NCBI GenBank assembly: GCA_003971905.1 | Contig: RSEE01000094.1 | Span: 62,001 to 126,000, forward strand | Direction of reading: 5' to 3' | DNA: 64,000 nucleotides | Source of the DNA: Moniliella sp. 'wahieum' | Taxonomy: Eukaryota | Part shown: positions 1 to 64,000 of the stretch, piece by piece | Layout: each line of letters begins with the position of its first letter | Position numbering within the stretch: position 1 is the first letter of the stretch | Made by a program: the position numbers and the translations under genes | Notes under the pieces: generated by a model | What the model was told of the DNA's origin: nothing | What the model saw: the letters and a program-made list of their open reading frames with translations, nothing else | The model's database searches: none

Positions 1-1083
1 GTACTGACCTCCTCCTTTGTGTCTTTTTCTCTTGATTGCTGCTGCTCCCCTCACCTTTGCCTCGTTTGCTTCGTTGTTGCTATGCATCCCCCCTCGCTCA
101 TCCTTGCTCTGTCGCCGCCTATACCTTCTCGAGTAAAGTTCTCATCGCCGCATAGTGTAGACCCTGCCAGACCCCATCGCACAGTTGGCAGCTCGCCTGC
201 TCCTCAGTTGCATATGAATCGGCATCTACCGTCCTCGTCTATTACTACGAAGAACGAACATCGGCTCTTTCGAGATTACTCGCTAGTTCTGCGCCGATCG
301 TTTTCACCTAGCTGGACCAGGTGTTCATACCAAAAAACTAGGCCAACTGACTGCCACATGTCAGCGCAGATGTGACATGGTCGATGGTCGATGGTCGATG
401 TCGATGAGAGGGGAGGGGGGAGAAGGGGAAAATGCGCTGAAAGGGGCGCTGGTTGGTCGTTAGTGGCCAGATACTAGCACTAGCTTTTCCGAGTAATCCT
501 TCGGGTCCGTTCGATTATCGTTTCCGCCGATATGTTTCACGGCTTTTCGGTATAGCCTTTCCGGTGCTGCGTGGGCACCGTCTCATGGTCCAAAACTAAC
601 AGCACGCCGATTCGCACTGTATTGTGCTGAACCTTTCGCCATGATGGCCACGGATGACGTACACCTCGAGTCGAGTCCATCTCGAGGAGAACTCTGCTTT
701 TGGTTATCGCCTCCAGCGGGAATTGTGGGGACAGGCTCCTGGCAGCCCCGAGTTTTCCATGGCTCTCATCTCTCTTGACACATGGCACTGCTACGCGAAA
801 GCTATTACAGAGCAACTCGTGCCATTCACCATTTTGATGCGTACCAGTCAAAACACACTCTTCCTTCGTATTGTAGCATACGCTCTCTCACCGTCTTCTT
901 GTTCCTATAGCCACAACGAAAGCGAGAGCAGATTGCTGCCCCTTTGGGCTATATAAAACCTTCTCGTCACAGTGGTTGCTGGGGGAGTCAACGCTGGGTC
1001 TCACCAGTGGGCTCATCCAGGTATTTGAGAGATACAATCCTTTACAGGTCGTCCGAACGTCAACGACGCACGACTCACGGTTG

Positions 1084-1769
1084 TTAGTACTTGAGCTGGT
1101 TGTGGTGGATCTGCATGGGGCTAGGAGCATGGAATGACCTCTCTCGCGCGCGTGAGGTAGAGCGGCTGAAAGTGTGGCAAGGTTGTGTACGCACCGGCTT
1201 GGGCAGAGAAGTAGCAGCGTGTGTGATTGAAGCCTTCGGGCTCAGTCGGGGTCGAGGATGAGTGGCAGTGGAGGACACAAACGCTGCCACAGCTGGGACA
1301 GAGAATGCTTGGCACGCCCCTTCTCCCTTCAAGCTTGGGGGATGCAGGCCAAGTACTAGTGTCCTTGTGTGCAATGTGGTGTCTGCGTGTGTGTATATAT
1401 CAACTTGATGATCAGTGATTGCTACTACAGTGTTCTGATCCTCTGTCAGCCTATCAGCAACCCTTCCTGCCTCAAGAGCCCTAGGCATCAGGAAATATCT
1501 CCAGATTAAAGAGGCGTACCAAAAGGTATAGTATGGAGATGGTTCATATCATCATCTTGAGTGTGTGTGAAGACGCTTTAATTGCAGTGCACCTCAGGTG
1601 TGGTCTGGGGGATTGGTGATAGAAGAGGCGGGGCGGGGGTATTATCTGGCAGAAGCGGCGCGCGTCGGTGGTCTTACTGTTCCTGAGGCGATGCGGAGTG
1701 TTGATGACGTTGAACATTAACGCATGGCGGTAGGGCGCTTGGAACCTACAAGGCGAGGGGGACAGACAT
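1084..1769 (-). pseudogene. Degenerate ORF or repeat relic with several in-frame stops, CpG-depleted
   Basis: Reading from ATG 1769 gives MSVPLAL*VPSALPPC... with repeated TAG/TAA/TGA stops. Only 3 CpG occur in 1321-1620. No recognisable domain. Confidence 0.3.
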
Positions 1770-3968
1770 GGTGATGATGTACATGCGTGTGGGTTGTTGG
1801 GGAAAGGGAGGATTATTATGAGGAGTTTGGTCGTTGGATGAGAGAGCCGAGTACGTTATTGCTGTTGTGCGGGCAGTTGCGGGGGGGATGGTACACGTAG
1901 CTACTTTCTATACAGATCTCCTTTGGAGGGGGGAGCAAACGGGATATAATCAGTTACGGGGTTAGGTTCAGGGCCAAGTGTACTGAGGGAGAATATGGGC
2001 TGCGGAAATGTGCTACAGGCCTTAGGCCTTAGGCCTTGACCTTAGGCCTTGAGCCTGTTAGGCCTAAGGGTTGGTGGGGCAGCAGCCTGCACGAGTTGCG
2101 CGAGTCCGAGCAGACGCGGCGTTTCTGAGACGATGATACATCGATCATCATGCATCAACCATGATCGGCATCATCATTGGCTTCAGTGAGGACTGGGAGA
2201 GAGGCCTGGGTAATATACCGGCCTTAGTTACATAGAAGCCTTTTTACGTATCAAAGACAGGACGATCTGGAGTTGCTATAGTTGCTAGTTGTGACCCGGT
2301 GCGCGTTGTGGGACCCCGCACCGACTAAGTTACACGAGTTTGCCACCCCCAGAGGCCGCAGCGCCCCATGCAGCACAAATCCTGGTCCGGGCCTGCGGGA
2401 GCAGCTAGGAGGTGTGGATGAAATACCCGAAACCAGTGGTGTGTGGAAGGCGGCAGGGCATATGCAACCGACCTGTTTCTGCCTCCCCCGCTTGTGTGCA
2501 TCATGTGATCGGCCTTTCCGGGGAAATCTCATCAACGTACCCGGGCACCCTATTGTGCACGTGTAAGCATGTGAGCGCATGGGCACAGCAGCGCCCAGCC
2601 TGAGCGCGTGAGCACGTGAGTAGCGACCAGCATGTGCAGTACAATACACCACCGCTTCCACTAGTCGTCCGAGGCTTACAGCAGAAGGTGTGTTGGACAG
2701 ATGCCTCTTCCCACGCCAGTTCTTCCACCTGGGACGAGCTGGCGTGGGGCTATTAACGTTGTGACGCGATAATCGAAAAACCCACACCAGACCAGCGCGT
2801 AACGCGTAACGCGCGTAACGAGAGGAATGCATGAATGGGCGGGTGACCAACTTCTCCGCACAGCTATATTAGCATGGAGTCTGGCGCAGGGGTCGTCTTG
2901 GTTCGTCTCTCCATTACCATTCCACACCATGCGAGCGAAGTGACTGAAGCAGGGAGAGGCCCGATCATCGAACAGATCTCAGACTTGAGAAGCTTCAAGC
3001 CAACGTAATAGTTACTAGTTACTAGTTACTAGTTACTCGTACCGGTTACCGGCAAGTTACCCGCCACCTTAGCTGCTAACCCTGCCGACACGCCGCATTC
3101 CATTTGAGGCGCTCAGGCGCTCAGGCAAGGAGGGGGGGAACACCAGTGGACGCCTGTGGCTGTGTGAAACCCATATCCTATCTCCCATCCTGCACAGAAT
3201 TCCGGATGGATGCCCGGGGCGATCAGTACGTAGCTAGTAGCGCCGTGCCGTGCGAGCAAGTCTATTGTTACACGTTGCTAGTTACTAGTTACTAGTTACT
3301 CTCCCTCCCGCCGGCCACCCAAGCAGTTCTCTCAAGTCCCCTGCAGTCCTCTGCAATGCCCTGTGATGCATGTGATGCATGTGATGCATGATGCAGTCCC
3401 ATGCAGGCGCGAGCCGAGCTGCCGTCGGGAAACGTACCGCGTTCTGACGTAGGTGATTAATGAGAGACGTGCCATATTCCCTGACCGTGTCATGGGTGAC
3501 CGGTGGGTACTCCGTCCGTACTGGGGCGGTTAAATGCTAACACTGCTTGAACTGCTTAACCCTTCCTTGCGTCGGGCAGTCCACATGTGTCCTCATGCTG
3601 TCCGCGCGAGGTGGCTCAGCGGCAGGGAGCAGGGACGCTTGGGAGGCCAGGATGTGTGATGATCGATGATCGGTGCGAGCTCAGGCGCAGTGCGGGACGC
3701 ACTGACGCGCTGCGGCGCTGATCGGGGGATCGGCACAAGGGCCGGCAGGGACAGGGGCGGTGTGTGGGATGCGGCCGGGGGCGGGCAAGGCTGCTGTGCG
3801 CTGCTGTGCCGGCCGCTGCCCCGCACTTTTCCATTCAGAAGGCCACCGACACGCATAACCCGTGCGTGCTTCTGGTCTGCGCTGGTGGCAGCCGCTTGGG
3901 ACCGATGGCTGATCCTCGATCCGCCTAATCCATCCCAGCCCGAGCGTCCGAGGCGGAGGTGCTGCTGC

Positions 3969-3977
3969 TATATATAC
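3969..3977 (+). promoter_or_regulatory. Candidate TATA element of the GH1 gene
   Basis: TATATATA about 55-60 bp upstream of ATG 4031 in otherwise GC-rich DNA. Confidence 0.45.
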
Positions 3978-4030
3978 TGATCCTCGCGCGCCCAATACAC
4001 CCCCGTGCGTTGCCTCTCCCCCCCCCCCCA

Positions 4031-5966
4031 ATGCGTCTTTTGTGCTCCGCCTGGGCGGCCGGTCTGGCGGTCGTGGCACTGGTTGCACCTGCCCCTGCTG
4101 CTGCCTCATCCATTCGTTCCAAGTCCCACCCCTCTGCCGCCACCTCCGGCAACCCCAATGTCCAGGCTGGCGGCCACGTCCCTCCCGGCGGCGAGCCCAT
4201 CGACTTCAACAACCCTGCTGCCGTCCAGGGGCGAGTCAAGTTCCTCTGGTCCGAGATCGAGCGGTACAAGCCGGTCGAGTATGCCAAGATCCAGTATGAG
4301 TACCGCAACTTTAGCCAGAGCGAGTACGAGATGATGCCCCATTCCATCACCCACCGTCCCTATCAGGACGACTTGGGGATCGGCCTCAAGACAGACAACG
4401 TTACCCTCCCCGAGCACTTTTTGTGGGGGTACGCTTCGGCCAGTGCGCAGGTCGAGGGCGCAGTCAAAGCCGATGGCCGTGGCCCCTCGATCTGGGACTG
4501 GTATGCCCACCGCACCAACAACATGCGCAACAACGACACGTTTGACGTGGCCACCAACTTCCGTTACATGTACCCGCTCGACATTAAGCGTGTGGCCACC
4601 ATGGGCGCCAAGCTGTACTCTTTTAGTGTGTCCTGGTCCCGCGTCATGCCGCTGGGACGCGGGTATGTGTCGCAAGAGGGTCTACAGTTCTACAAGGACT
4701 TGGTTACCGAAATCCACAAGAATGGGATGAAAGCGGCAGTTACCCTGCAGCACTGGGACCTGCCTCTCTACCTTCAAATCTCCGAAAATGGCCAGCAGAA
4801 CCACACCTATGTAGACGCATTTGCCGAATACGCAGATGTGATGCTCAAGGCCTTGGGCCCCATGGGCGTTCAGGTATGTTTCTCACTCCTCTCTTCTCCT
4901 CCCTCTTGCGTTTCCACCTGTGAGTAGATCATCAAGCTGACGAGGAAGCCGTCCGCCTCTGCTGCCCTGGCATTAGCACTGGGTTTCCCACAACGAGCCC
5001 AGCGTCCACTGCACAGACCGGTACCTTCTCGCCTTGGAGGGCATCTACGGCTACGCGTCTCCGCCCAAGTCGACGCAGTGGAAATGCGCCGGGTACATGA
5101 TCAAGGCCCATGGGCGGATGAACGAGCTGTTCCGCAAGTACCAAGCCGATGGGACCGTGTCCAAGAAGGCACTACTCTCCTACAAAAACAACGGGGCGCT
5201 GAGCGTGCCGTGGGACCCGAACAGCGCCGCGGACAAGGCAGCGGTGGAGCGAGAGATGGACTTTGGCCTGGGTCTGTACAGCGATCCCATCCACTCCGAC
5301 ACGCACGATTACCCCCCCGTGGTGAAGCGTGAGGTGCCTGCCAAGTGGCTTCCGCCGCTCACTGCGGCTGACAAGCGGCGTCTGCAAGGCTCGGCCGACG
5401 TGTACAGCACGGACTATTACTCGAGTGCGATCACCAAGTCGCTGCCTGCCAAAGAGGCAAAAGGATGCTACGGGAACACTACCCACTCCCAATGGCCCAA
5501 CTGTGCCGATGGCCCAATGACCATGTCGGACGGGTGGCCTCTCACGTACGAGTACCCGGACGAGACGTGTTCAAGCTGGTTGGCCAACACGGCTGGTGCG
5601 TTCCGCGATCATTTGAAGTACATTGCCAAGCGCTGGCCCGCGCCCAAGGGTATCATCATCACCGAGTTTGGCTGGGCCGAGAAGGATGAAGCACAAAAGA
5701 GCTCGTACTGGGAACTGATCATGGACACGGGCCGACAAGCATACTATCACGGCTACCTCAACCAGATCCTTGAGTCCATCCATACCGATGGAATCAAGGT
5801 TATCGGTTCCTGGCTCTGGTCGGCAACATGCAACGTCGAATGGGAGGTAGGCAAGCAGCCTCGGTTCGGCGTCCAATCGGTCGACTATAACCAACCTACC
5901 TTGCCCCGCACCTACCTCGGATCAGCTTACTTTGTCCGTGACTTTTTCAAAAAGCACCTGGGCTGA
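4031..5966 (+). CDS. Secreted glycoside hydrolase family 1 (beta-glucosidase-like), about 610 aa; exons 4031-4873 and 4977-5966
   Basis: Motifs FLWGYASASAQVEGA, DGRGPSIWD, YSFSVSWSRVMP, TLQHWDLP, acid/base HNEP and nucleophile ITEFG. Intron GTATGT..GCTGAC..TAG keeps the frame. Hydrophobic signal-peptide-like N-terminus. Confidence 0.93.
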
Positions 5967-6909
5967 ACGAATCGGATGGGGATGCGGTCCTCGGATAATC
6001 GATGCTTCACGTCTCCTCTTCCATGATGTGGTCCCTCCCCTGGTTTCTCCACCCGCTCCGCTCTGTGTGCACCCTCGAAGAAGCTCCACCCCACCTCACT
6101 TTCGTTTCCCCTGCCTTTCTTTCGTTTTCCCTACTGCCTTTGGCCCCCTTTCCTTGAATGTTCAAACTCGGTAATATCACTAGCGCACCATCGTATTCTC
6201 CTGCACCATTCCCATGTTTACCGGTCGTGCTGGGCCACCGTAACAATCGGCTCACCGTCCTGGATCACCCAGAAATTAACGATGAAGCGTTGTCCCCTAT
6301 ATGTCTCTCCATAGTTATTTCTTTCCAGTGCCTATAAACTCGCAACTTCGCCACCGTCTTGGGTGGCATAGTATTGACCTTGCCCCAAACTCAATGGGAG
6401 GAAAAGGGTTCTTGGGGGCGCTGTTATACATGATGTGCTTGTCGCCTTCTGCTCGTTCCAGCAGCCGAAGCAGCTCCTCCCGGCGTTCCAAAGGCGTCGT
6501 AGTGCTCTCATGTACCACACCTTCTATGCAGTACGCAGAGCCTCTAAAGTAGATCCCCTTTTTACTGTACGTCATGCTTACCGATTTGTTTGCGCTAGGG
6601 GGAATGTGCCGCCCACCGAGTACCCACCGCGCTCAGCCATGCGTCTTGGTGATACAATTCCGCTCAACCCGACTCTGCTCCTCTCCCAGCGTGGAACGGG
6701 GCAAGGTGGTTGCGGTGGCGACGGTGGCCCAGCATGCAGTACCCAAACCGGGCCGTAGGCCCGGAGGTCTCCTAGTAGCTAGTCAGCCTATAATGTCACG
6801 GGGCGGGCCCCGCACGGTGGCTCTCGCCCGGGGTTTGGGGGGTACGACAATCCCTTAGGAGACGGTAGGTTGACTCACGGTAGTTTCGGGCTTGGGCTAG
6901 TTGGTGGGT

Positions 6910-7310
6910 CCGAGCGGAGCTAGGGACGAGGAGAGGCCTTTGGTGGGGCGGCTGCACATGTGGCAAGACTGCGTAATGCACCGGATTGGGCCGTAGTAAC
7001 GTGTCTGAAGCCTCTGGGACTTAGGGACAGGAGGAGGCGATGGCAGACAAACACTGCCTTCACTGAGACCGGCACAGAGACCGGAAATCGACGCGGCTGG
7101 AGGAGGGCTCGCGCGACTGGACTGATCGAGTGCTGGAGGATGAGGTCGGAAGCTGAGGATGCGGGAGTTAAGAGGAGAAGAGGCTGCCTGTACTGGATCA
7201 ATTGGCTGATGGAAAATGGGCAGGAGTCGGACAGGGTAGGCGGGAAGAGGGATGAGGGTGTAGACGAGAGATGAGAGAACGAAAGGTGGGGGAAAGGATC
7301 CTCATCAACC
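6910..7310. repeat. Diverged direct repeat, copy 1 (partner about 8455-8800)
   Basis: Collinear shared blocks such as CCGGATTGGG..GTAGTAACGT, GGCTCGCGCGACTGG, GCTGGAGGA, GCCTGTA and ATCAATTGGCTG. Confidence 0.7.
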
Positions 7311-8454
7311 AGAGGGGTACAGGATAGATCAAAAGGGAGAACGGATACAAGAGGAGGTGTAGAAAGGAAGACACGTCAAACGATGGGTTGGTTGCCGCAG
7401 ACGCGACCGAGAAAGGAAAAGGAAGTGGGGACAGAAGCGACAGTCGTTGTAAAGATACCGTAAGCTTGGTGGCCTTCAGTATTTAGGCCATCCGACTTTT
7501 GGACTTGGGCGGGGGCGACTATTGTTGCACGGACGCATGTTGGTGTTGAGCCAGGTGGCTCGTGCTTTGGCCAATGTCCCTTCAGTTCCTCCGCAGGCCT
7601 AGGAGTTCCGTTGTTTTTCTCTCTCCTGTTTTTCCTTGTTCCGCAGCTTAGACCCTGGTGGCGACTCGCTGCTTGATGTTCCTCAGTAGGCGTTGCTGGT
7701 TGGCTTAGACCACTACCACCACCACTATTGCGATTGCATCACCCTCGAGGACCATCTGGACTCCAGGTCTCATCAGTTGGCCCCGAGCCACCGTTCCTAA
7801 TTTAACCCACCACCATCACATGCATCACACTTGGTTGGACTGCGGAGCACGCTCTCCTGGGCATGTGCGGAGCAGGCGGGCCTTAGCTTGGACCGTCCCA
7901 TCCCGCGTCCAACGCCGCCGTGACAATCGTTGAGCGTTTGACCGTTTGGTGTTGGGTCCTATTAACGTCCTAACCTGGTCGCTGAACTTGCTTCTCGATG
8001 CCTCTCATCGACATCAAGGTAGCATTACCCCGCATCTCAACGCCGAGGCCCATTCTAACGGGTTGGCCGAGCGGTTGCTGCGCGCTGACTGCGTGCGTAT
8101 ACTGGGAGTACTGGGCACTTGTGGAATCCGGACCGACAGCTGCGAAGGTAGTGGCATGTGGCACATGACATCTCTTTATTCCATGTTCGAGCAGGCAAAA
8201 GAAATGTGCAACCCTACTGCCCGCCGACCACGTGACGGGTGGGTGGGGCTCGCCAATGATCGGGCATATGAGAGTCGCGTCGACGCGTCCCTCCACTACC
8301 TTAAAAGGGGAGCGGTTGTGCAAAGAGTAACCGAGTAACCGTGGCACAAGGCGGAGTGGTGGGGAGCCAGGAGGATGTGAAGAGCAATTGGGGTATTTGC
8401 CACAACGATACGGGGGTGGGGACAAGAAGAGGAGGGGGGGGGGGGCAAAGGGGA

Positions 8455-8800
8455 TCAGCGGAACAAGGGAGGGGATGGCGCGGACATGCCTTTGGGCTTG
8501 AAGCCGAGGTGGCCGCACGCTTGGCAGGGCTGCGTATGCGCCGGATTGGGGGTAGTAACGTAAGGAACCCACGCCATGTGCTGTGGTAGGGGGAATCGAC
8601 GCCGCTGAAGGAAGGCTCGCGCGACTGGGCAGATGGAAAGCTGGAGGACGAGGTTGGATGATGAAGATGATGCAGCTAAGTGGAGACGAGAGGTTGCCTG
8701 TATTACTGAATCAATTGGCTGGAAACGTTCAGGAGTTGGACAGGAAAGGCGGGAAGGGACGAGAACGGAAGGTGGGATAAAGGATTCCCACTGATTGATG
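8455..8800. repeat. Diverged direct repeat, copy 2 (partner about 6910-7310)
   Basis: Same blocks in the same order and orientation as copy 1. Confidence 0.7.
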
Positions 8801-10923
8801 ATGCTGACTATTGGTTGACCCCTTTTTGGTAACCCCCTCCTCATCTCTAAGCCCCATCACACTGGCATAGATGTTGATAGAGCGAAGCAGATGAAGCTGC
8901 TAGAGTGCGACTTGGGTCCTACGGATCAGCTGCAAATCCGCCTTCAGACAGGCGTGAAGGCAAAGAGGTGAGCCACAAGTCTTCAGGCAACATCGAGTTG
9001 AAGGGACGGAAGGAGACAGGAGAGAGAGAAGGGAAATGAAGCGAGCAGGGCGCGCGCGCCCTGCGAGCGGAACTCTTCCGCGATCCACCGAGGGCCGTGC
9101 AAGGGAACCCCAGCACTACCCTCCAACAGAAGCAAGCGGAGGCTGCGAAGGCACTAAGAATGTCATCCGATAGCACTTCCTCGTGTGACATGTGACACAC
9201 CGGTGCATGTGATGCGTTGTGTGATGCGTGTGATGCACGTGATGGGTGGTGTGTGTGACATGGGGCATGCGGAGTTCCGGGAGTACCTAGCTACCTCGGC
9301 AACTAGTAACTAGTAAGGTACGTCCATTTTTGCGACAGCGCAGGGGGAGTGGGTGTGCTGGTTTGCCACCCTGTGCGCACGCACAGCGGGGCTCCGCAGG
9401 ACTGCGCTTGGCTGGACCTGCGCATTCCAGGGATGGCCAATGGCCGATGGCCGATCGATGGGCTCAATCGTACTATAACCGAGGTTTTGTGGGTCTGGGC
9501 CATGCGTCCTGCGTCCTGCGCGCGGAGTGCAGGAGAGTACGAGGGTGGGGATGAGTACGATGAGTACACTGAGTCCTGTGCGTTGAAATTTGAATATTGA
9601 TCTTGAAGCTTGAGTACTTACTGAGTAACTGAGTGCGTCGATTCGATAACCGAGGGCACAGCCGCGGTGCGTTCGGCGCCGTTCCGTTAAATACAAGGGT
9701 AGGTGATCGGTAGGTGATCGAGATGATCGCATGCATCATGCATGAAACATCATGCATCGTGGCCGAATTATTTCCACCTAATGAGTACGTTTAATGAGCA
9801 CGCAGGGAAGATCGGCGATGTGCAGTGGCGGGAGCAGGCTGGGCTTGGGCCTGGGTGCAGATAGAGCTGCTGGTGGGGAGGGGCCGGGGACAGCTGGAAG
9901 GCCTGCAGGGCCGCACAGCGGTCGGCTGGCGCGGGCCGGAGTGCTGGGTGCAACGTGTAAGCGCTAAAAGGCCAACACTGCTCGCTAAGCGCCAACCCAG
10001 GGGCGGGCAGAGGCGCAATGTGGGCCCAGGGCCTCCTCCGAGGGGCGCAGTAGGCGCAGTGCGGTGTAGTTCGCAGGACCACGCTCGCCCTGGCCAGCGG
10101 GGGAGGAGTGTGATGCGTGTGAGAGATGCTGTCAGGTGTGCGGAGCGTGTCTCAGGAGCGGTCTCGCTAGGCTGGGCCAGTGCGGGGGGGCGGAGGGGGG
10201 AGCGATCGGGTCGGCTTGGCTTGGCTTGTGCCTGCTTTGGCTCATCGTCCCCGACAGACGCTCGCACCGCCCTCGTGGCCGCCGCTGCGCTCCAGGCGGC
10301 TCCCGGCCGCTACCTGCTGCTGTGCCGCATGGGGACGCCCAGGAGCGCACATCGGGGGTCCCAGCAGTGCGCCTCCGCCGTTGGGCCGACGCTGCTGGGG
10401 TGGCGCGTGGGTGGGGGCGCATGCTCTGACAAGCGGCGTTGGTCGATGGCATGTGCAGTGCCCCGTGCCGGGGCGGGCGCACAGAGCCAGTGTGCTGCTG
10501 CGTGTGCCATATATAGCGCGACACGGCCTGGGCACGCGGCTGCCTGCTGGTGCGGCGCACATGAGATGGGTGATGGGTGATCGGGGGCAGCGCCAAGGGC
10601 CAAGCTGTGGAGGATGCGATGAAGCCTGGAGCGGACGGACGAGAGACGGCGCTCCGATCGCTTCTTCGGGCTCGCGAAGAGCACCAATGGGCTGCGTCGA
10701 ATTGTCGCTCACACATCACGCATCAGCTCTCACACCCACGGATGCCCACGCGCCTCATCAGCCACAGCCATCGTCTATATCATCCTCGCCCTCTCGCCAC
10801 ACCTCTCCGCTGCCCAGCCCTGCCCCCCACGCAGCCCCCCCGCAGCACATCGCTTTCCTTGGCACCACCACCACCTCCCGCCTCCTCTTCGGGCTGGCCT
10901 CGCACCAAGCCTCTCGTAGCAGC

Positions 10924-13454
10924 ATGCCCACCCACACGTCCCCGGCGGCCTTTACGCCGCTCGACCCCACGCCCTCCGACACGGGCAGCAGCGACGCAGC
11001 CCCCGCCCCCCGCCCGCGTCACCACCTCCTCTCCCCCGCTCGCGCTCCGTCGGCCTACCATCCGTCTGCTCGCGCGCCCTACCTTACTTCCTCCTCCCCG
11101 CCCGTTTCCCCCTCTGGAGGCGGGAACGAAGCCCAGCGCGCCTTGCACGCCGGCCTCTTCCCCGTGTCTACCACGCTGTCCGCCCAGCAAGCCGCGGGCT
11201 TTGGTCCTACCTCCGCCTCCAGCTCCACCGCTCTCGTTACCAGCAGCGCAATCTCTTTCCGCGACGCAGCCAAGACAGGCGCCGCCTTCCCGACCAGCGC
11301 CCCTGCTTCCACCGATACAGGCAACCACTCTCCCGCGCGATACGGTGCGTTCTCCGCCGCGCCCGGCGGGGAATACCAGCTGGGCGGGCTGTACAGCTAC
11401 GACCTGGACGAGCTCGACGACGATTTGCACAGGATCCAGTTCGTGTCGGACGGGCAGGGCGGACAGCGGGTGATGCTGGAAAAGGGGTCGAGGGTACGGG
11501 CGTGGGCGAATGCCAGGGCAATCATGAATGGAGGTACGGTGTTGGTGGTGCTGCTGGGGCTGCTGATGCTGTTTGCTGGCTACCCCATCCTTACGCATTA
11601 CCGTCACCACCACAACAACCTTGGTGGCTACGGTCCTGGCGGTACCAACGCGTCTGGTCAAGTGGGCAGCATGCCCGGCGTGCGCACCGACCTGATTGAC
11701 CCCGACACCCCGCAAGACGCCTACACCCGTCTCTCGGCAGACGGAACAACCACGCTCAAACTCGTCTTTTCCGACGAGTTCAACACCCCCGGACGCAGCT
11801 TTTACCCCGGTGACGAGTACGTTTGTGCCTACTGTTATCGTTATCTTGCTTTATGCCTGATGCGCGCCCATACAAACAAGGGCGCCGGATGCTGACCTAT
11901 TTTCTCCCTCCCCTTTCCCTCTCTTCGCGCGCGCTCTCTCTACGCATATTTGCTGCGCACTACCCAGCCCGTACTGGGAGGCGGTCGACCTGCACTACTG
12001 GGCGACGAACAACTATGAGTGGTATGACCCTGCAGCCGTGACGACGCAAGGGGGAGCCTTGCACATCACGCTCTCTCAGCACCCGGAGCACAACCTCAAC
12101 TTTCGCGGGGGCATGATCCAGTCATGGAACAAGTTTTGTTTCACGGGCGGCGTGTTGGTTGCCAGTGTTCGCTTGCCCGGCTCGGCGACCGCGCCTGGGC
12201 TCTGGCCTGCGATTTGGATGATGGGCAACCTAGGTCGTGCCGGGTACGGCGCTACACTGGAAGGCACCTGGCCCTACAGTTACGATGCGTGCGACGTGGG
12301 TACGCTGGCCAACCAAACCGACCCTACCACCAACGAACCGAACACGGCCGTGTTGGGCAACTGCCCCTTTAACCGCAAACACAGCAGCAAGTCCCTCTCC
12401 TTTCTTGGTGGCCAGCGTCTGTCGGCGTGCACGTGCCCCGATGACGACCACCCCGGACCCAAGTTGGCCGATGGCACCTTCCCAGGCCGAATGGCCAGCG
12501 AGATTGATCTGTTTGAGGCGCAGGTCAACGGGCAACAGCAAATGACTGTATCACAATCGGGGCAGTTTGCCCCGTTCAATGGTACGTGTGTCGCCCCCGT
12601 CTCTTCTCTCTTCTCTCTTCTCTCTTTCTGTTTCCGCTCCCGATTGCCTAGAGCTGGCGTTGGTTGGCGCTGGGAGTGCGAGCCCAGCAACCTGTGTGCT
12701 AACCCATTTTCTCCATTCCCACTCTCTGCTTTCTAGCCTACTACCGCCCCATGACCAAGCCGCAATTGTTTGACCAACGAACCATTGTCAACTCGTACAC
12801 GGGCGAGCTGACGCAGCAGAGCATGTCGGGTGTGACGCCGACGAACCAGCTGGGCGTAGAGTACTTGACCAACGGGAGTATGGGCATCTTTACCGAATAC
12901 GCCGTCGAGTACGAGCCGGGCCACGACGGCTTTATTCAATGGGAGTCCAGTGGCCAGCCTGCGTGGCGCTTGACTTCGGAGCAGCTGGCAGCCGACCCTG
13001 TGGCCAACATCTCTTCCCGTCCCGTCACGCCCGAACCGCTCTACATTCTTGCCAACCTGGGCATCTCGCAAAACTTTGGCACACCGTCGTGGAACAAGCT
13101 GGTGTGGCCCTCGACCATGTCGATCGACTGGATCCGCGTGTTTCAAGATCCAGCCAAGATCAACGTTGGTGCGATCCGCCAGATTACCCTACTCAAGACT
13201 ACATTAACCGTCACATCGAAGCGTACACCAACCCCAATCTGACCGTCTGGGGCGCAGGCGAGGGTGGCTACGGTGCAAACTGGCCACGCAACCGCCTGAA
13301 CCCAGGCGGATGCGATGCCACGCCTTCCACGTCCGCAGGAAGCCCGACGGTCCCCGTGCCCAAAGCCCAAGCCTACCCTTCTGCGGCCATTGGCAACCAT
13401 CAGCCCCAGTGCGACGTGTCGGCGTGGAATGATGGCCAGATCCAAAATTCCTAG
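10924..13454 (+). CDS. KRE6: Beta-glucan synthesis-associated protein KRE6/SKN1 (GH16-like type II membrane protein); introns 11817-11967 and 12582-12736; one apparent 1-nt deletion near 13170
   Basis: Single TM segment (VLVVLLGLLMLFAGYPIL), then [67 protein letters not shown] and CDPPDYPTQDYINRHIEAYTNPNLT. Confidence 0.92.
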
Positions 13455-15008
13455 AGGATCGCTCCCTCCTCTCGCTCCCCCCTGCTTTGGTGGGGATCTC
13501 TCTTGTCACCCGTCCTCCCCCCTCCCTCTCTGTCTCTTCTTCTCGCGCTCGACTCCCTTGTCTTCCGTGTGTCCATCAGTAGCTTAGTCCCCCTCTCCTT
13601 GCTGGTGCCGTCATCAGGTTGTGCACCGATCCGTTCCCGTACCATCTCTCTGCTTGCTCTCTCCCCACCAATCTATCCCTCCCCCACTGGTTCTCTTCGT
13701 GTCCGCTATCCCTCCCCCCTCTCTTCCCGTTTGAGATGTATCTTGCCATACTTACGGATGTCTCACTGTTCCTATATACGGAACGGCTTATAGATCCTTG
13801 ATATTTGTCTCCTTCCTCCCCCTCCACCTCCCGATTGTCGCTGGGCCATAGTTATTGGTTTGGTCTCTCTATTCCATAACCGGCATAACCCCACCAAGGC
13901 CGCGCTCCGATTTCAGCGAGGGTAGTAAGGATGTTTGTCAGAACAGCAGACAAAATACGGTACATGCAGCGCGCTCCATTTGCATCCAATGCGGCGCCCT
14001 CTTTCTCTCGCATCTTATTCTCATCGGGCCTCTCTATCCATTTTGGGTTCCCTTTTTTGCTGTTGCGTCTGGACGCATGCTCACTTGTCTTTTGCTCTCT
14101 TCCACCGATGGTACCGATTGCTTGCCACCGCTTCCTCGGCTACAGCATGGGAAGGACGTGGGAGATGTCTGGAAGACTAGACTCTGACCCGACCTCGCTC
14201 GCGTGCAAAAGGTTAAAACTCACGGAACAACGCCATACCCCGGGCACGGGCCGATGTGACATACACGCCAGACCCCCACGTGTCAGGGCTTCCACCCCTC
14301 CGGCCAACGCGTCTATATACCAACATGCCAAAAAGGGATGAAAAAACGTGTGCTAAAAACCAGAAACTAAGCAACCCAACCCACGCAAGACAGCAAAGCA
14401 ACAAGCCAACTGAGAAACAAAACAGAACAAAGCAAAACCAAAAAAAAAAAAAAAAAACGGGCAAGCAGATAGGGCAGGAACAAATCCCGCCCAATTCACT
14501 CTTTGTCGCCCGCGACAACAGGAGATCATGGCAATGGCAAGGGAGGCAACGTGGGCGCCCAGAGAAACGGGGGCAGCGCCACGCGCCAAGCGTCAAGCGT
14601 CAAGCGACGGGCCCAGGAGGCAAAAAAAGCAGCGGAGAAAGGTCCTCTCACCTTCTCGTTCATATAGACAATTCGTGGTGGGAGAGGCGGCAAATGCCTG
14701 AAAGTTAAGGTGGGGGAGAAGCAGGTCGAAAACAGGAAAATCGGAGTGGAGGCGAATGAAAAGATGGTGGATCGGCCTCGCATGAACATGAAAACGCCAT
14801 GGGCCATCAGGCCTCAGGTGCAGCGTGACGTCCTGAGAGCAAGCTGTGCACCGGGAACGTTGAACCGAGGGAACAGGTGCACCAAGATACGGATCTTGAT
14901 GGGTTTGGCTTGGCCAAAGTGGACCACTGCACCGCAGGACCCACGGTTGCAAGGCATTCCTCTCAATCACCATTGGCGCGGCTCTTCCTCGGATGGGCAT
15001 GGTCACGT

Positions 15009-15986
15009 TTAGTGTTGCACCACGACGGCGGCCCGGACCGCTTTCAGCATGTCCTGGAACGAGGCCACATGGCTCACTTCCGATGCCGCCGAGGAGTACA
15101 CTCGGTTCCACGCTGCCGATGCAGAGGAACCGACCGGCTTGGCTGGCGCAGCCGAGGAAACCTGTTTGTTCTGCTTCGAGGAGGGGGAGCCAGCGAGATG
15201 TTGGGCTGTGGATGGCGACGCCTTGCCGGCGACGCTGGTGGCGAGGAGGAGGAGAGGACGATGACGACGACGAGGACGATGACGAGGACGATGACGAGGA
15301 CGATGACGACTGCGATGCGCTCCCGCCCGACTGAGACGCCTTGGGCCCACATCCCGACGGCGTGCCATCGGCAAAGGACCACGTGATGGGGAAGGTGCCC
15401 TCCTTGGGTGAGCCGAGCCTTGAATAGACCGGCAGTCAAGTCCAAGTCACAGACTACATGGTGCAAGCGCACACGTCAGTACTCAGTACTCAGTACTCAG
15501 TTCTACTGTTGTCGCAAGGATAGGAGAGGGAGAGAAGAACGGACCGGAAGCACATGTGGAAGTCTCTGCGTCGTAGGGGCATGTGTCCATCAAGTGAGCA
15601 AGTTGTTGGGTTCCATTGGGAGCGTGGAGGATGATGGCTTTGAAGCACAGATCTTTCTCGGACAGACCTTCTCTCTTAACCGATCCCATCCCGCCTGGGA
15701 AAGAGCGACGCCCATCTGCACAACGCAACCACAGCACAGGTCAGAACATGGGTGAGCAATTACAGAAACGCAGCGGATGGGCTGGGAACACAGTAGAACA
15801 CACTACAGTCGCATGCGATGGGAAACGTACAGTGTTGTCGCTCATCGGGGGCCCGCCGCAGCTACCGACGGCACTAGCGCCCTCGGTTTTGGGGTGGTAA
15901 AAGGTAGCCTGGCCACGGGCCGAGGCGAAGGTGGGCAGGGCAGCCAGCGCGAAGAACGAGAGAGCAACGAAAGAGAAAGAACGCAT
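15009..15986 (-). CDS. Secreted RlpA-like / expansin-like double-psi beta-barrel protein with Ser-rich tail; introns about 15716-15830 and 15454-15544; frameshifts present
   Basis: Signal peptide MRSFSFVALSFFALAALP, then GQATFY..GSCG, MDTCP and CDLDLTAGLFKA..GTFPITWSF, which is the typical fungal DPBB pattern. Poly-Ser is encoded by a 12-bp repeat at about 15261-15310. Confidence 0.75.
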
Positions 15987-16968
15987 GGTGGGTGGGAGAG
16001 ATGGAGAGGATGTCGTGTCGAGGTTGGACGTAGCCCGAGGCGGTGGGGTAGAAAAGACGGTGGTGAGGATGAAAGGAAGGTGGAGATTCAGGGCGAGAAG
16101 AGACCGAGGAGCAAGAAGGGGACAGGCAGATGGAGGGAGCGATCAAGCAGACAGTTCTCTCCACATGGGCCTATCCATACGTCCGCTCCACGGCACCACA
16201 TGCACACCCGCATAGACTCAGCTCACCGTCACCGGGTCACCGCACGAGCGAGCAAGTCGCCAGGTCTAGCTTGAAGCTTGACTAGAGTGACTTCGGAGCT
16301 GGTCTGGCCCAGCGTCGATCTTTGATCATGCATGCGGTGCCCTGCATCACGCGTCATGCATCATAGAACTTGGTCTCAGATCTCACTCGCCTCGCCCGAC
16401 CCTTGGGCCTTAGCCTTACTGCCCCTTTGTACTTAGCAGCAAAAAACTTATATGGCCGACCCTGGAAGCTTGATAATCACAAGTGTCAATCACATTAATC
16501 CAGCCTCCATGGCCCACGAATAATGCCTAACGCCGATCGCTTCGGTGTCGGCGGGACAACCCAGCACAACCCGACCCAGCGCCACTGTGCCGCTGTGCAG
16601 CCGTATTTCACCGAGCGCTGCCTGCAGCTCGCTTATTAGCTTAGCCTAAGCGCTGAGCATGGTGGCGCACACTGCTTCAGTCGGCAGCGCGAAGCAGTGC
16701 CAAGCAAAAGGCCAACACGCATCCCCATGCAGACTGGCCTGCCGCCTGCCGCCTAGTGCAGCTCGGAGCGTTCGGAGCGCTGACGCCCTCCCTCGCTCTC
16801 TGCCTCGCTCCCCACCTCTCCGGACCGAATCGGACCCATCAGAGCCTCACTAGCTCACTGCCTCAGCACTCACTCACCGACACTGGCAGGACGATCATCT
16901 CGATCATCGATCGCCAACCACCGATCACAGGTCACCGGTCACCCCCATATGCCAGCTGGTGTTGCGCC

Positions 16969-17054
16969 GCATGGTGCATGATGCATGGTGCATGATGCAT
17001 GATGCATGATGCATGATGTGCATGATGCATGATGCATGATGCATGTGCATGCAT
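16969..17054. repeat. (TGCATGA)n heptamer array, about 11 imperfect units
   Basis: Read directly; the longest member of the TNA-palindrome repeat family. Confidence 0.9.
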
Positions 17055-17247
17055 ACTATATCAGACAGCATCACGCGTCACGCGTCACCCACCATGCATC
17101 AGAACGATTTTATATTATAGCCCCCAGGCGTGGGGCCAGTCTGGGGCCAAGCTGCGGCTGAGCTCTGCGCACGCCCCCTTCTCTGCCGTTCCAGCTTCAA
17201 GCTTCAGCTTCACGCGTCACGCGTCACCCTTCGAGTGATGCTTCAGT

Positions 17248-17326
17248 ATGTAGCTTCCCAATAGCTGCCCTTTGGGTTACGCGTCACTATGTAGCTTCCT
17301 AGTAGCTGCCCTTGGTTACGCGTTGC
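17248..17326. repeat. About 40-bp imperfect tandem duplication
   Basis: TATGTAGCTTCC..TAGCTGCCCTT..GGTTACGCGT occurs twice head-to-tail. Confidence 0.8.
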
Positions 17327-18849
17327 CGATTCTCGATTATCGCGTTACGCGTTACGCGTTACGGGGCCTCTGGGACGTGTGCATGATGAGCCAGAGCGTA
17401 CCCGCTCTGTCGAGCAGGGAGGCGGTGTGAAATTTGTGAAAGAGGGCGTCCCCCATGGGGCCCAACGTCCAACACCGGGTAGATTGCATTTGAAATGCGA
17501 ACAGGCCGAGTTGGCAATACTGCCAGACCAGGTTGCAACCACACACCGCCCATGGGCGCTGGCTCAGCTAGAGGCTGGCTTGCTTCTGTCGTTACGCACA
17601 CTCACACCATTACCCACCACCCCCACACCGCCACCGAGAACCACTTAGCCTAGGGGGCTCGCATGGATCGCAGTAGGTCTAAGTAAAGACTCGGCGACAT
17701 GGAAATTCAGAGATGCACCACGTATTGGGGCGAACTTTTGACAAAGGCGTCATTTTGGGCACAGTTATGGTCACCTAGATCACTTAATAAAGCTGACACG
17801 CCACCGCCCCTGGGGACCACAATGGTCCTCGAGGGTGATACAATCGTACGTTGTGGTGATGCAGGTGTGGTCTACGCCAACCAACAACACATTCTACCGC
17901 TGGACCGGACATCCCCGGGCTTGACTGGCAATACTGAAGCGAGAAAAAGGCGGAGCTTCTAGTCCTGAGAATGGACTGAAGGGACCTTTTTGTCCAAACG
18001 CATCACGAGAGCCACTCTGTGGCACACATCATGGTTGTGGATGCGCGTTGTGGTGCCGCCCGTATTAAACAGGGCGGGCATATACGCCTAGCTCCCACCT
18101 ATATCCTCACGCCCATCGGATGCGCTCCCAACCCATCAAAGCACGTCGAACCTCACAGGACTATCCCTTCTGGTCGGAAGTGGCCAACGTGCTATATCAA
18201 AGGTATGTGAATCTCTGATCGGAAACCTGTCATTGATGATTCTTAAAAGTGCAGACGGCCAAATCTGGGAACCTCTCGAGAACGCACTCAGAAACGGTGG
18301 AGATGGAGGTTGTGTCTCCTTTTTCGGTGAAACGGGGGAAGAGAGTGTTCATGGATGATGCTTGATTCGATCTTTAATACTAGCGGGAAGCGCCCAGCGT
18401 GATGTTCGCTAGCCCTGGGTGTCCGGCGTGAGGCGCGCCCACGGTTTTTTTGTGGGACGGGTCCGAACCAAGTGGTGGGCTTCCAGCAGACCAACGCTTG
18501 TGCGTGTCGGGGGTGGCAGAGCGACTTGGGGCCGAGATGGTCCGTTCTCCGCTTTTCGGCTTTACCCCTACAGCACGGCTTGAAGTCTTTTCTGTTCGTA
18601 TGGACGAAGGGAACTCCTATTTCTGGTAGGCGACACTCTATTATTACCATCAGCCTCAATATCGCTCAAGCTGAGCAGCTGAGCCCAGGTAGCAGCTGCG
18701 ATTTGTGGGTGGCATGCCAGCTTCTCGCGTCTCTCATTTCTCTACTCCGCGTCCCCACACCCAGCAATGGCTAATCGGGGGTGCAAGAGGCCTGCTGAGT
18801 CCTCTCCCTGCACGGGCCCCGGCATCTAGACTATAGACATTGCATCTTC

Positions 18850-19045
18850 TTTCCCCCTTATCGACGCGCCCGTTCTCTTATTCTTCGTTTCGCCCTCTCG
18901 CTTTCTCGACTCGGCCTCTTTCCTTTCTCTCACAGTCTACAAGCAGTCTCATCTCTTCTATATCTCGCTCTTATCCGTCTAAAACTCCAAAACTATAGAC
19001 ATGGTTTCGACTCAGTTTCTCCTCTGGTTTCCCGCCTCGTGCCTT
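18850..19045 (+). repeat. Dispersed repeat or decayed gene 5' end, copy 1 (partner about 47140-47410, minus strand)
   Basis: GTCTAAAACTCCAAAACTATAGACATGGTTTCGACTCAGTTTCTC aligns with the reverse complement of about 47210-47252 (GTCTAAAATCCAAAACACTATACATGGTTCTGACGAGGTTTCTC). The upstream CCCTTATCG is also shared. Confidence 0.6.
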
Positions 19046-20196
19046 TCATGCTGGGCCCTCACTCCCTGCCCTTGCTTGTAAATTCTGATCGTTCCTCAAG
19101 AGCCGTGTTCCCCTTCACACCCTCCCGGCCCATTGAAGCCTTCCGTCTTCACGAGCACGACAGGTCCCAAACGTGCAACCTCTCCTTTCAGACGCTGCCT
19201 GGCTCTGCTCCACGACTTGCACGGCACTGTACTCGCGATGCATCCAGGGTCAAAGGAAGGTCTCCGTCTGGGATGCCAACAACCACGGGAGGACCAGTTA
19301 TCCTATCTATATGGGACCTTCTACATAATGCTGAGGTCAATGCAGTAGTAGGCTGATTCGCCTGTAGATATGGGTGATTCATGACATTATACTCGACAAT
19401 GAGGATCATCTGCAAGGCAAGAGAAATTCCATGTCAGCACATGATCCCATCTCGCGCACATGTGTGGGTTGTGGGTCCTCAGGCAAGAAAGTGTCATCAG
19501 GGCACCTACACCAAGCCCAGCCGGCGAAAGCGGACTCGTTCCATGAAATGGGGTGAGGCGACACAGACGCAATTACCATAGAAACATCCTCGGAATAGCA
19601 GGGAAGGAGAGCAGAACGCACCATATGCGGAAGCCACAGGGACCAGGAAGGGGCGCAGCGGCCAAGAAGAGTAAAAAAGGTCAGTTGTTCATCCGCATAA
19701 AGGACCCTACCCTGGCAGGAAGATGAAGCGTCAAAGCAAAAGAAGCGGGATGGCGGTGGGAGGCTGGGAAGAAGAAATCCGGATGGGTGGCCGGAAGAAA
19801 AAGGGGGGGTCGTGCCTCCACCTGGTCCGGATGTTGCACCGATGAAGAGGCCGCGGCTGGAGCAGAAACATGCATGTTGAACGTTGAAATGACATCAGGA
19901 CGTTTGATTTGGCAAACTGGGGCCGTGCGAAGCGCTGTGGCGCCGAGGCGCAACTCGATCAAGTCACATGTCACACTGGCGCCGTACGGAGACGCATAAA
20001 AGTTTCACTGCGAACTTTGTCCGGACAAACCCCATGCGCTTTCTGCTCGCCTGTCTTTCTCCGTTGGCGGTGGAGCCTGCAGTGGTAGGCTGCTGGCTTT
20101 TTGCTACTTCCTTCTCCTTTGTCAGATCCCCCCTTTTCTCTTCTCTTCTTTTCTCTCTCCCTCCCCGTCCCTCTCCTTCCCTAGTCTGTCATCACC

Positions 20197-22382
20197 ATGG
20201 CAGCACATCTACGCCAGACGTTTGCGTCCAAGGACGCCAAGAATGAGCCCGTCTTTGTCACCTTCCTCACCGCCGGTTTCCCTACCGTCGCCGACACGGT
20301 GCCCCTCCTCCTCGGGCTCGAGAAGGGCGGTGCGGACGTGATTGAGCTCGGGGTGCCCTTTAGCGACCCGCAGGCTGACGGCCCCGCCATCCAGCACAGC
20401 GACGAGGTGGCCCTGAAGAATGGGGTGACGCTGCACTCGTGCCTCGATCTGGTGGCCCAGGCGCGCAAGGCTGGGCTCACTGTCCCAGTCCTGCTGATGG
20501 GATACTACAACCCCATTCTGGCCTATGGCGAGCAAAAACTGGTTGCCGACGCAAGGGCTGCCGGTGCAAGCGGCTTCATCATTGTGGACCTTCCCCCTGA
20601 AGATGCCTTTGCGTTCCGCGGGGCTTGCACCACCGAAGGGTACGTTTCTCTTTGCTATCATCCTCCACTTTTTGTCCCCATACCGTTCCGCCACCTACTA
20701 ACCACGCGCGTATGCCTTTCTGTTGTTCGGTACTCAGTCTTTCCTTTATTCCTCTTGTTGCGCCCGGAACGACTAACAAAGGATTGCGACGCTGCTGCGT
20801 CTGGCCGACTCGTTTATCTATGTCGTGAGCAAGAACGGCACAACGGGGGCCACATCGAGTGTGAGCGCGACGCTGGATCCGCTGGTGGCAAGGATTCGCA
20901 AGGTGCAGGCCGAGGAGGGTGTACACGTACCTCTTGCCGTTGTTTTGGTGTCTCGACACACGAGCACTTTACCGAGGTGGGCTCCGTATCCGACGGCGTG
21001 GTGATTGGTTCGCAACTGATCAAGGTGGTGGGCCAAGCTCCCGAGGGTACTCGTGCGGCGGCCGCGCAAGCGTTCTGCGAAGAGATTACCAACAAACCCA
21101 ATGGTTTCTGGCATCGCTCCAAGCCCCTTCCCCACATCTCCAGCGACGCCCCCAAGCTCGCAGCTGCCACGGCAACCCCGGCGGCTGAAGAGCGGGCGGG
21201 CTGGTTTGGGTTTGGTGGGCAGTATGTGCCAGAGGCGCTGTACCAAGCGCATGCAGAGTTGGAGCAAGCCTATCTCGAGGCGGTGAACGACCCTGCGTTT
21301 TGGAAAGAGTTGAGAGCTACTTTGAGTACATTGGTCGTCCTTCCGACTTGTACTTTGCCGACCGGCTGACTGAGGCCGCTGGTGGCGCTCGGATCTGGCT
21401 CAAGCGCGAGGACATGAACCACACTGGCTCGCATAAGATCAACAATGTGGTGGGGCAGATGTTGCTGGCCAAGCGGCTAGGCAAGACACGCATCATTGCC
21501 GAGACGGGCAGGGCAACACGGTGTGGCGACCGCGACGGTGGCAGCCAAGTTTGGGCTGAAGTGTGTGGTGTATATGGGCGCAGAGGATGTGCGGAGACAG
21601 CAGCTGAATGCGTACCGGATGAAGATGCTTGGTGCCGAGGTGGTTGCCGTCGAGGCCGGAAGCAAGACGTCAGGATGCCATCAACGAGGCGAACCGGGAC
21701 TGGGTGAGCAACATTGAAAATACTCACTATGTTGTGGGCTCGGCGATTGGTCCCCACCGTTCCCGTCGATGGTGCGAGACTTCCAATCGATCATTGGCAA
21801 AAGGGTGCGCAAGCAGCTGCAAGCCAAGCGGGGCAAGTTGCCGGACGCGGTGGTTGCCTGCGTCGGTGGTGGATCGAATGCCATTGGCATGTTCCACACC
21901 TTATCCCGGATAAGAGCGTCCGCCTGATTGGAGTCGAAGCTGGTGGGGATGGTGTCGACACGGACCGGCATAGTGCAACTTGTCGATGGGCAAACCGGTG
22001 TGCTGCACGGCGTTCGTACCTACCTTCTCCAGGACAAGGATGGCCAATCACCGAGACCCACTCGATCAGTGCGGGTCTGGACTACAGCGGGATTGGCCCT
22101 GAGCATGCCTGGCTCAAGGACACTGGCCGTGCCGAGTACCGCGTGGCTACTGACGTCGAGGCCCTGGAGGGCTTCCGTCTGCTGACTCACTCGAGGGGAT
22201 CATCCCCGCTTTGGAGAGCAGTCATGCCATCTACGGTGGATTTAAGGAGGCGAGCAAGCTGCCCAAGGACCAGGACATTGTCATCTCGTTGAGCGGGAAC
22301 GGCGCCAAGGATCCCCGAGGTGATCTCCCTTCTCACGGAGCGTGGTTGGGACAAGAAGGTCGGCTGGTATCTTGACCAGTAG
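20197..22382 (+). CDS. TRP5: Tryptophan synthase, fused alpha+beta fungal form; intron 20640-20737; many apparent 1-nt indels
   Basis: Alpha domain: [20 protein letters not shown] and LMGYYNP. Beta domain: [25 protein letters not shown] (PLP Lys), [11 protein letters not shown] and HSISAGLDY. Confidence 0.95.
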
Positions 22383-22530
22383 TGCAACTCTTGGTTCCCA
22401 GCCAAAAGATCTCTTTGATGCATTTTCTCACACATACTCGTACTTGCTATGACTATCCAACATCTCATCGATCTCTCGCCGTCTTGGGCTATAGGAGGAA
22501 ATGCGAAAGTGAGATGCGGGGAATAGGATG

Positions 22531-24227
22531 TCAGAACCGCAGCGTACCCACGGTGGTAGAGAACGGGACACAATCTCTCACGTTGTCCGTGTTGGTCAAG
22601 ATGGAGACCAATCGTTCCACCCCAATGCCGAACCCGCCGTGAGGCGCAGAGCCGGTGAGACGAAGGTCCGAGTACAGCCCAGCTTGCCGCCGCCCGCGGC
22701 AGCATCGGAAGCCATACCAGCCTTTTCAATCTGGGCTTGCAGGATATCCGGGCGCTCTCACGCAGCGAGCCGCCAGCAAGTTCGCCAAGGGCGGGAATGA
22801 GAAGGTCAAACGCATCAACTGTGGGTCCTTGAGCAGGGGGAGTATCGTCGCGCGCATGTAAAAGGGCTTGATTTGCGCAGGGTAACGGGTGATGAAGATC
22901 GGTCCTTTTCCCACGACAGAGGCGAGCCAGCGTTCATGTTCACTGCCCAGTCCTTCCCCCAAGTAGGCGCCGCCGACCAAACGGTTCTTGCAACAGCGCC
23001 ACGGCATCGGTGTACGACAAGCGCGCCACCGCGTTGGTGCGCTCCACCGACTGGACCTGCTCCAGGGTCAGCTCTGAGGGGCGGAGGGGCTGCGAATCGG
23101 ATTCTTGGTCCTCATGGCCCCGCTCGGCCTCTGTCTTTGGGCTGGTGGTGAACAAGGTCTTGGCTTCCGGCCGGACCTGGCCAGGGGGTCAGGATGGAGG
23201 CTTGGATGGCCGAGCGCACCACGCCTTGTACCACATCCATTACCTCGTCCAGCCGCGTCCCCTCCGGCATCAAGAAACGCCATCTCGCCTCGAGCATGCG
23301 GAACTCGGCCAAGTGACGATTGTTCGCTCCGTTCGGCACGGAAGGAGGAGTTTCCGTCCACACCCGGCCCAAGCCGAGGGCGAGAGCCTCAAGGTGCAGT
23401 TGGCTCGATACTGTTAAGTACGCCGGTTGCCCCCCCCAGAAACGGGTCATGAGACGTTGCTGTTCCTGTGCGGCGGAAAGGGGAGGTGGCGCGCTTGAAG
23501 TTGGCTCGGCCGCAGGTGAGGTTGGAGGCTGGCGATTCGCGCACATCAGTATCACTCATAACTTGAAACACCTCACCTGCCCCCTCACAGTCGGAAGCTG
23601 TAATGACCGGGGCAGTGACATGGACAAAGTCGTGGTCCTGTCCCGGAGGCGGTTAGCATCCTGCTCTACCTCGACTCTTTCTCGTTGCCCTAGCAGGAAG
23701 GCCATACGTACCCGGAACCATTGGGCTACAGCGCCATCGATCCTGTCGCGGTCCGAGCACAGCCGCATCTCTGCCCCGGCGGAAGCGGAGGTGGGCATGT
23801 TCGCGTGCGGTTTCCAAGAGCGCATCGGGCGTAGCAAGAGGATTGGCTGGTGCATTACCCGGTGCAATCTTCTTGACGTGCTGGACCTGCAATTCCAGTT
23901 CGCCCGGCTGGCCGTCCGGCCCCGACTGGGCGCCAACTGCCCCACCACTTCCACCGATGCACCCGTGTCGATCTTGGCGTCGCGCACGGCATTGGCCAGA
24001 TCGCCACGCGCGACGGCCTGGAGAAAAGGCGCGCCAGCAGGCAGACTCCCATCGGTGAGGGTGAGGAAGACGACGTTCTTGTGGTCCCGGATGTGGCGCA
24101 CCCAAGCACGGATGTGGTGATGCGCGTCGGACAGGTGCATCCGTTTGCACGGTCTGGGCAGCGAGCAGGGCACGCAGCGTGGGCCGAGGCGTGGGCAAGC
24201 GGCTGCTTGCGGAGGGGGGGACGGCAT
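22531..24227 (-). CDS. SLM5: Asparaginyl-tRNA synthetase, mitochondrial/bacterial type (class IIb); frameshifted; start approximate
   Basis: OB-fold [69 protein letters not shown] and motif 3 [19 protein letters not shown]. Confidence 0.88.
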
Positions 24228-26772
24228 GGCAGGCCGAAGCGGTCGAGAGCGCTCGCAGGAGGGGTGGATGGGCCGGTACCGATGGCGAGAGGGCCGATGG
24301 ATACGGCCGATGGAGAGACGGCCGATGGAGAGACGCCCATGCTGCGATGGGCAGCGGGCGCCGGACTGGCAGCAGACCCGCATGATGGATCAGGCAGATG
24401 CTGGCCAGAGCCAGTATATCATCCGCGAGCGCAGTTTCTTCCTGTGCTCTCGCCGCGAGTCACTAGCCACGGCACCGGCACACGCATCGGACATCACGTG
24501 ACTGTCGTCTCGGCAGGCCAGCATCTCCATCGAGGTGCCAGCGGAATTCTGAGTGGGTGAGGCCGATCGATGATTCACTAGTGCCAGTCCGACAACTGAC
24601 CCGACTGGCCACCGCCGAACGTACTGAACTGGCTGCCAGCAGGACTGACCCATAACTAGTGTCTAACAGCGGCTGTAGCATCACCGTGAACATCGAGGGG
24701 CGGCGGCCGCAAACGCGTCGTCGATTGAGCCACATCTTCAGAACCCAAGCTTCAGAGTTTTTACGGATGGAGCCTCAGAGGCCCGGGCGGCAGCTACTAT
24801 CAGTGTCGGTCTAGCGCCACCAAGGTTAAGGAACCAGGTATACCACAAAAGTCGAAGGCCTACTACACACCGCCAAGGCAGCAAATAATATGCGATTCGG
24901 GCTGGGTTTGATGGCATGCAGCTGCATGCACAGCGGATGGTGGCCTTCCCGAAACTTTCTATTAGATGGATGGGATCAACCTATTAACCGACCGCCCATG
25001 GTGCTTCGATTCCCACTTTATGTTGGTTCTGCTCGAGACGGTGGAGGCTATCACTGCCAAAAGGTGGGCGCGCAGACCGCAAATTCAGATTTCGTCCGTC
25101 GGCAAAGTACCGGCCCCGTATCGTCATGACCAGGGGGAAGAACGGTACTTGAGTGCGTCCGTGCAGTGGTATGCGGTGTTTTCTTGTCATAATCTGCTTG
25201 CACCCGCGGTCGATGTTCAGCCTTCTGCTACGTTGCGAAGGCGTTGCGGTTTCCTTGTATATCACCTTCCGGAACGGAACCGTTGGCCTCCGTTGGGTCC
25301 ACAGGTCCCTCTCACTGAATGTTGTCTACTGCAACAGTCCTCGGACCTCAGCCTCAGTACTGAGCGTCAGTCCACACTTGATGTGCACTTACTTCGCGAG
25401 GAACGGCATAGGGGGGGTACGGGGCCCTGAGCTGGAGAGAATGCGAAAGCTATATTAGGTGAACGAAATCGTTATGTCCATGACATGTGACAGTCCATGT
25501 GACAGGTCTCCGCCTCTCAGGACCTCAGGGTGAGGCACAGCCTCAGCCCCTGCTGCGCTCACGCGCTCACCCATAGAGGGCCTCCGGGATCTCCACCCTC
25601 TCAAAACGTCCAATATCCCACGTCCAAAACGTGCTCTATCTTGATAACGGAGTCGTGGTTATCAGTACGCAGGACACGTCACGCGTCAGATAGGTCCGCA
25701 CGCATATTTAACGACAGGTCGGAGTAACATGTGACAGGGGTGACTTTGGGCAGCAACCATCTCCGAAGCACGGTGCTGCTGCTGCGCTGTTGTGGAAACA
25801 TACAAACTAAACATACTTAAGGGGGACAGCTCAGGGATGCGGGCCCCAGTGCCAGCCACTCCCTCCTCTTTATCTGGCTTTAGGGATAGGGGGAAGAGGC
25901 CGCAGGCCACAGAAGGGCTTTAGACGGGGTCTTCCCCCCTGAGGGCGTGGGGCCGGGCCCTGAGGAGCCTGAAGTGAGGAGCTAGTGAGGGGAGGGCGGA
26001 CGACAAACGTCACAGGGCGTTGAACTGAAGATTATAAATGCGAAACGCGTTCTTGCAGCATCAAAATGGCCGAACCGAGGTCGTGAGCGCGTGAGCACCG
26101 ACGATCCGAGTTGAGCTTCAACGCTGATGCTGGTCTGGTGCTGAGAGGAGCACCGTGTCCTGTGGAGTTGCAAGTCACAGGGACGCGTGAGAGCTATATA
26201 GTAGTGCTGCGCTGGAGACCGTGACGGAGACAATAGATGTTGAACGTTCAAGTTGAACGTTACGTTGAACCTGACGAGTTAGTCGTTCAACGTTCAACGC
26301 TTTGAACAGGGGCGCTGTGGGGCGCTGTGGGCAACAAGTAGCTCGGGCTAGGGGTTCCCGGTTATGTCCTACGATACGACGTGTGACATGTGACAGTCAC
26401 ATGTGACACTCGGGGCAACCCGTAGCCGGGAACCTCACGCCCTGAGGGCATGAGCGCTGGCTGAGCGCCGAGCGCGCTCAGACTGAGCTGAGGCCGTTGC
26501 CCAGAGCGTTTATCATCGCTTTTCATTCTCGCGCATGTGGGAGACGAGCAGCGTGGAGAGGTTGACGTGTGACGTGTGTGACGCATGACGCGTGATGACG
26601 AGGAGACGGGTGACCGGTGATATATGATACGGGCCAAGGCGGCACTGCAGCGCACGGCGCTCTGCCGGGGCAGCGGTGCGCCTGACACTGGCGCCCTGCC
26701 GCCCACTGCTCTGGCTCTCCTCTGGCGCCGCGGTCTCCGCTCAGGCTGAGCTCAGCACCCTCGACGGACTGA

Positions 26773-29216
<2,444 letters not shown>

Positions 29217-30489
29217 TCCTTTCTCCTCGTTGCCCTCGCTTTATCATCTCCTCGCCTGTCCACATTCGTCCATTCCCAGACTCCGACCCCAACACGGCCT
29301 CAGTCCCCCCCCCCCCCCCCCTGCTCTGCTTCTCTTTTGCTGTTCATTCCCTCCTCCTTACCTCACCCTCCCCACCTTTACCACCCACTTCTCCCTTCAT
29401 TCCTTTCATGCTCTCACTATACCCCCTCCCCCCTCCCCCTTCTCCCTCCCCCGCCCTTCATTGGGAAGGGTCCCCTCGCTTGCAGGACTTGTGCGCCGTC
29501 CCCTTCCATATGTCCCTCTTGGTGGTTCCCCCCCGTCTCGTAGGCTTCCTCCAATCCTCATCTTACCTCTTGGGCCGTGTGGTTGTGACCACCCTCTCCG
29601 GTTGACTGTGGGTCGGGTCTACTGCGACGTCGTACAGGGACACGAGAAGCAGCAAGGACACTGGTGTATCGAATATGAATAACACCATTAATTAATCACC
29701 TACTGTGCATCCCATGTCACGCGACACGCGTCACGCATTACGCCTTTCCGTGAGCGCTTGAGCAGCCCCATCATCAGCATACCGCCTACACTGACGCTGC
29801 GCTTCGCTGTGGACAGGCGGAACGAGCCCGGCGGGAGGGAGGGTTACATACCTTTAAGTCCTTCGCATACCACAAGTCGATGGCACCGCATATGTACCCT
29901 TCATTGCCTGTGCCGGCACCGCTGTGGGCGCTGCCGCCCGGGCCGCCCCGCTCCCCGCTTCGCCCCTTGATTGAATATTGACAGGATACTAGTCCTGGTC
30001 CGTAATAGACTCTTCAAAAGCTCAAGAGTATAATGATGATCAATGATGATGTCGATGATGATATACATGGCGAAGTATAGCGACCACAGTCTCATTCAAC
30101 CGCAGTCTGGACGGATCAGATCGAGGACTGCGTTGCTGAAATCAGCGTCGGAATGACTGATGAGAGCGTGCTCAGCGACGCGGCAAAGGTCTTGGCAAAC
30201 AGCCGTTATGTGGATGATGTCCGCTTTCTAGAAGGTGGATGTCAGGAGGTTGTCGCTTGGCTGACATGTGAGACTGGCTCCACGAGTCCTCGCTGCAACA
30301 CCTCGTCCGAGGAGAGCAAGATACAAACAAGTGCATGCCCATTTATTCGTTACGTGGGACAGCGTAGTCAGATCTCAGAGCAGGTGCACACACACAGTGA
30401 TCTCGTTCTGGGGAAAGGCATGGGGCGAGTGTACCGAGGTGATCGATAGCCAGGGTTTTACTCCGCACTATAACATGGATTGCCTCTCG

Positions 30490-33400
30490 CATGCTCACAT
30501 TTGCTCTGTCGCCCTCTCCTTCCTGCTTCCTTTCCTTCGCCACCATCCGAGCCAAGCGCCTTCCTAAGCACTGCAGATGGCTTTACTGAGGGTCTGCAGT
30601 CTCAAGGGAGCGTCGACGGCCCTGGGACCAGCTCTACCAGCGCCCCCAACACCACCTCAATCACTACCATTACCTCACCAGCAACCTCGCGCTACTCCAA
30701 AGTTCTAGTTGGCACGCCGGCTGTTCGCTCGGGCAGCTGAAGGAGCTCAATGCAATTCACGGAGAACGATGGAGGATGTTCCCTTTCTACCCAAGACGAA
30801 GACCAGGCCTTCCCCACTCCCGTCTCGACCGCGGCCTTGCGCCGATGGAAGTCTACGGCACTGCTTGACGAAGAACGGATCAGTCGGTACCCATTCCCAA
30901 GCAACACGTACCCCCATTGAGCATGCTACCTGCTTTGGTATGCGACATGACTGCCTTTATTCGACCCACTTCAGCGTGAGAATGTGGCGGTACTGTTTGA
31001 CCCCAAAGCAACGGGTAGGGCAGAGATGATGGCTCTTGCATATCTTCTCACGCGGCCTGACCTTTCAGCTGAGATTCGATCGCTCAACTTCCCACCCTTC
31101 CCTCCACTTCAGGGAGAGGAAGCGATGCTGGAACCAATTGGCTCGTCGGGTGTTGAATGTAAGGAGGAAGCGCCCCCGCTCCGTAACACACCACCTGTTT
31201 TAAAGAGGAGACATCCCTTCCCCGTGCTAAACACCGCGGCCGCTCCACCTCCAGTCCAAACATAACAACGACTTGCCATCCTCCGCCTTCCAACAACCCC
31301 CCCATCAACAGTACACTCGGACGACCATTGCTCCTTCCCATCGGCGATCGTCCCTGGCAAGCGCACCCACCCTCAGCATTTGCAAGGTTCTCGCTCCAAA
31401 ATGGAACAGGCCGACACCACGCCAACAGCTCCGCTCCTTGCTTGTCCTCCAATGAACCAGATACAGCACTGTACCGACATCGGTGTCTTCCAGCCGCAGT
31501 CGAACACCCCGGACGCTGACGCCCAAGCCCATCTACAGCAAGTGCTTGATTTCTATACCGAGCAGACTCGGCTTCCCCTTCCAGGGCCAGGACAGTTCGG
31601 CATCACCGTTTGTCTTCCCTAACCACCAAACGAGCACGAGACTGGGCCCGGGCCTCTAGTCGAGCTCTGGAATCTGCTTACCCATCAGGGATGCCTTGGC
31701 CCACTTGGAGCAAATTCAAGTTTCCTCGTTCTGAAGCTTGGCCCATGCCCTTCTCCCGCTCCAAGAGTACTGATCTGGAACGAGAGAGGGTCACATCCAA
31801 CCTCTCCGATATGGATCACGGTGATCGCAGCCTTCACTTTTGGAGTAGGCCTTTGACCTCCCGCAGCATTGGTTCTCCTACACCCGGCACGCCCCCCCCA
31901 CTTCCCCGGGGAAGACGCGCCCATCTACAACGCTCGCCACCATTCGATCAACGCTGACGAGTGGTGGGAGCGGGCTGGGATGGAACCCGTGTCAAACGAA
32001 GAAGAAGTCATGTGGGAGGGAGGTGATTCGAGCCGGCATGAGCATACGAACCAAGAAGGGTCCTGGCACTGCGTTTGACAATTTCGACTCCCCGTGCGCT
32101 GGGACCCTCATCCTTTTATCCCGCCCCCTCAAAGGCGTTCCTTGGGCGAAGCAAGTCTAGAGGTTTACTCCCATGGCTTCAGCTCACACAACTCGTACCA
32201 TGACGGGTGCCGGATTAAGGGACCAAGTGATGGATAGAAACGAAGCGATGGAGGAGGAAGCTGATAACCCCCTATTTCGCTCTTTCTCTGTCCCGGCCCC
32301 CAAAGCCATTCGCAGCAACGGTCATCTGTCAGCTGGGGATCGACCAACGATCCCAACGATCCCCACTATAATGATTTCTGTGATGGCCCTTCCACTAGTG
32401 CCGCAAGCAAGGCTGGGGAGAAGTATGGGCAGTTGTCTCCCTCCCGCCTTCGTTGGCTGAGGTATTGGTCGAGGGTACTCGGCGGAACCGACCCACGTAT
32501 GGGAGTTCGATCGGTTCCCGTCGCACCCAAGAGGAAAGTGCATCTGACTCGCATCACCCTCGAGTGGAAAGCCCAAGCTCCGAGTTCGAACCCCAAATCG
32601 AAGGGAGCTACCCACTTGATAGAACAGGGTCGCCTGGCACCTTTCTTTGGCTTAAAGAGGAAAGTAAGAGTAAGGCCCAGAACATTTTGTCTTCAGGATC
32701 GCTGGGCGTTGCAAGGGCCAAGGTTAACCGGGTGAAGGAGGAGCTCCATCAGCGCATCAACTTCAACTTCAGTCCTCGAGCCAATAATGGATTCGTTCCA
32801 GGGCACGCCTGAGTATGCGGTCATCGGTTGCCAGTGGGGACATCAATCGTCCAAAACCGAAGCCCTCTGTTGCGGGCGCGTTGATGGTGGCTACAACGCC
32901 TGCTTCTCTGGCGGGTGCATCGGCAGCGGCAACCATTGCTGCAGCATCGGCCAATGTCACGGCAAGTGGAACTACTACGATGTCACGTCCGCACCTCCCC
33001 ACTGTGCAATTGGGTCGTTACGACGATTCCGTCTCAGGGATGCTGGAGAGATGGGCGAAGTGCCCGCCAACGGCACCAAACTGGGGGGACTTTTTCCCGG
33101 GGGATGCATCCTATGATTTGGAGCTCCGCATGCCCCGTATGTTGGACGATTTATTGGTGGCCGAGGCCGAGGGAGGGACAGAGGCCCCAGACGATGGTTC
33201 AGCCTCGCACACTGAAATGCCACCACAAGAAACTTTGGCAGGATTGCGCTCCAAGATGGCATCGAAAAACACCATGGGAATCAATGTTGATGCCGAGGCC
33301 GAGACTACTCGGCAGTTTCATTGGTCTACAACGGCAGACGGGAAGGGAGAGATGGCTATCAATTGGTGCACTGAATGACATTCCCACCTCAGAAGCCGAG

Positions 33401-33785
33401 ATGCTCACTTCATCTGAAGGAACTGTCTCATCTCCCACCCCCGCTCTTCGGTGGTGAGGCAAGAAATTACCAGTGGCCTTCCCCACTTCGAGTTGGATTC
33501 GGAAAGGAAGTGTGCATCAAACTAACCCTTCCTAGAAGCGAAAGGACATCCCCCACCTGCCCCCCCTCATTACCCCCGTACAGGAGGCATGGGCTTGGAT
33601 CATACCCTGCTTTGAAGAAGCATACCCTATCACAACGGCACAGAAGGTTACGACACTTCGCTTGTCCCCACGAGATTGATTCCCCAGGGAGACCGCTGCC
33701 GTCTGATTTGCTTGCTGTCGAGGTGCAATGGTCTGCTGCCTCTTCGGATGTACCGATCAACCTGGACGAAGTGCCCATGCTTTGA
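30490..33785 (+). CDS. Possible long, low-complexity hypothetical gene broken by frameshifts
   Basis: A chain of overlapping Pro/Ser-rich plus-strand ORFs (e.g. 30984-31265, 31610-31957, 32815-33378) and a hydrophobic stretch near 30490. No domain recognised; boundaries uncertain. Confidence 0.3.
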
Positions 33786-34143
33786 TCCACCCCTACCCGT
33801 GAGACTGCTGACGATGGCGCTTTGACGCGTTTTTGACGACACATTGAAACGACATCGTACACGAATAGACACTTTACGACTCAAAGAGAACCTTTTCAGC
33901 AACGCCCCCCCCTCCTCATTCTCTGACTTTTGGACATTGACCCCGGGAACGACACTGGGCGCATTTCCTCCAACTAAAAACGGATAGTACACTACAATGG
34001 ACCTGTCTTTTGGATACTTTTTGCATTCCTTATTCAATGTGTGTACGCTAATAACAGTACAGCATGAGCAGAACAAGAGCATAATTATGCACGTAGATAA
34101 TAACGTATAGGAACAGTTGAGGCTGATCACAAAAGAAAGCTGT

Positions 34144-34999
34144 CTACGCATGGACCGGATTGCTTGGCCTCTGTTGGCTACAGCCTGTTACCACATTTTG
34201 GCGGTACCAAGCCAACTCTGGCATTCTAGTCAGTACTTGTAGTTAGATCCGTACAGATGAGTAGAACATACGATTAATCGAATCCTGAATGTCGGGCAGG
34301 GCGCGGTGGATACCTCTTTTGGAGCGGGTCTGGTCGAAAGCTTCGAGCTCGGAAGGGTACCAGCGCCGAGTTAACTCATAGACCGAAGAGACGTCAACGA
34401 TGCGATAGTGCAAATAGTCAACCACCTGTGTGTGTTCCTCATAAATTAGTACTGAGCTAACGAAAAGATGGGCACAAAGACACACTGAAGGGAAAAGACG
34501 CATCATGAAGAACTTGTCCATGTGAACGGAATTGCCGGCGAGGGGGGCGGTGCGAGCTTCCTCAACCCGCTCTTGTATGTACTGAAGAATGTAACGCTGT
34601 GCTTGATCCAGAGTTACTGACGTGCAGGATCGAGACATGCACTGATCAAGCCCGACTCGCCATGGGTGGTTTGGCACCACGATCCATGGCGTCTAGCTGG
34701 GCCTTGTCGGTGAGGATAGTGTAGGTAACTCCACCGTCCATGGGCTTGAGGTTTCCATCGGTTATAATGACGGCGATCTCGATAATTGTATCGTTAAATA
34801 CGTCAAGTCCTGTCATCCTGGCCACGCGCAGTTTAGTGGAGGCGTCTGGGTCGTTGGGACGGAAGGGGGTCAGAAGAGGAGACACTCGCAGTCGATCCAT
34901 ACCAACGGCGAGTCACTGCTTTGGAGGGCGGGGCGGGTTGGGGGAGGGGGGCTCTGATTCGTGTGGGCCTCTGCCGGGGGATGGTCCGGGTGCTCCCAT
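34144..34999 (-). CDS. REX2: Oligoribonuclease (Orn/REX2, DEDDh exonuclease); about 3 introns; start approximate
   Basis: PLVWIDCE|intron|MTGLD, IIEIAVIITDGNL, APLAGNSVHMDK, YLHYRIVDVSSVYELTRRWYP, HRALPDIQDSI and LAWYRQNV. Confidence 0.9.
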
Positions 35000-35625
35000 C
35001 TGTCCCGTGATTAATGATTCGCGATCGAGTGGAAACGGTGGTGGAGGGTACCAACTCGAGGACGGGCAATGGCACTGTGGGTCTGGGCCGACCAAAATCC
35101 ATCATGCGTCCACGTTGAACTCACTCAACGTTCCACAGTGAACTATTTTTACTAAGTAGATTTCCCCTGTCTCAGTTGATGTGATGCGTGATGCATGATG
35201 CATGATGGGAGTAATTTTAGGTGTTAGGGTTTGCCAACGATGTCAAAAAATACTGCAAAGTGACAAAACGCATAAGCCCATGGCACGTGACAAAGCGATC
35301 ACCGACCCATGATCGATGATTCAGGGTTGGACATCTTCTCTGCGTCTGCTAGCCGATGCGTGACGGAACAAGAATTCCGCTGCCTGGAGGGCGGTTTCAT
35401 GTTTCAAACTGCGGCGTTGCCTGAGACCATTCCGCCCAGCGGAATAGCTCAATCCGTTTACCACGCGAGGACACGACGAGCAACCATCACCACCTCTCCT
35501 TTCTCGCGTGTGCTACTACACCCGCCTCCCTGACGGCGCGAGGGCAGCGCTTGACCCCCTGACTGTACCCCCCCCACACACATTAGGTGCTGGTGTTGGA
35601 AGAGCCATTGGCGCTGTGGCCCAGG

Positions 35626-36186
35626 ATGTTTTTCTCAAGGACCTGACCCACACCATCAACCTTCACCCCTTCTTTGGCCCCGCTATGGTCAAGTTCCTCG
35701 AGGCCAAGCTCAGGGATGACGTTGAGGGGACGTGCACAGGGCGATACGGATACATTATTTCTGTTATCCGTGTCACGTCTATCGGCGACGGCACCGTCCT
35801 GCCCGGTTCGGGCCTGGCGGAGTTCAAGTCGACATACAGTGCCATCGTCATGAAGCCTTTCAAAGGTGAGGTCGTCGATGCCATGGTCACGTCAGTTAAC
35901 AAAATGGGATTTTTTGCTTCGGTTGGCCCGATGACTATCTTTGTCTCCACCCATCTTCTTCCGGTGGAGTACAAGTTCATGCAAAACTCGAATCCTCCCG
36001 AATTTGCTTCGACCGAGGCTTCCATCACTCCTGGCTCTAAGGTTCGCCTGCGTATTCTCGGTCTTCGGGCCGAGGCGAGCGAAATTGTACGTGATGAATC
36101 CTGCTTGAAATGCTCTTCTCACAACTTCCTGGTGCCAGTTTGCCATTGGAACGATGAAAGAGGACTTTTTGGGACCAACCGAGTAA
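35626..36186 (+). CDS. RPB7: RNA polymerase II subunit RPB7; intron 36087-36138; a 1-nt deletion just after the ATG
   Basis: (MFF)LKDLTHTINLHP, DVEGTCTGRYGYII, KPFKGEVVDA, VNKMGFF..GP and the spliced C-terminus FAIGTMKEDFLG. Confidence 0.95.
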
Positions 36187-36965
36187 GGACGAGAACATGG
36201 ACCACTTTGTGGCAATCAGGGGGGGTCGAGACTCTACGTCCCAAAAAAGTGAGCCGGGAGGGCTGGCTCTGCCACCTCGATTGGTTGTCGCTTGCATACC
36301 ACGTCCCCTCGCTGCCGTGTTCCATGCCTCTGCGTCCCTTGCTCCCTATCGTACGTTACCGCATACCGCTCTCATTCGTATTTTTATAGCGTTCTCTAAA
36401 TAACACACATACGTAGAAATACATTTAGTAGGGAGGGTCTTGAATAGGAAAGAGCGAGACGCCGAATTCCTGTAAACACCAGATGTTGCATGTTGCAAGA
36501 TGCAAGAGACAATCCACTAGGGGAAATGAGGCCAAGCGAACAGGCAAGTCAATAATATCACTCCAGGTCGCATATTCAATGAATCTACACTTGCGAGGTA
36601 GGCAATAATCAACGCCCCAGTCCCAAAAACGCGCAGATCACCTACTCCCTCTCATCAGCAACGCCTATGACGCAACGCTTATGACAGATCCGAGTCATTT
36701 TGGGGTTCTGGGGCGGTAGAACAGGCACAGAAGAGATGAGCGCGAAGGATGAAATCCTTTTCTGCCCCATATGCATACGGGTCATAGAGCTATATCGCAA
36801 TATTGTTGTACAGTGTAGAACAGTGCTCCCGGCAATGAGGCTCCCTCAGAGGCTGACGTCTGTCTTGTGATAGCCAGGCCGTCCAACTCTCAAAGTGTAA
36901 ACGGCCACCTTGCCGGTAAGCCGCACCGCCATAAGGAAAGAATTATCACGCAGGTAATGTGCCAG

Positions 36966-38023
36966 TCAATCAGTGCTCAGTAAGTACTCACTACTGTCCA
37001 GTGGAAACCACTTGCTGAGCGCGGCAAAAATAGGCGCCCTCTGCTCTTTCGAGGCCACGTTAGGGGAGATGGCAACCGGCTTCAGGGTATTGCTGAACAA
37101 ATTGGCCACCCCTTCTTTGCGGGGATCCTCTCCGCCGGGTAGCGGCGCAGGATTGGCTGCTACCCAAAATGGAACTTCGGCGTAACCCCCGGGCCCGGTT
37201 TTTGCGCCACGTATGGTATCAGCATTGACAGCCAACTGGCACCAGGAAACCCGGAAGATTGCAACGCGTTGGTGGCAACGAAGCCTGGAAATAGGTGAGA
37301 AATACGCAGGTTGGGATGCTGCTCAGCCAGGGTCTGTCGTCCACAAATGGAACTGTCAGTCATTGATTCCAGCAATGTGGCACAAGTTTAGGGAAAGGGA
37401 AACGGACTTGGGTGAAGGCATCAATGACGGCAGAGTCGCGTGCACCGCGAGAAGGAGCACCCAGATGCCCTTATACACGCGCCCTGCACTGGTAGCCTTC
37501 GAAAGGTCCAAGTCATTTGGGTCGAGCAGCTTGGTTCCGCCTGCCCGGGAGCAGCGATGCTCGTGATACTGCGCTGGACCAAACCACGTTGCGACAAGAG
37601 ATAGGCAAAGCCGAACCGGCTTAAATCCTGGACGCAAAACGCGCGATCTAAGCCGGTTGAAGTGGTCAAGTCAAGGGCTTTGAGAGGTGGGCCCCCTTGG
37701 GTGAGTACGACATGATCCACTCCTTGACCCTTTGTCTCAGAGGCGATCTTGTCCACCACAGCCTGCACCTCCTTGGGCTCTGCCAAGTCGGCCAAGATAT
37801 ACGCATGCCCGTTGCCCTTTCTCCAGAGATGTTGCTTGAGCTTTTCAATAACTTGGGATGCAGCTTCCTGCGACCTCCCGACAACGAGAACGCTTGCTCC
37901 GGCTTGGGCAAAGCGCAAAGCAACACCGGCACCAATACCGCGTGTGCCGCCGGCGACGAGAACCTTCTGACCATCAAGGTCAACGGGGTGGTTGACGTTG
38001 GCAAGTTTGTTTAGGAAAGCCAT
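36966..38023 (-). CDS. Short-chain dehydrogenase/reductase (NAD(P)-binding); frameshifted; 3' end approximate
   Basis: Rossmann motif VLVAGGTRGIGAGVA, VLVVGRS, ADLA, VDHVVLTQG, SRF and ISHLFPGFVAT. Confidence 0.8.
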
Positions 38024-38432
38024 TGTTGATACGGCAGAAACACCAACGCCACAGAAGGAGAACGTGTCAAATCTGCGTTGGCACGTTGGAAATGGTGGGT
38101 TGGCCGATGGCGATGGGTGGTAGGCAGATGCAACACTCCGCGTGCGTAATTTTGTACCTGTGGGCAGGAGGCCCGTGCCCCGCCTAATCGCTCGGCACAA
38201 TTGCATCATCGTCTCCAACAGCCGCCTCCTTTTTCTACTACTGTGGCGGAGTTAGGAGTCAAAAATCAGGCTGAGTCCCCACTGCCAATCGTTCCACACC
38301 CTACTCGAATGATTCCCTCGAATACTAAAAAACCAATACTACTTCCATGCGAAGACAGCACTTTATCATATAAAATCAAATCAATGCAAGAACCCAGAGA
38401 GAGGATGGCGATGGAGGCAAACGATAATCTCA

Positions 38433-39876
38433 TCAAGCTTTCTTGCCCTTCTTCCCCTTTCCCTTAGTCTTCGCCTTGGGTGCCTCAGTCGAGACAGCTG
38501 CCTCGACAACTTTCTTTCCCTTGCCTTCCTTCTTGTTCGACTTGGGGCGGTGGAGGGGAGGGCGACCTCACCTCGGCCTTGCTTTTCTGGACAAGGTGTT
38601 GTCCGCATCATTCTCCGCATCGGCCGTCTCCGCAGACCCAACTTCTTCGATTGGGTGGTAGCCGTCTCCTCCCCAACCGCTGCGTCCTTAGCCTTACGCG
38701 TCTTCTTGCTCTCCTTCTCGGGCTTCGTCGCGTCGTCTGTGTCCTCAGCGCGCGCTTGCGTTTCGGCGCAAGCAACTCAGGAGCGAAGTCGGGGTTACCA
38801 ATCTCTTCAGCAGCCTTCATCAGGATCAGCAGTCTGGGTCTGGGCCCACTTCGATGCGCGAGCTTCCGCCTGATCCCGGGTCTTCTCCAGTTCGGTCTCC
38901 TTTGGTTCCAGCGTGACAGATCTTGCGTTGCTTGCTCCTTCTTTCCATCCTTGCTCTTGTCGTCTGCAGGAGGGGCACTGAGGAAGCAGTTCCACACTGG
39001 GAGTGATGCCGACCGAGCCAGCTTGACATCCAGAGCCTGAATGTTGGACCAACCACCAGGCAGATGCTCGACAAGTGCAGGAAGCGCCGTCCGCAAGTTT
39101 TCGGTCAATTGTTCCGGCGTGTGGGCACGCAAGTGACCGATGCGGAGCGCCACGTTGACACCGCGAGCGGGAATGTAAGCGGTGCAACCGATTGCAGCCT
39201 CAATAGTGGACTTGATCTTCTCCGGGTCGCGCAGATTAAGCAGGAGCGGCTGCTTTTTCGAATCAAAAAACTTGGAACCAAGCAAGCGAGGAAGGATCGG
39301 GGTCAAACGGTCATCGGCCAAAAAGAGGTCGTAGTCGTTCATCAGTTGGCGCCGGGCATCAAACGCCTTGAACTTGCCTTCCAGCTTCGTCACGCCCACC
39401 ACACGGTCCACAGACGTGACCCCGCGCTCGGCAAGCGTATCCTTCCACCACCGCTGAGGGTCGGGCGTAAGAAGCAGACGGTGCGTTTGCCTGGGCCGGA
39501 ACCCGTGAGTGGGTGGGCAAGCGGGATGCGATAGGGTTTGAGCCGCTTCTCGGTACCGCCCTCCTTGAGGGTGACGTTGACAAAGACCGACAGTTTCTTG
39601 TCCGACACGTCTCCATCGCGGAGTTCTTCGGCCGTCTGTGGGCCTCCCGCCAGAAGGTCGTTGGGGCCATCACCCTCAGACATGGTCTTGATCTGGTATG
39701 CGAGCAAAGCCGAAAACGCCTTGGTCGCCTGGCGCCACTCACTGGCCCGCAATCAGCTCCTCCTGTTTCGCGGGGGGAGTAGTCTTCGCGGGAGAAGGAG
39801 CAGACGCGGCTGACGGCTGAGCCTTTTTGTCGGCAGCCTTCTTGGCGGCCTTTTTGGTTTTGGGGGCAGGCGGCAT
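38433..39876 (-). CDS. Ribosomal-L1-domain nucleolar protein (RSL1D1/Cic1/Utp30 family); frameshifted
   Basis: LKPYRIPLAHPL, RVVGVTKLEGKFKAFDARRQLMNDYDLFLADDR, LLGSKFF..KKQP, QLTENL, GGWSNIQAL..SASLPVW and a Lys-rich C-terminus ending KGKKGKKA*. Confidence 0.88.
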
Positions 39877-40113
39877 GGCAGACACAGGTGGGGAGAGGTA
39901 GAGAAAGAGGCGAGCACCAGCAAGCAAAAACAAAACCACGACGCTCAATGAAGAAAAAAAATTAAGAAGTGAGACAAGCGGCGGAACGGACGGCGGGGGC
40001 CGGCCGAGGCGGAATGTGGGCCTAGCGCCATTTCCAGCTGAACAAGTCGTGGCCAGGAATCATTACAACGACCGCCATCTCCTTGCCCTCCACGCCATTA
40101 GCAAACTGGGCTC

Positions 40114-41506
40114 ATGTCTACGCGCGTTGGATGGACGATCTCACAGCGGGCATGTGGTCTCGTGGTTAAATACGACTCGATTGCCATGTGTGCTTTGGCT
40201 AGACGACCTGCTGCCTTCCCCGTTCAGCGCAACTACAAGTTCACGAGATTCGTTCACTCCTCAGCCAGCGCATATCTTCCTCCTCTTCTCATGGATTCTC
40301 CACTTCCAACGCAGGTGAAACTCTGATGCCCTTAAGGGTGCTACGGAGTCGTTCCAGAATTTTCACCGGGCCAGGTGGTCCAGAGGGGAGGCCATGCGTA
40401 AGAAGGACAGCAATTTGCAGGCCTCTTCCGCTACTATGGGTGAAGGAATTGATACTCATCCTCAATCAAACAACCCATCCATAATCCGACTTCCCAATGG
40501 CGACTTCAAGACCGATGGTTTGGACGAACGCCTTCCACAACATCTACCTCCCTCCTTTCACAGCACAACAGGGGCGAAAAACTATCTACCCCAAGGAACG
40601 TGTCTTGCAACTTCAGAATATACCCTCTGAGTGGAGTAACTCGGACCTTGAGCAGCGGATTTTTTCATACCTTGAAGAAACACTACCCATCAATCCCCGC
40701 CACAATTGCTTTTCGTTGCGCCTTCGCCTACGGAGGGCGACGCCAACAAACGATATGCTCTTTTGGGCTTTAATTCGGTCAACGACGCCGACGCGGCGCG
40801 CCTACAGCTCTCTGATTTGGAGCTCGAGCTTGGCATCACGTTGCAGGTCCAACTCCATCATAGAGACTTCGCCCTTCCGCCCCAAGCCGCAGCTGGCCTC
40901 CATCCGCATTATGGGTCTTAAGTCCAGTATGTCGCTGCAGATGTTGCGGAATCTGTTCCGCCATGATACGATGCCCGTGCCACACCCCGTTCACTACTTT
41001 TGTATCAGCGTGCAAACTTGCCAACCGGGCAGATATCGGTAATGGCGGTGGCTGTGTACACTGCTGGGGCGGACCTAGAACAGCATGTTCCAGCGCTCCG
41101 CAGGCTATTGGCAAACCAGTTGGTGGATATTGAGCTGCACAGGCCTTTGTCAAGACCCGTCCAACGCCACCTGGCACGCGGATTGTGGTGACGGATTTCC
41201 CGGTGACACTACCTCCTACGACCTCTACCTTGCATTTTCGCATACGGCCCGATTGAGTACATGCGCATGATTGGAAGCCAACATGGCCAGCGATTTTGCT
41301 TCATTGACTTTGCTGACGAAGTGGACGCAATGACTGCCGCAACATACCACAACCGTTACATTGCAGGTAGCCGAATCTGGGTGCGCCGCGTCAGCGCGAC
41401 CTCGCGCATCAACGATGAAATGACCAACACCGCCAACGCACTTGGCATGGAATTTGTTCCCGAGGATGAGGAGCCCCTTGTGTCCCAGGAAGAACTCATA
41501 CTTTAA
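40114..41506 (+). CDS. RRM-containing RNA-binding protein, possibly mitochondrial; frameshifted; start uncertain
   Basis: RNP2-like VLQLQNIP, RNP1-like RYALLGF and RFCFIDF, and a C-terminal IAGSRIWV. The Arg/Ser-rich N-terminus resembles a presequence. Confidence 0.6.
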
Positions 41507-42242
41507 CAAATCTGTGAACAGCAGTAACTGTTGCAATCACCGGGTCTCGTGCCTCAGTGAAGTAACTTACCGTGGGTTTCACAATCATATACCGCACCCT
41601 ACTGTAGGCAAAAGTCCTGATGTCTAAACTGGGTACCGATTCGCACTTCAACCGCGGTCCATAGGCCATTGAAGTCTAGCGTTTCGTAACGTAGCCAACG
41701 AGACAGGAATAAGCCGCAATAAAACTGCGATTACTGGACGCGTGTTATAACAGAACGGGGGCCGGGAAGAGCGACACCTTGTTCACTGACGATACAAGAT
41801 GTCAGCCTACTATGGTGATCATGAGAGGAAGCTATATGCCTTGTGCACGAAGCTCATTTACACGAGGACCCTGACAGCACCCCCATGCGTGTATCTATAG
41901 ATTGAATTGTTCTACTGGGTTTACGGTGAGTCGTAATGCCATTATCATACCAACACCAGTCGGTGCCTCCTCGCAGAGCAGACCACGGGGGAACACGGCT
42001 GTAGAAAGAAGATGTGGGGAATAAGTATTGATCGGAGATGAGGCAGGATTGCCCTGGGGTAGTTGGATCAGGAGGCAATTCACCTTTATTTGCAGGAAAG
42101 AACAGGCTAGACATATGAGCACGCATGGTATGAGCCCGAGAGAGACCGGAGTGAGGCATGTGAAAAGTGAGACCAAGCGGAGGAGAGGGTGGGAACGGGG
42201 GGCAAAAAGAAAAAGTAACATTGGCTAGAGATGAGAAGAGGA

Positions 42243-43891
42243 TCAAATGACGCCGTCGCGCAAAAGCTGGTCAATCTCCTCCTCCTGTTCAATTTCTTCG
42301 CGCCTCCATCCACGAGCGCGCTCAACCGCCCGTTCCCAGCCGAGCACACCAGCGCGCGAACTTCGTTGGAAATAATGGGCTCGAAGTATGGCGGCCGGTG
42401 GTGTTGGAGGTTAAGGGTTTCCGGCTTGCTGAGATCCCAACCCCACAACCCCAAAGCCGAACCCGCCATGAGTGCCGATCCCAATGCGGTCGACTCGCGC
42501 ATCTGAGGACGCTCAATTGCGATCCCGAGAAGATCCGCTTGAATCTGCATCGCTTCGTCGCTGTTGGTCATGCCCCATCCACCACAAGCGATTTGAGGCG
42601 AATGCCACTGTCCAACGACATGGCTTCGAGGATCGCACGGGTTGGTAGCATGTCGCTTCGATCGTTAGCGCGGCAAAAATGACGCCGGTCCGTGTATTGT
42701 GTGATACCCTGGAAGAAAAACGGAAAGTCAAGGTTAATTGCTGTTGTGAACACGAGAAAAGATAGTTACGCACCACGATCGTTCCAGCAGCCGTGTCGTC
42801 CCAGTAGGGGCAGAAGAGACCTGAGAAGGCAGTAACAAAGTATACTCCTCCCGAATCCTCCACCTGGCAGCTAACGGCCCAATATCGGAAGTAGTTGAAT
42901 CAAACCGAGCTGGTCTCGCACCCACTTGATTGCCGAACCCGCCACAGCAACCGAACCTTCAAGTGTAGTAGACTGGGCATTGGGGCCGGCCTGGTAGGCA
43001 ATAGTCGACAGGAGACCATTATCACTCTCGACCACCTGCTCACCGGTGTGGTAAGCAAGAAGGCACCCGTTCCATACGTGTTTTAGCCTCGCGGGGAAGA
43101 AGCATTTGTTCCCCACCAATGCGGCTGTTGGTCACCCAGTGCCGGAACGGCAAGCAGCCATCGAAGGCGCCGCCCTTAAATAGCCATACACCTCGGACGA
43201 CGATCGAATTTCGGGCAAACAGTTATCTCGAGCCGAAGAACTCGCACAGATCCGGGTCCCAAGCCTGCTTATGCAGGTCCATCAGCATGGTGCGGCTGGC
43301 GTGGAGCAGTCGGTAACATGTACCCCGCCATTAGGACCAGATTTTCCTCCTGTAAAAGTTGTAAACGAGCCACGTGTCGACGGTGCCAAACATGAGATGA
43401 GCATCGTGCACCTCGCGCACTTCGGGGAGATGATCAAGCATCCAACGCAGCTTGACAGCGCTGAAATAAGTGCTGAGGGGGAGACCGGTGGCCTCTTTGA
43501 GTACATCGACCCCGCGATGGTCAAGCTTGCTCAGCTCGTGCACTGTGGCAGCCGTACGCACATCGGGCCAGGCAATCGCATTATACAGGGGCCGACCGGT
43601 GCGGCGGTCCCAAACCAGTGTGGTTTCGCGCTGGTTGGTGATCCCAACGGCGCGGACAGTGTATTGGATGCCGGTCTTGGCATTCTGGATGGCGAGCTGG
43701 GCGACGGCATTGGCGACAACCTTCTGGCTTTTGTCGACCAGTTCGTCCGGATCCTGTTCTTGCCATCCAGGGAAAGGGTAGAGTTGTGTGAACTCGACTT
43801 GGTCGGTGGCCAGAATGTTGGCGTGCTCATCAAAGATGATGCAGCGCACCGAGGTGGTGCCGGAGTCAATAGAAGCGACGCAGTCGGGCAT
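42243..43891 (-). CDS. GUT1: Glycerol kinase (FGGY family); intron about 42710-42770; frameshifted
   Basis: [89 protein letters not shown] and ESTALGSA. Confidence 0.94.
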
Positions 43892-44869
43892 GACAGCAGC
43901 AGGGGCAGATGTAGGCTGATACGGGCACAGGCGAGGGTGAGAGTGAAACTCAAGATGGCGGTGGTGGGAAAGAGAGGAAACGCAGAAGCAGTGGGCCGGA
44001 ACCCGGATTGGCCCTACCCGCGAGGGGGGGGGGCGCCGCTTCTGCCGCTTTGGCCTCTGCCCCTGCCTCCGCCTACGCCGCCTCTGCCTCCGCTTCCGCC
44101 TCCACCTCCGCCTCAGCGGGCCTCAGCCAGCAGTGCCACTGCGCCATCCAGATCGAGCACTGCTCCTATGCCTACCCCACAGGGCCTCTGACTTGGAAGG
44201 CGGAGTACCAGTGTACGGAGATACCCCATGCATCGAGTGTCTTGCACGGCCCACCGCACAGGGGCTGTATCGGGCCGCCCGCTGCCCAAGCCGGTACAGC
44301 ATCCATGCGTTCGTGCGGCCAGCGGGGGCGCGGTAGCACCCGGTCTGTGCCGAATTGAGATACTGAGGGGGCGGGCGAGCGGCGGTACAGGCCTGTGCAG
44401 CGCCAGTGCTGGCCCGTGCCGGAGGCTGAGCCGCTGAGCCGCGGACGGGTGAGTGTGGGCCAGTGCAGGGACAGCGGCGCTGTGCCCCGGGCGCGGGCGC
44501 AGCCGCTGTTCCTTGCCACGCGCCCCGCGCGGGCACTGGCTCCGGCCCCGCGCTGTTCCAGATGCACCGACACCTGGCCCGCAGCCCCCGCAGCCCCACA
44601 CGCCCACACGCCGCCTGGGGCTGGCGGCCCCCGCGCTCGGGCTACCCATCGGGTGCTGACACAAGCACCACGCTGGCTGTGCTCGTTCGGGGTGTGGGAA
44701 CCCTTCCCATCGACTCGCCCATACTGCCTCGGTGGGTTGTCCCACCTCTGCTTCCACTCCCCTAATAGCGAGCCTCGCAGCAGGTCCAGGAGCTCTGTCC
44801 GGTCGGATTCCAAATTCCATCCGAGAATAGCCGACTCGCTCTTATCAGACGGCCGCGCACCAACGTACC

Positions 44870-44906
44870 CTCATCGACCTCATCGACCTCATCGACCTCA
44901 TCGACT
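44870..44906. repeat. 9-bp tandem repeat (CTCATCGAC)x4
   Basis: Read directly. Confidence 0.85.
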
Positions 44907-45241
44907 CGTTGATGATCACGAAGATCGAGGGGACTGTATCCAGGAACCCACGCCTGCGTCGCCTGCTATATGACTTCTGCGTGGGTATATATGGGTACGG
45001 CCGTTCGCTCTTCTGTTCACGCGGGTCACGTGGACAGCCTAGACAGTCTCACTTCAAGAGCTTCAAGTTTCGTACTCAGTACTCACACCACACACTCCCT
45101 TTTTTGTTCGCTTTAATGCTTTGTTAGACACCATAATTTTTGCGTTACGGGACATTGGACGCCTCTAGTACACAGGCGTATCCATTCGACAGGATCATAG
45201 CTTATACTTACCGGCACTTTGCATTCATATATCACACAGTC

Positions 45242-45467
45242 TGTCGGGATCAGACCCACATCGTCACCCATAGTCACCACAGGTTGACTAGTCCCTATAC
45301 TGATGATTTGTTCTAGACCCTGTTTTCCCCCGTTGTCTATGCTCCCCTTGTTTCTTTCTCTATGCAATTCAGCTCGCATGTTCTCTTTTTCAAGGCGTGT
45401 ATACCTCGCCCCCTTTCCACTCGAGGAATATGAACCTCATCATTGCCCCTATCTCCATCTCCTGTTA
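45242..45467 (+). mobile_element. Solo-LTR-like element, copy A (most diverged)
   Basis: TGTCGGGATCAGAC...TTCTAGACCCTG...AGCTCGCATGTTCTC...TATACCTCGC...CTCCATCTCCTGTTA. Flanks CAGTC/CCGCC match at 3 of 5. Confidence 0.7.
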
Positions 45468-46403
45468 CCGCCAAGTCACAGCATGATGCCCTGGCTTTTC
45501 AGTTCCATTCATTGAAACTCAGGCTTGCATCACACCCGGTACTGAATGTCGGTCCGCCCTAACATGGCCACTTGAGCGCCTTAGTTGGGATTATAGTACC
45601 CAGCCCAACCCATGCCCGGAATTTTCTTTTGGTCACGTAGGCCACATGCTTGCCCAATTTATACCTGCATCTGTGAGCTCGGCGTACAACATGCAGGTCG
45701 TGTACAGGCATGACTCCAGTCGACCCTCTATAGGTCCTTCAGCGCATCCGGATCTATGTTTTTGGTGACCATCGCGCCGGCCACAACGGCGATTGATCCT
45801 TGCGCATGTCCCCCCTGGTTCTCAAGTGGTGAACATAGAGGCGCGAGAGCCCCTCAAGGGGCACCAAACGATCGTAAAAGCAGAAGATCCTTACAACGGG
45901 ACCACTCTCTGGGGTAAGATTTTCACCAACTATTAAGCTGGCACATCCCCGCAAACGCACAGGGTCCCTCTCCACATGGGTGGGCAGGCTCCAAGCCCCG
46001 ACTTGACCACCGCCGCATATGTAGTTTTAGGCTACACATTGACGGGGTACTATTCGAATTAGATATGGGGACTGGGATGCGCAACATAGATGCTTACCCG
46101 AAAGTGGACCTGCCGCGACTGCAGCAGGAGACATGAGAGTCACACTGATGTTTTTGACTTTTGGTTGTTAGGCGTGAGAGGCAATGATGAGGTATATATC
46201 ATCCCCATTAGTGCTGTTTCTGTGGGGGGTAGTGTGAATGGGTTAGACCATGGAGGATTACAAACAGGGACTAATAGTGGATGGGCTCTCCATGCACTTG
46301 CATCAGACCGTACCCCAAGTACGGGTTGGGCCCAGAGCATAGGAATTAGTTGCCAAATTGGGTAGCTCTCGTGCACGTGTGCGCCCTTAATAGGCAGGAC
46401 TTT

Positions 46404-46625
46404 TGTCGGGATCAGACTCACTTGATCACGTTCTTTGTCACCAAGTTGTCTGGCCCCCTTTTGATTTGTTCTAGACCCTGCTTTACCCTTCGGATTGTGC
46501 TCCCTCTTTCCCTCCATGTGGTTTAGCTCGCATGTTCTCTTCTTCTCCGAGGCATATATACCTCGCTTCCTTTTCCACTCGATGAATATGATCCTGGTCC
46601 TTCCCCCCGTCTCCATCTCCTGTTA
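46404..46625 (+). mobile_element. Solo-LTR-like element, copy B
   Basis: Same termini (TGTCGGGA...CCTGTTA) with an internal TATATA. Flanks ACTTT/ACTTC match at 4 of 5 (putative TSD). Confidence 0.78.
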
Positions 46626-47139
46626 ACTTCTCCGCCTTGGAACCTGATCCCAGCGTGGGCGGCTCAAATATGAACTTTTTTCATGCTAGCCCCACTCAGG
46701 TCCATCACCGCCACGGTTGGGGTCTTGGTGTGCGGCCAGCCAATGCGACTTAGAATGTATGGTTTGCTGTGATCCAGGCATATACCCCCCCTCATTCCTA
46801 TCCATCATCGGTCAGGACGAAGGCATATCGAGTCGACAGCATTTACCGCACCGAGAATAGAAGAATCGAGTATCAATCATATGGGCTCAAGGACCAGCGC
46901 AGAGCATGTATCAAATCATGAAGAATCTGAACAGCCTCGCTCCGTCGATCCGCATGCTCGCTCAACCCTCCCTTCTTCTGACCATCTTCCAACCTAGACA
47001 TGGTTCCTCTTTGCCCCGGTTCTGTTGGGAGCACGTTTAAACATGTAAACTGGACGCACCGCCGCCTTGGCTTCCCAAGCCAATCATCAACCCCTACCGC
47101 TCTGAATACTGGACCTGGGACATTTGCTTGTTTAGAAGG

Positions 47140-47410
47140 GCTCCGGGCACGAGGTGAGAGAGGAGGCGAGGCTCAAGGACAAAACGGACCCAAGACGAGA
47201 AACGAGGTGAGAAACCTCGTCAGAACCATGTATAGTGTTTTGGATTTTAGACAAGCGCGAGCGGAGAAGAGACGATTGTTGTAAGTATAGGATTTGTAGA
47301 TAGAACGAGAATCCCTGTTACGATAGCGAGATCGATCCGAAAGAAAAAAGAGAATTGAGTAGTGATAGGGAGAGAAGCCAGTAAGCGAGAGCGACGATAA
47401 GGGAGTGGAG
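47140..47410 (-). repeat. Dispersed repeat or decayed gene 5' end, copy 2 (partner about 18850-19045)
   Basis: See the partner feature. ATG at 47229 (minus) gives MVLTRFLTSFLVL. Confidence 0.6.
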
Positions 47411-48763
47411 GAGTCTGGGCAAATCGACTTATTCGTCGCCCCGTGAAAGAGTCGCACCGGCGAGTTTTTTGTCGTCGCCCTGTACGCCCTGTTATTATTC
47501 ATTCAGCGAGGGTCCAGACAGATTGAAGCAAGTGGCCCTATAAGAAAGATGGTTCGTCTGTGGAGAGAAATCTCAGCACGAAGAGGTTTTGTGGACTGGA
47601 CGAGTGCGATGATGTTCGCTTCACCGTCACCCCCAATGGCCATTTTTGGACTCAACACACCTGTCCCGTCACAGTACTGAGTGATGGAGACAATCAAACA
47701 TGGTTGCCAGTCATCGACCAGGCCGGCCTTCCTGCTCTCCTGATTTTCTTGCCCCTTCCCCCCCATCAATATAGGCTTATTTTGAGGGCAAAATCTGCCA
47801 ATGTGGGAATTAAAGACGTGAAAGACGGGAGCGAAAGCGAAAAGCCTATAATAGTGGTACACTCTGCCCACGAGAAAAGACGGGCAGCATGAGGTTCTGG
47901 TATGAAGCCGGCCTAAAGCTTGAAGGCTGCACTGGTACAAGGGTGGACTTGTTAGTGCAAGACGTCCTGGTCGCTTTGAATGGGGGAGGGGGGGGGGGGC
48001 GCTCTTCGTACACGACAGACGGGCGTATGAATATTGATTCAGTCAGCCTATCCGGCCTGAAGGACCTGATCGATGATCAGTGATCAGCGCTCAGCCCGCC
48101 CCAGCTCAGCGCCTGTCGGACACTCCGACACCGCAATGCAAGGTTTCAAACGGTAGGTGGTTGCTACGTTTGCATCGTCCTAACAAACAAATAGCCGCGG
48201 CAGGGTTATAGGAGCATCATGCATCATGCATCATGCATCATGCACCAGCACGTGCGTGTCCCAGACATGCCATGCCATACATGTCAAAATGCTACGACAG
48301 GCCCATGTCACATGTCGCAACGCCTGACAAAGAACTGTCAACAGTGAGTCTCACAGTAATGTTAATGAGACTCAATTACTCAGTACTCAGTGAGTACTCT
48401 CGTACTCCTCGCAACAAGTGAGCTCGAAAACACCTTCCACTCAATTCCTACCTGCGAGGTCCCTCCAAAACCTATGTGCGCTGTGGTCATAATCGACACC
48501 ATCCTCGGTCGGGGAAGAACTAACGCGGTCCTTTGTCTCTCGCGATTCAACTGAAAAACTAACATATTGTGTCTCTCTATTTAACTAAGCTTAAGCTTCG
48601 ACCCTTCAAGCTTCAAGCTTCATGCTTCAAGTTATAGCTTCATGCTTCAATAAGCCTCAACGTTGATTAAGATAAGATCGATACGAGATCGTAGCACTAA
48701 TCAATATCAGAGTTACTTTCTCGCTCATGATTTCGTCGACCATACAATGCCGAAACGTGGCCC

Positions 48764-49790
48764 TTACAGGGTGGCAGGTCAAAGACGAAGCGGTACTTGA
48801 CATCACTCTTCAGCAAACGTTCCCAGATGTGTTGACGTCCTTGTAGCTCACTTTCAACAGTGGCGTGATGTTGTGCTTGCCACAGAAGTCAAGCATCTCC
48901 TGAGTCTCCTTGATGCCGCCAATGAGCGAGCCGGCAAGCACTTTGCTCCCCATCACCAAACCAGCAGTGTTGAAGTTCGTCGGGCCCAAATGGCCAGCGA
49001 GAGCCATGGTACCGTGAGGCTTCAAAAGGGCCACATAGTCCGCAAGGTTGTGGTCCACCGCGATCGTGTCAATGATGATGTCGAACTTGCCAGCAGCTGC
49101 CTTCATCTCCTCTGGCTTGGAGATGATGAGCAAGTGGTCAGCACCGAACGACTTCGCTTCCTTTCCCTTGGATTCGGAACGAGACGAAACAGTGACCTCA
49201 GCGCCCATTGCATGAGCAATCTTGATGGCGATGTGGCCCGACCGCCCAACCAGCAACAAGAACCTTCTTACCGGGGCCAGCACCGTAACGGGCCAAGGGG
49301 GTAAGTGGTAATGCCAGCACAAAGCAACGGGGCGGCAACCGAAAGGTTCCAGGTTTTCAGGTACCTTGAGAACGAAGTCGCCCGAACAACGATGCTCTGC
49401 GAGTAGCCTCCAACGGTGTTAGAGCCATCGATGCGGTCCTTGCCGTTGTACGTCATGGTGGGGCCCTCATGGCAGAACTGCTCCTCATGCAAGTCGCATT
49501 CCTCGCAGTGCTTGCACGAGTCCACCATGCAGCCAACACCCACATAGTCACCCTTCTTGAATCGAGGGTCGCGCGAATCGGTCACCAGGCCGACAATTTC
49601 GTGACCAACCACAAGGGGATATTCAACTGGGCCCCAGTTACCCCGAGCAGTGTGGAAGTCGGACATGCAGAAGCCACAAGCATGATGTCAATCGCAACAT
49701 CGTTCTCGCGCAGGTCGCGACGCTGCGCGGTACCAGGCACCAAGGGGCCGGTAGCATCGTTGACCTGGTAACTTTAACAGTGGTAGGCAT
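48764..49790 (-). CDS. NADP-dependent Zn alcohol/aldehyde reductase, YahK/AdhC (CAD-like) type; no intron seen in the CDS; frameshifted
   Basis: CGFCMSDFH, YPLVVGHEIVG, VGVGCMVDSCKHCEEC...C, AAPLLCAGITTY, GSLIGGIKETQEMLDFC and KSDVKYRFVFD. Confidence 0.9.
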
Positions 49791-49795
49791 AGTGT

Positions 49796-50008
49796 CTGGA
49801 CCGCAGTGGCCAAATGGCTGTTGTTAGTTACTCAATCAATAGCAGATTTTTGACTCCTGTTGGCGACATTGAAGCACGAGAGAGTGCAAATGTAAGAACA
49901 GTGACGCACCGAATAGACAAGTAGCAATCCGTGTGGAAAGGAGGAAGATGGACGAGATGGATGGGATGAAATTCGCAAATTGTAGGCTTGAGGGGGGTTG
50001 TATTTATA
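49796..50008 (-). promoter_or_regulatory. TATA box (TATAAATA, 50001-50008) and putative 5'-UTR intron (about 49796-49909) of the YahK-type ADH
   Basis: On the minus strand: GTGCGT donor, ACTAAC branch site and a CAG acceptor 5 nt before the ATG. Confidence 0.55.
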
Positions 50009-51363
50009 GTCCCAACGAGGTTGGGGGGAGACGTGACGTTATGCTGGCCTGAGGCCCTGAGGGGGCTGAGGCTCAGGCGGCCTGAGGCCTGATGTCGCAC
50101 GTCACAACATGCAATGTCATGCACCGCAAGTTCACCACTTTCGAGCATCATACATCGTTCATCTACCATCATCGATCATCTTCCTGATTGGTTCGACTGG
50201 TACAGCTATGGCATGTGACATGTCACGAGAACTCTCGGCCACAGCGGCCACAGCGGGCCACAGCGGGCCACAGCGATAAAGAAACGCCGACACTTCCTAA
50301 GTTCCTGAGGCCTGAGGCTCAGGTCAGGCCCTCAGGCCCGAGGCCGCTTGATACATAGATGATATAGATCCCCAAGGCTTGTGAGGGGGCTACCGGTCCT
50401 AAGCCTAAAGCTGGTAAACAGATTATGGCCTTCAAGCTTCAACCCTCACAGGTCTTATGACCTCAGGCTCAGAGCCCCCTCTCGTCAGCGCGTCAGCGTG
50501 TCCACTGTCAGCAACCCAAGTGGGCTTGCGGCGCTAAAAGGATTTTATATCCGCATTTATACGCGGGATCGAGAGTACCCTGTTCTCCGCTGACGTTGAC
50601 CGTGTTGAACTTCAAAGTTGAACGTTGAACGTTCAAGTTGGCGCAGTCAAGTTGAAAGATGAACTAACTCATCGATCATCTGCCAAACGGCCACGACAGG
50701 CCACGACCCCCGCCTAAATAAGCTTACGGCCGGAGACTTCCTTGGGCGGAGCGAAAGAGGTGAAAACCATGGGATCGATTATCATTTTATCGATGACCTC
50801 GATGGCCACCGGTTTCAAGCGACCCGGCTACATCAGCGTGTTATGAGCGTCTTGTCACGTCGAAACGATAAGTTCGCCAACATAATGCAGCGCTGGCACA
50901 GTGTAGCGACGTCCTGGTCCACCCGGGGCTACTCCGGAGACCGCAATGATATGCTGAAGCGTATAGGACAGCAGCGTAGGCGATCGATTGCGGGCGAGAT
51001 ACGCGTTGGTGGTCGGAACACGAACGAGAGCTACAGTGGCTTACTGGCTACACGCACGCATTACCAGTGTTTCGGAGTCTGAGGAGCCTCGGGGCTAGTG
51101 AGACCTGGGTGAGACCGGATGGGCTCCACAACATCGGTACAACCAGCCTGTGGCAATAACAAAGGCCAATGACAGTGATGTTCCCGCCAGTGCAAGCTTC
51201 CTTTGGGCTCCTGTGTTCGCCCCTCGTCGCTCCTCCTTCTCTCCACACCGATACCGCTTCCGCTCGACAATTCGTTCACTTCTGGGCCCTCGCAATCAAC
51301 TCCCTGATATGGTGTTGTGGCCCCGTCAGTCACGCGGCGGGATCCATCTATTAATTGCGGGGG

Positions 51364-51575
51364 TAACAGGAGATGGAGATGGGGGAAGGACAAGCTCATT
51401 TCATCGATGGAAAGGAAGCGAGGTATATATGCCTCGGGGAGAAGAGAACATGCGAGCTAAATCACATGGAGGGAAGAGGGAGCACAATCCAAAGGGGAAA
51501 GCAGGGTCTACTATAGACAATCAAGGGGCCACAACTTGGTGATAGAGACGTGATCAAGTGAGTCTGATCCCGACA
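51364..51575 (-). mobile_element. Solo-LTR-like element, copy C (inverted relative to A and B)
   Basis: Reverse complement of copy B (TAACAGGAGATGGAG...CTGATCCCGACA). Flanked by GGGGG on both sides (51359-63 and 51576-80). Confidence 0.8.
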
Positions 51576-52199
51576 GGGGGGTTGTCGCGGCGCACAACAA
51601 AACCGGCTCCCACGGTAGAGGGTAATCGGACTGTTCCGACATCCCTCAGATATCAGTGATACAAACCGCCGAACGACGAGGCAGCAATACACAACCAAAT
51701 CTTCCCAAAACGAATACCACCACACTAATACGCTTAAAAACCGCTTCATGTTGCATCACGGATGACGTTTAATGGGCCCTTCAGAAAGCTACAATTCTCG
51801 TCCTTTGTAAACCAACTCGGAGACGATTAACGATTAGAAGGTCAGAGGCATATCTTTGTTTTTGTTGTGTTTGGGCCTGGGACCCTGAAGATGAAAGCAA
51901 TAAGGGCATCACTGTGATGGTGTTGAGAACGGCTGACAGTCCCGCGAATAAACCAAGCCTTCTGCCAACTGCAGCGACTCAGAAGGAGAGCTGTGGATCC
52001 ATATGATTCCGAATCTGTCAAGAATGGCGACCTGTTTCGCGACAGATAATCGGAAGCTAACATGTGGCGCCCAGTTACGGTTATATTACACAACACAGTT
52101 GGAGGTGCTTTGGGAGGATAGTGGTGCACCAGGCATCATGTAACACGTGGAAGGAAACAGTTCATCAGTCCAGAAACCCATCCAGAAACTAGTATACAG

Positions 52200-53762
52200 C
52201 CGAAGTGTTGTTGTAGGGGGAAATAATGGCGTCCCCCTTCACATTAGTTGGACATCAGTTTGAGAGGGGAAACTTCGTTGAGGTCCCATGAAGTCGAGTG
52301 GGTCGATGTTGTTCTGCGGTGAAAGCGACGGTTCGTTAGAGTTGTCACTCAGGCCAAGCTCAAACAAAGACGCTCCAGAGTCTCAGGCGGGATTGGGAGG
52401 GGGAAGAGCATGCGCGGGGGAGGAGTGGGAATGTGTGCTTTTGGCCTTGTTTTACCTGCGGAAGGCAAAACACCAGTGTCACGATGGCTTTGGCCTAGTG
52501 CAGAAGAGGGGCTTGCGGTAGGAAATGAGGTCGATTGTGCCTTTTCTTGGGTCCGACTGGACCATTGTTGGTGACACCACCTTTCAAGCTTCCTATAGTG
52601 CATCTTCCCAGAGGGAGCTGTCAATCCGGAGCCGGGAAGTAGTTGTAGATGGGGCTCTTCTGGTGGAAAGAGATGGCTCCAGTAACAGTCTCTCCTTGGG
52701 GCCAATTGCGCAATCGAACTCTTTCGTTGAGTCCGTCAAATCTGTTCCTGCAAGAGAGAGGCTATTTCCGTGCACTCCCATATGGAAACAGGAAGGAAAA
52801 ACAGAGGCTTCTCTCCAGGAATACGATAACTTGGGGGCTCGGTACACGCTGTACCTAGAGGTACAACCCATTCCTTCGGCGGGGGGATTGGCTCCAGAGA
52901 CGAAAGAGGGGAAATTCGTGTTGTTCTCGGCTCGCAATGCTTCGACGTAGAATACTCTTCAAAGGAGGGGTCGGGGATGAGCCCCACGAGATGCTAGGGA
53001 TATTGGACTACTACATGCTGTTCCAGGTGCGGAGACAGAGCGGTTTCCTTTTGGGACTGAGTGCGTCCGTAACCCCATGGACGGGTAGTATCGTAGTTGA
53101 GAGAGACAGTCCGCTTGGAGTTCATCCGGCTTGTGATGCAGCCAACAGAATTCATGAGCAACCCCTGCTTGCTGTCACCTCCCCTGGCACTTGGAACCGA
53201 GGGGGTCGACATAATCAAATCGAACGGTTGAGTTATTTCCTCAGTGGATGGTCCGTGGAAACTCGAGGGATATGTTTTTGTGTCCGTCATCTCTGCTGAA
53301 AGCAGGGGGAAGGGCTTGACGGAGAAGGTAGAAGTAGTGAATGCGGCGTGGCTGGTGTGCCTCTTATCAGACGTACTGGTTGAGAACAGTAGGTTGTGCC
53401 TGTTGGTGCTTCCCTCGTCCTCAAGCTGTGGTGTTGCAGGAGAAGTGGGCGAAGATGAAGCAATACTTCCCCCGCAAGCATCGCATAAATCAGGTGAGGA
53501 GCACAAGCTTGACGATTGTTTTCCTTGGAGATGCGGTGCAACGGGGAAAATAAACCAGACTCGGGAGGGTTGCTACGGGCGAGTGCATAAGCGGCATCTT
53601 GGAGCAGAGCCGTTGCCCCTCTAGGATGCGGGAAGGCGTGTTCGCAAAAAGGCGGCTGCGAGGCGAGAACGTAGGTTTTCCCCATGTGGCGGCATTTGCA
53701 GACGACGAAGCGTAGTTGGCATCAGCCCTCCTTTTTTTGGGCGTAGAGGTGGGATAGGGCAT
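52200..53762 (-). pseudogene. Ser/Pro-rich hypothetical gene or pseudogene
   Basis: Chain of minus-strand ORFs from MPYPTSTPKKRR (NLS-like), with frameshifts and distal in-frame stops. No domain recognised. Confidence 0.3.
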
Positions 53763-55491
53763 TGTGGCTGTGGGCGACGGGGGGGGAGTGGCATGACGGG
53801 ATTGGAGTACAAACTGCCGGAAAAAATACTGCTGGTGGAAGATGTGGTGGTGGGACAAAGGTTGGAGATATAGGAGAGAGTTGTGTGAAGGAAAGGTGAG
53901 CAGAGGGAAGACAATCTCTCTAGCCGCACACACGGTATCATAAGGACATGTTGTCACAACACTTCATACGCCTACTCTTCGTGACTATGACCACTCGAAT
54001 TGAGCCGGAGGGAGAATTGAGGCTCACAGAGGCGGACTCAACCCTCAGTTCCAGTCTTCAGCCCCTCAGACTGAGTTCCCGCAGTGCACACTGCAGAGAG
54101 GCCGTATCCTCACTTGAGACAGAGGTAATATTACGAGATTATTCAGTAAAATTGAGACGCCGTGACTAGTGACTGGGAGCAAGCACAGAGACATATGATG
54201 CTGTAGTCACTTGTTGATTCTCACGCGTCACATTCATACATCCCCGGCCTTATCATATGCGGAAGGGAGGATCGATTAGGGGCTCTCCCTGTTGAATGTT
54301 CTAGTTGTGCTGCTACAATGCCCGGTCTTGATTTTGAGATATATTGTCTTCATTCTGTTGACAACTGCGCTTATTGCACGTCAACTTGGGTTCAACCCCT
54401 TTTGTCGCACTTTCGACTTATGGTCGTGTGTGTGAGGTGTGCAAGGAAAGCCTTAGTCTTGTGGAGAACAAAATGCGCACGTGGTGTCGCTTTGGGAGTA
54501 GCAGGTACGAAGGGGATAAAAAAGATAGCAGTAAAATTATCGAATAGCATACTATGAAAAGGAGACCCACACACTGAGGCCACCAAGAGTGACTGCATAG
54601 ACGATGGTAAGGACATCTCAATGCTGTTTGTTGTGTATCCCCAACTGAAATAGACGCCGAACAATAACCGTAGTAGAGTATAACTATTGCTGGTAATTGT
54701 CTTCATGGAAGTCTCTCTTCTGTGAGTTGGACAGGTGAAGCTAGCTTGAAGTCTTTTTGAAAACGGGGAATATATGAACGCGTTGTTTGATTGTTTTCCC
54801 TCTTATAGTACTTTGGTTCTTTCTTGCCCACAGAACACCCAGGCATAGAGTGTGTTTTTCCTTGCCACAGCAGCATGCTGTTTTGGAATGTGATGGATTG
54901 GATGGACATAGAGTATAGTAGGGTAATAGTGCTATGAGTAAAACGTCCCCGTTTTCAACCACAAACCTCGCAATGAACTTGAGCACTGACGCGTGACGAG
55001 AGCGCCTCCGTTCCCTGCGTCGGTATAAAGCTTAAAGCTTAAAGGGAGCCGGTAGGCAAGAAAAGATATTGAGTGCCGAGTTAGTACTACTCCAGAGTCC
55101 CAGCACTGATGCCCTCACGCTCCACGTCTGAATGTGGTGGTCTTTTGAGACGCTGGCCACTATTCCGTAAGCAAGCGGCACCCCTCATCGGCCTCATCGA
55201 TCATGTGAGACTTTCGAAGCCTTCCGTAGACCGGCCTGAGGCCTGATTAGTCCATTGGTCAGAACACCGCAACGCCATGCATAGATAATCGATAGTTGGC
55301 GCGGGAAATCGCAAGCATCATGTCGTTCAATATATTCTCAGAACTCAATGTGCGGAACAATCATTAATCACTAGTGACAAATGGCGTATGCACTAAGTAA
55401 CAGTCACTATTCACTAATGGCACGGGCCGCAAGCACAAAATCCAGCAAACTGCATATGCATGACTATGTGAGAAAACTCGTTTAGCTCTCT

Positions 55492-56503
55492 TCAGAAGCC
55501 CTCCTTGCCAGGGGGGATCAGGACGGCCGAACCATGGAAGCGACCATGACGTAGGTCATCCAGGGCTTGGTTCGCTTCCCTAAGAGGGTAGGTGGTAACG
55601 ACTGTCTTGACCGGTACTTTGGGTGCCAGCTGGAGGAACTCCAACCATCTTCCCGTGTCAAGTTGGCCACCGACACAATCTCCCTTTCCTCCCACAAATC
55701 GCGGTAGGGGAAGGCGGGAATGTCGCTCATGGAGATGCCACCACAAACCACCTTTCCACCCTTGCGAACAGCTTTGAGTGCCTGTGTCACCAGTGGACCC
55801 ACAGGGGCAAAGATTAAAGCTGCGTCCAACTTAACCGGGGGAGTTCGTCAGATCCCCCCCCAGACGGCACCAAGTTTCTTGGCAAACTCCATCGTTGCCG
55901 TATCTCCCGCCCGCGGAAAGGCGTACACCTCCCTACCTTGATACAGCATGACCTGGATCAGCATTGATGCGGCCGATCCAAACCCATACACACCCACCCG
56001 CTTTGCATCTCCAGCCTTGCGGAGGGTACGATAGCCAATCAGCCCACCACACAGGAGTGGCGCCAGTTGCTGGGCCTCGGCATCCTCGGGTAGCGGGAAG
56101 GCGAATTGTTCGCTGACGATCGTGTGGGTAGCAAAGCCTCCGTCCTTTGGAATCCTGTAAAGGTAGGGGAGTCACACAAGTTTTCAGCCTTGAGAGTGGT
56201 ACAGTACTCGCAATGGCCACAAGTTTGGCCGCCAGGGAATGCCAACGCGGTCCCCGACCTTGAGCAGTGGACCTCAGGTCCTACTTCTTGAACCCTTCCA
56301 ACAATCTGGTGGCCAGGAATAATGGGTAGCACAGGGTTGGGCAATTCGCCATCGACAACATGCAAATCAGTGCGGCAAATGGCACAGCACTCCGTCTCAA
56401 CCAGCACGTCTCCCTTGGCTTTGGGCGTGGGAATGGGCCGTTCAATGGGCACAAGCGGGGCGTGCAGCTTTGGCAGCTGCATAGCAAACATTTTCTTGGC
56501 CAT
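55492..56503 (-). CDS. Zinc-binding alcohol dehydrogenase of the bacterial adh_fam_2 (TIGR02822-like) type; no intron seen; frameshifted
   Basis: CRTDLHVVDGELP, IIPGHQIVG, CGHCEYC..ENLC, APLLCGGLIGYRTL, GVYGFGSAA, LDAALIFAPVGPLV, SDIPAFPYRDLWEEREIVSVANLTREDG and EANQALDDLRHGRFHGSAVL. Confidence 0.9.
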
Positions 56504-57996
56504 ACTGGTAGCGATGGTGCTTGGGCGCATACAGAAGGAGGTGGTGGTTGAGGGACAAGAGAGCACCTCGCCGCAACCGGTTCGATAGTCGCGAGGACCG
56601 GGATGTCGTACGACGGGCGTGTGGCTCAGGACGGTTGCGGGGGATGCTGAGGCGCCGAGAGTGCTGAGGTGCTGAGGTGCTGAGGTGCTGGGGCAGGCTG
56701 AGGCGCTGACGCGCTGGGGGTCTGGGCTACGCAAAGCCAGGTGGGGGTCCGTGCGGGATCGGTTCAACCTCGGGGGCGAAATTGCACTTTTAGCCCCTGG
56801 GTAGCACAGTGGCAGCACGCATGCGCCGACCCAATAAGGCTGCGTGCGGGACTGCGCCAGATGAGCACCGCGCCTATTATATTCCACCACCCCCTGTGTG
56901 GCCATCGCCGCCGCAGTCACTACCACCATCTCTGTCTCGTGACTACGTAACAATGGATGCTGATGCGGCCGAAGATGCAGTTATTGCCAAAATCTTTGGT
57001 ATTTGTGTCGTGTCTTTGCCTCTCGTTCTACCCACTGCGTTAAGTTGGAGAAGGGAGGCAAGCCAAAGTCAACACTGCCATGGGTATGATTGGTGAGCAT
57101 GTGTGCAATATCAGCGGGGTAGGTCCCTTTGCTTCTCGCGTGAGTCCCACGAACGGCCCTCGAGCCATCGAACCCTTTCTTAGAAAAGGGTTCTGGACGG
57201 CGCCAGCCTTGCAGGCAACTTTGTCGTCGGACCCAAGGAAGCACCGGAGATCCCGGCGGGATCGTTGATGTTTTTGATTGATGACTTTCCCACGCAGTTT
57301 CCCGTCAACGTATCTTCTCTTGGTCTTAACGGCCCTGGGTCCAACCCACCTCAAACACCCAGTGTGCCTGTCTGTATAGCTCCACATACTTCCTTGGCAA
57401 GTGAGGTAAAGGGTCATACGACAAGCATAACTTTTGCCATAGAAAAGAGACGTAGTCGGGTGACAACTATCACCTTACTTGGAGCGGGAGCGCGCATCTT
57501 TCTGCGTTTACGGCGCAGACGGCGCATGCGTTTCTTCCTCCACTTCGCGCGCACTAGAAAAGGCAGCGAGTGTCAGTTCACAAGGCGTAGGGACATCAGG
57601 AAAGCTGGACAAGGGGTCGCGACATGGACGGTGGTGGTGAGATGAGGAAAACATGACTTGATTGCAGTGAGTAGCAGCAACAGTGGCTTACCGCCCGTAG
57701 CACATGGGGTCTACGGGCCAGCGGCTAGAGAGCTAGCAATAATGGCGTGGATGACGTCAGCCCATTCTGAGGCCTCAGCCTGAGGCTCAGGCCCTGAGGG
57801 TTAGACAGGGTTAGACCCGGCCTGCCGGTTGCCGGTTAGCGGTTCCCGATCATCGAGATCATCGGAACGATCTCAAGTGGTGTGGGTTGTCTGCCTCTCA
57901 CCGCCAACAGCCAACGGCCAAGGTTCTTCTATCTCCTACCTCCCATCCCCACCTGGCCCCTTGGTTTATCATACTCTCGCGGTCTTGTTGACAAAG

Positions 57997-58334
57997 ATGA
58001 CTCGCGCACCAGCTGCGGCGCCTGCGGGCACCTCTTTCCTGGCGCGCGCCGGTACGCTGACCAAATTTGGTGCAGCCATGGCGGGCGGAGCAATTGCGGC
58101 GTCCTTGGTCCTTAATCAATGGAACGCAGTACGGAGCACTTCCCTCTTCCTTCTTCCCTTCCCTCTCTGATCCTGGTGCTAACTATAGCTGACTGTTGTG
58201 TATGGGCCCAGGGCGCGACCAAGTCGGATGCCGATCGAATTCGCGAGACGGACGAAGCAGTGAACAGGCTCCTGCGTCAGTCCAAGCCCAAGCGGAAGCT
58301 GACGCTGCCAAGGCCAGCGCGGGCGAACCTCTAA
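57997..58334 (+). CDS. Small spliced single-TM protein (about 84 aa); exons 57997-58128 and 58212-58334
   Basis: A phase-0 intron (GTACGG..GCTGAC..CAG) joins two open frames. The product has a hydrophobic FGAAMAGGAIAASLVL segment followed by a charged tail. Confidence 0.55.
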
Positions 58335-59839
58335 AGAGTTGAATATTGAACGTTGAACGTTGAACAGTCAAGGGATGCAATGGATGCAATCCTCACCCGG
58401 GGTCCAAGGAGTTAGGCGCTGTTTCTCCCCTAAAAGCACGGAGGGCTCGGGCTGAGGCCCAAACGGCTCTAGTTTGCGGCATGTCGATGAGGGTTAACGC
58501 GTGTCCTTCTCCCACGTGAAGGAGCAGCAGCTGGCCCTTATTCCCCACCCCCTGATCATTGAATCTTTCCTTAGCCCCGAGCCATTGACTCCTTCCCCTA
58601 CCGATCAGATTGGTTTCGCTACGTCGCATCCATCAAGTGTAAGACCACCGCCCGGTACTTGCTTCTATGCCACATGGATTCTACTGTTCACAACGTCCAC
58701 ATTCTTCGTTGGGAGTGCGTTCATTCCCTTGTCCCTTCCCTGTCGTCCTTGAAAATGTCACGAACCTTCAATTGGCCCCATCTCTCACTGCATCTTTCCC
58801 CCCCATCTCGTTCCACTGAGGGCCAAATGCTTCTCCCCAGCTCTTCATTTAGGCTGCTTGGTTCCTCTCGAGAGTGGGTCGGGACGGCTACCGCGGACCG
58901 CGTTACGGATGCCCAAGCACGAGTCCTGTTCCCTATCCACACACCTGGACCGTTCCGATTCGATACTACCATAAAGCACTAACAAGGGCGCTCAAGTGGG
59001 GTGGAAGATAGGGTCGGAGGTCCGAGGACAGGGAGGCAGGGTGGCCTGGGGTAACCTAACTGGCAATTGAGCTGAGCACCGTGGGCAGGGGATCCTGCCC
59101 TTGGCCGTATGCGCACGAGTGACGGTTCACAGTTCACGTGACCTCCAGGTCGGTCGATGACGAGGCAGCGAATGTTGCACTGGTTAGGGGACGCGGCATT
59201 GGAGGTAGTTGAATCGGCTCTCTCGGAAACAGTGGTTGGCTGGAGTGAAGAGATTGAAGACGGTGCTTTTTGTGGGTCAGGCCGGTCAGGTTAGGCGCCG
59301 GGTGTGAGCATATGTGAGGACCAGTGGTGAAGAAGACAGGTTCATAGCCGGCAAGGAAGATGGTGTCAGACCAGTACCTTCAAAGGCATTCATATTGAAT
59401 CTCGATGTCTTTTTCACCACACCTCGGGGGACCTGCCGTCCCAGCGTCCTTAGCCTTGCGTGGAACCCAACACAGGTCCAGTCCCTGAGGATTGTCTCGC
59501 ACGTCTCACTTGCTCCTCCCCCCCGCCCCTGTCCCCACTACCGCGTCGCTGGACTAGCACAACTTAGCAGCAAGTTTACCACGCTACCAGCTTATATCTT
59601 ACCAAGCTAGGGTCGTCGTGACGCCTGATGGTGGGAAGCGGCGCACCTAATCTGGGAAAGACAATAAATGACTCGCATCAGGCCGAACGGCACGTGATTG
59701 AACGTATGAAGAAGTGAAAAGGGAGGCGCGCCAAGCATGTCGCTTGAAAAGGAACGGCTACGTGGGTCTGTGGACACAGGTGGAGCGCTGGAACGTTCAA
59801 GTTGAACGTTAAGGTAGGATTAGGCCTTAGGGACCAACA

Positions 59840-61753
59840 TCAGGGGGCCGACTGCGGGGTATAGGTCAACCAGACATGGTCCAGCGTCGTGGCATCGCCC
59901 AGGACAGAGAGGGACCAGGTACGATCGGTGCTAACGGCCACTACGCCCAGGCCCGAATTGGACCGCGTACGAACGGTCGGGAGAGGGGAGGGGGCAGCCG
60001 GAGTAGAGTGACGCCAGGCAGCTTGATGCGCTTCCACCCACCCCCTCGGTCGCGGCGGCGGGGCAGGCAGAGGAAGGTGGAGGGCCAGGAGCAGATTCGC
60101 AACTCGCCCCTGGCACGCACTCCGCACCTCCGTCTCCCATGCTGCTGCCAACCGAGCACGAGGTGGAGTGAGTTTGGTAATCCAAGTTGTACCACCCGGC
60201 GAACCTGGGACAAATCCAGCGGTGTAGTGATAGTAGGGTCAGCGTGTAATTCGGCCACCACCTCGTGCACGCTGGAGTTGTTCGTCGTCGGGCGCGAGTG
60301 AACGAGATCATTAGGAAGGTCAGCCGGCAGGTTCACGCGACCGCACTCGCCGTCCATCTTCCGGCTCGTCCTCGTCCTCTACCTCCGCCTCAGCTTCCGG
60401 GTTCCTCTTCTTGTTCCATAGGTGGTAACTCGAGGCTTCCTCCCCCGCAGAAATAGCCGTGCCCACTAGAGGCGTGTGGGAGCCAGACGACGACCGCTCC
60501 TCCTCTAATGGTTGTGGCCGGGTCGGAGAAGGAGAAAGGCTGGGAGAAGCGGGTTGGTCGGGCGACCCGGCAAGCCGATGTTGAAGGAGAAGAGACGGAA
60601 CCCCCTCGACCCCGGCCCCGACCTCGTGAGGTAGAAGGTGCGCCCGACGAACGCGAACGAGAAACAGATGAGGTCCGGGGAGGGATACGCCAAAAGACAG
60701 CTACATGGGTAGCATAGGAAACTCCAGCCCTCTTGGTCCGGGTCTGAGCTGGCTCGTCGCGGGAAACATGAGAGGGCTCTGCCACCTGTGCTCCAACTGC
60801 CCCGGGGCTAGGGGCGCATCGGGAGCATCACGGGGGTGGGAAGACGCCAGCCTTGGGAGTTACCATCGGCTCCTCCTCCATCCCAGGCAGGCAAGTCGGT
60901 GTTGCTGGCGGCGTGTTGACTTCGCTGCGCGCAATGTCATCGGCCCGCCAATCCCGCCAATCTCGGCAATGTAGCCATGGGCCCGGGCGGCTCGGACAGC
61001 CCAACGACGAAAAACTCGCCGGAGTCCATTCAAAATGTGTTGCTTCGTGACGGAACTTGCGCTCGGTTTTGCCAGTAGGGTCGGGTCGGAGAGAGATACC
61101 GCCGTCGGGCATCGTCAATTTGGTCCTTCCCTACCGGTCTTGGTTCAGGTGCACATGAATGCGTAGTTGGGGGTCGTAAGAAGGACGACTTTGGGACGCA
61201 GGCGACCGAGCACTCGGAGCAAACGCCTGGGCGACAGGCTCGGTCAAGTGCTCGATACTGTTGGGAAGACACTGTCAGGATAGCCGCACAAAAGAGAGGC
61301 CAGCAGGCACGTACACTTCGGTTGCTACAACGGCGTCGTAGCCTTCAAGAGCAGGGTCATGCTGAGCCAGATTGCCGTGGAGGAGGCGAACGTCGAGCGG
61401 GGCAAATCGAGGTCGGGAGGGGTCGTCTGAGGCGAGGACGGAGCTGGACGCGCATGAGCCTGGGCAGCTTGGGAGCATTCACGTCTAGGCCGGTCAAGAG
61501 ACGCGGGGCGTGTCGGCGGGGGGGGAGAGGAAGAGAGGCGGGAGAAGGAGGAGGGGAGGGATGGGGGGGGGCGAGGAAGCAGGACTGGTGGTGTCGTCAA
61601 GATGGGCAGGGGCGGAGGGTGCGCGGTGGGCGGGCGAGGATGGCGGAGCAGACGGCCAGCGCCGCACCGAGGTCGAGGACGGAGCCGGGCTGGATCTCGG
61701 CGCGGGCCATGATCCAGGGTGGCGCTGGGAGCCACAGCTCGGGGGTCAAACAT
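59840..61753 (-). CDS. HEN1: HEN1-type small-RNA 2'-O-methyltransferase; intron about 61259-61313; frameshifted; ends approximate
   Basis: Restored frames give FDPELWL, the SAM motif SVLDLGCGAGRLL, LLHGNL, YDAVVATEVIEHL, LLTTPNY and FRHEATHFEW. Confidence 0.82.
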
Positions 61754-63269
61754 GGGCGTGGGGGATGGTGGTGGTGGGGGATGGTGGTGGTGGGGGGGGG
61801 GGATGGGGGGGGAGGGGCGGAGGAGCGGCGGAAGAAGGGGCGGGGGGATGATGCAATGGCGCGTGTTGTGTGGTGCGGTGCTTCGGTGGCTTCGGCCTGT
61901 GGTTGGCGTGCAGCTGGGGGAGCGGCTGGAGCGGCGGCTGGGCGTGGAAAGGGGCTAGGCAGCCGGCGCTGGTCAGCGGTCCTCTCAGCGGTCGCCCAGC
62001 CTCAGCTCCCGGTATGCATATGCAGCATGCATGATGCATGCGTCATGCATCAGCTACCCCCTACAGGGAGCGCCACGGGACAGCGCCTGGTCGGACAGCG
62101 CACGTTGCACACAGCACGCAGCGCCAGTGTCCGGCGGGGGCACAGTACGCCCACGCTGCTGTCACGCGTCACGTGCCATGTCCAGGCAGGCGCTGGGCAG
62201 GCGCCTGCAGCAGCTTCCTCCTCACACTGCCGCGCAGCTGATTTTTGCGCGCCGTAATAATCGTGCAGGCGCAAGCCTGTGCAAGCCTGCAAAATTTACC
62301 TTGGCAGCGCTAAGGCTTAGCGTACGGTAACCACATCCATCAGCCCATCAGATCTCCGATCTCTCTCAGATGCCATCTCCGCCCCAACCCCATGCAATAT
62401 GCACGCGGCAAGAAGATTGGCCGACCCCAATGGGCACACACTGCCCCCCGCTGCTGCCGCACTCACCGCCTCCGCGTACTCAGCCCGAGTCCCCAGGCAC
62501 CCAAGTCCTCCCAAGCCCCACCCGCACGTCATGCGCATGCCATGATAGTCATTAGTCACACGTCACACTGACTTGGTCGTTACGTGATTCCCATCCCAAT
62601 GAGCGCCTCTCTCCGCTCCCCAGCATCGTAATTCCAGCAAAGCTAAAAGCCAGCGAGTAATTACGTAAGACTGGTCCCATCCCTTCAACCCTACCTCCGC
62701 TGGCCCTGCCCCTTCCCAAAGCACTCTATTTCTTTGCCTTTGCCAAAAGCGCAACCAGTTTGGCGATTCACCGCGGCGGGCTACGAGCCAACCGGCCGGG
62801 CCCCATCGGCGTTCTCACACCTACCCCAACTCAGACCGCCAATGAAGCTGGGCAGCAGACACTCTGGTGCCGCCCCCCACTTGTCTCCGGGGACGATTGT
62901 AGTGCGAATCATGTGGTGTGGACAGAGGTGAGATCGATGAGCGCGCTCATCTTTTGAGGGTTTTTAACTCTGAACCATCTCTAACGAGATTTTATCGATA
63001 TTCAATCCTCAACTAGTTCTTTCCAGTGGCCAAACATGTTGGTGGTCTTGATGGCATAGTGGTGTCATTTGGGCATCCGGACCAGCGGATACAGGATGGA
63101 CTTTGGTTGTGTGCTATAGATGACTGTCATTTTGCCCGCTAAAAGGCGATGGATACTACTATCAACCACCCCGGCCTGGTACAATAATTTGATTGCCAAA
63201 ACAACAGATTCCCAAACGGTTCCTCACCCAGAGACCAGATGTCCACCAAGACAGCACACGCTTTGCAGG

Positions 63270-64000
63270 TTACCGATACGAGGATGCCATGGCAACACCC
63301 TTGCGCGCCAGGTCAACGAAGCTTGCATTGGTCGATTGGCGGACTCCCAGCTCAATCTCGCGAAAGATCATGCCGCACACGACAGCGAGCATGGTGTCGC
63401 AATGCGGGGCCACTGTGTTCCATCAGAAGATATTTGTGCGATTAGTGCGATCCAACTGGGCGGAAACCAACACGTACCCGTCATATCATAATCATGGCCA
63501 AATAGCTTGGTGAAGTCCGCAAATACTTTTCCATCACTCGACGTGATGCTCCACCCTCTCCAAATCGTCAGCTTAGCCAACAAGTTCACCACCGGACCTT
63601 GTACTTCCGGTCTCTCCTTGTCATCACTGATGCTACTGCTGGATGCGGTACGAGTGGTTGCCCGAGCGAAGACGGAGGACACGGATACCAAATCATCAGA
63701 GACAGCGCGTAGGATCCCGGTTGTTTCGCTCGACTTAGCCGCTTCCTCCTCCTGCCTCGCATCAGACGAGGCAAACGAATTGCGCGCCTTGATAGCAAGA
63801 CGAAGAGGAAAGCCCAACACGCCCTCAATTGTCACCACAGCCTCGCCCGTATCGGGATCAAAGGCGGCCCAAAACCCACGACGGCTGATGGAATAGCGTT
63901 TGCACTCCAGTAAGAGTTTCCCCTCCCTGTCGTACAACATTCGAGTTCGTGACCAGGCCCGTCCACGAGCCCAACGAAACTCAATCTGCTTCGATTTGGA
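63270..64000 (-). CDS. LURP-one-related / Tubby-C-like protein; 5' end possibly outside the window; intron about 63414-63478
   Basis: LYDREGKLLLEC, ITSSDGKVFADF, then the spliced YDMT|VAPHCDTMLAVVCGMI, a typical LOR C-terminal helix motif. Confidence 0.6.

Follow-up and report, generated by a model that had tools for sequence, protein, structure and literature searches.

The longer intergenic stretches of the window (the whole 64-kb stretch of DNA analysed) are dense with a short motif that we interpret, with a probability of about 0.7, as the excision footprints of one or a few related cut-and-paste DNA transposons residing outside the window. The motif consists of a 4-nt palindrome between two TNA triplets (T.A-pal4-T.A). 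It occurs 105 times, compared with 8.3±3.0 (maximum 18) in 200 whole-window dinucleotide shuffles and 8.7±3.1 (maximum 17) in 100 shuffles within 500-bp blocks. Sites with a non-palindromic 4-mer between the triplets are at chance level (130 vs 133±11), and the excess of palindromic over non-palindromic spacers anticipated by the sequence-only reading is thus present, as far as the window goes. All 18 example strings listed in that reading were recovered, each at exactly the start given, and its estimate of about 10 chance sites per 64 kb agrees with both sets of shuffles. In control DNA from 80 unrelated metagenome loci (690 kb), we counted 82 palindromic and 1095 non-palindromic sites (7.0%), with the same middle base in both triplets of 18 palindromic sites.

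The middle base is identical in 85 of the 105 sites in the window (2.4 expected), and therefore the TNAs are direct repeats. Among all triplets flanking a palindrome on both sides, only TNA is enriched (TGA 36 vs 0.89, TCA 35 vs 0.90, TTA 9 vs 0.20 and TAA 5 vs 0.22); the ATG (9) and CAT (6) cases are other phases of TGATGCA arrays. As had been claimed, all 16 palindromes are used (the rarest, AATT, once), and their usage tracks the background dinucleotide frequencies. The proposed 7-bp period likewise shows the largest excess among periods 3-12 (56 vs 3.9 runs in which 7 or more positions match). Where period 7 is exact over 12 nt or more, 64 runs contain the TNA+pal4 unit (0.96 expected), and ANT, CNG and GNC centres are near chance in such runs (5, 2 and 4 vs 1.2, 1.7 and 2.3). 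Runs of 12 nt predominate and start almost only at a TNA edge or a palindrome centre. An ordinary microsatellite made by slippage alone was rejected on these module-edge starts and on the 32 runs of at least 14 nt that carry the unit (0.04 expected). The recurrence of symmetry every 3.5 bp is a trivial outcome of the repeat unit.

The sites are grouped, mostly on the promoter side of genes, as follows (here and below, positions are those of the window and listed features are unstranded):

2022..62171: span of all 105 T.A-pal4-T.A sites, which form 81 chains and 13 blocks
2022-3669, 9186-9967, 14807-17361, 19878-19973: blocks 1-4
25354-26627, 29689-30377, 34446-35319, 36981-36990: blocks 5-8
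45076-45234, 47914-50796, 54163-55377, 57768-59829, 62043-62171: blocks 9-13

None of the 105 sites is inside the 16 ORFs with a Pfam match (13.7 kb), where 22.5 would be expected from a uniform distribution and where 19 of the 130 non-palindromic control sites are found. This agrees with the absence of arrays from coding exons noted previously.

The spacer is built from a neighbouring dinucleotide. With the target written as ab-TNA-cd, the spacer is cd plus its reverse complement, or the reverse complement of ab plus ab, in 70 of the 85 same-N sites (0.34 expected), rather than the 2+2 nt of transposon ends that had been suggested as the source of the palindrome. A flank match of at least 2 nt is found in 47 of 61 chains with a uniform N, and it is symmetric (31 upstream, 21+1+9; 32 downstream, 18+6+8); among its extensions, lengths of 2 and 4 nt form the peaks and 3 nt is rare. 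Across 59 inferred targets the consensus is nnT(S>W)Ann, the other positions showing no strong preference. Typical cases are:

25481..25492: one-sided +7 scar, TGA-CATG-TGA then CA; TGACA is repeated, and TG, the 2-nt spacer between its copies, is the reverse complement of CA
16374..16385: +7 scar of the mirror type, TC-TCA-GATC-TCA, in which the palindrome half equals the upstream flank
9184..9197: +7 scar at a target whose flanks are palindromic, TG-TGA-CA; the match extends to both sides, so that exact period 7 holds over 14 nt
26609..26629: chain GG-TGA-CCGG-TGA-TATA-TGA-TA, with CCGG from the left flank GG and TATA from the right flank TA side by side

From the last chain we infer that both alternative outcomes occurred at one target, GGTGATA. 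The unmodified 7-bp tandem duplication, lacking a palindrome, was seen in only two cases. Two observations count against reading the sites as scars: 14 of the 61 uniform-N chains have no flank match, and in seven single sites the full palindrome is present on one flank, which the scar model does not predict.

The palindromic sites have relatives in which a complete 7-bp repeat is retained. Repeats of the form nnTNAnn at a spacing of 7-13 nt number 79 (1.25 expected), comprising 33 at 7 nt (0.15), 10 at 8 nt (0.12), 20 at 9 nt (0.20) and 16 at 10-13 nt (0.78). Two copies separated by two P nucleotides (W7+P2+W7) were found 31 times overall (0.88 expected), 17 of them TNA-centred (0.00 expected), and most of the others are phase shifts of TNA-centred loci. 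With one P nucleotide (W7+P1+W7), seven TNA-centred cases were found (0.05 expected). Longer P tracts of 5-6 nt are also present, including P6 and P3+P2 examples:

9550..9565: +9 scar, GATGAGT + AC (reverse complement of GT) + GATGAGT
13875..13890: +9 scar, CATAACC + GG + CATAACC
17426..17441: +9 scar, TGTGAAA + TT + TGTGAAA
57848..57863: +9 scar, GATCATC + GA + GATCATC
45052..45067: +9 scar, CTTCAAG + AG + CTTCAAG, with P nucleotides from the right copy
8326..8340: +8 scar with one P nucleotide, AGTAACC + G + AGTAACC
9620..9634: +8 scar, ACTGAGT + A + ACTGAGT
26239..26258: +13 scar, GTTGAAC + GTTCAA + GTTGAAC; the last 6 nt of the repeat, reverse-complemented, form the filler
26389..26408: +13 scar, TGTGACA + GTCACA + TGTGACA; here the first 6 nt, reverse-complemented, form the filler
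26252..26270: +12 scar, GTTGAAC + GTT + AC + GTTGAAC, to which the left copy contributes 3 P nucleotides and the right copy 2

Scars at several distinct locations share the 7-mer GTTGAAC. The full 7-bp direct repeats indicate that the target duplication is 7 bp long. Excision footprints had been among the explanations put forward in the sequence-only reading, and that kind of origin stands. The anatomy proposed there does not, as the target is the 7-bp nnTNAnn and not a 3-bp triplet; because the period-8 and period-9 relatives repeat the whole 7 bp, both the analogy with Tc1 and a 3-bp TNA duplication of the Harbinger type were rejected. Long P tracts, as at 26239..26258, account for the TGA..TCA sites with complementary middle bases.

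Units are also repeated in tandem:

15476..15501: array (TCA-GTAC)x3 + TCA + GT, beginning at a TNA edge and finishing at a palindrome centre
48214..48244: array (TCA-TGCA)x4
16969..17051: the longest array, TGA-TGCA, 11.7 copies (TRF) with variant units; a period-9 unit, CATGATG + TG + CATGATG, is embedded at 17012
44869..44905: period-9 array (CCTCATC + GA)x4.1, which is in frame and hence could be tolerated if in a coding exon

In a period-8 array (56645-56716), the filler T is not a P nucleotide, which counts against the scar reading.

The proposed series of events would begin with insertion of an element at nnT(S>W)Ann, duplicating 7 bp. On excision, the transposase would leave covalently closed hairpins on both flanking ends, the tip lying exactly at the duplication boundary, and host enzymes would open these hairpins a few nucleotides off the tip, most often 2. 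The resulting overhang would be self-complementary and 4 nt long (cd+d'c' at the left end, b'a'+ab at the right), and end joining would usually retain one overhang and lose the other. The commonest product, ab-TNA-cd-d'c'-TNA-cd or the mirror image, would read TNA-pal4-TNA and add 7 bp net; rarer products would keep both complete copies with one or two P nucleotides (+8, +9) or with longer tracts (+12, +13). This spectrum of +7, +8, +9 and longer scars is what is expected from a 7-bp duplication and flank-hairpin excision that adds P nucleotides. Each scar would present a TNA with perfectly palindromic flanks, open to new insertion and excision. A repeat excision would then give two identical self-complementary overhangs and add one identical unit, building arrays, to which replication slippage may contribute. 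Because a gain of 7 bp shifts the reading frame, scars would survive only outside coding sequence.

Several findings weigh against the transposon reading. The 64 kb showed no element that combines inverted ends with a duplication of TNA or nnTNAnn, and none of the 60 ORFs scanned (150 aa or longer, of 85 listed) gave a transposase Pfam match. The density of scars, about 100 loci in 64 kb, is unusual and, for footprints, very high. Decayed copies are scarce (an excess of 83 perfect and 69 one-off copies, and about 0 two-off copies, 518 vs 515.5), and therefore the scars must be young or quickly lost.

These same features would suit repeated cutting of promoter DNA at nnTSAnn, with a 7-nt stagger, by an endogenous nuclease such as a domesticated hairpin-forming transposase, followed by fill-in, hairpin or turn-around synthesis and end joining, with no mobile element passing through. 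Such a nuclease would explain the scar anatomy equally well, and it fits the lack of an element in the 64-kb window, the very high density of uniformly young-looking sites and the recurrent scarring of GTTGAAC. However, it needs extra assumptions, whereas insertion with hairpin excision yields the 7-bp duplication and the P nucleotides free; no candidate gene was seen in the window, and we know of no endogenous nuclease system of this kind. We consider it unlikely.

Formation and expansion of quasi-palindromic heptamers during replication, by hairpin-aided slippage or template switching, is less probable again. A pal4-TNA-pal4 segment can fold with a 3-nt loop, arrays reach 11.7 units, and slippage probably contributes to array length. 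However, template switching, including the hairpin or template-switch copying suggested from the sequence alone, predicts complementary middle bases, which are found in about 10 sites against the 85 with identical ones. Slippage requires a prior repeat and yields runs of 14 nt or more whose phase is arbitrary, whereas the commonest runs are 12 nt long and start only at module edges. Replication also leaves unexplained the 7-bp repeats spaced by 1, 2 or 6 flank-complementary nucleotides.

Footprints of a PIF/Harbinger-like (e.g. NuwaII) or mariner-like element, consisting of a 3-bp TNA duplication plus 2+2 nt of inverted ends, are highly improbable, even though TNA duplications exist in the PHIS superfamily (parts of PMC4482050) and the palindrome is unrelated to either flank in 14 of the 61 uniform-N chains. 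This origin already conflicts with the flank rule, half of the palindrome being equal to the flank in 70 of 85 sites. Moreover, 16 palindromes at background frequencies would require 16 different element termini, and the repeat reaches 7 bp in the +8 and +9 classes. In addition, mPing/Harbinger elements with matching duplications excise precisely, according to sections of PMC4561436. The least probable origin is a set of selected cis-regulatory sites bound by a dimeric protein recognising TNA-N4-TNA, a shape-reading idea also raised in the sequence-only reading: the restriction to intergenic, mostly promoter-side DNA and the surplus of perfect over decayed copies would fit, but the spacer must be palindromic and yet may be any of 16 at background frequencies, it copies the adjoining dinucleotide, direct repeats suit a symmetric dimer poorly, a lone y'x'TNAxy 7-mer shows no enrichment away from the sites (206 vs 192.5±14), enrichment being confined to the duplicated form, and the frameshift alone explains the absence from coding sequence.

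Returning to transposon excision, the target recalls PIF/Harbinger, NuwaII and Tc1/mariner in having a TNA (or TWA) triplet at its centre; NuwaII, found in two basidiomycetes, uses C|TNA|G in the available text of PMC4482050. The duplications of these groups are 3 or 2 bp, unlike the 7 bp here. The mariner scar has a similar layout (TSD + filler + TSD), but its filler comes from the element ends, whereas here it comes from the flank; a fixed Tc1/mariner filler from inverted ends was rejected, the 16 fillers occurring at background frequencies and matching the flank. Harbinger excision is precise, and in the portion of PMC4561436 covering mPing/Harbinger with matching duplications both copies were never seen left behind, whereas scars are present here. 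Kyakuja (KDZ) of Agaricomycotina, described in part of PMC12730594 with CA..TG termini and no inverted repeats, shares a 7-bp target duplication in a basidiomycete.

In an excerpt of PMC5499845, hAT, Transib, RAG and MULE are described as leaving flank hairpins, which host enzymes open and NHEJ joins. As in such footprints, both duplication copies are retained in the window and the junction nucleotides are the reverse complement of the flank. Ac/Ds footprints in a fungus, in passages of PMC5873905, comprise short deletions or palindromic P-nucleotide insertions; they resemble those here in keeping both copies, in having short deletions and P nucleotides at the junction, and in showing one or two main products with a tail of rarer ones. 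In Ac/Ds the centre of the palindrome is the complement of the base adjoining the element (same passages), whereas here it coincides exactly with the duplication boundary (70 sites, compared with Ac-type junctions c-d'-a'-b 0, c-d'-a-b 1 and c-d-a'-b 0). Excerpts of PMC12730594 give 7-bp duplications for hAT7 in Pucciniales and Kyakuja in Laccaria, and among hATs the duplication here fits basidiomycete hAT7 only, 8 bp being usual. The target nnTNAnn is also unlike nTnnnnAn of Hermes or nnnTAnnn of TcBuster (PMC10512250). No hAT element or transposase was seen in the 64-kb window.

In V(D)J coding joints and Transib, by analogy, the tip of the flank hairpin lies exactly at the cleavage boundary, as proposed here. 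Transib makes 5-bp duplications (Repbase descriptions), unlike the 7 bp of the window; a 5-bp reading was rejected because it would make the target asymmetric, with its T at position 1 and its A at position 3, and because the +8 and +9 classes, whose repeat is 7 bp, do not fit it. The likeness to V(D)J joining and Transib extends to the putative opening of the hairpin a few nucleotides off the tip, which would give P palindromes of even length; P nucleotides in RAG-type joints typically number 2 nt per end.

The pattern in which a 4-bp palindrome lies between two TNA triplets is real and highly significant. It had been proposed as an intergenic grammar in a sequence-only reading, and all 18 of that reading's motif examples (18/18) are present at their positions in the window. 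We detected 105 sites (T.A-pal4-T.A) against 8.3±3.0 in whole-window dinucleotide shuffles, which bears out the palindrome excess that had been claimed, and against 8.7±3.1 when the sequence was shuffled in 500-bp blocks. The comparison with non-palindromic spacers, proposed at the same time, gives a chance-level count for the latter (130 vs 133±11). Among the 64 triplets X in X-pal4-X, TGA, TCA, TTA and TAA are the sole outliers, each at about 40-fold. The excess is specific to spacers of 4 bp: where both TNAs have the same middle base (same-N sites), 85 sites are found vs 2.4 expected, while other spacer lengths are near chance (2 bp, 12 vs 8.6; 6 bp, 1 vs 0.4). Period 7 shows the greatest excess among periods 3-12 in the window, and 64 exact period-7 runs have a TNA+pal4 unit vs 0.96 expected (32 vs 0.04 for those of at least 14 nt). 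Isolated half sites (TNA+pal4 alone) are in weak excess (364 vs 331±17), and lone 7-mers of the form y'x'TNAxy outside sites (primes mark reverse complements) are not enriched (206 vs 192.5±14).

The window (56.5% G+C) is intron-rich fungal DNA with genes for GH1, SKN1/KRE6, a fused Trp synthase, a kinase, Rpb7, L1 and two alcohol dehydrogenases. The best fungal matches of the Trp synthase ORF are from Rhodosporidiobolus and Rhodotorula (Microbotryomycetes; 58-60% over ~40% of the query). A metagenome scan with this ORF for a close relative returned 80 loci, whose identity over a segment was no higher than 53%. These loci were used solely as a negative control, and in this control (690 kb, unrelated loci) the palindromic share is 7.0%, near the chance value of 1/16. 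Coding regions were mapped as ORFs with Pfam hits; a GC3 map, which flagged overlapping ORFs on both strands, was dropped. None of the 105 sites falls in the Pfam-supported ORFs (16), against 22.5 expected if sites are uniform, in line with the coding exclusion suggested earlier, and 19 of the 130 non-palindromic control sites lie inside these same ORFs. Long gene bodies with introns are site-free (9968-14806, 19974-25353 and 36991-45075).

Several other repeats are present in the window, as follows.
45242-45467, 46404-46625 and 51364-51575 (inverted): three copies of a ~225-235 bp repeat, 75-88% identical, beginning TGTCGGGATCAGAC, holding a TATATA-like box and finishing CTCCTGTTA.
7083-7247 and 8591-8756: 170-bp direct paralogy, 79% identity, within or adjoining minus-strand ORFs 6923-7375 and 7973-8710.
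26934-27004, 44053-44114 and 15242-15309: hexamer or 12-mer repeats (CCGCCT, GCCTCC, CGAGGA) in long ORFs.
61758-61843: G-rich tract in ORF 61079-62254, with overlapping periods (GGGGGAT, GGGGCGGA and similar) and a G-quadruplex-like composition.
The three copies of the first repeat show neither inverted ends nor a clear target duplication. Its candidate identities are a solo LTR, a SINE-like element and a duplicated promoter. The 170-bp paralogy may be an internal gene repeat or two paralogous exons, and the hexamer and 12-mer repeats are probably low-complexity coding repeats that are not tied to the sites.

The paired TNAs are direct repeats, with an identical middle base in 85 of the 105 sites and a complementary one in about 10. 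In 70 of the 85 same-N sites the spacer equals one flanking dinucleotide joined to its reverse complement (cd+revcomp(cd) or revcomp(ab)+ab, where ab and cd are the two flanks), vs 0.34 expected. When linked sites are grouped into chains and their orientation is normalised, a flank match of at least 2 nt is found in 47 of 61 chains, on both sides in 16 and on neither side in 14. Upstream and downstream flanks behave alike, and match extensions are commonest at 2 and 4 nt and very rare at 3. Runs of 12 nt with period 7 start almost exclusively at a TNA edge or a palindrome centre and are therefore not random fragments of longer arrays. Usage of the 16 palindromes tracks the dinucleotide background of the same regions, and the inferred target (59 targets) reads nnT(S>W)Ann and is otherwise little conserved.

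Full 7-bp repeats were sought as direct repeats of nnTNAnn 7-mers at any short spacing in the window.

Direct repeats of nnTNAnn by spacing, observed vs expected
Spacing 7 nt: 33 vs 0.15
Spacing 8 nt: 10 vs 0.12
Spacing 9 nt: 20 vs 0.20
Spacing 10-13 nt: 16 vs 0.78

The spacing-9 class consists of a whole 7-bp repeat, 2 nt reverse-complementary to the adjoining repeat end (P nucleotides), and the repeat again. When the TNA is not required, this arrangement occurs 31 times vs 0.88 expected; 17 of the 31 are TNA-centred, with T and A at positions 3 and 5 (0.00 expected), and the others are mostly phase shifts of those loci. The spacing-8 class has one P nucleotide (TNA-centred, 7 vs 0.05), and spacings of 12-13 nt have five or six, such long tracts giving the minority TGA..TCA sites.
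Spacing 9, example starts: 9550, 13875, 17426, 45052, 57848
Spacing 12-13, starts: 26239, 26389, 26252
Plain 7-bp tandem duplications that lack a palindrome are nearly missing (2 sites), and TNA-pal4-pal4-TNA, with both overhangs retained, is found once vs 0.12 expected, too few to be telling. A net gain of 7 bp is by far the commonest outcome, followed by +9 and then +8, with longer gains rarer.

Two arrays have related periods.
44869-44905: period-9 array, CCTCATCGA x4.1, composed of the 7-bp repeat plus 2 P nucleotides; reading frames overlap on both strands.
56645-56716: degenerate period-8 array, TGCTGAGG, ~8 copies, TNA-centred, its extra base not a P nucleotide; upstream of the ADH_N domain of a minus-strand alcohol dehydrogenase gene.
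Given that its period is a multiple of three, the first could lie in a coding exon and encode a 3-residue repeat.

We consider it probable (roughly 70%) that the sites are scars, dense and young, left by the excision of a flank-hairpin transposon that makes a 7-bp duplication of nnTSAnn. Direct 7-bp repeats joined by nucleotides complementary to the adjoining flank are the mark of insertion followed by excision. The 7-bp repeats show that insertion used a 7-bp staggered cut, and excision would leave hairpins on the flanking DNA that are opened off-centre and end-joined. PMC5499845 describes such a pathway for hAT, Transib, MULE and RAG, and PMC5873905 an outcome of this type for Ac/Ds in a fungus. 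A hairpin opened 2 nt off its tip would expose self-complementary 4-nt overhangs; if one overhang is kept and the other lost, the two inner nucleotides of one copy would be swapped for the complement of the end of the other copy, and the product would be TNA-pal4-TNA with one matching flank. In the chain at 26609-26629, both alternative outcomes are adjacent at one inferred target. Palindromic-flank targets are over-represented among single +7 scars with a flank match (10/38 vs 1/16 expected), likely because identical overhangs anneal. Every scar makes a new target of this kind, which would explain the growth of arrays, probably aided by slippage.

The excess over shuffles comprises 83 perfect sites, 69 with one broken constraint (some of them primary products, e.g. 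cdd'|b) and about none with two (518 vs 515.5). The near-zero excess in the last class suggests that the scar population is young or turns over fast, and thus that activity was high recently. Several observations count against the scar reading. The scar density is extreme, and 14 of the 61 chains match neither flank, a number compatible with later flank mutation at ~8% per position. Seven single sites carry the entire palindrome on one flank, for which scars give no explanation, and the filler of the period-8 array at 56645-56716 is not a P nucleotide. No transposon element was found in the window, nor a transposase among the 60 ORFs of at least 150 aa (of 85 listed) screened with Pfam, and a search there for inverted ends with a 3-bp TNA or 7-bp duplication recovered only heptamer arrays pairing with each other. 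Self-comparison of the window yielded no paralogous intergenic pair showing a filled vs an empty site.

One 7-mer, GTTGAAC or its complement, is scarred in no fewer than five distinct intergenic regions.
19876
26239-26299
50604-50633
58346-58365
59785-59812
The quasi-palindrome AACGTTCAA-G-TTGAACGTT, or a close variant, is found in three of these regions. GTTGAAC may be favoured as a target, or may be a short sequence that has its own role.

Excision footprints are usually too short and varied to spot in genomes, and their role in regulatory variation is therefore known mostly from single loci. Scars are legible here because the T.A of the target is fixed and the P-nucleotide rule applies; from sequence alone one can read what the target was and how it was repaired. 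The ~100 events in 64 kb would thus provide a natural spectrum of how hairpins are opened and ends joined. The pattern suggests a very active element outside the window and shows a route from transposon to short tandem repeats in promoters; if genome-wide, it would be a direct gauge of promoter turnover due to transposon traffic. A stronger proposal, which we regard as rather unlikely, is that of an uncharacterised hairpin-forming transposase lineage (7-bp duplication, nnTSAnn, a boundary tip unlike Ac/Ds), so active in promoters, now or very recently, that it leaves ~1.5 readable scars per kb, and seeding heptamer arrays by re-using its own palindromic targets. If true, transposon traffic, or a domesticated descendant of the transposase, would largely shape the promoter sequence of this fungus.

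The kind of scar itself is classical and already known. The hairpin geometry of Transib fits the window scars, whereas its duplication length does not. Duplications of 7 bp in basidiomycetes are reported for hAT7 and Kyakuja (PMC12730594). In Ac/Ds, each palindrome is centred on the complement of the base that adjoins the element (PMC5873905), whereas those in the window centre on the duplication boundary (70 vs 0-1 of Ac type), so membership of Ac-type hAT fails on palindrome centring; the target consensus is also unlike either hAT type (PMC10512250). A 5-bp duplication (TNAxy + y'x' + TNAxy) was rejected, as it entails an asymmetric target, its mirror product is missing, and the repeat in the +8 and +9 classes is 7 bp long. 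Harbinger, NuwaII (PMC4482050) and mariner have the wrong duplication length and filler origin, and Harbinger excision is precise (PMC4561436). Neither TNA-pal4-TNA motifs nor genome-wide 7-bp fungal scars are described in the searched literature, a coverage that leaves out most subscription journals, so that absence is unproven. Relative to that literature, three features appear to be new: boundary-centred palindromes in combination with this target and duplication length, how densely the scars lie, and the seeding of heptamer arrays in promoters.

Follow-up and report, generated by a model that had tools for sequence, protein, structure and literature searches.

How could four different 4-bp palindromes, each set between T-N-A triplets, have come to stand side by side at positions 9584-9620 of the 64-kb stretch of DNA analysed here (the window)? 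This chain reads TGA-AATT-TGA-ATAT-TGA-TCT-TGA-AGCT-TGA-GTAC-TTA. The original prediction cited it with four others, held that replication slippage, which copies identical units, could not have produced them, and proposed that either selection or an enzymatic process enforces the symmetry. On direct reading, all five cited chains are present exactly as described. A regular-expression search for TNA followed by two or more units of a 4-bp palindrome plus TNA recovered 19 chains in the window, 13 built on a single palindrome and 6 mixed, the focal site contributing two of the latter, one on either side of its irregular TGA-TCT-TGA link. Markov-simulated sequence (300 simulations per order) yielded on average 0.030, 0.023 and 0.077 mixed chains at orders 1, 3 and 5, with a maximum of 1. 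The 0.02-0.08 simulated against 6 observed excludes chance as the source of the mixed chains and agrees with the earlier rough expectation of well below one per window; palindrome chains joined by TGA or TCA are confirmed as real and far above chance. Unit pairs with different palindromes occurred 6 times at a distance of 7, as compared with 0-3 times per distance elsewhere in the range 8-60 (mean about 0.55), and the Poisson probability of this excess over local unit density is 2e-5. When the linkers were ignored, pairs of different palindromes at offset 7 showed no enrichment, whether the palindromes were of 4 bp (200 vs 184-269 at other offsets) or of 6 bp (21 vs 7-28), and the excess of mixed pairs is therefore bound to the T-N-A linkers.

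The elementary unit, the ten-mer TNA-N4-TNA, has a palindromic centre in 105 of its 235 occurrences in the window (45%, vs 5.8% of all 4-mers), and the next best linker pair reaches only 15%. In 80 unrelated metagenome contigs totalling 653 kb, which serve as a composition control only, such ten-mers are palindromic in 78 of 1137 cases (6.9%); these contigs held no close relative, only distant matches of at most 56% identity. Enrichment is confined to fillers of 4 nt and is absent at lengths of 2, 6, 8, 10 and 12. All 16 of the 4-bp palindromes are represented, and the linker triplets TGA (36) and TCA (35) are equally frequent. The middle base is identical in both triplets in 85 of the 105 units, mostly as TGA or TCA, and the 71 same-strand C/G middle-base pairs, set against 9 complementary ones, rule out an inverted duplication. 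The TNA pair is thus a direct repeat.

The units form 81 clusters in the window, 62 of them single units, and are concentrated in non-coding DNA: ORFs of at least 180 aa, which occupy 38% of the window, contain 5 of the 105 palindromic units vs 30 of the 130 non-palindromic TNA-N4-TNA ten-mers, and in the roughly 39.5 kb outside these long ORFs there is about one presumed scar per 500 bases. Many flank genes, often directly upstream, as at 9186-9967 before a KRE6-like gene and at 19878-19973 before the tryptophan synthase gene. Over expectation, perfect units (about 82) and one-off units (about 72) are nearly equal in abundance, which matches the prediction of birth followed by neutral decay, and the process that forms the units behaves like mutation, not function.

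These distributions bear directly on the proposal that symmetry is kept by selection on regulatory sites bound by dimers, or by half-to-half correction, with one palindrome changing into another through paired substitutions. The gene-flanking placement speaks for such a role, as does the observation that some neighbouring palindromes are symmetric transition pairs (CGCG/TGCA, TTAA/CTAG, ACGT/ATAT). Yet all 16 palindromes share the same T-N-A frame, which no single factor would read, TGA and TCA are used equally, one-off variants roughly equal perfect units in number, and palindromes of 4-6 bp would be too short for the hairpins that template-switch correction requires. Nor does the proposal predict that flanks are copied, yet half of a palindrome equals the adjoining flank dinucleotide in 53 of 124 checks on single units; uniform chains score 17 of 26 and mixed chains 5 of 12, where chance would give 1/16. 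Each palindrome thus appears to have been newly made from its own flank, and if so, paired substitutions and selection are both unnecessary. We consider maintenance by selection or correction very improbable; selection finds no support in the window, and compensatory change fits one chain only, that at 58340-58363. This is probably a three-unit ACGT array in which the first CpG was mutated on both strands, the ATAT being probably a former ACGT to judge from the left flank (Table 1).

Perfect period-7 repeats of at least two copies number 54 in the window against 2.85 expected, and 33 of the 54 units consist of a 6-bp palindrome plus one base, compared with 10% of random heptamers. Both figures are what one would look for in ordinary heptamer microsatellites, in which hairpins of palindromic 7-mers favour slippage, and the mixed chains would then be old arrays diverged by point mutation. 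Like hairpin-prone slippage microsatellites, the uniform arrays extend up to about 12 heptamer copies and fold well, the TGCA array at 16993-17039 reaching -20.7 kcal/mol as single-stranded DNA (z -2.9). The array at 58340 does seem to have changed at one CpG, and the observed/expected CpG ratio is 0.85. Unlike such microsatellites, however, the units are mostly single TNA-bounded loci in an obligatory T-N-A frame, with neither arbitrary boundaries nor a free register. Among period-7 runs with a 2-nt inverted spacer, the background is exceeded most often at a run length of 5 (22 runs), and the repeated 5-mer contains the whole TNA in 20 of these 22. The commonest form, at 1.7 copies, thus combines a direct repeat of 5 bp with an inverted spacer of 2 nt, a product that whole-unit slippage does not generate. 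Moreover, 32 of the 33 palindromic heptamer units have the form A....T although G/C-closed palindromes would fold better, the mixed focal chain shows no folding (0 kcal/mol, z +0.8), and its step from AGCT to GTAC requires four substitutions. Slippage with subsequent divergence is in our judgement a distinctly unlikely origin, and the earlier contention that simple slippage of identical units is insufficient holds up.

Further variants, of periods 8 and 9, are not slippage products either, and they form an independent class that indicates the extent of the duplicated target. Exact 7-mer repeats with a 2-nt spacer (period 9) are centred on TNA in 7 of 19 cases (base rate 0.043, P = 9e-6), and 6 of these 7 have a spacer reverse-complementary to the two adjacent bases; 7-mer repeats with a 1-nt spacer (period 8) are centred on TNA in 3 of 6 cases, and the spacer is complementary in all 3. 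Judged from these repeats, the target would be nnT(C/G)Ann, duplicated over 7 bp, an anatomy that fits excision-type footprints, and the junction bases, as the reverse complement of the adjacent flank, look like P-nucleotides from opened DNA hairpins. Junctions are heterogeneous, as is typical of end joining: a net gain of 7 is dominant, accompanied by +8 and +9 variants and by the irregular 3-nt filler at 9601-9603. An enzymatic process, the other of the two possibilities raised at the outset, is the likely source of the symmetry.

Three alternative duplication models were also considered. A 3-bp TSA duplication with two bases contributed by each transposon end is excluded by the occurrence of all 16 palindromes and by the copying of flanks. 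A 5-bp duplication with 2 P-nucleotides accounts for the commonest form, though only with an asymmetric target, and it was superseded by the 7-bp repeats centred on TNA. Simple 7-bp duplication of an odd palindrome that was already present is excluded, the commonest run length being 5 and not 7.

Table 1. Positions in the window of palindrome chains, uniform arrays and 7-bp direct repeats, with the fit of their flanks where recorded. In every 7-bp repeat listed with a 2-nt spacer, the spacer is reverse-complementary to the two bases beside it.
Feature	Positions	Remarks
GATGAGTAC x2	9550..9567	Just 5' of the focal chain
Focal chain, first half: TGA-AATT-TGA-ATAT-TGA (mixed)	9584..9600	Outer flanks gt and tc; neither fits the palindromes
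Focal chain, irregular link: TGA-TCT-TGA	9598..9606	3-nt non-palindromic filler, 6-bp step (direct read)
Focal chain, second half: TGA-AGCT-TGA-GTAC-TTA (mixed)	9604..9620	Left flank ct as in the final dinucleotide of AGCT; right flank no match
ACTGAGT-A-ACTGAGT	9620..9634	Adjoins focal chain; 7-bp direct repeat, centred TGA; 1-nt spacer complementary to adjacent base; period 8, run exactly 7, type L
TCA-CGCG-TCA-TGCA-TCA (mixed)	16347..16363	Neither flank fits
TGA-CCGG-TGA-TATA-TGA (mixed)	26611..26627	Outer flanks template both palindromes (gg left, ta right)
TCA-TTAA-TCA-CTAG-TGA (mixed)	55361..55377	Left flank aa fits TTAA; right flank no match
TGA-ATAT-TGA-ACGT-TGA-ACGT-TGA	58340..58363	ACGT fits both flanks (gt left, ac right); ATAT does not fit the left one
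TTA-CTAG x3 (uniform)	3012..3035	Period continues into both flanks
TGA-TGCA, 3 + 2 units (uniform)	16993..17039	Largest heptamer array in the window
TCA-TGCA x3 (uniform)	48217..48240	
CATCACA-TG-CATCACA	7814..7829	7-bp repeat, 2-nt spacer, centred TCA
CATAACC-GG-CATAACC	13875..13890	7-bp repeat, 2-nt spacer, centred TAA
TGTGAAA-TT-TGTGAAA	17426..17441	7-bp repeat, 2-nt spacer, centred TGA; type L
CGTGAGC-G-CGTGAGC	26082..26096	7-bp repeat, centred TGA, one complementary base
GATGATG-TC-GATGATG	30045..30060	7-bp repeat, 2-nt spacer, centred TGA
CTTCAAG-AG-CTTCAAG	45052..45067	7-bp repeat, centred TCA, 2-nt reverse-complement spacer; period 9, type R
CCTGAGG-C-CCTGAGG	50048..50062	7-bp repeat, centred TGA, one complementary base
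GGTCAGG-CC-GGTCAGG	59275..59290	7-bp repeat, 2-nt spacer, centred TCA

At the focal site itself, TGAGT occurs six times within 9550-9636, making this stretch a local hot spot of TGA-anchored duplications, and the irregular link in the middle of the chain looks like an imprecise junction. As two further features of the mixed chains, the CGCG and TGCA of 16347-16363 lie two transitions apart, at CpG positions, and the chain at 26611-26627 has the pattern expected of two events at one original site, gg-TGA-ta.

What was observed directly, namely the anatomy of the sequence and its statistics in this one 64-kb window, is on balance probably accounted for if the chains are clustered excision-type footprints of some element or of an enzyme, in the simplest case a cut-and-paste DNA transposon, with nnT(C/G)Ann as its target and a 7-bp duplication there. 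The steps that we infer are as follows. On departure of the element, a hairpin would seal each flank, and opening of the hairpins by host enzymes, at two bases from the tip, would leave on each side an end that is duplex up to the TSA and carries a 4-nt self-complementary overhang, xyy'x' and q'p'pq from the opposite flanks. Retention of one overhang and trimming of the other would yield the joint pq-TSA-xyy'x'-TSA-xy, in which two copies of TSA enclose a perfect 4-bp palindrome, for a net gain of 7 bp. Repeated events at the new TSA would extend the joint by further identical units into uniform heptamer arrays able to slip afterwards, a mirror-type event at the same TSA would supply the second, different palindrome of a mixed chain, and subsequent point mutations, for example the CpG changes at 58340, would diversify the chains.

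Several observations count against this footprint model. The simple version permits at most two palindromes per original site and the focal chain has four, of whose outer-flank checks 1 of 4 fits; this chain is explained only in part. The 81 clusters, in a window with some 39.5 kb outside long ORFs, are also very dense for transposon scars. As to the expected by-products, plain TSA-TSA junctions with no filler are not enriched (144 vs a baseline of about 140), non-palindromic 7-bp duplications with a centred TNA were not seen, and two adjacent palindromes between TNAs are represented by a single partial case. The search for an element within the 64-kb window found no transposon family that shares this target duplication. 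A screen there for inverted repeats bounded by identical TNA triplets returned 2 matches with minimal 9-nt arms, which did not exceed the yield of other triplets, and a transposase domain was found in none of 95 of the window's 132 ORFs of at least 130 aa, the remainder being mostly overlapping frames. The window also carries a dispersed 235-bp repeat that has neither inverted ends nor matching duplications and whose copies show no 7-bp unit differences.

A window without a transposon speaks for a host enzyme, either a domesticated transposase or another nuclease of dyad symmetry, that would cut nnTSAnn in open non-coding DNA, with the same hairpin-type repair of the breaks; the organism would then itself go on producing palindromic heptamers. 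The sequence evidence for the footprint model applies equally here, and 81 clusters in 64 kb are more easily produced by a resident enzyme than by an insertion and an excision on each occasion. Against this, the window contains no identified candidate gene for such an enzyme, a 7-bp direct duplication is a classic sign of integration with staggered target cuts, and we know of no precedent for a lone nuclease that accomplishes both the fill-in of 7-nt overhangs and the formation of hairpins. We therefore hold a resident enzyme acting by itself to be improbable, and continue with excision footprints as the preferred reading.

Literature text searches found no description of the TNA-palindrome-TNA motif, and the comparisons that can be drawn are with systems that resemble it in part. 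As in footprints of hAT (Ac/Ds, Hermes), Transib and MULE elements, the junctions here vary by 1-2 bases and lie in non-coding DNA. Transib elements duplicate 5 bp of target. The duplication here, of 7 bp and centred on T-S-A, is unlike theirs and unlike the 8 bp usual for hAT elements (PMC12730594). An 8-bp duplication would show up as 6-bp repeats around a complementary spacer of 2 nt, and these are not enriched in the window (2 and 1 vs 1.3 expected). According to PMC5499845, the transposases of hAT, Transib and MULE elements and RAG leave hairpins on the flanking DNA, which host enzymes of the Artemis type may open, and footprints are a frequent result of the end joining. In Candida and yeast, the footprints of Ac/Ds contain palindromic P-nucleotide insertions, and the classical palindromes are centred on the complement of the base adjoining the element (PMC5873905). 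The units are like such hairpin-derived footprints, and like the P-nucleotides of V(D)J coding joints, in that a direct target repeat brackets a short insertion reverse-complementary to the flank (PMC5499845, PMC5873905). They are unlike Ac/Ds footprints as portrayed there in that the fillers are 4-bp palindromes of even length (PMC5873905), and because the palindromes are even (xy|y'x') the hairpin geometry would differ from that of classical hAT elements. They also depart from known excision footprints in being dense and piled into arrays, with a single outcome (net +7) dominating to an unusually uniform degree.

Among Basidiomycota, target duplications of 7 bp are reported for two kinds of cut-and-paste element, the hAT7 families of rust fungi and Kyakuja of Laccaria (PMC12730594); no homologue of these elements was found in the window. 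For the numerous 10-bp repeats of U. maydis, an origin as transposon footprints has been suggested (PMC4081816, citing Laurie et al. 2012 and Schirawski et al. 2010), and the TSA-palindrome-TSA unit is likewise 10 bp long. Those repeats lie scattered between genes, in a basidiomycete that has few transposons (PMC4081816), and the resemblance of the present units to them is in length and description. The host here, a basidiomycete-like fungus, is not Ustilago itself, the best named protein matches of the window being 43-60% identical.

If the footprint reading is true, one mutational process lies behind most of the short repeats of the window, its period-7 excess (54 vs about 3) and the frequency of its scars, and the case would illustrate how microsatellites and small palindromes can be sown into promoter regions by a mobile element or some related enzyme, in a compact fungal genome that now has few or no visible transposons. 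In a stronger form, which we put forward tentatively and think unlikely as a whole, this fungus would possess a very active break-and-rejoin system of three-base specificity, with a 7-bp staggered cut centred on TSA and RAG-like symmetric hairpins, the work of an undescribed transposon family or a domesticated enzyme that continually writes perfect palindromic heptamers into gene-flanking DNA. Such a system would be the main source of the genome's small insertions and heptamer microsatellites and would keep furnishing its promoters with new symmetric binding sites. The rule pq-TSA-xyy'x'-TSA-xy can be counted in any genome, and it would serve to date the activity and follow it through different lineages, as well as to test the old idea that smut fungi carry many transposon footprints.

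The five cited chains, namely the focal chain and four others, agree letter for letter with the sequence. Their unit is a 4-bp palindrome between two T-N-A triplets (TNA-pal4-TNA), and a regular-expression search for at least two TNA-pal4 units recovered 19 chains, 13 uniform (one palindrome) and 6 mixed (non-identical palindromes); the focal site consists of two mixed chains connected by an irregular TGA-TCT-TGA link. As the original prediction held, mixed chains lie beyond chance: sequences simulated under Markov models of order 1, 3, and 5 (300 each) contained on average 0.03, 0.02, and 0.08 of them, respectively, with a maximum of one. Single units numbered 105, compared with 8–17 in the Markov simulations. 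Pairs of units with different palindromes occurred 6 times at distance 7 vs 0–3 times at each other distance from 8 to 60 (Poisson probability of the excess, 2e-5), and the excess of mixed chains thus survives control for local clustering of units. When the linkers were ignored, different-palindrome pairs at offset 7 were at background level in the window, establishing that the signal belongs to the T-N-A frame.

Features of the window and their coordinates
Feature	Position	Observation
Focal chain	9584-9620	palindromes AATT, ATAT, AGCT, GTAC
Cited chain	16347-16363	
Cited chain	26611-26627	palindromes CCGG, TATA
Cited chain	55361-55377	
Cited chain	58340-58363	palindromes ATAT, ACGT
TGAGT recurrences	9550-9636	six copies in a 90-base span, lying in 7-, 8-, and 9-bp duplications that surround the focal chain; looks like a local hot spot
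ACTGAGT-A-ACTGAGT	9620-9634	7-bp repeat with 1-nt spacer; adjoins the focal chain
KRE6/SKN1-type gene	10171-13451	four ORFs in differing frames
TGA-ACGT units side by side in both orientations (TGAACGTTCA)	26239-26300; 50604-50640	perfect 10-bp palindromes adjoining direct repeats
CCTGAGG/CCTCAGG odd palindrome	50040-50345; 55233-55246; 57760-57795	many direct and inverted recurrences
Dispersed ~235-bp repeat	45268-45470; 46430-46625; 51411-51560 (reverse strand)	copies 80–97% identical in parts; TATATA-like stretch inside
41-bp tandem duplication	17227-17308	80% identity; between two TCA-CGCG arrays and a TTA-CGCG array
Long G-rich tract	61758-61843	GGGGA/GGGGC
Long C-rich tract	29305-29459	includes a run of 17 C

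The pattern extends well beyond the chains. The centre is palindromic in 105 of 235 TNA-NNNN-TNA ten-mers (45%), compared with 5.8% of all 4-mers, 15% for the next best linker pair, and 78 of 1137 (6.9%) TNA-N4-TNA across 653 kb of unrelated metagenome sequence (80 contigs). Filler enrichment is restricted to 4 nt: TNA-Nk-TNA occurs ~140 times at each k from 0 to 14 except at k = 4 (235), and this excess is wholly palindromic. All 16 possible palindromes are present, and the 105 units fall into 81 clusters, of which 62 are single, 14 double, and 5 triple. The two triplets share their middle base in 85 units, chiefly as TGA...TGA (36) or TCA...TCA (35), so that the triplet is a direct repeat and not an inverted one. 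Only 5 of the 105 units fall inside ORFs of at least 180 aa, which cover 38% of the window, vs 30 of 130 non-palindromic TNA-N4-TNA.

The window (G+C ~56%) is eukaryotic DNA whose genes have introns; the KRE6/SKN1-type glucan synthesis gene (Pfam) is spread over ORFs in different frames, indicating several introns per gene in this genome. Other Pfam matches are a glycosyl hydrolase 1, a fused tryptophan synthase, a protein kinase, Rpb7, ribosomal L1, an FGGY kinase, and two alcohol dehydrogenases. Among named proteins, the best relatives come from basidiomycetes, i.e. Rhodotorula and Rhodosporidiobolus for the tryptophan synthase (54–60% over part of the protein) and Exidia, Lentinula, and Exobasidium for L1 (41–49%); in the ESM Atlas, the KRE6 domain has mostly Basidiomycota as neighbours, and no close relative was found among the metagenome contigs searched. 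The source is taken to be a basidiomycete-like fungus of a poorly sampled kind. Whole-window dinucleotide ratios (observed/expected: TpA 0.67, CpG 0.85, CpA 1.17, TpG 1.15) suggest mild CpG decay, and CTAG and TTAA stand at 0.44 and 0.58 of expectation. The dispersed repeat, in whose three copies neither inverted ends nor matching flanking duplications were seen, may represent a promoter or leader that became duplicated, or else an old element.

The surroundings of the units reveal how they are built. Their outer two bases very often continue a 7-bp period: among the 45 single units whose two middle bases agree, 26 match on one side, 9 on both, and 10 on neither, and flank checks across all clusters fit in 53 of 124 cases for single units, 17 of 26 for uniform chains, and 5 of 12 for mixed chains (chance, 1/16). 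Period-7 runs of the unit type most commonly exceed background at run length 5 (22 runs), and in 20 of these the whole TNA lies inside the repeated 5-mer. The typical locus is thus TSAxy-y'x'-TSAxy (TSA, T(C/G)A), a 5-bp direct repeat with a 2-nt spacer reverse-complementary to the two bases beside it; no additional flank conservation was seen around the units. An independent class reveals the full 7-bp target. TNA is centred in 7 of 19 exact 7-mer repeats with a 2-nt gap (base rate 0.043, P = 9e-6), with a reverse-complementary spacer in 6 of the 7, and in 3 of 6 with a 1-nt spacer, complementary in all 3; ACTGAGT-A-ACTGAGT beside the focal chain belongs to these three. The CCTGAGG/CCTCAGG palindrome is the commonest single target context of TSA units.

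An excision-type footprint is the best explanation of the chains, with the balance tipped slightly in its favour. The anatomy of the units matches what would remain if a 7-bp target were duplicated at nnTSAnn and the inserted DNA were then lost via flank hairpins. Opening of the Artemis type typically takes place two bases away from a hairpin's tip. Were both flank hairpins opened in this way, each end would be duplex as far as the TSA and carry a 4-nt self-complementary overhang; retention of one overhang and removal of the other would yield pq-TSA-xyy'x'-TSA-xy (net +7 bp), and opening of the other hairpin at its tip instead would yield pqTSAxy-y'x'-pqTSAxy (net +9 bp). Every event would create a new TSA within a perfectly symmetric context, such that repeated hits could build uniform arrays, which could also slip (the TGCA array folds at -20.7 kcal/mol), and a mirror-type event at the same TSA could add a second palindrome. 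The CCGG/TATA chain, whose outer flanks gg and ta template the two palindromes respectively, would exemplify the latter. Flank hairpins are formed by hAT, Transib, MULE, and RAG, may undergo opening by enzymes of the host such as Artemis, and often leave footprints upon end joining (PMC5499845). In Candida and yeast, palindromic P-nucleotide insertions are present in the footprints of Ac/Ds, on which yeast Pso2 has an effect (PMC5873905), and 7-bp duplications are made by hAT7 families of rust fungi and by Kyakuja of Laccaria (PMC12730594).

Slippage of microsatellites is a rather improbable source of the pattern. Period 7 dominates the tandem-repeat list, with 54 perfect repeats of at least two copies vs 2.85 expected; 33 of the 54 period-7 units consist of a 6-bp palindrome and one further base, vs 10% of random heptamers, and 32 of these 33 are of the A....T kind. 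The original prediction further held that changing one palindrome into another needs paired substitutions, and that selection or an enzymatic process enforces the symmetry. A process other than chance, probably enzymatic, is upheld; compensatory substitution and selection are not. Paired substitution is required only by the ATAT/ACGT chain, the other palindromes apparently being born symmetric. There, the left flank gt agrees with ACGT and disagrees with ATAT, and ATAT therefore probably arose from an ACGT unit through changes on both strands of its single CpG. Perfect units (excess ~82) are about as frequent as one-off units (~72, of which ~14 differ in the filler, ~43 differ at a linker base, and ~15 have middle bases that disagree), the ratio to be expected where units arise steadily and then decay neutrally; selection for symmetry is unneeded, and a symmetry that is selected or corrected is very unlikely.

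Several observations fit the footprint model poorly. No transposon or transposase was found in the window by an inverted-end search and a scan of 95 of the 132 ORFs of at least 130 aa; the clusters, 81 in the ~39.5 kb that lie outside long ORFs, are very dense for events of insertion plus excision. The window also showed no enrichment of plain TSA-TSA without filler, no non-palindromic 7-bp duplications with a centred TNA, and no more than a single partial instance of two palindromes side by side between TNAs. A resident nuclease might be the source of the units, a reading to which we assign a low probability. The focal chain itself fits poorly, with four palindromes vs two per site in the simple model and outer-flank checks fitting in 1 of 4; it lacks single-strand structure (0 kcal/mol, z +0.8). 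Its TGAGT-rich surroundings look like a local hot spot, at which repeated imprecise events may plausibly have generated the chain. Hairpin geometry of the units would presumably be nearer the RAG/Transib type. Ac/Ds scars have the complement of the adjacent base as their centre (PMC5873905), whereas the palindromes here are even-length.

Searches of literature text turned up no account of the motif, a point on which supplements, lying outside those searches, may bear; as far as found, the sequence rule, the 7-bp TSA-centred target, and the link to heptamer microsatellites are undescribed. Among known kinds, the excision footprints left by hairpin-forming transposons come closest. In Ustilago maydis, numerous 10-bp repeats were suggested to be transposon footprints (Laurie et al. 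2012, Schirawski et al. 2010, as cited in PMC4081816), and the unit described here is likewise 10 bp, a likeness of length drawn through the citing paper.
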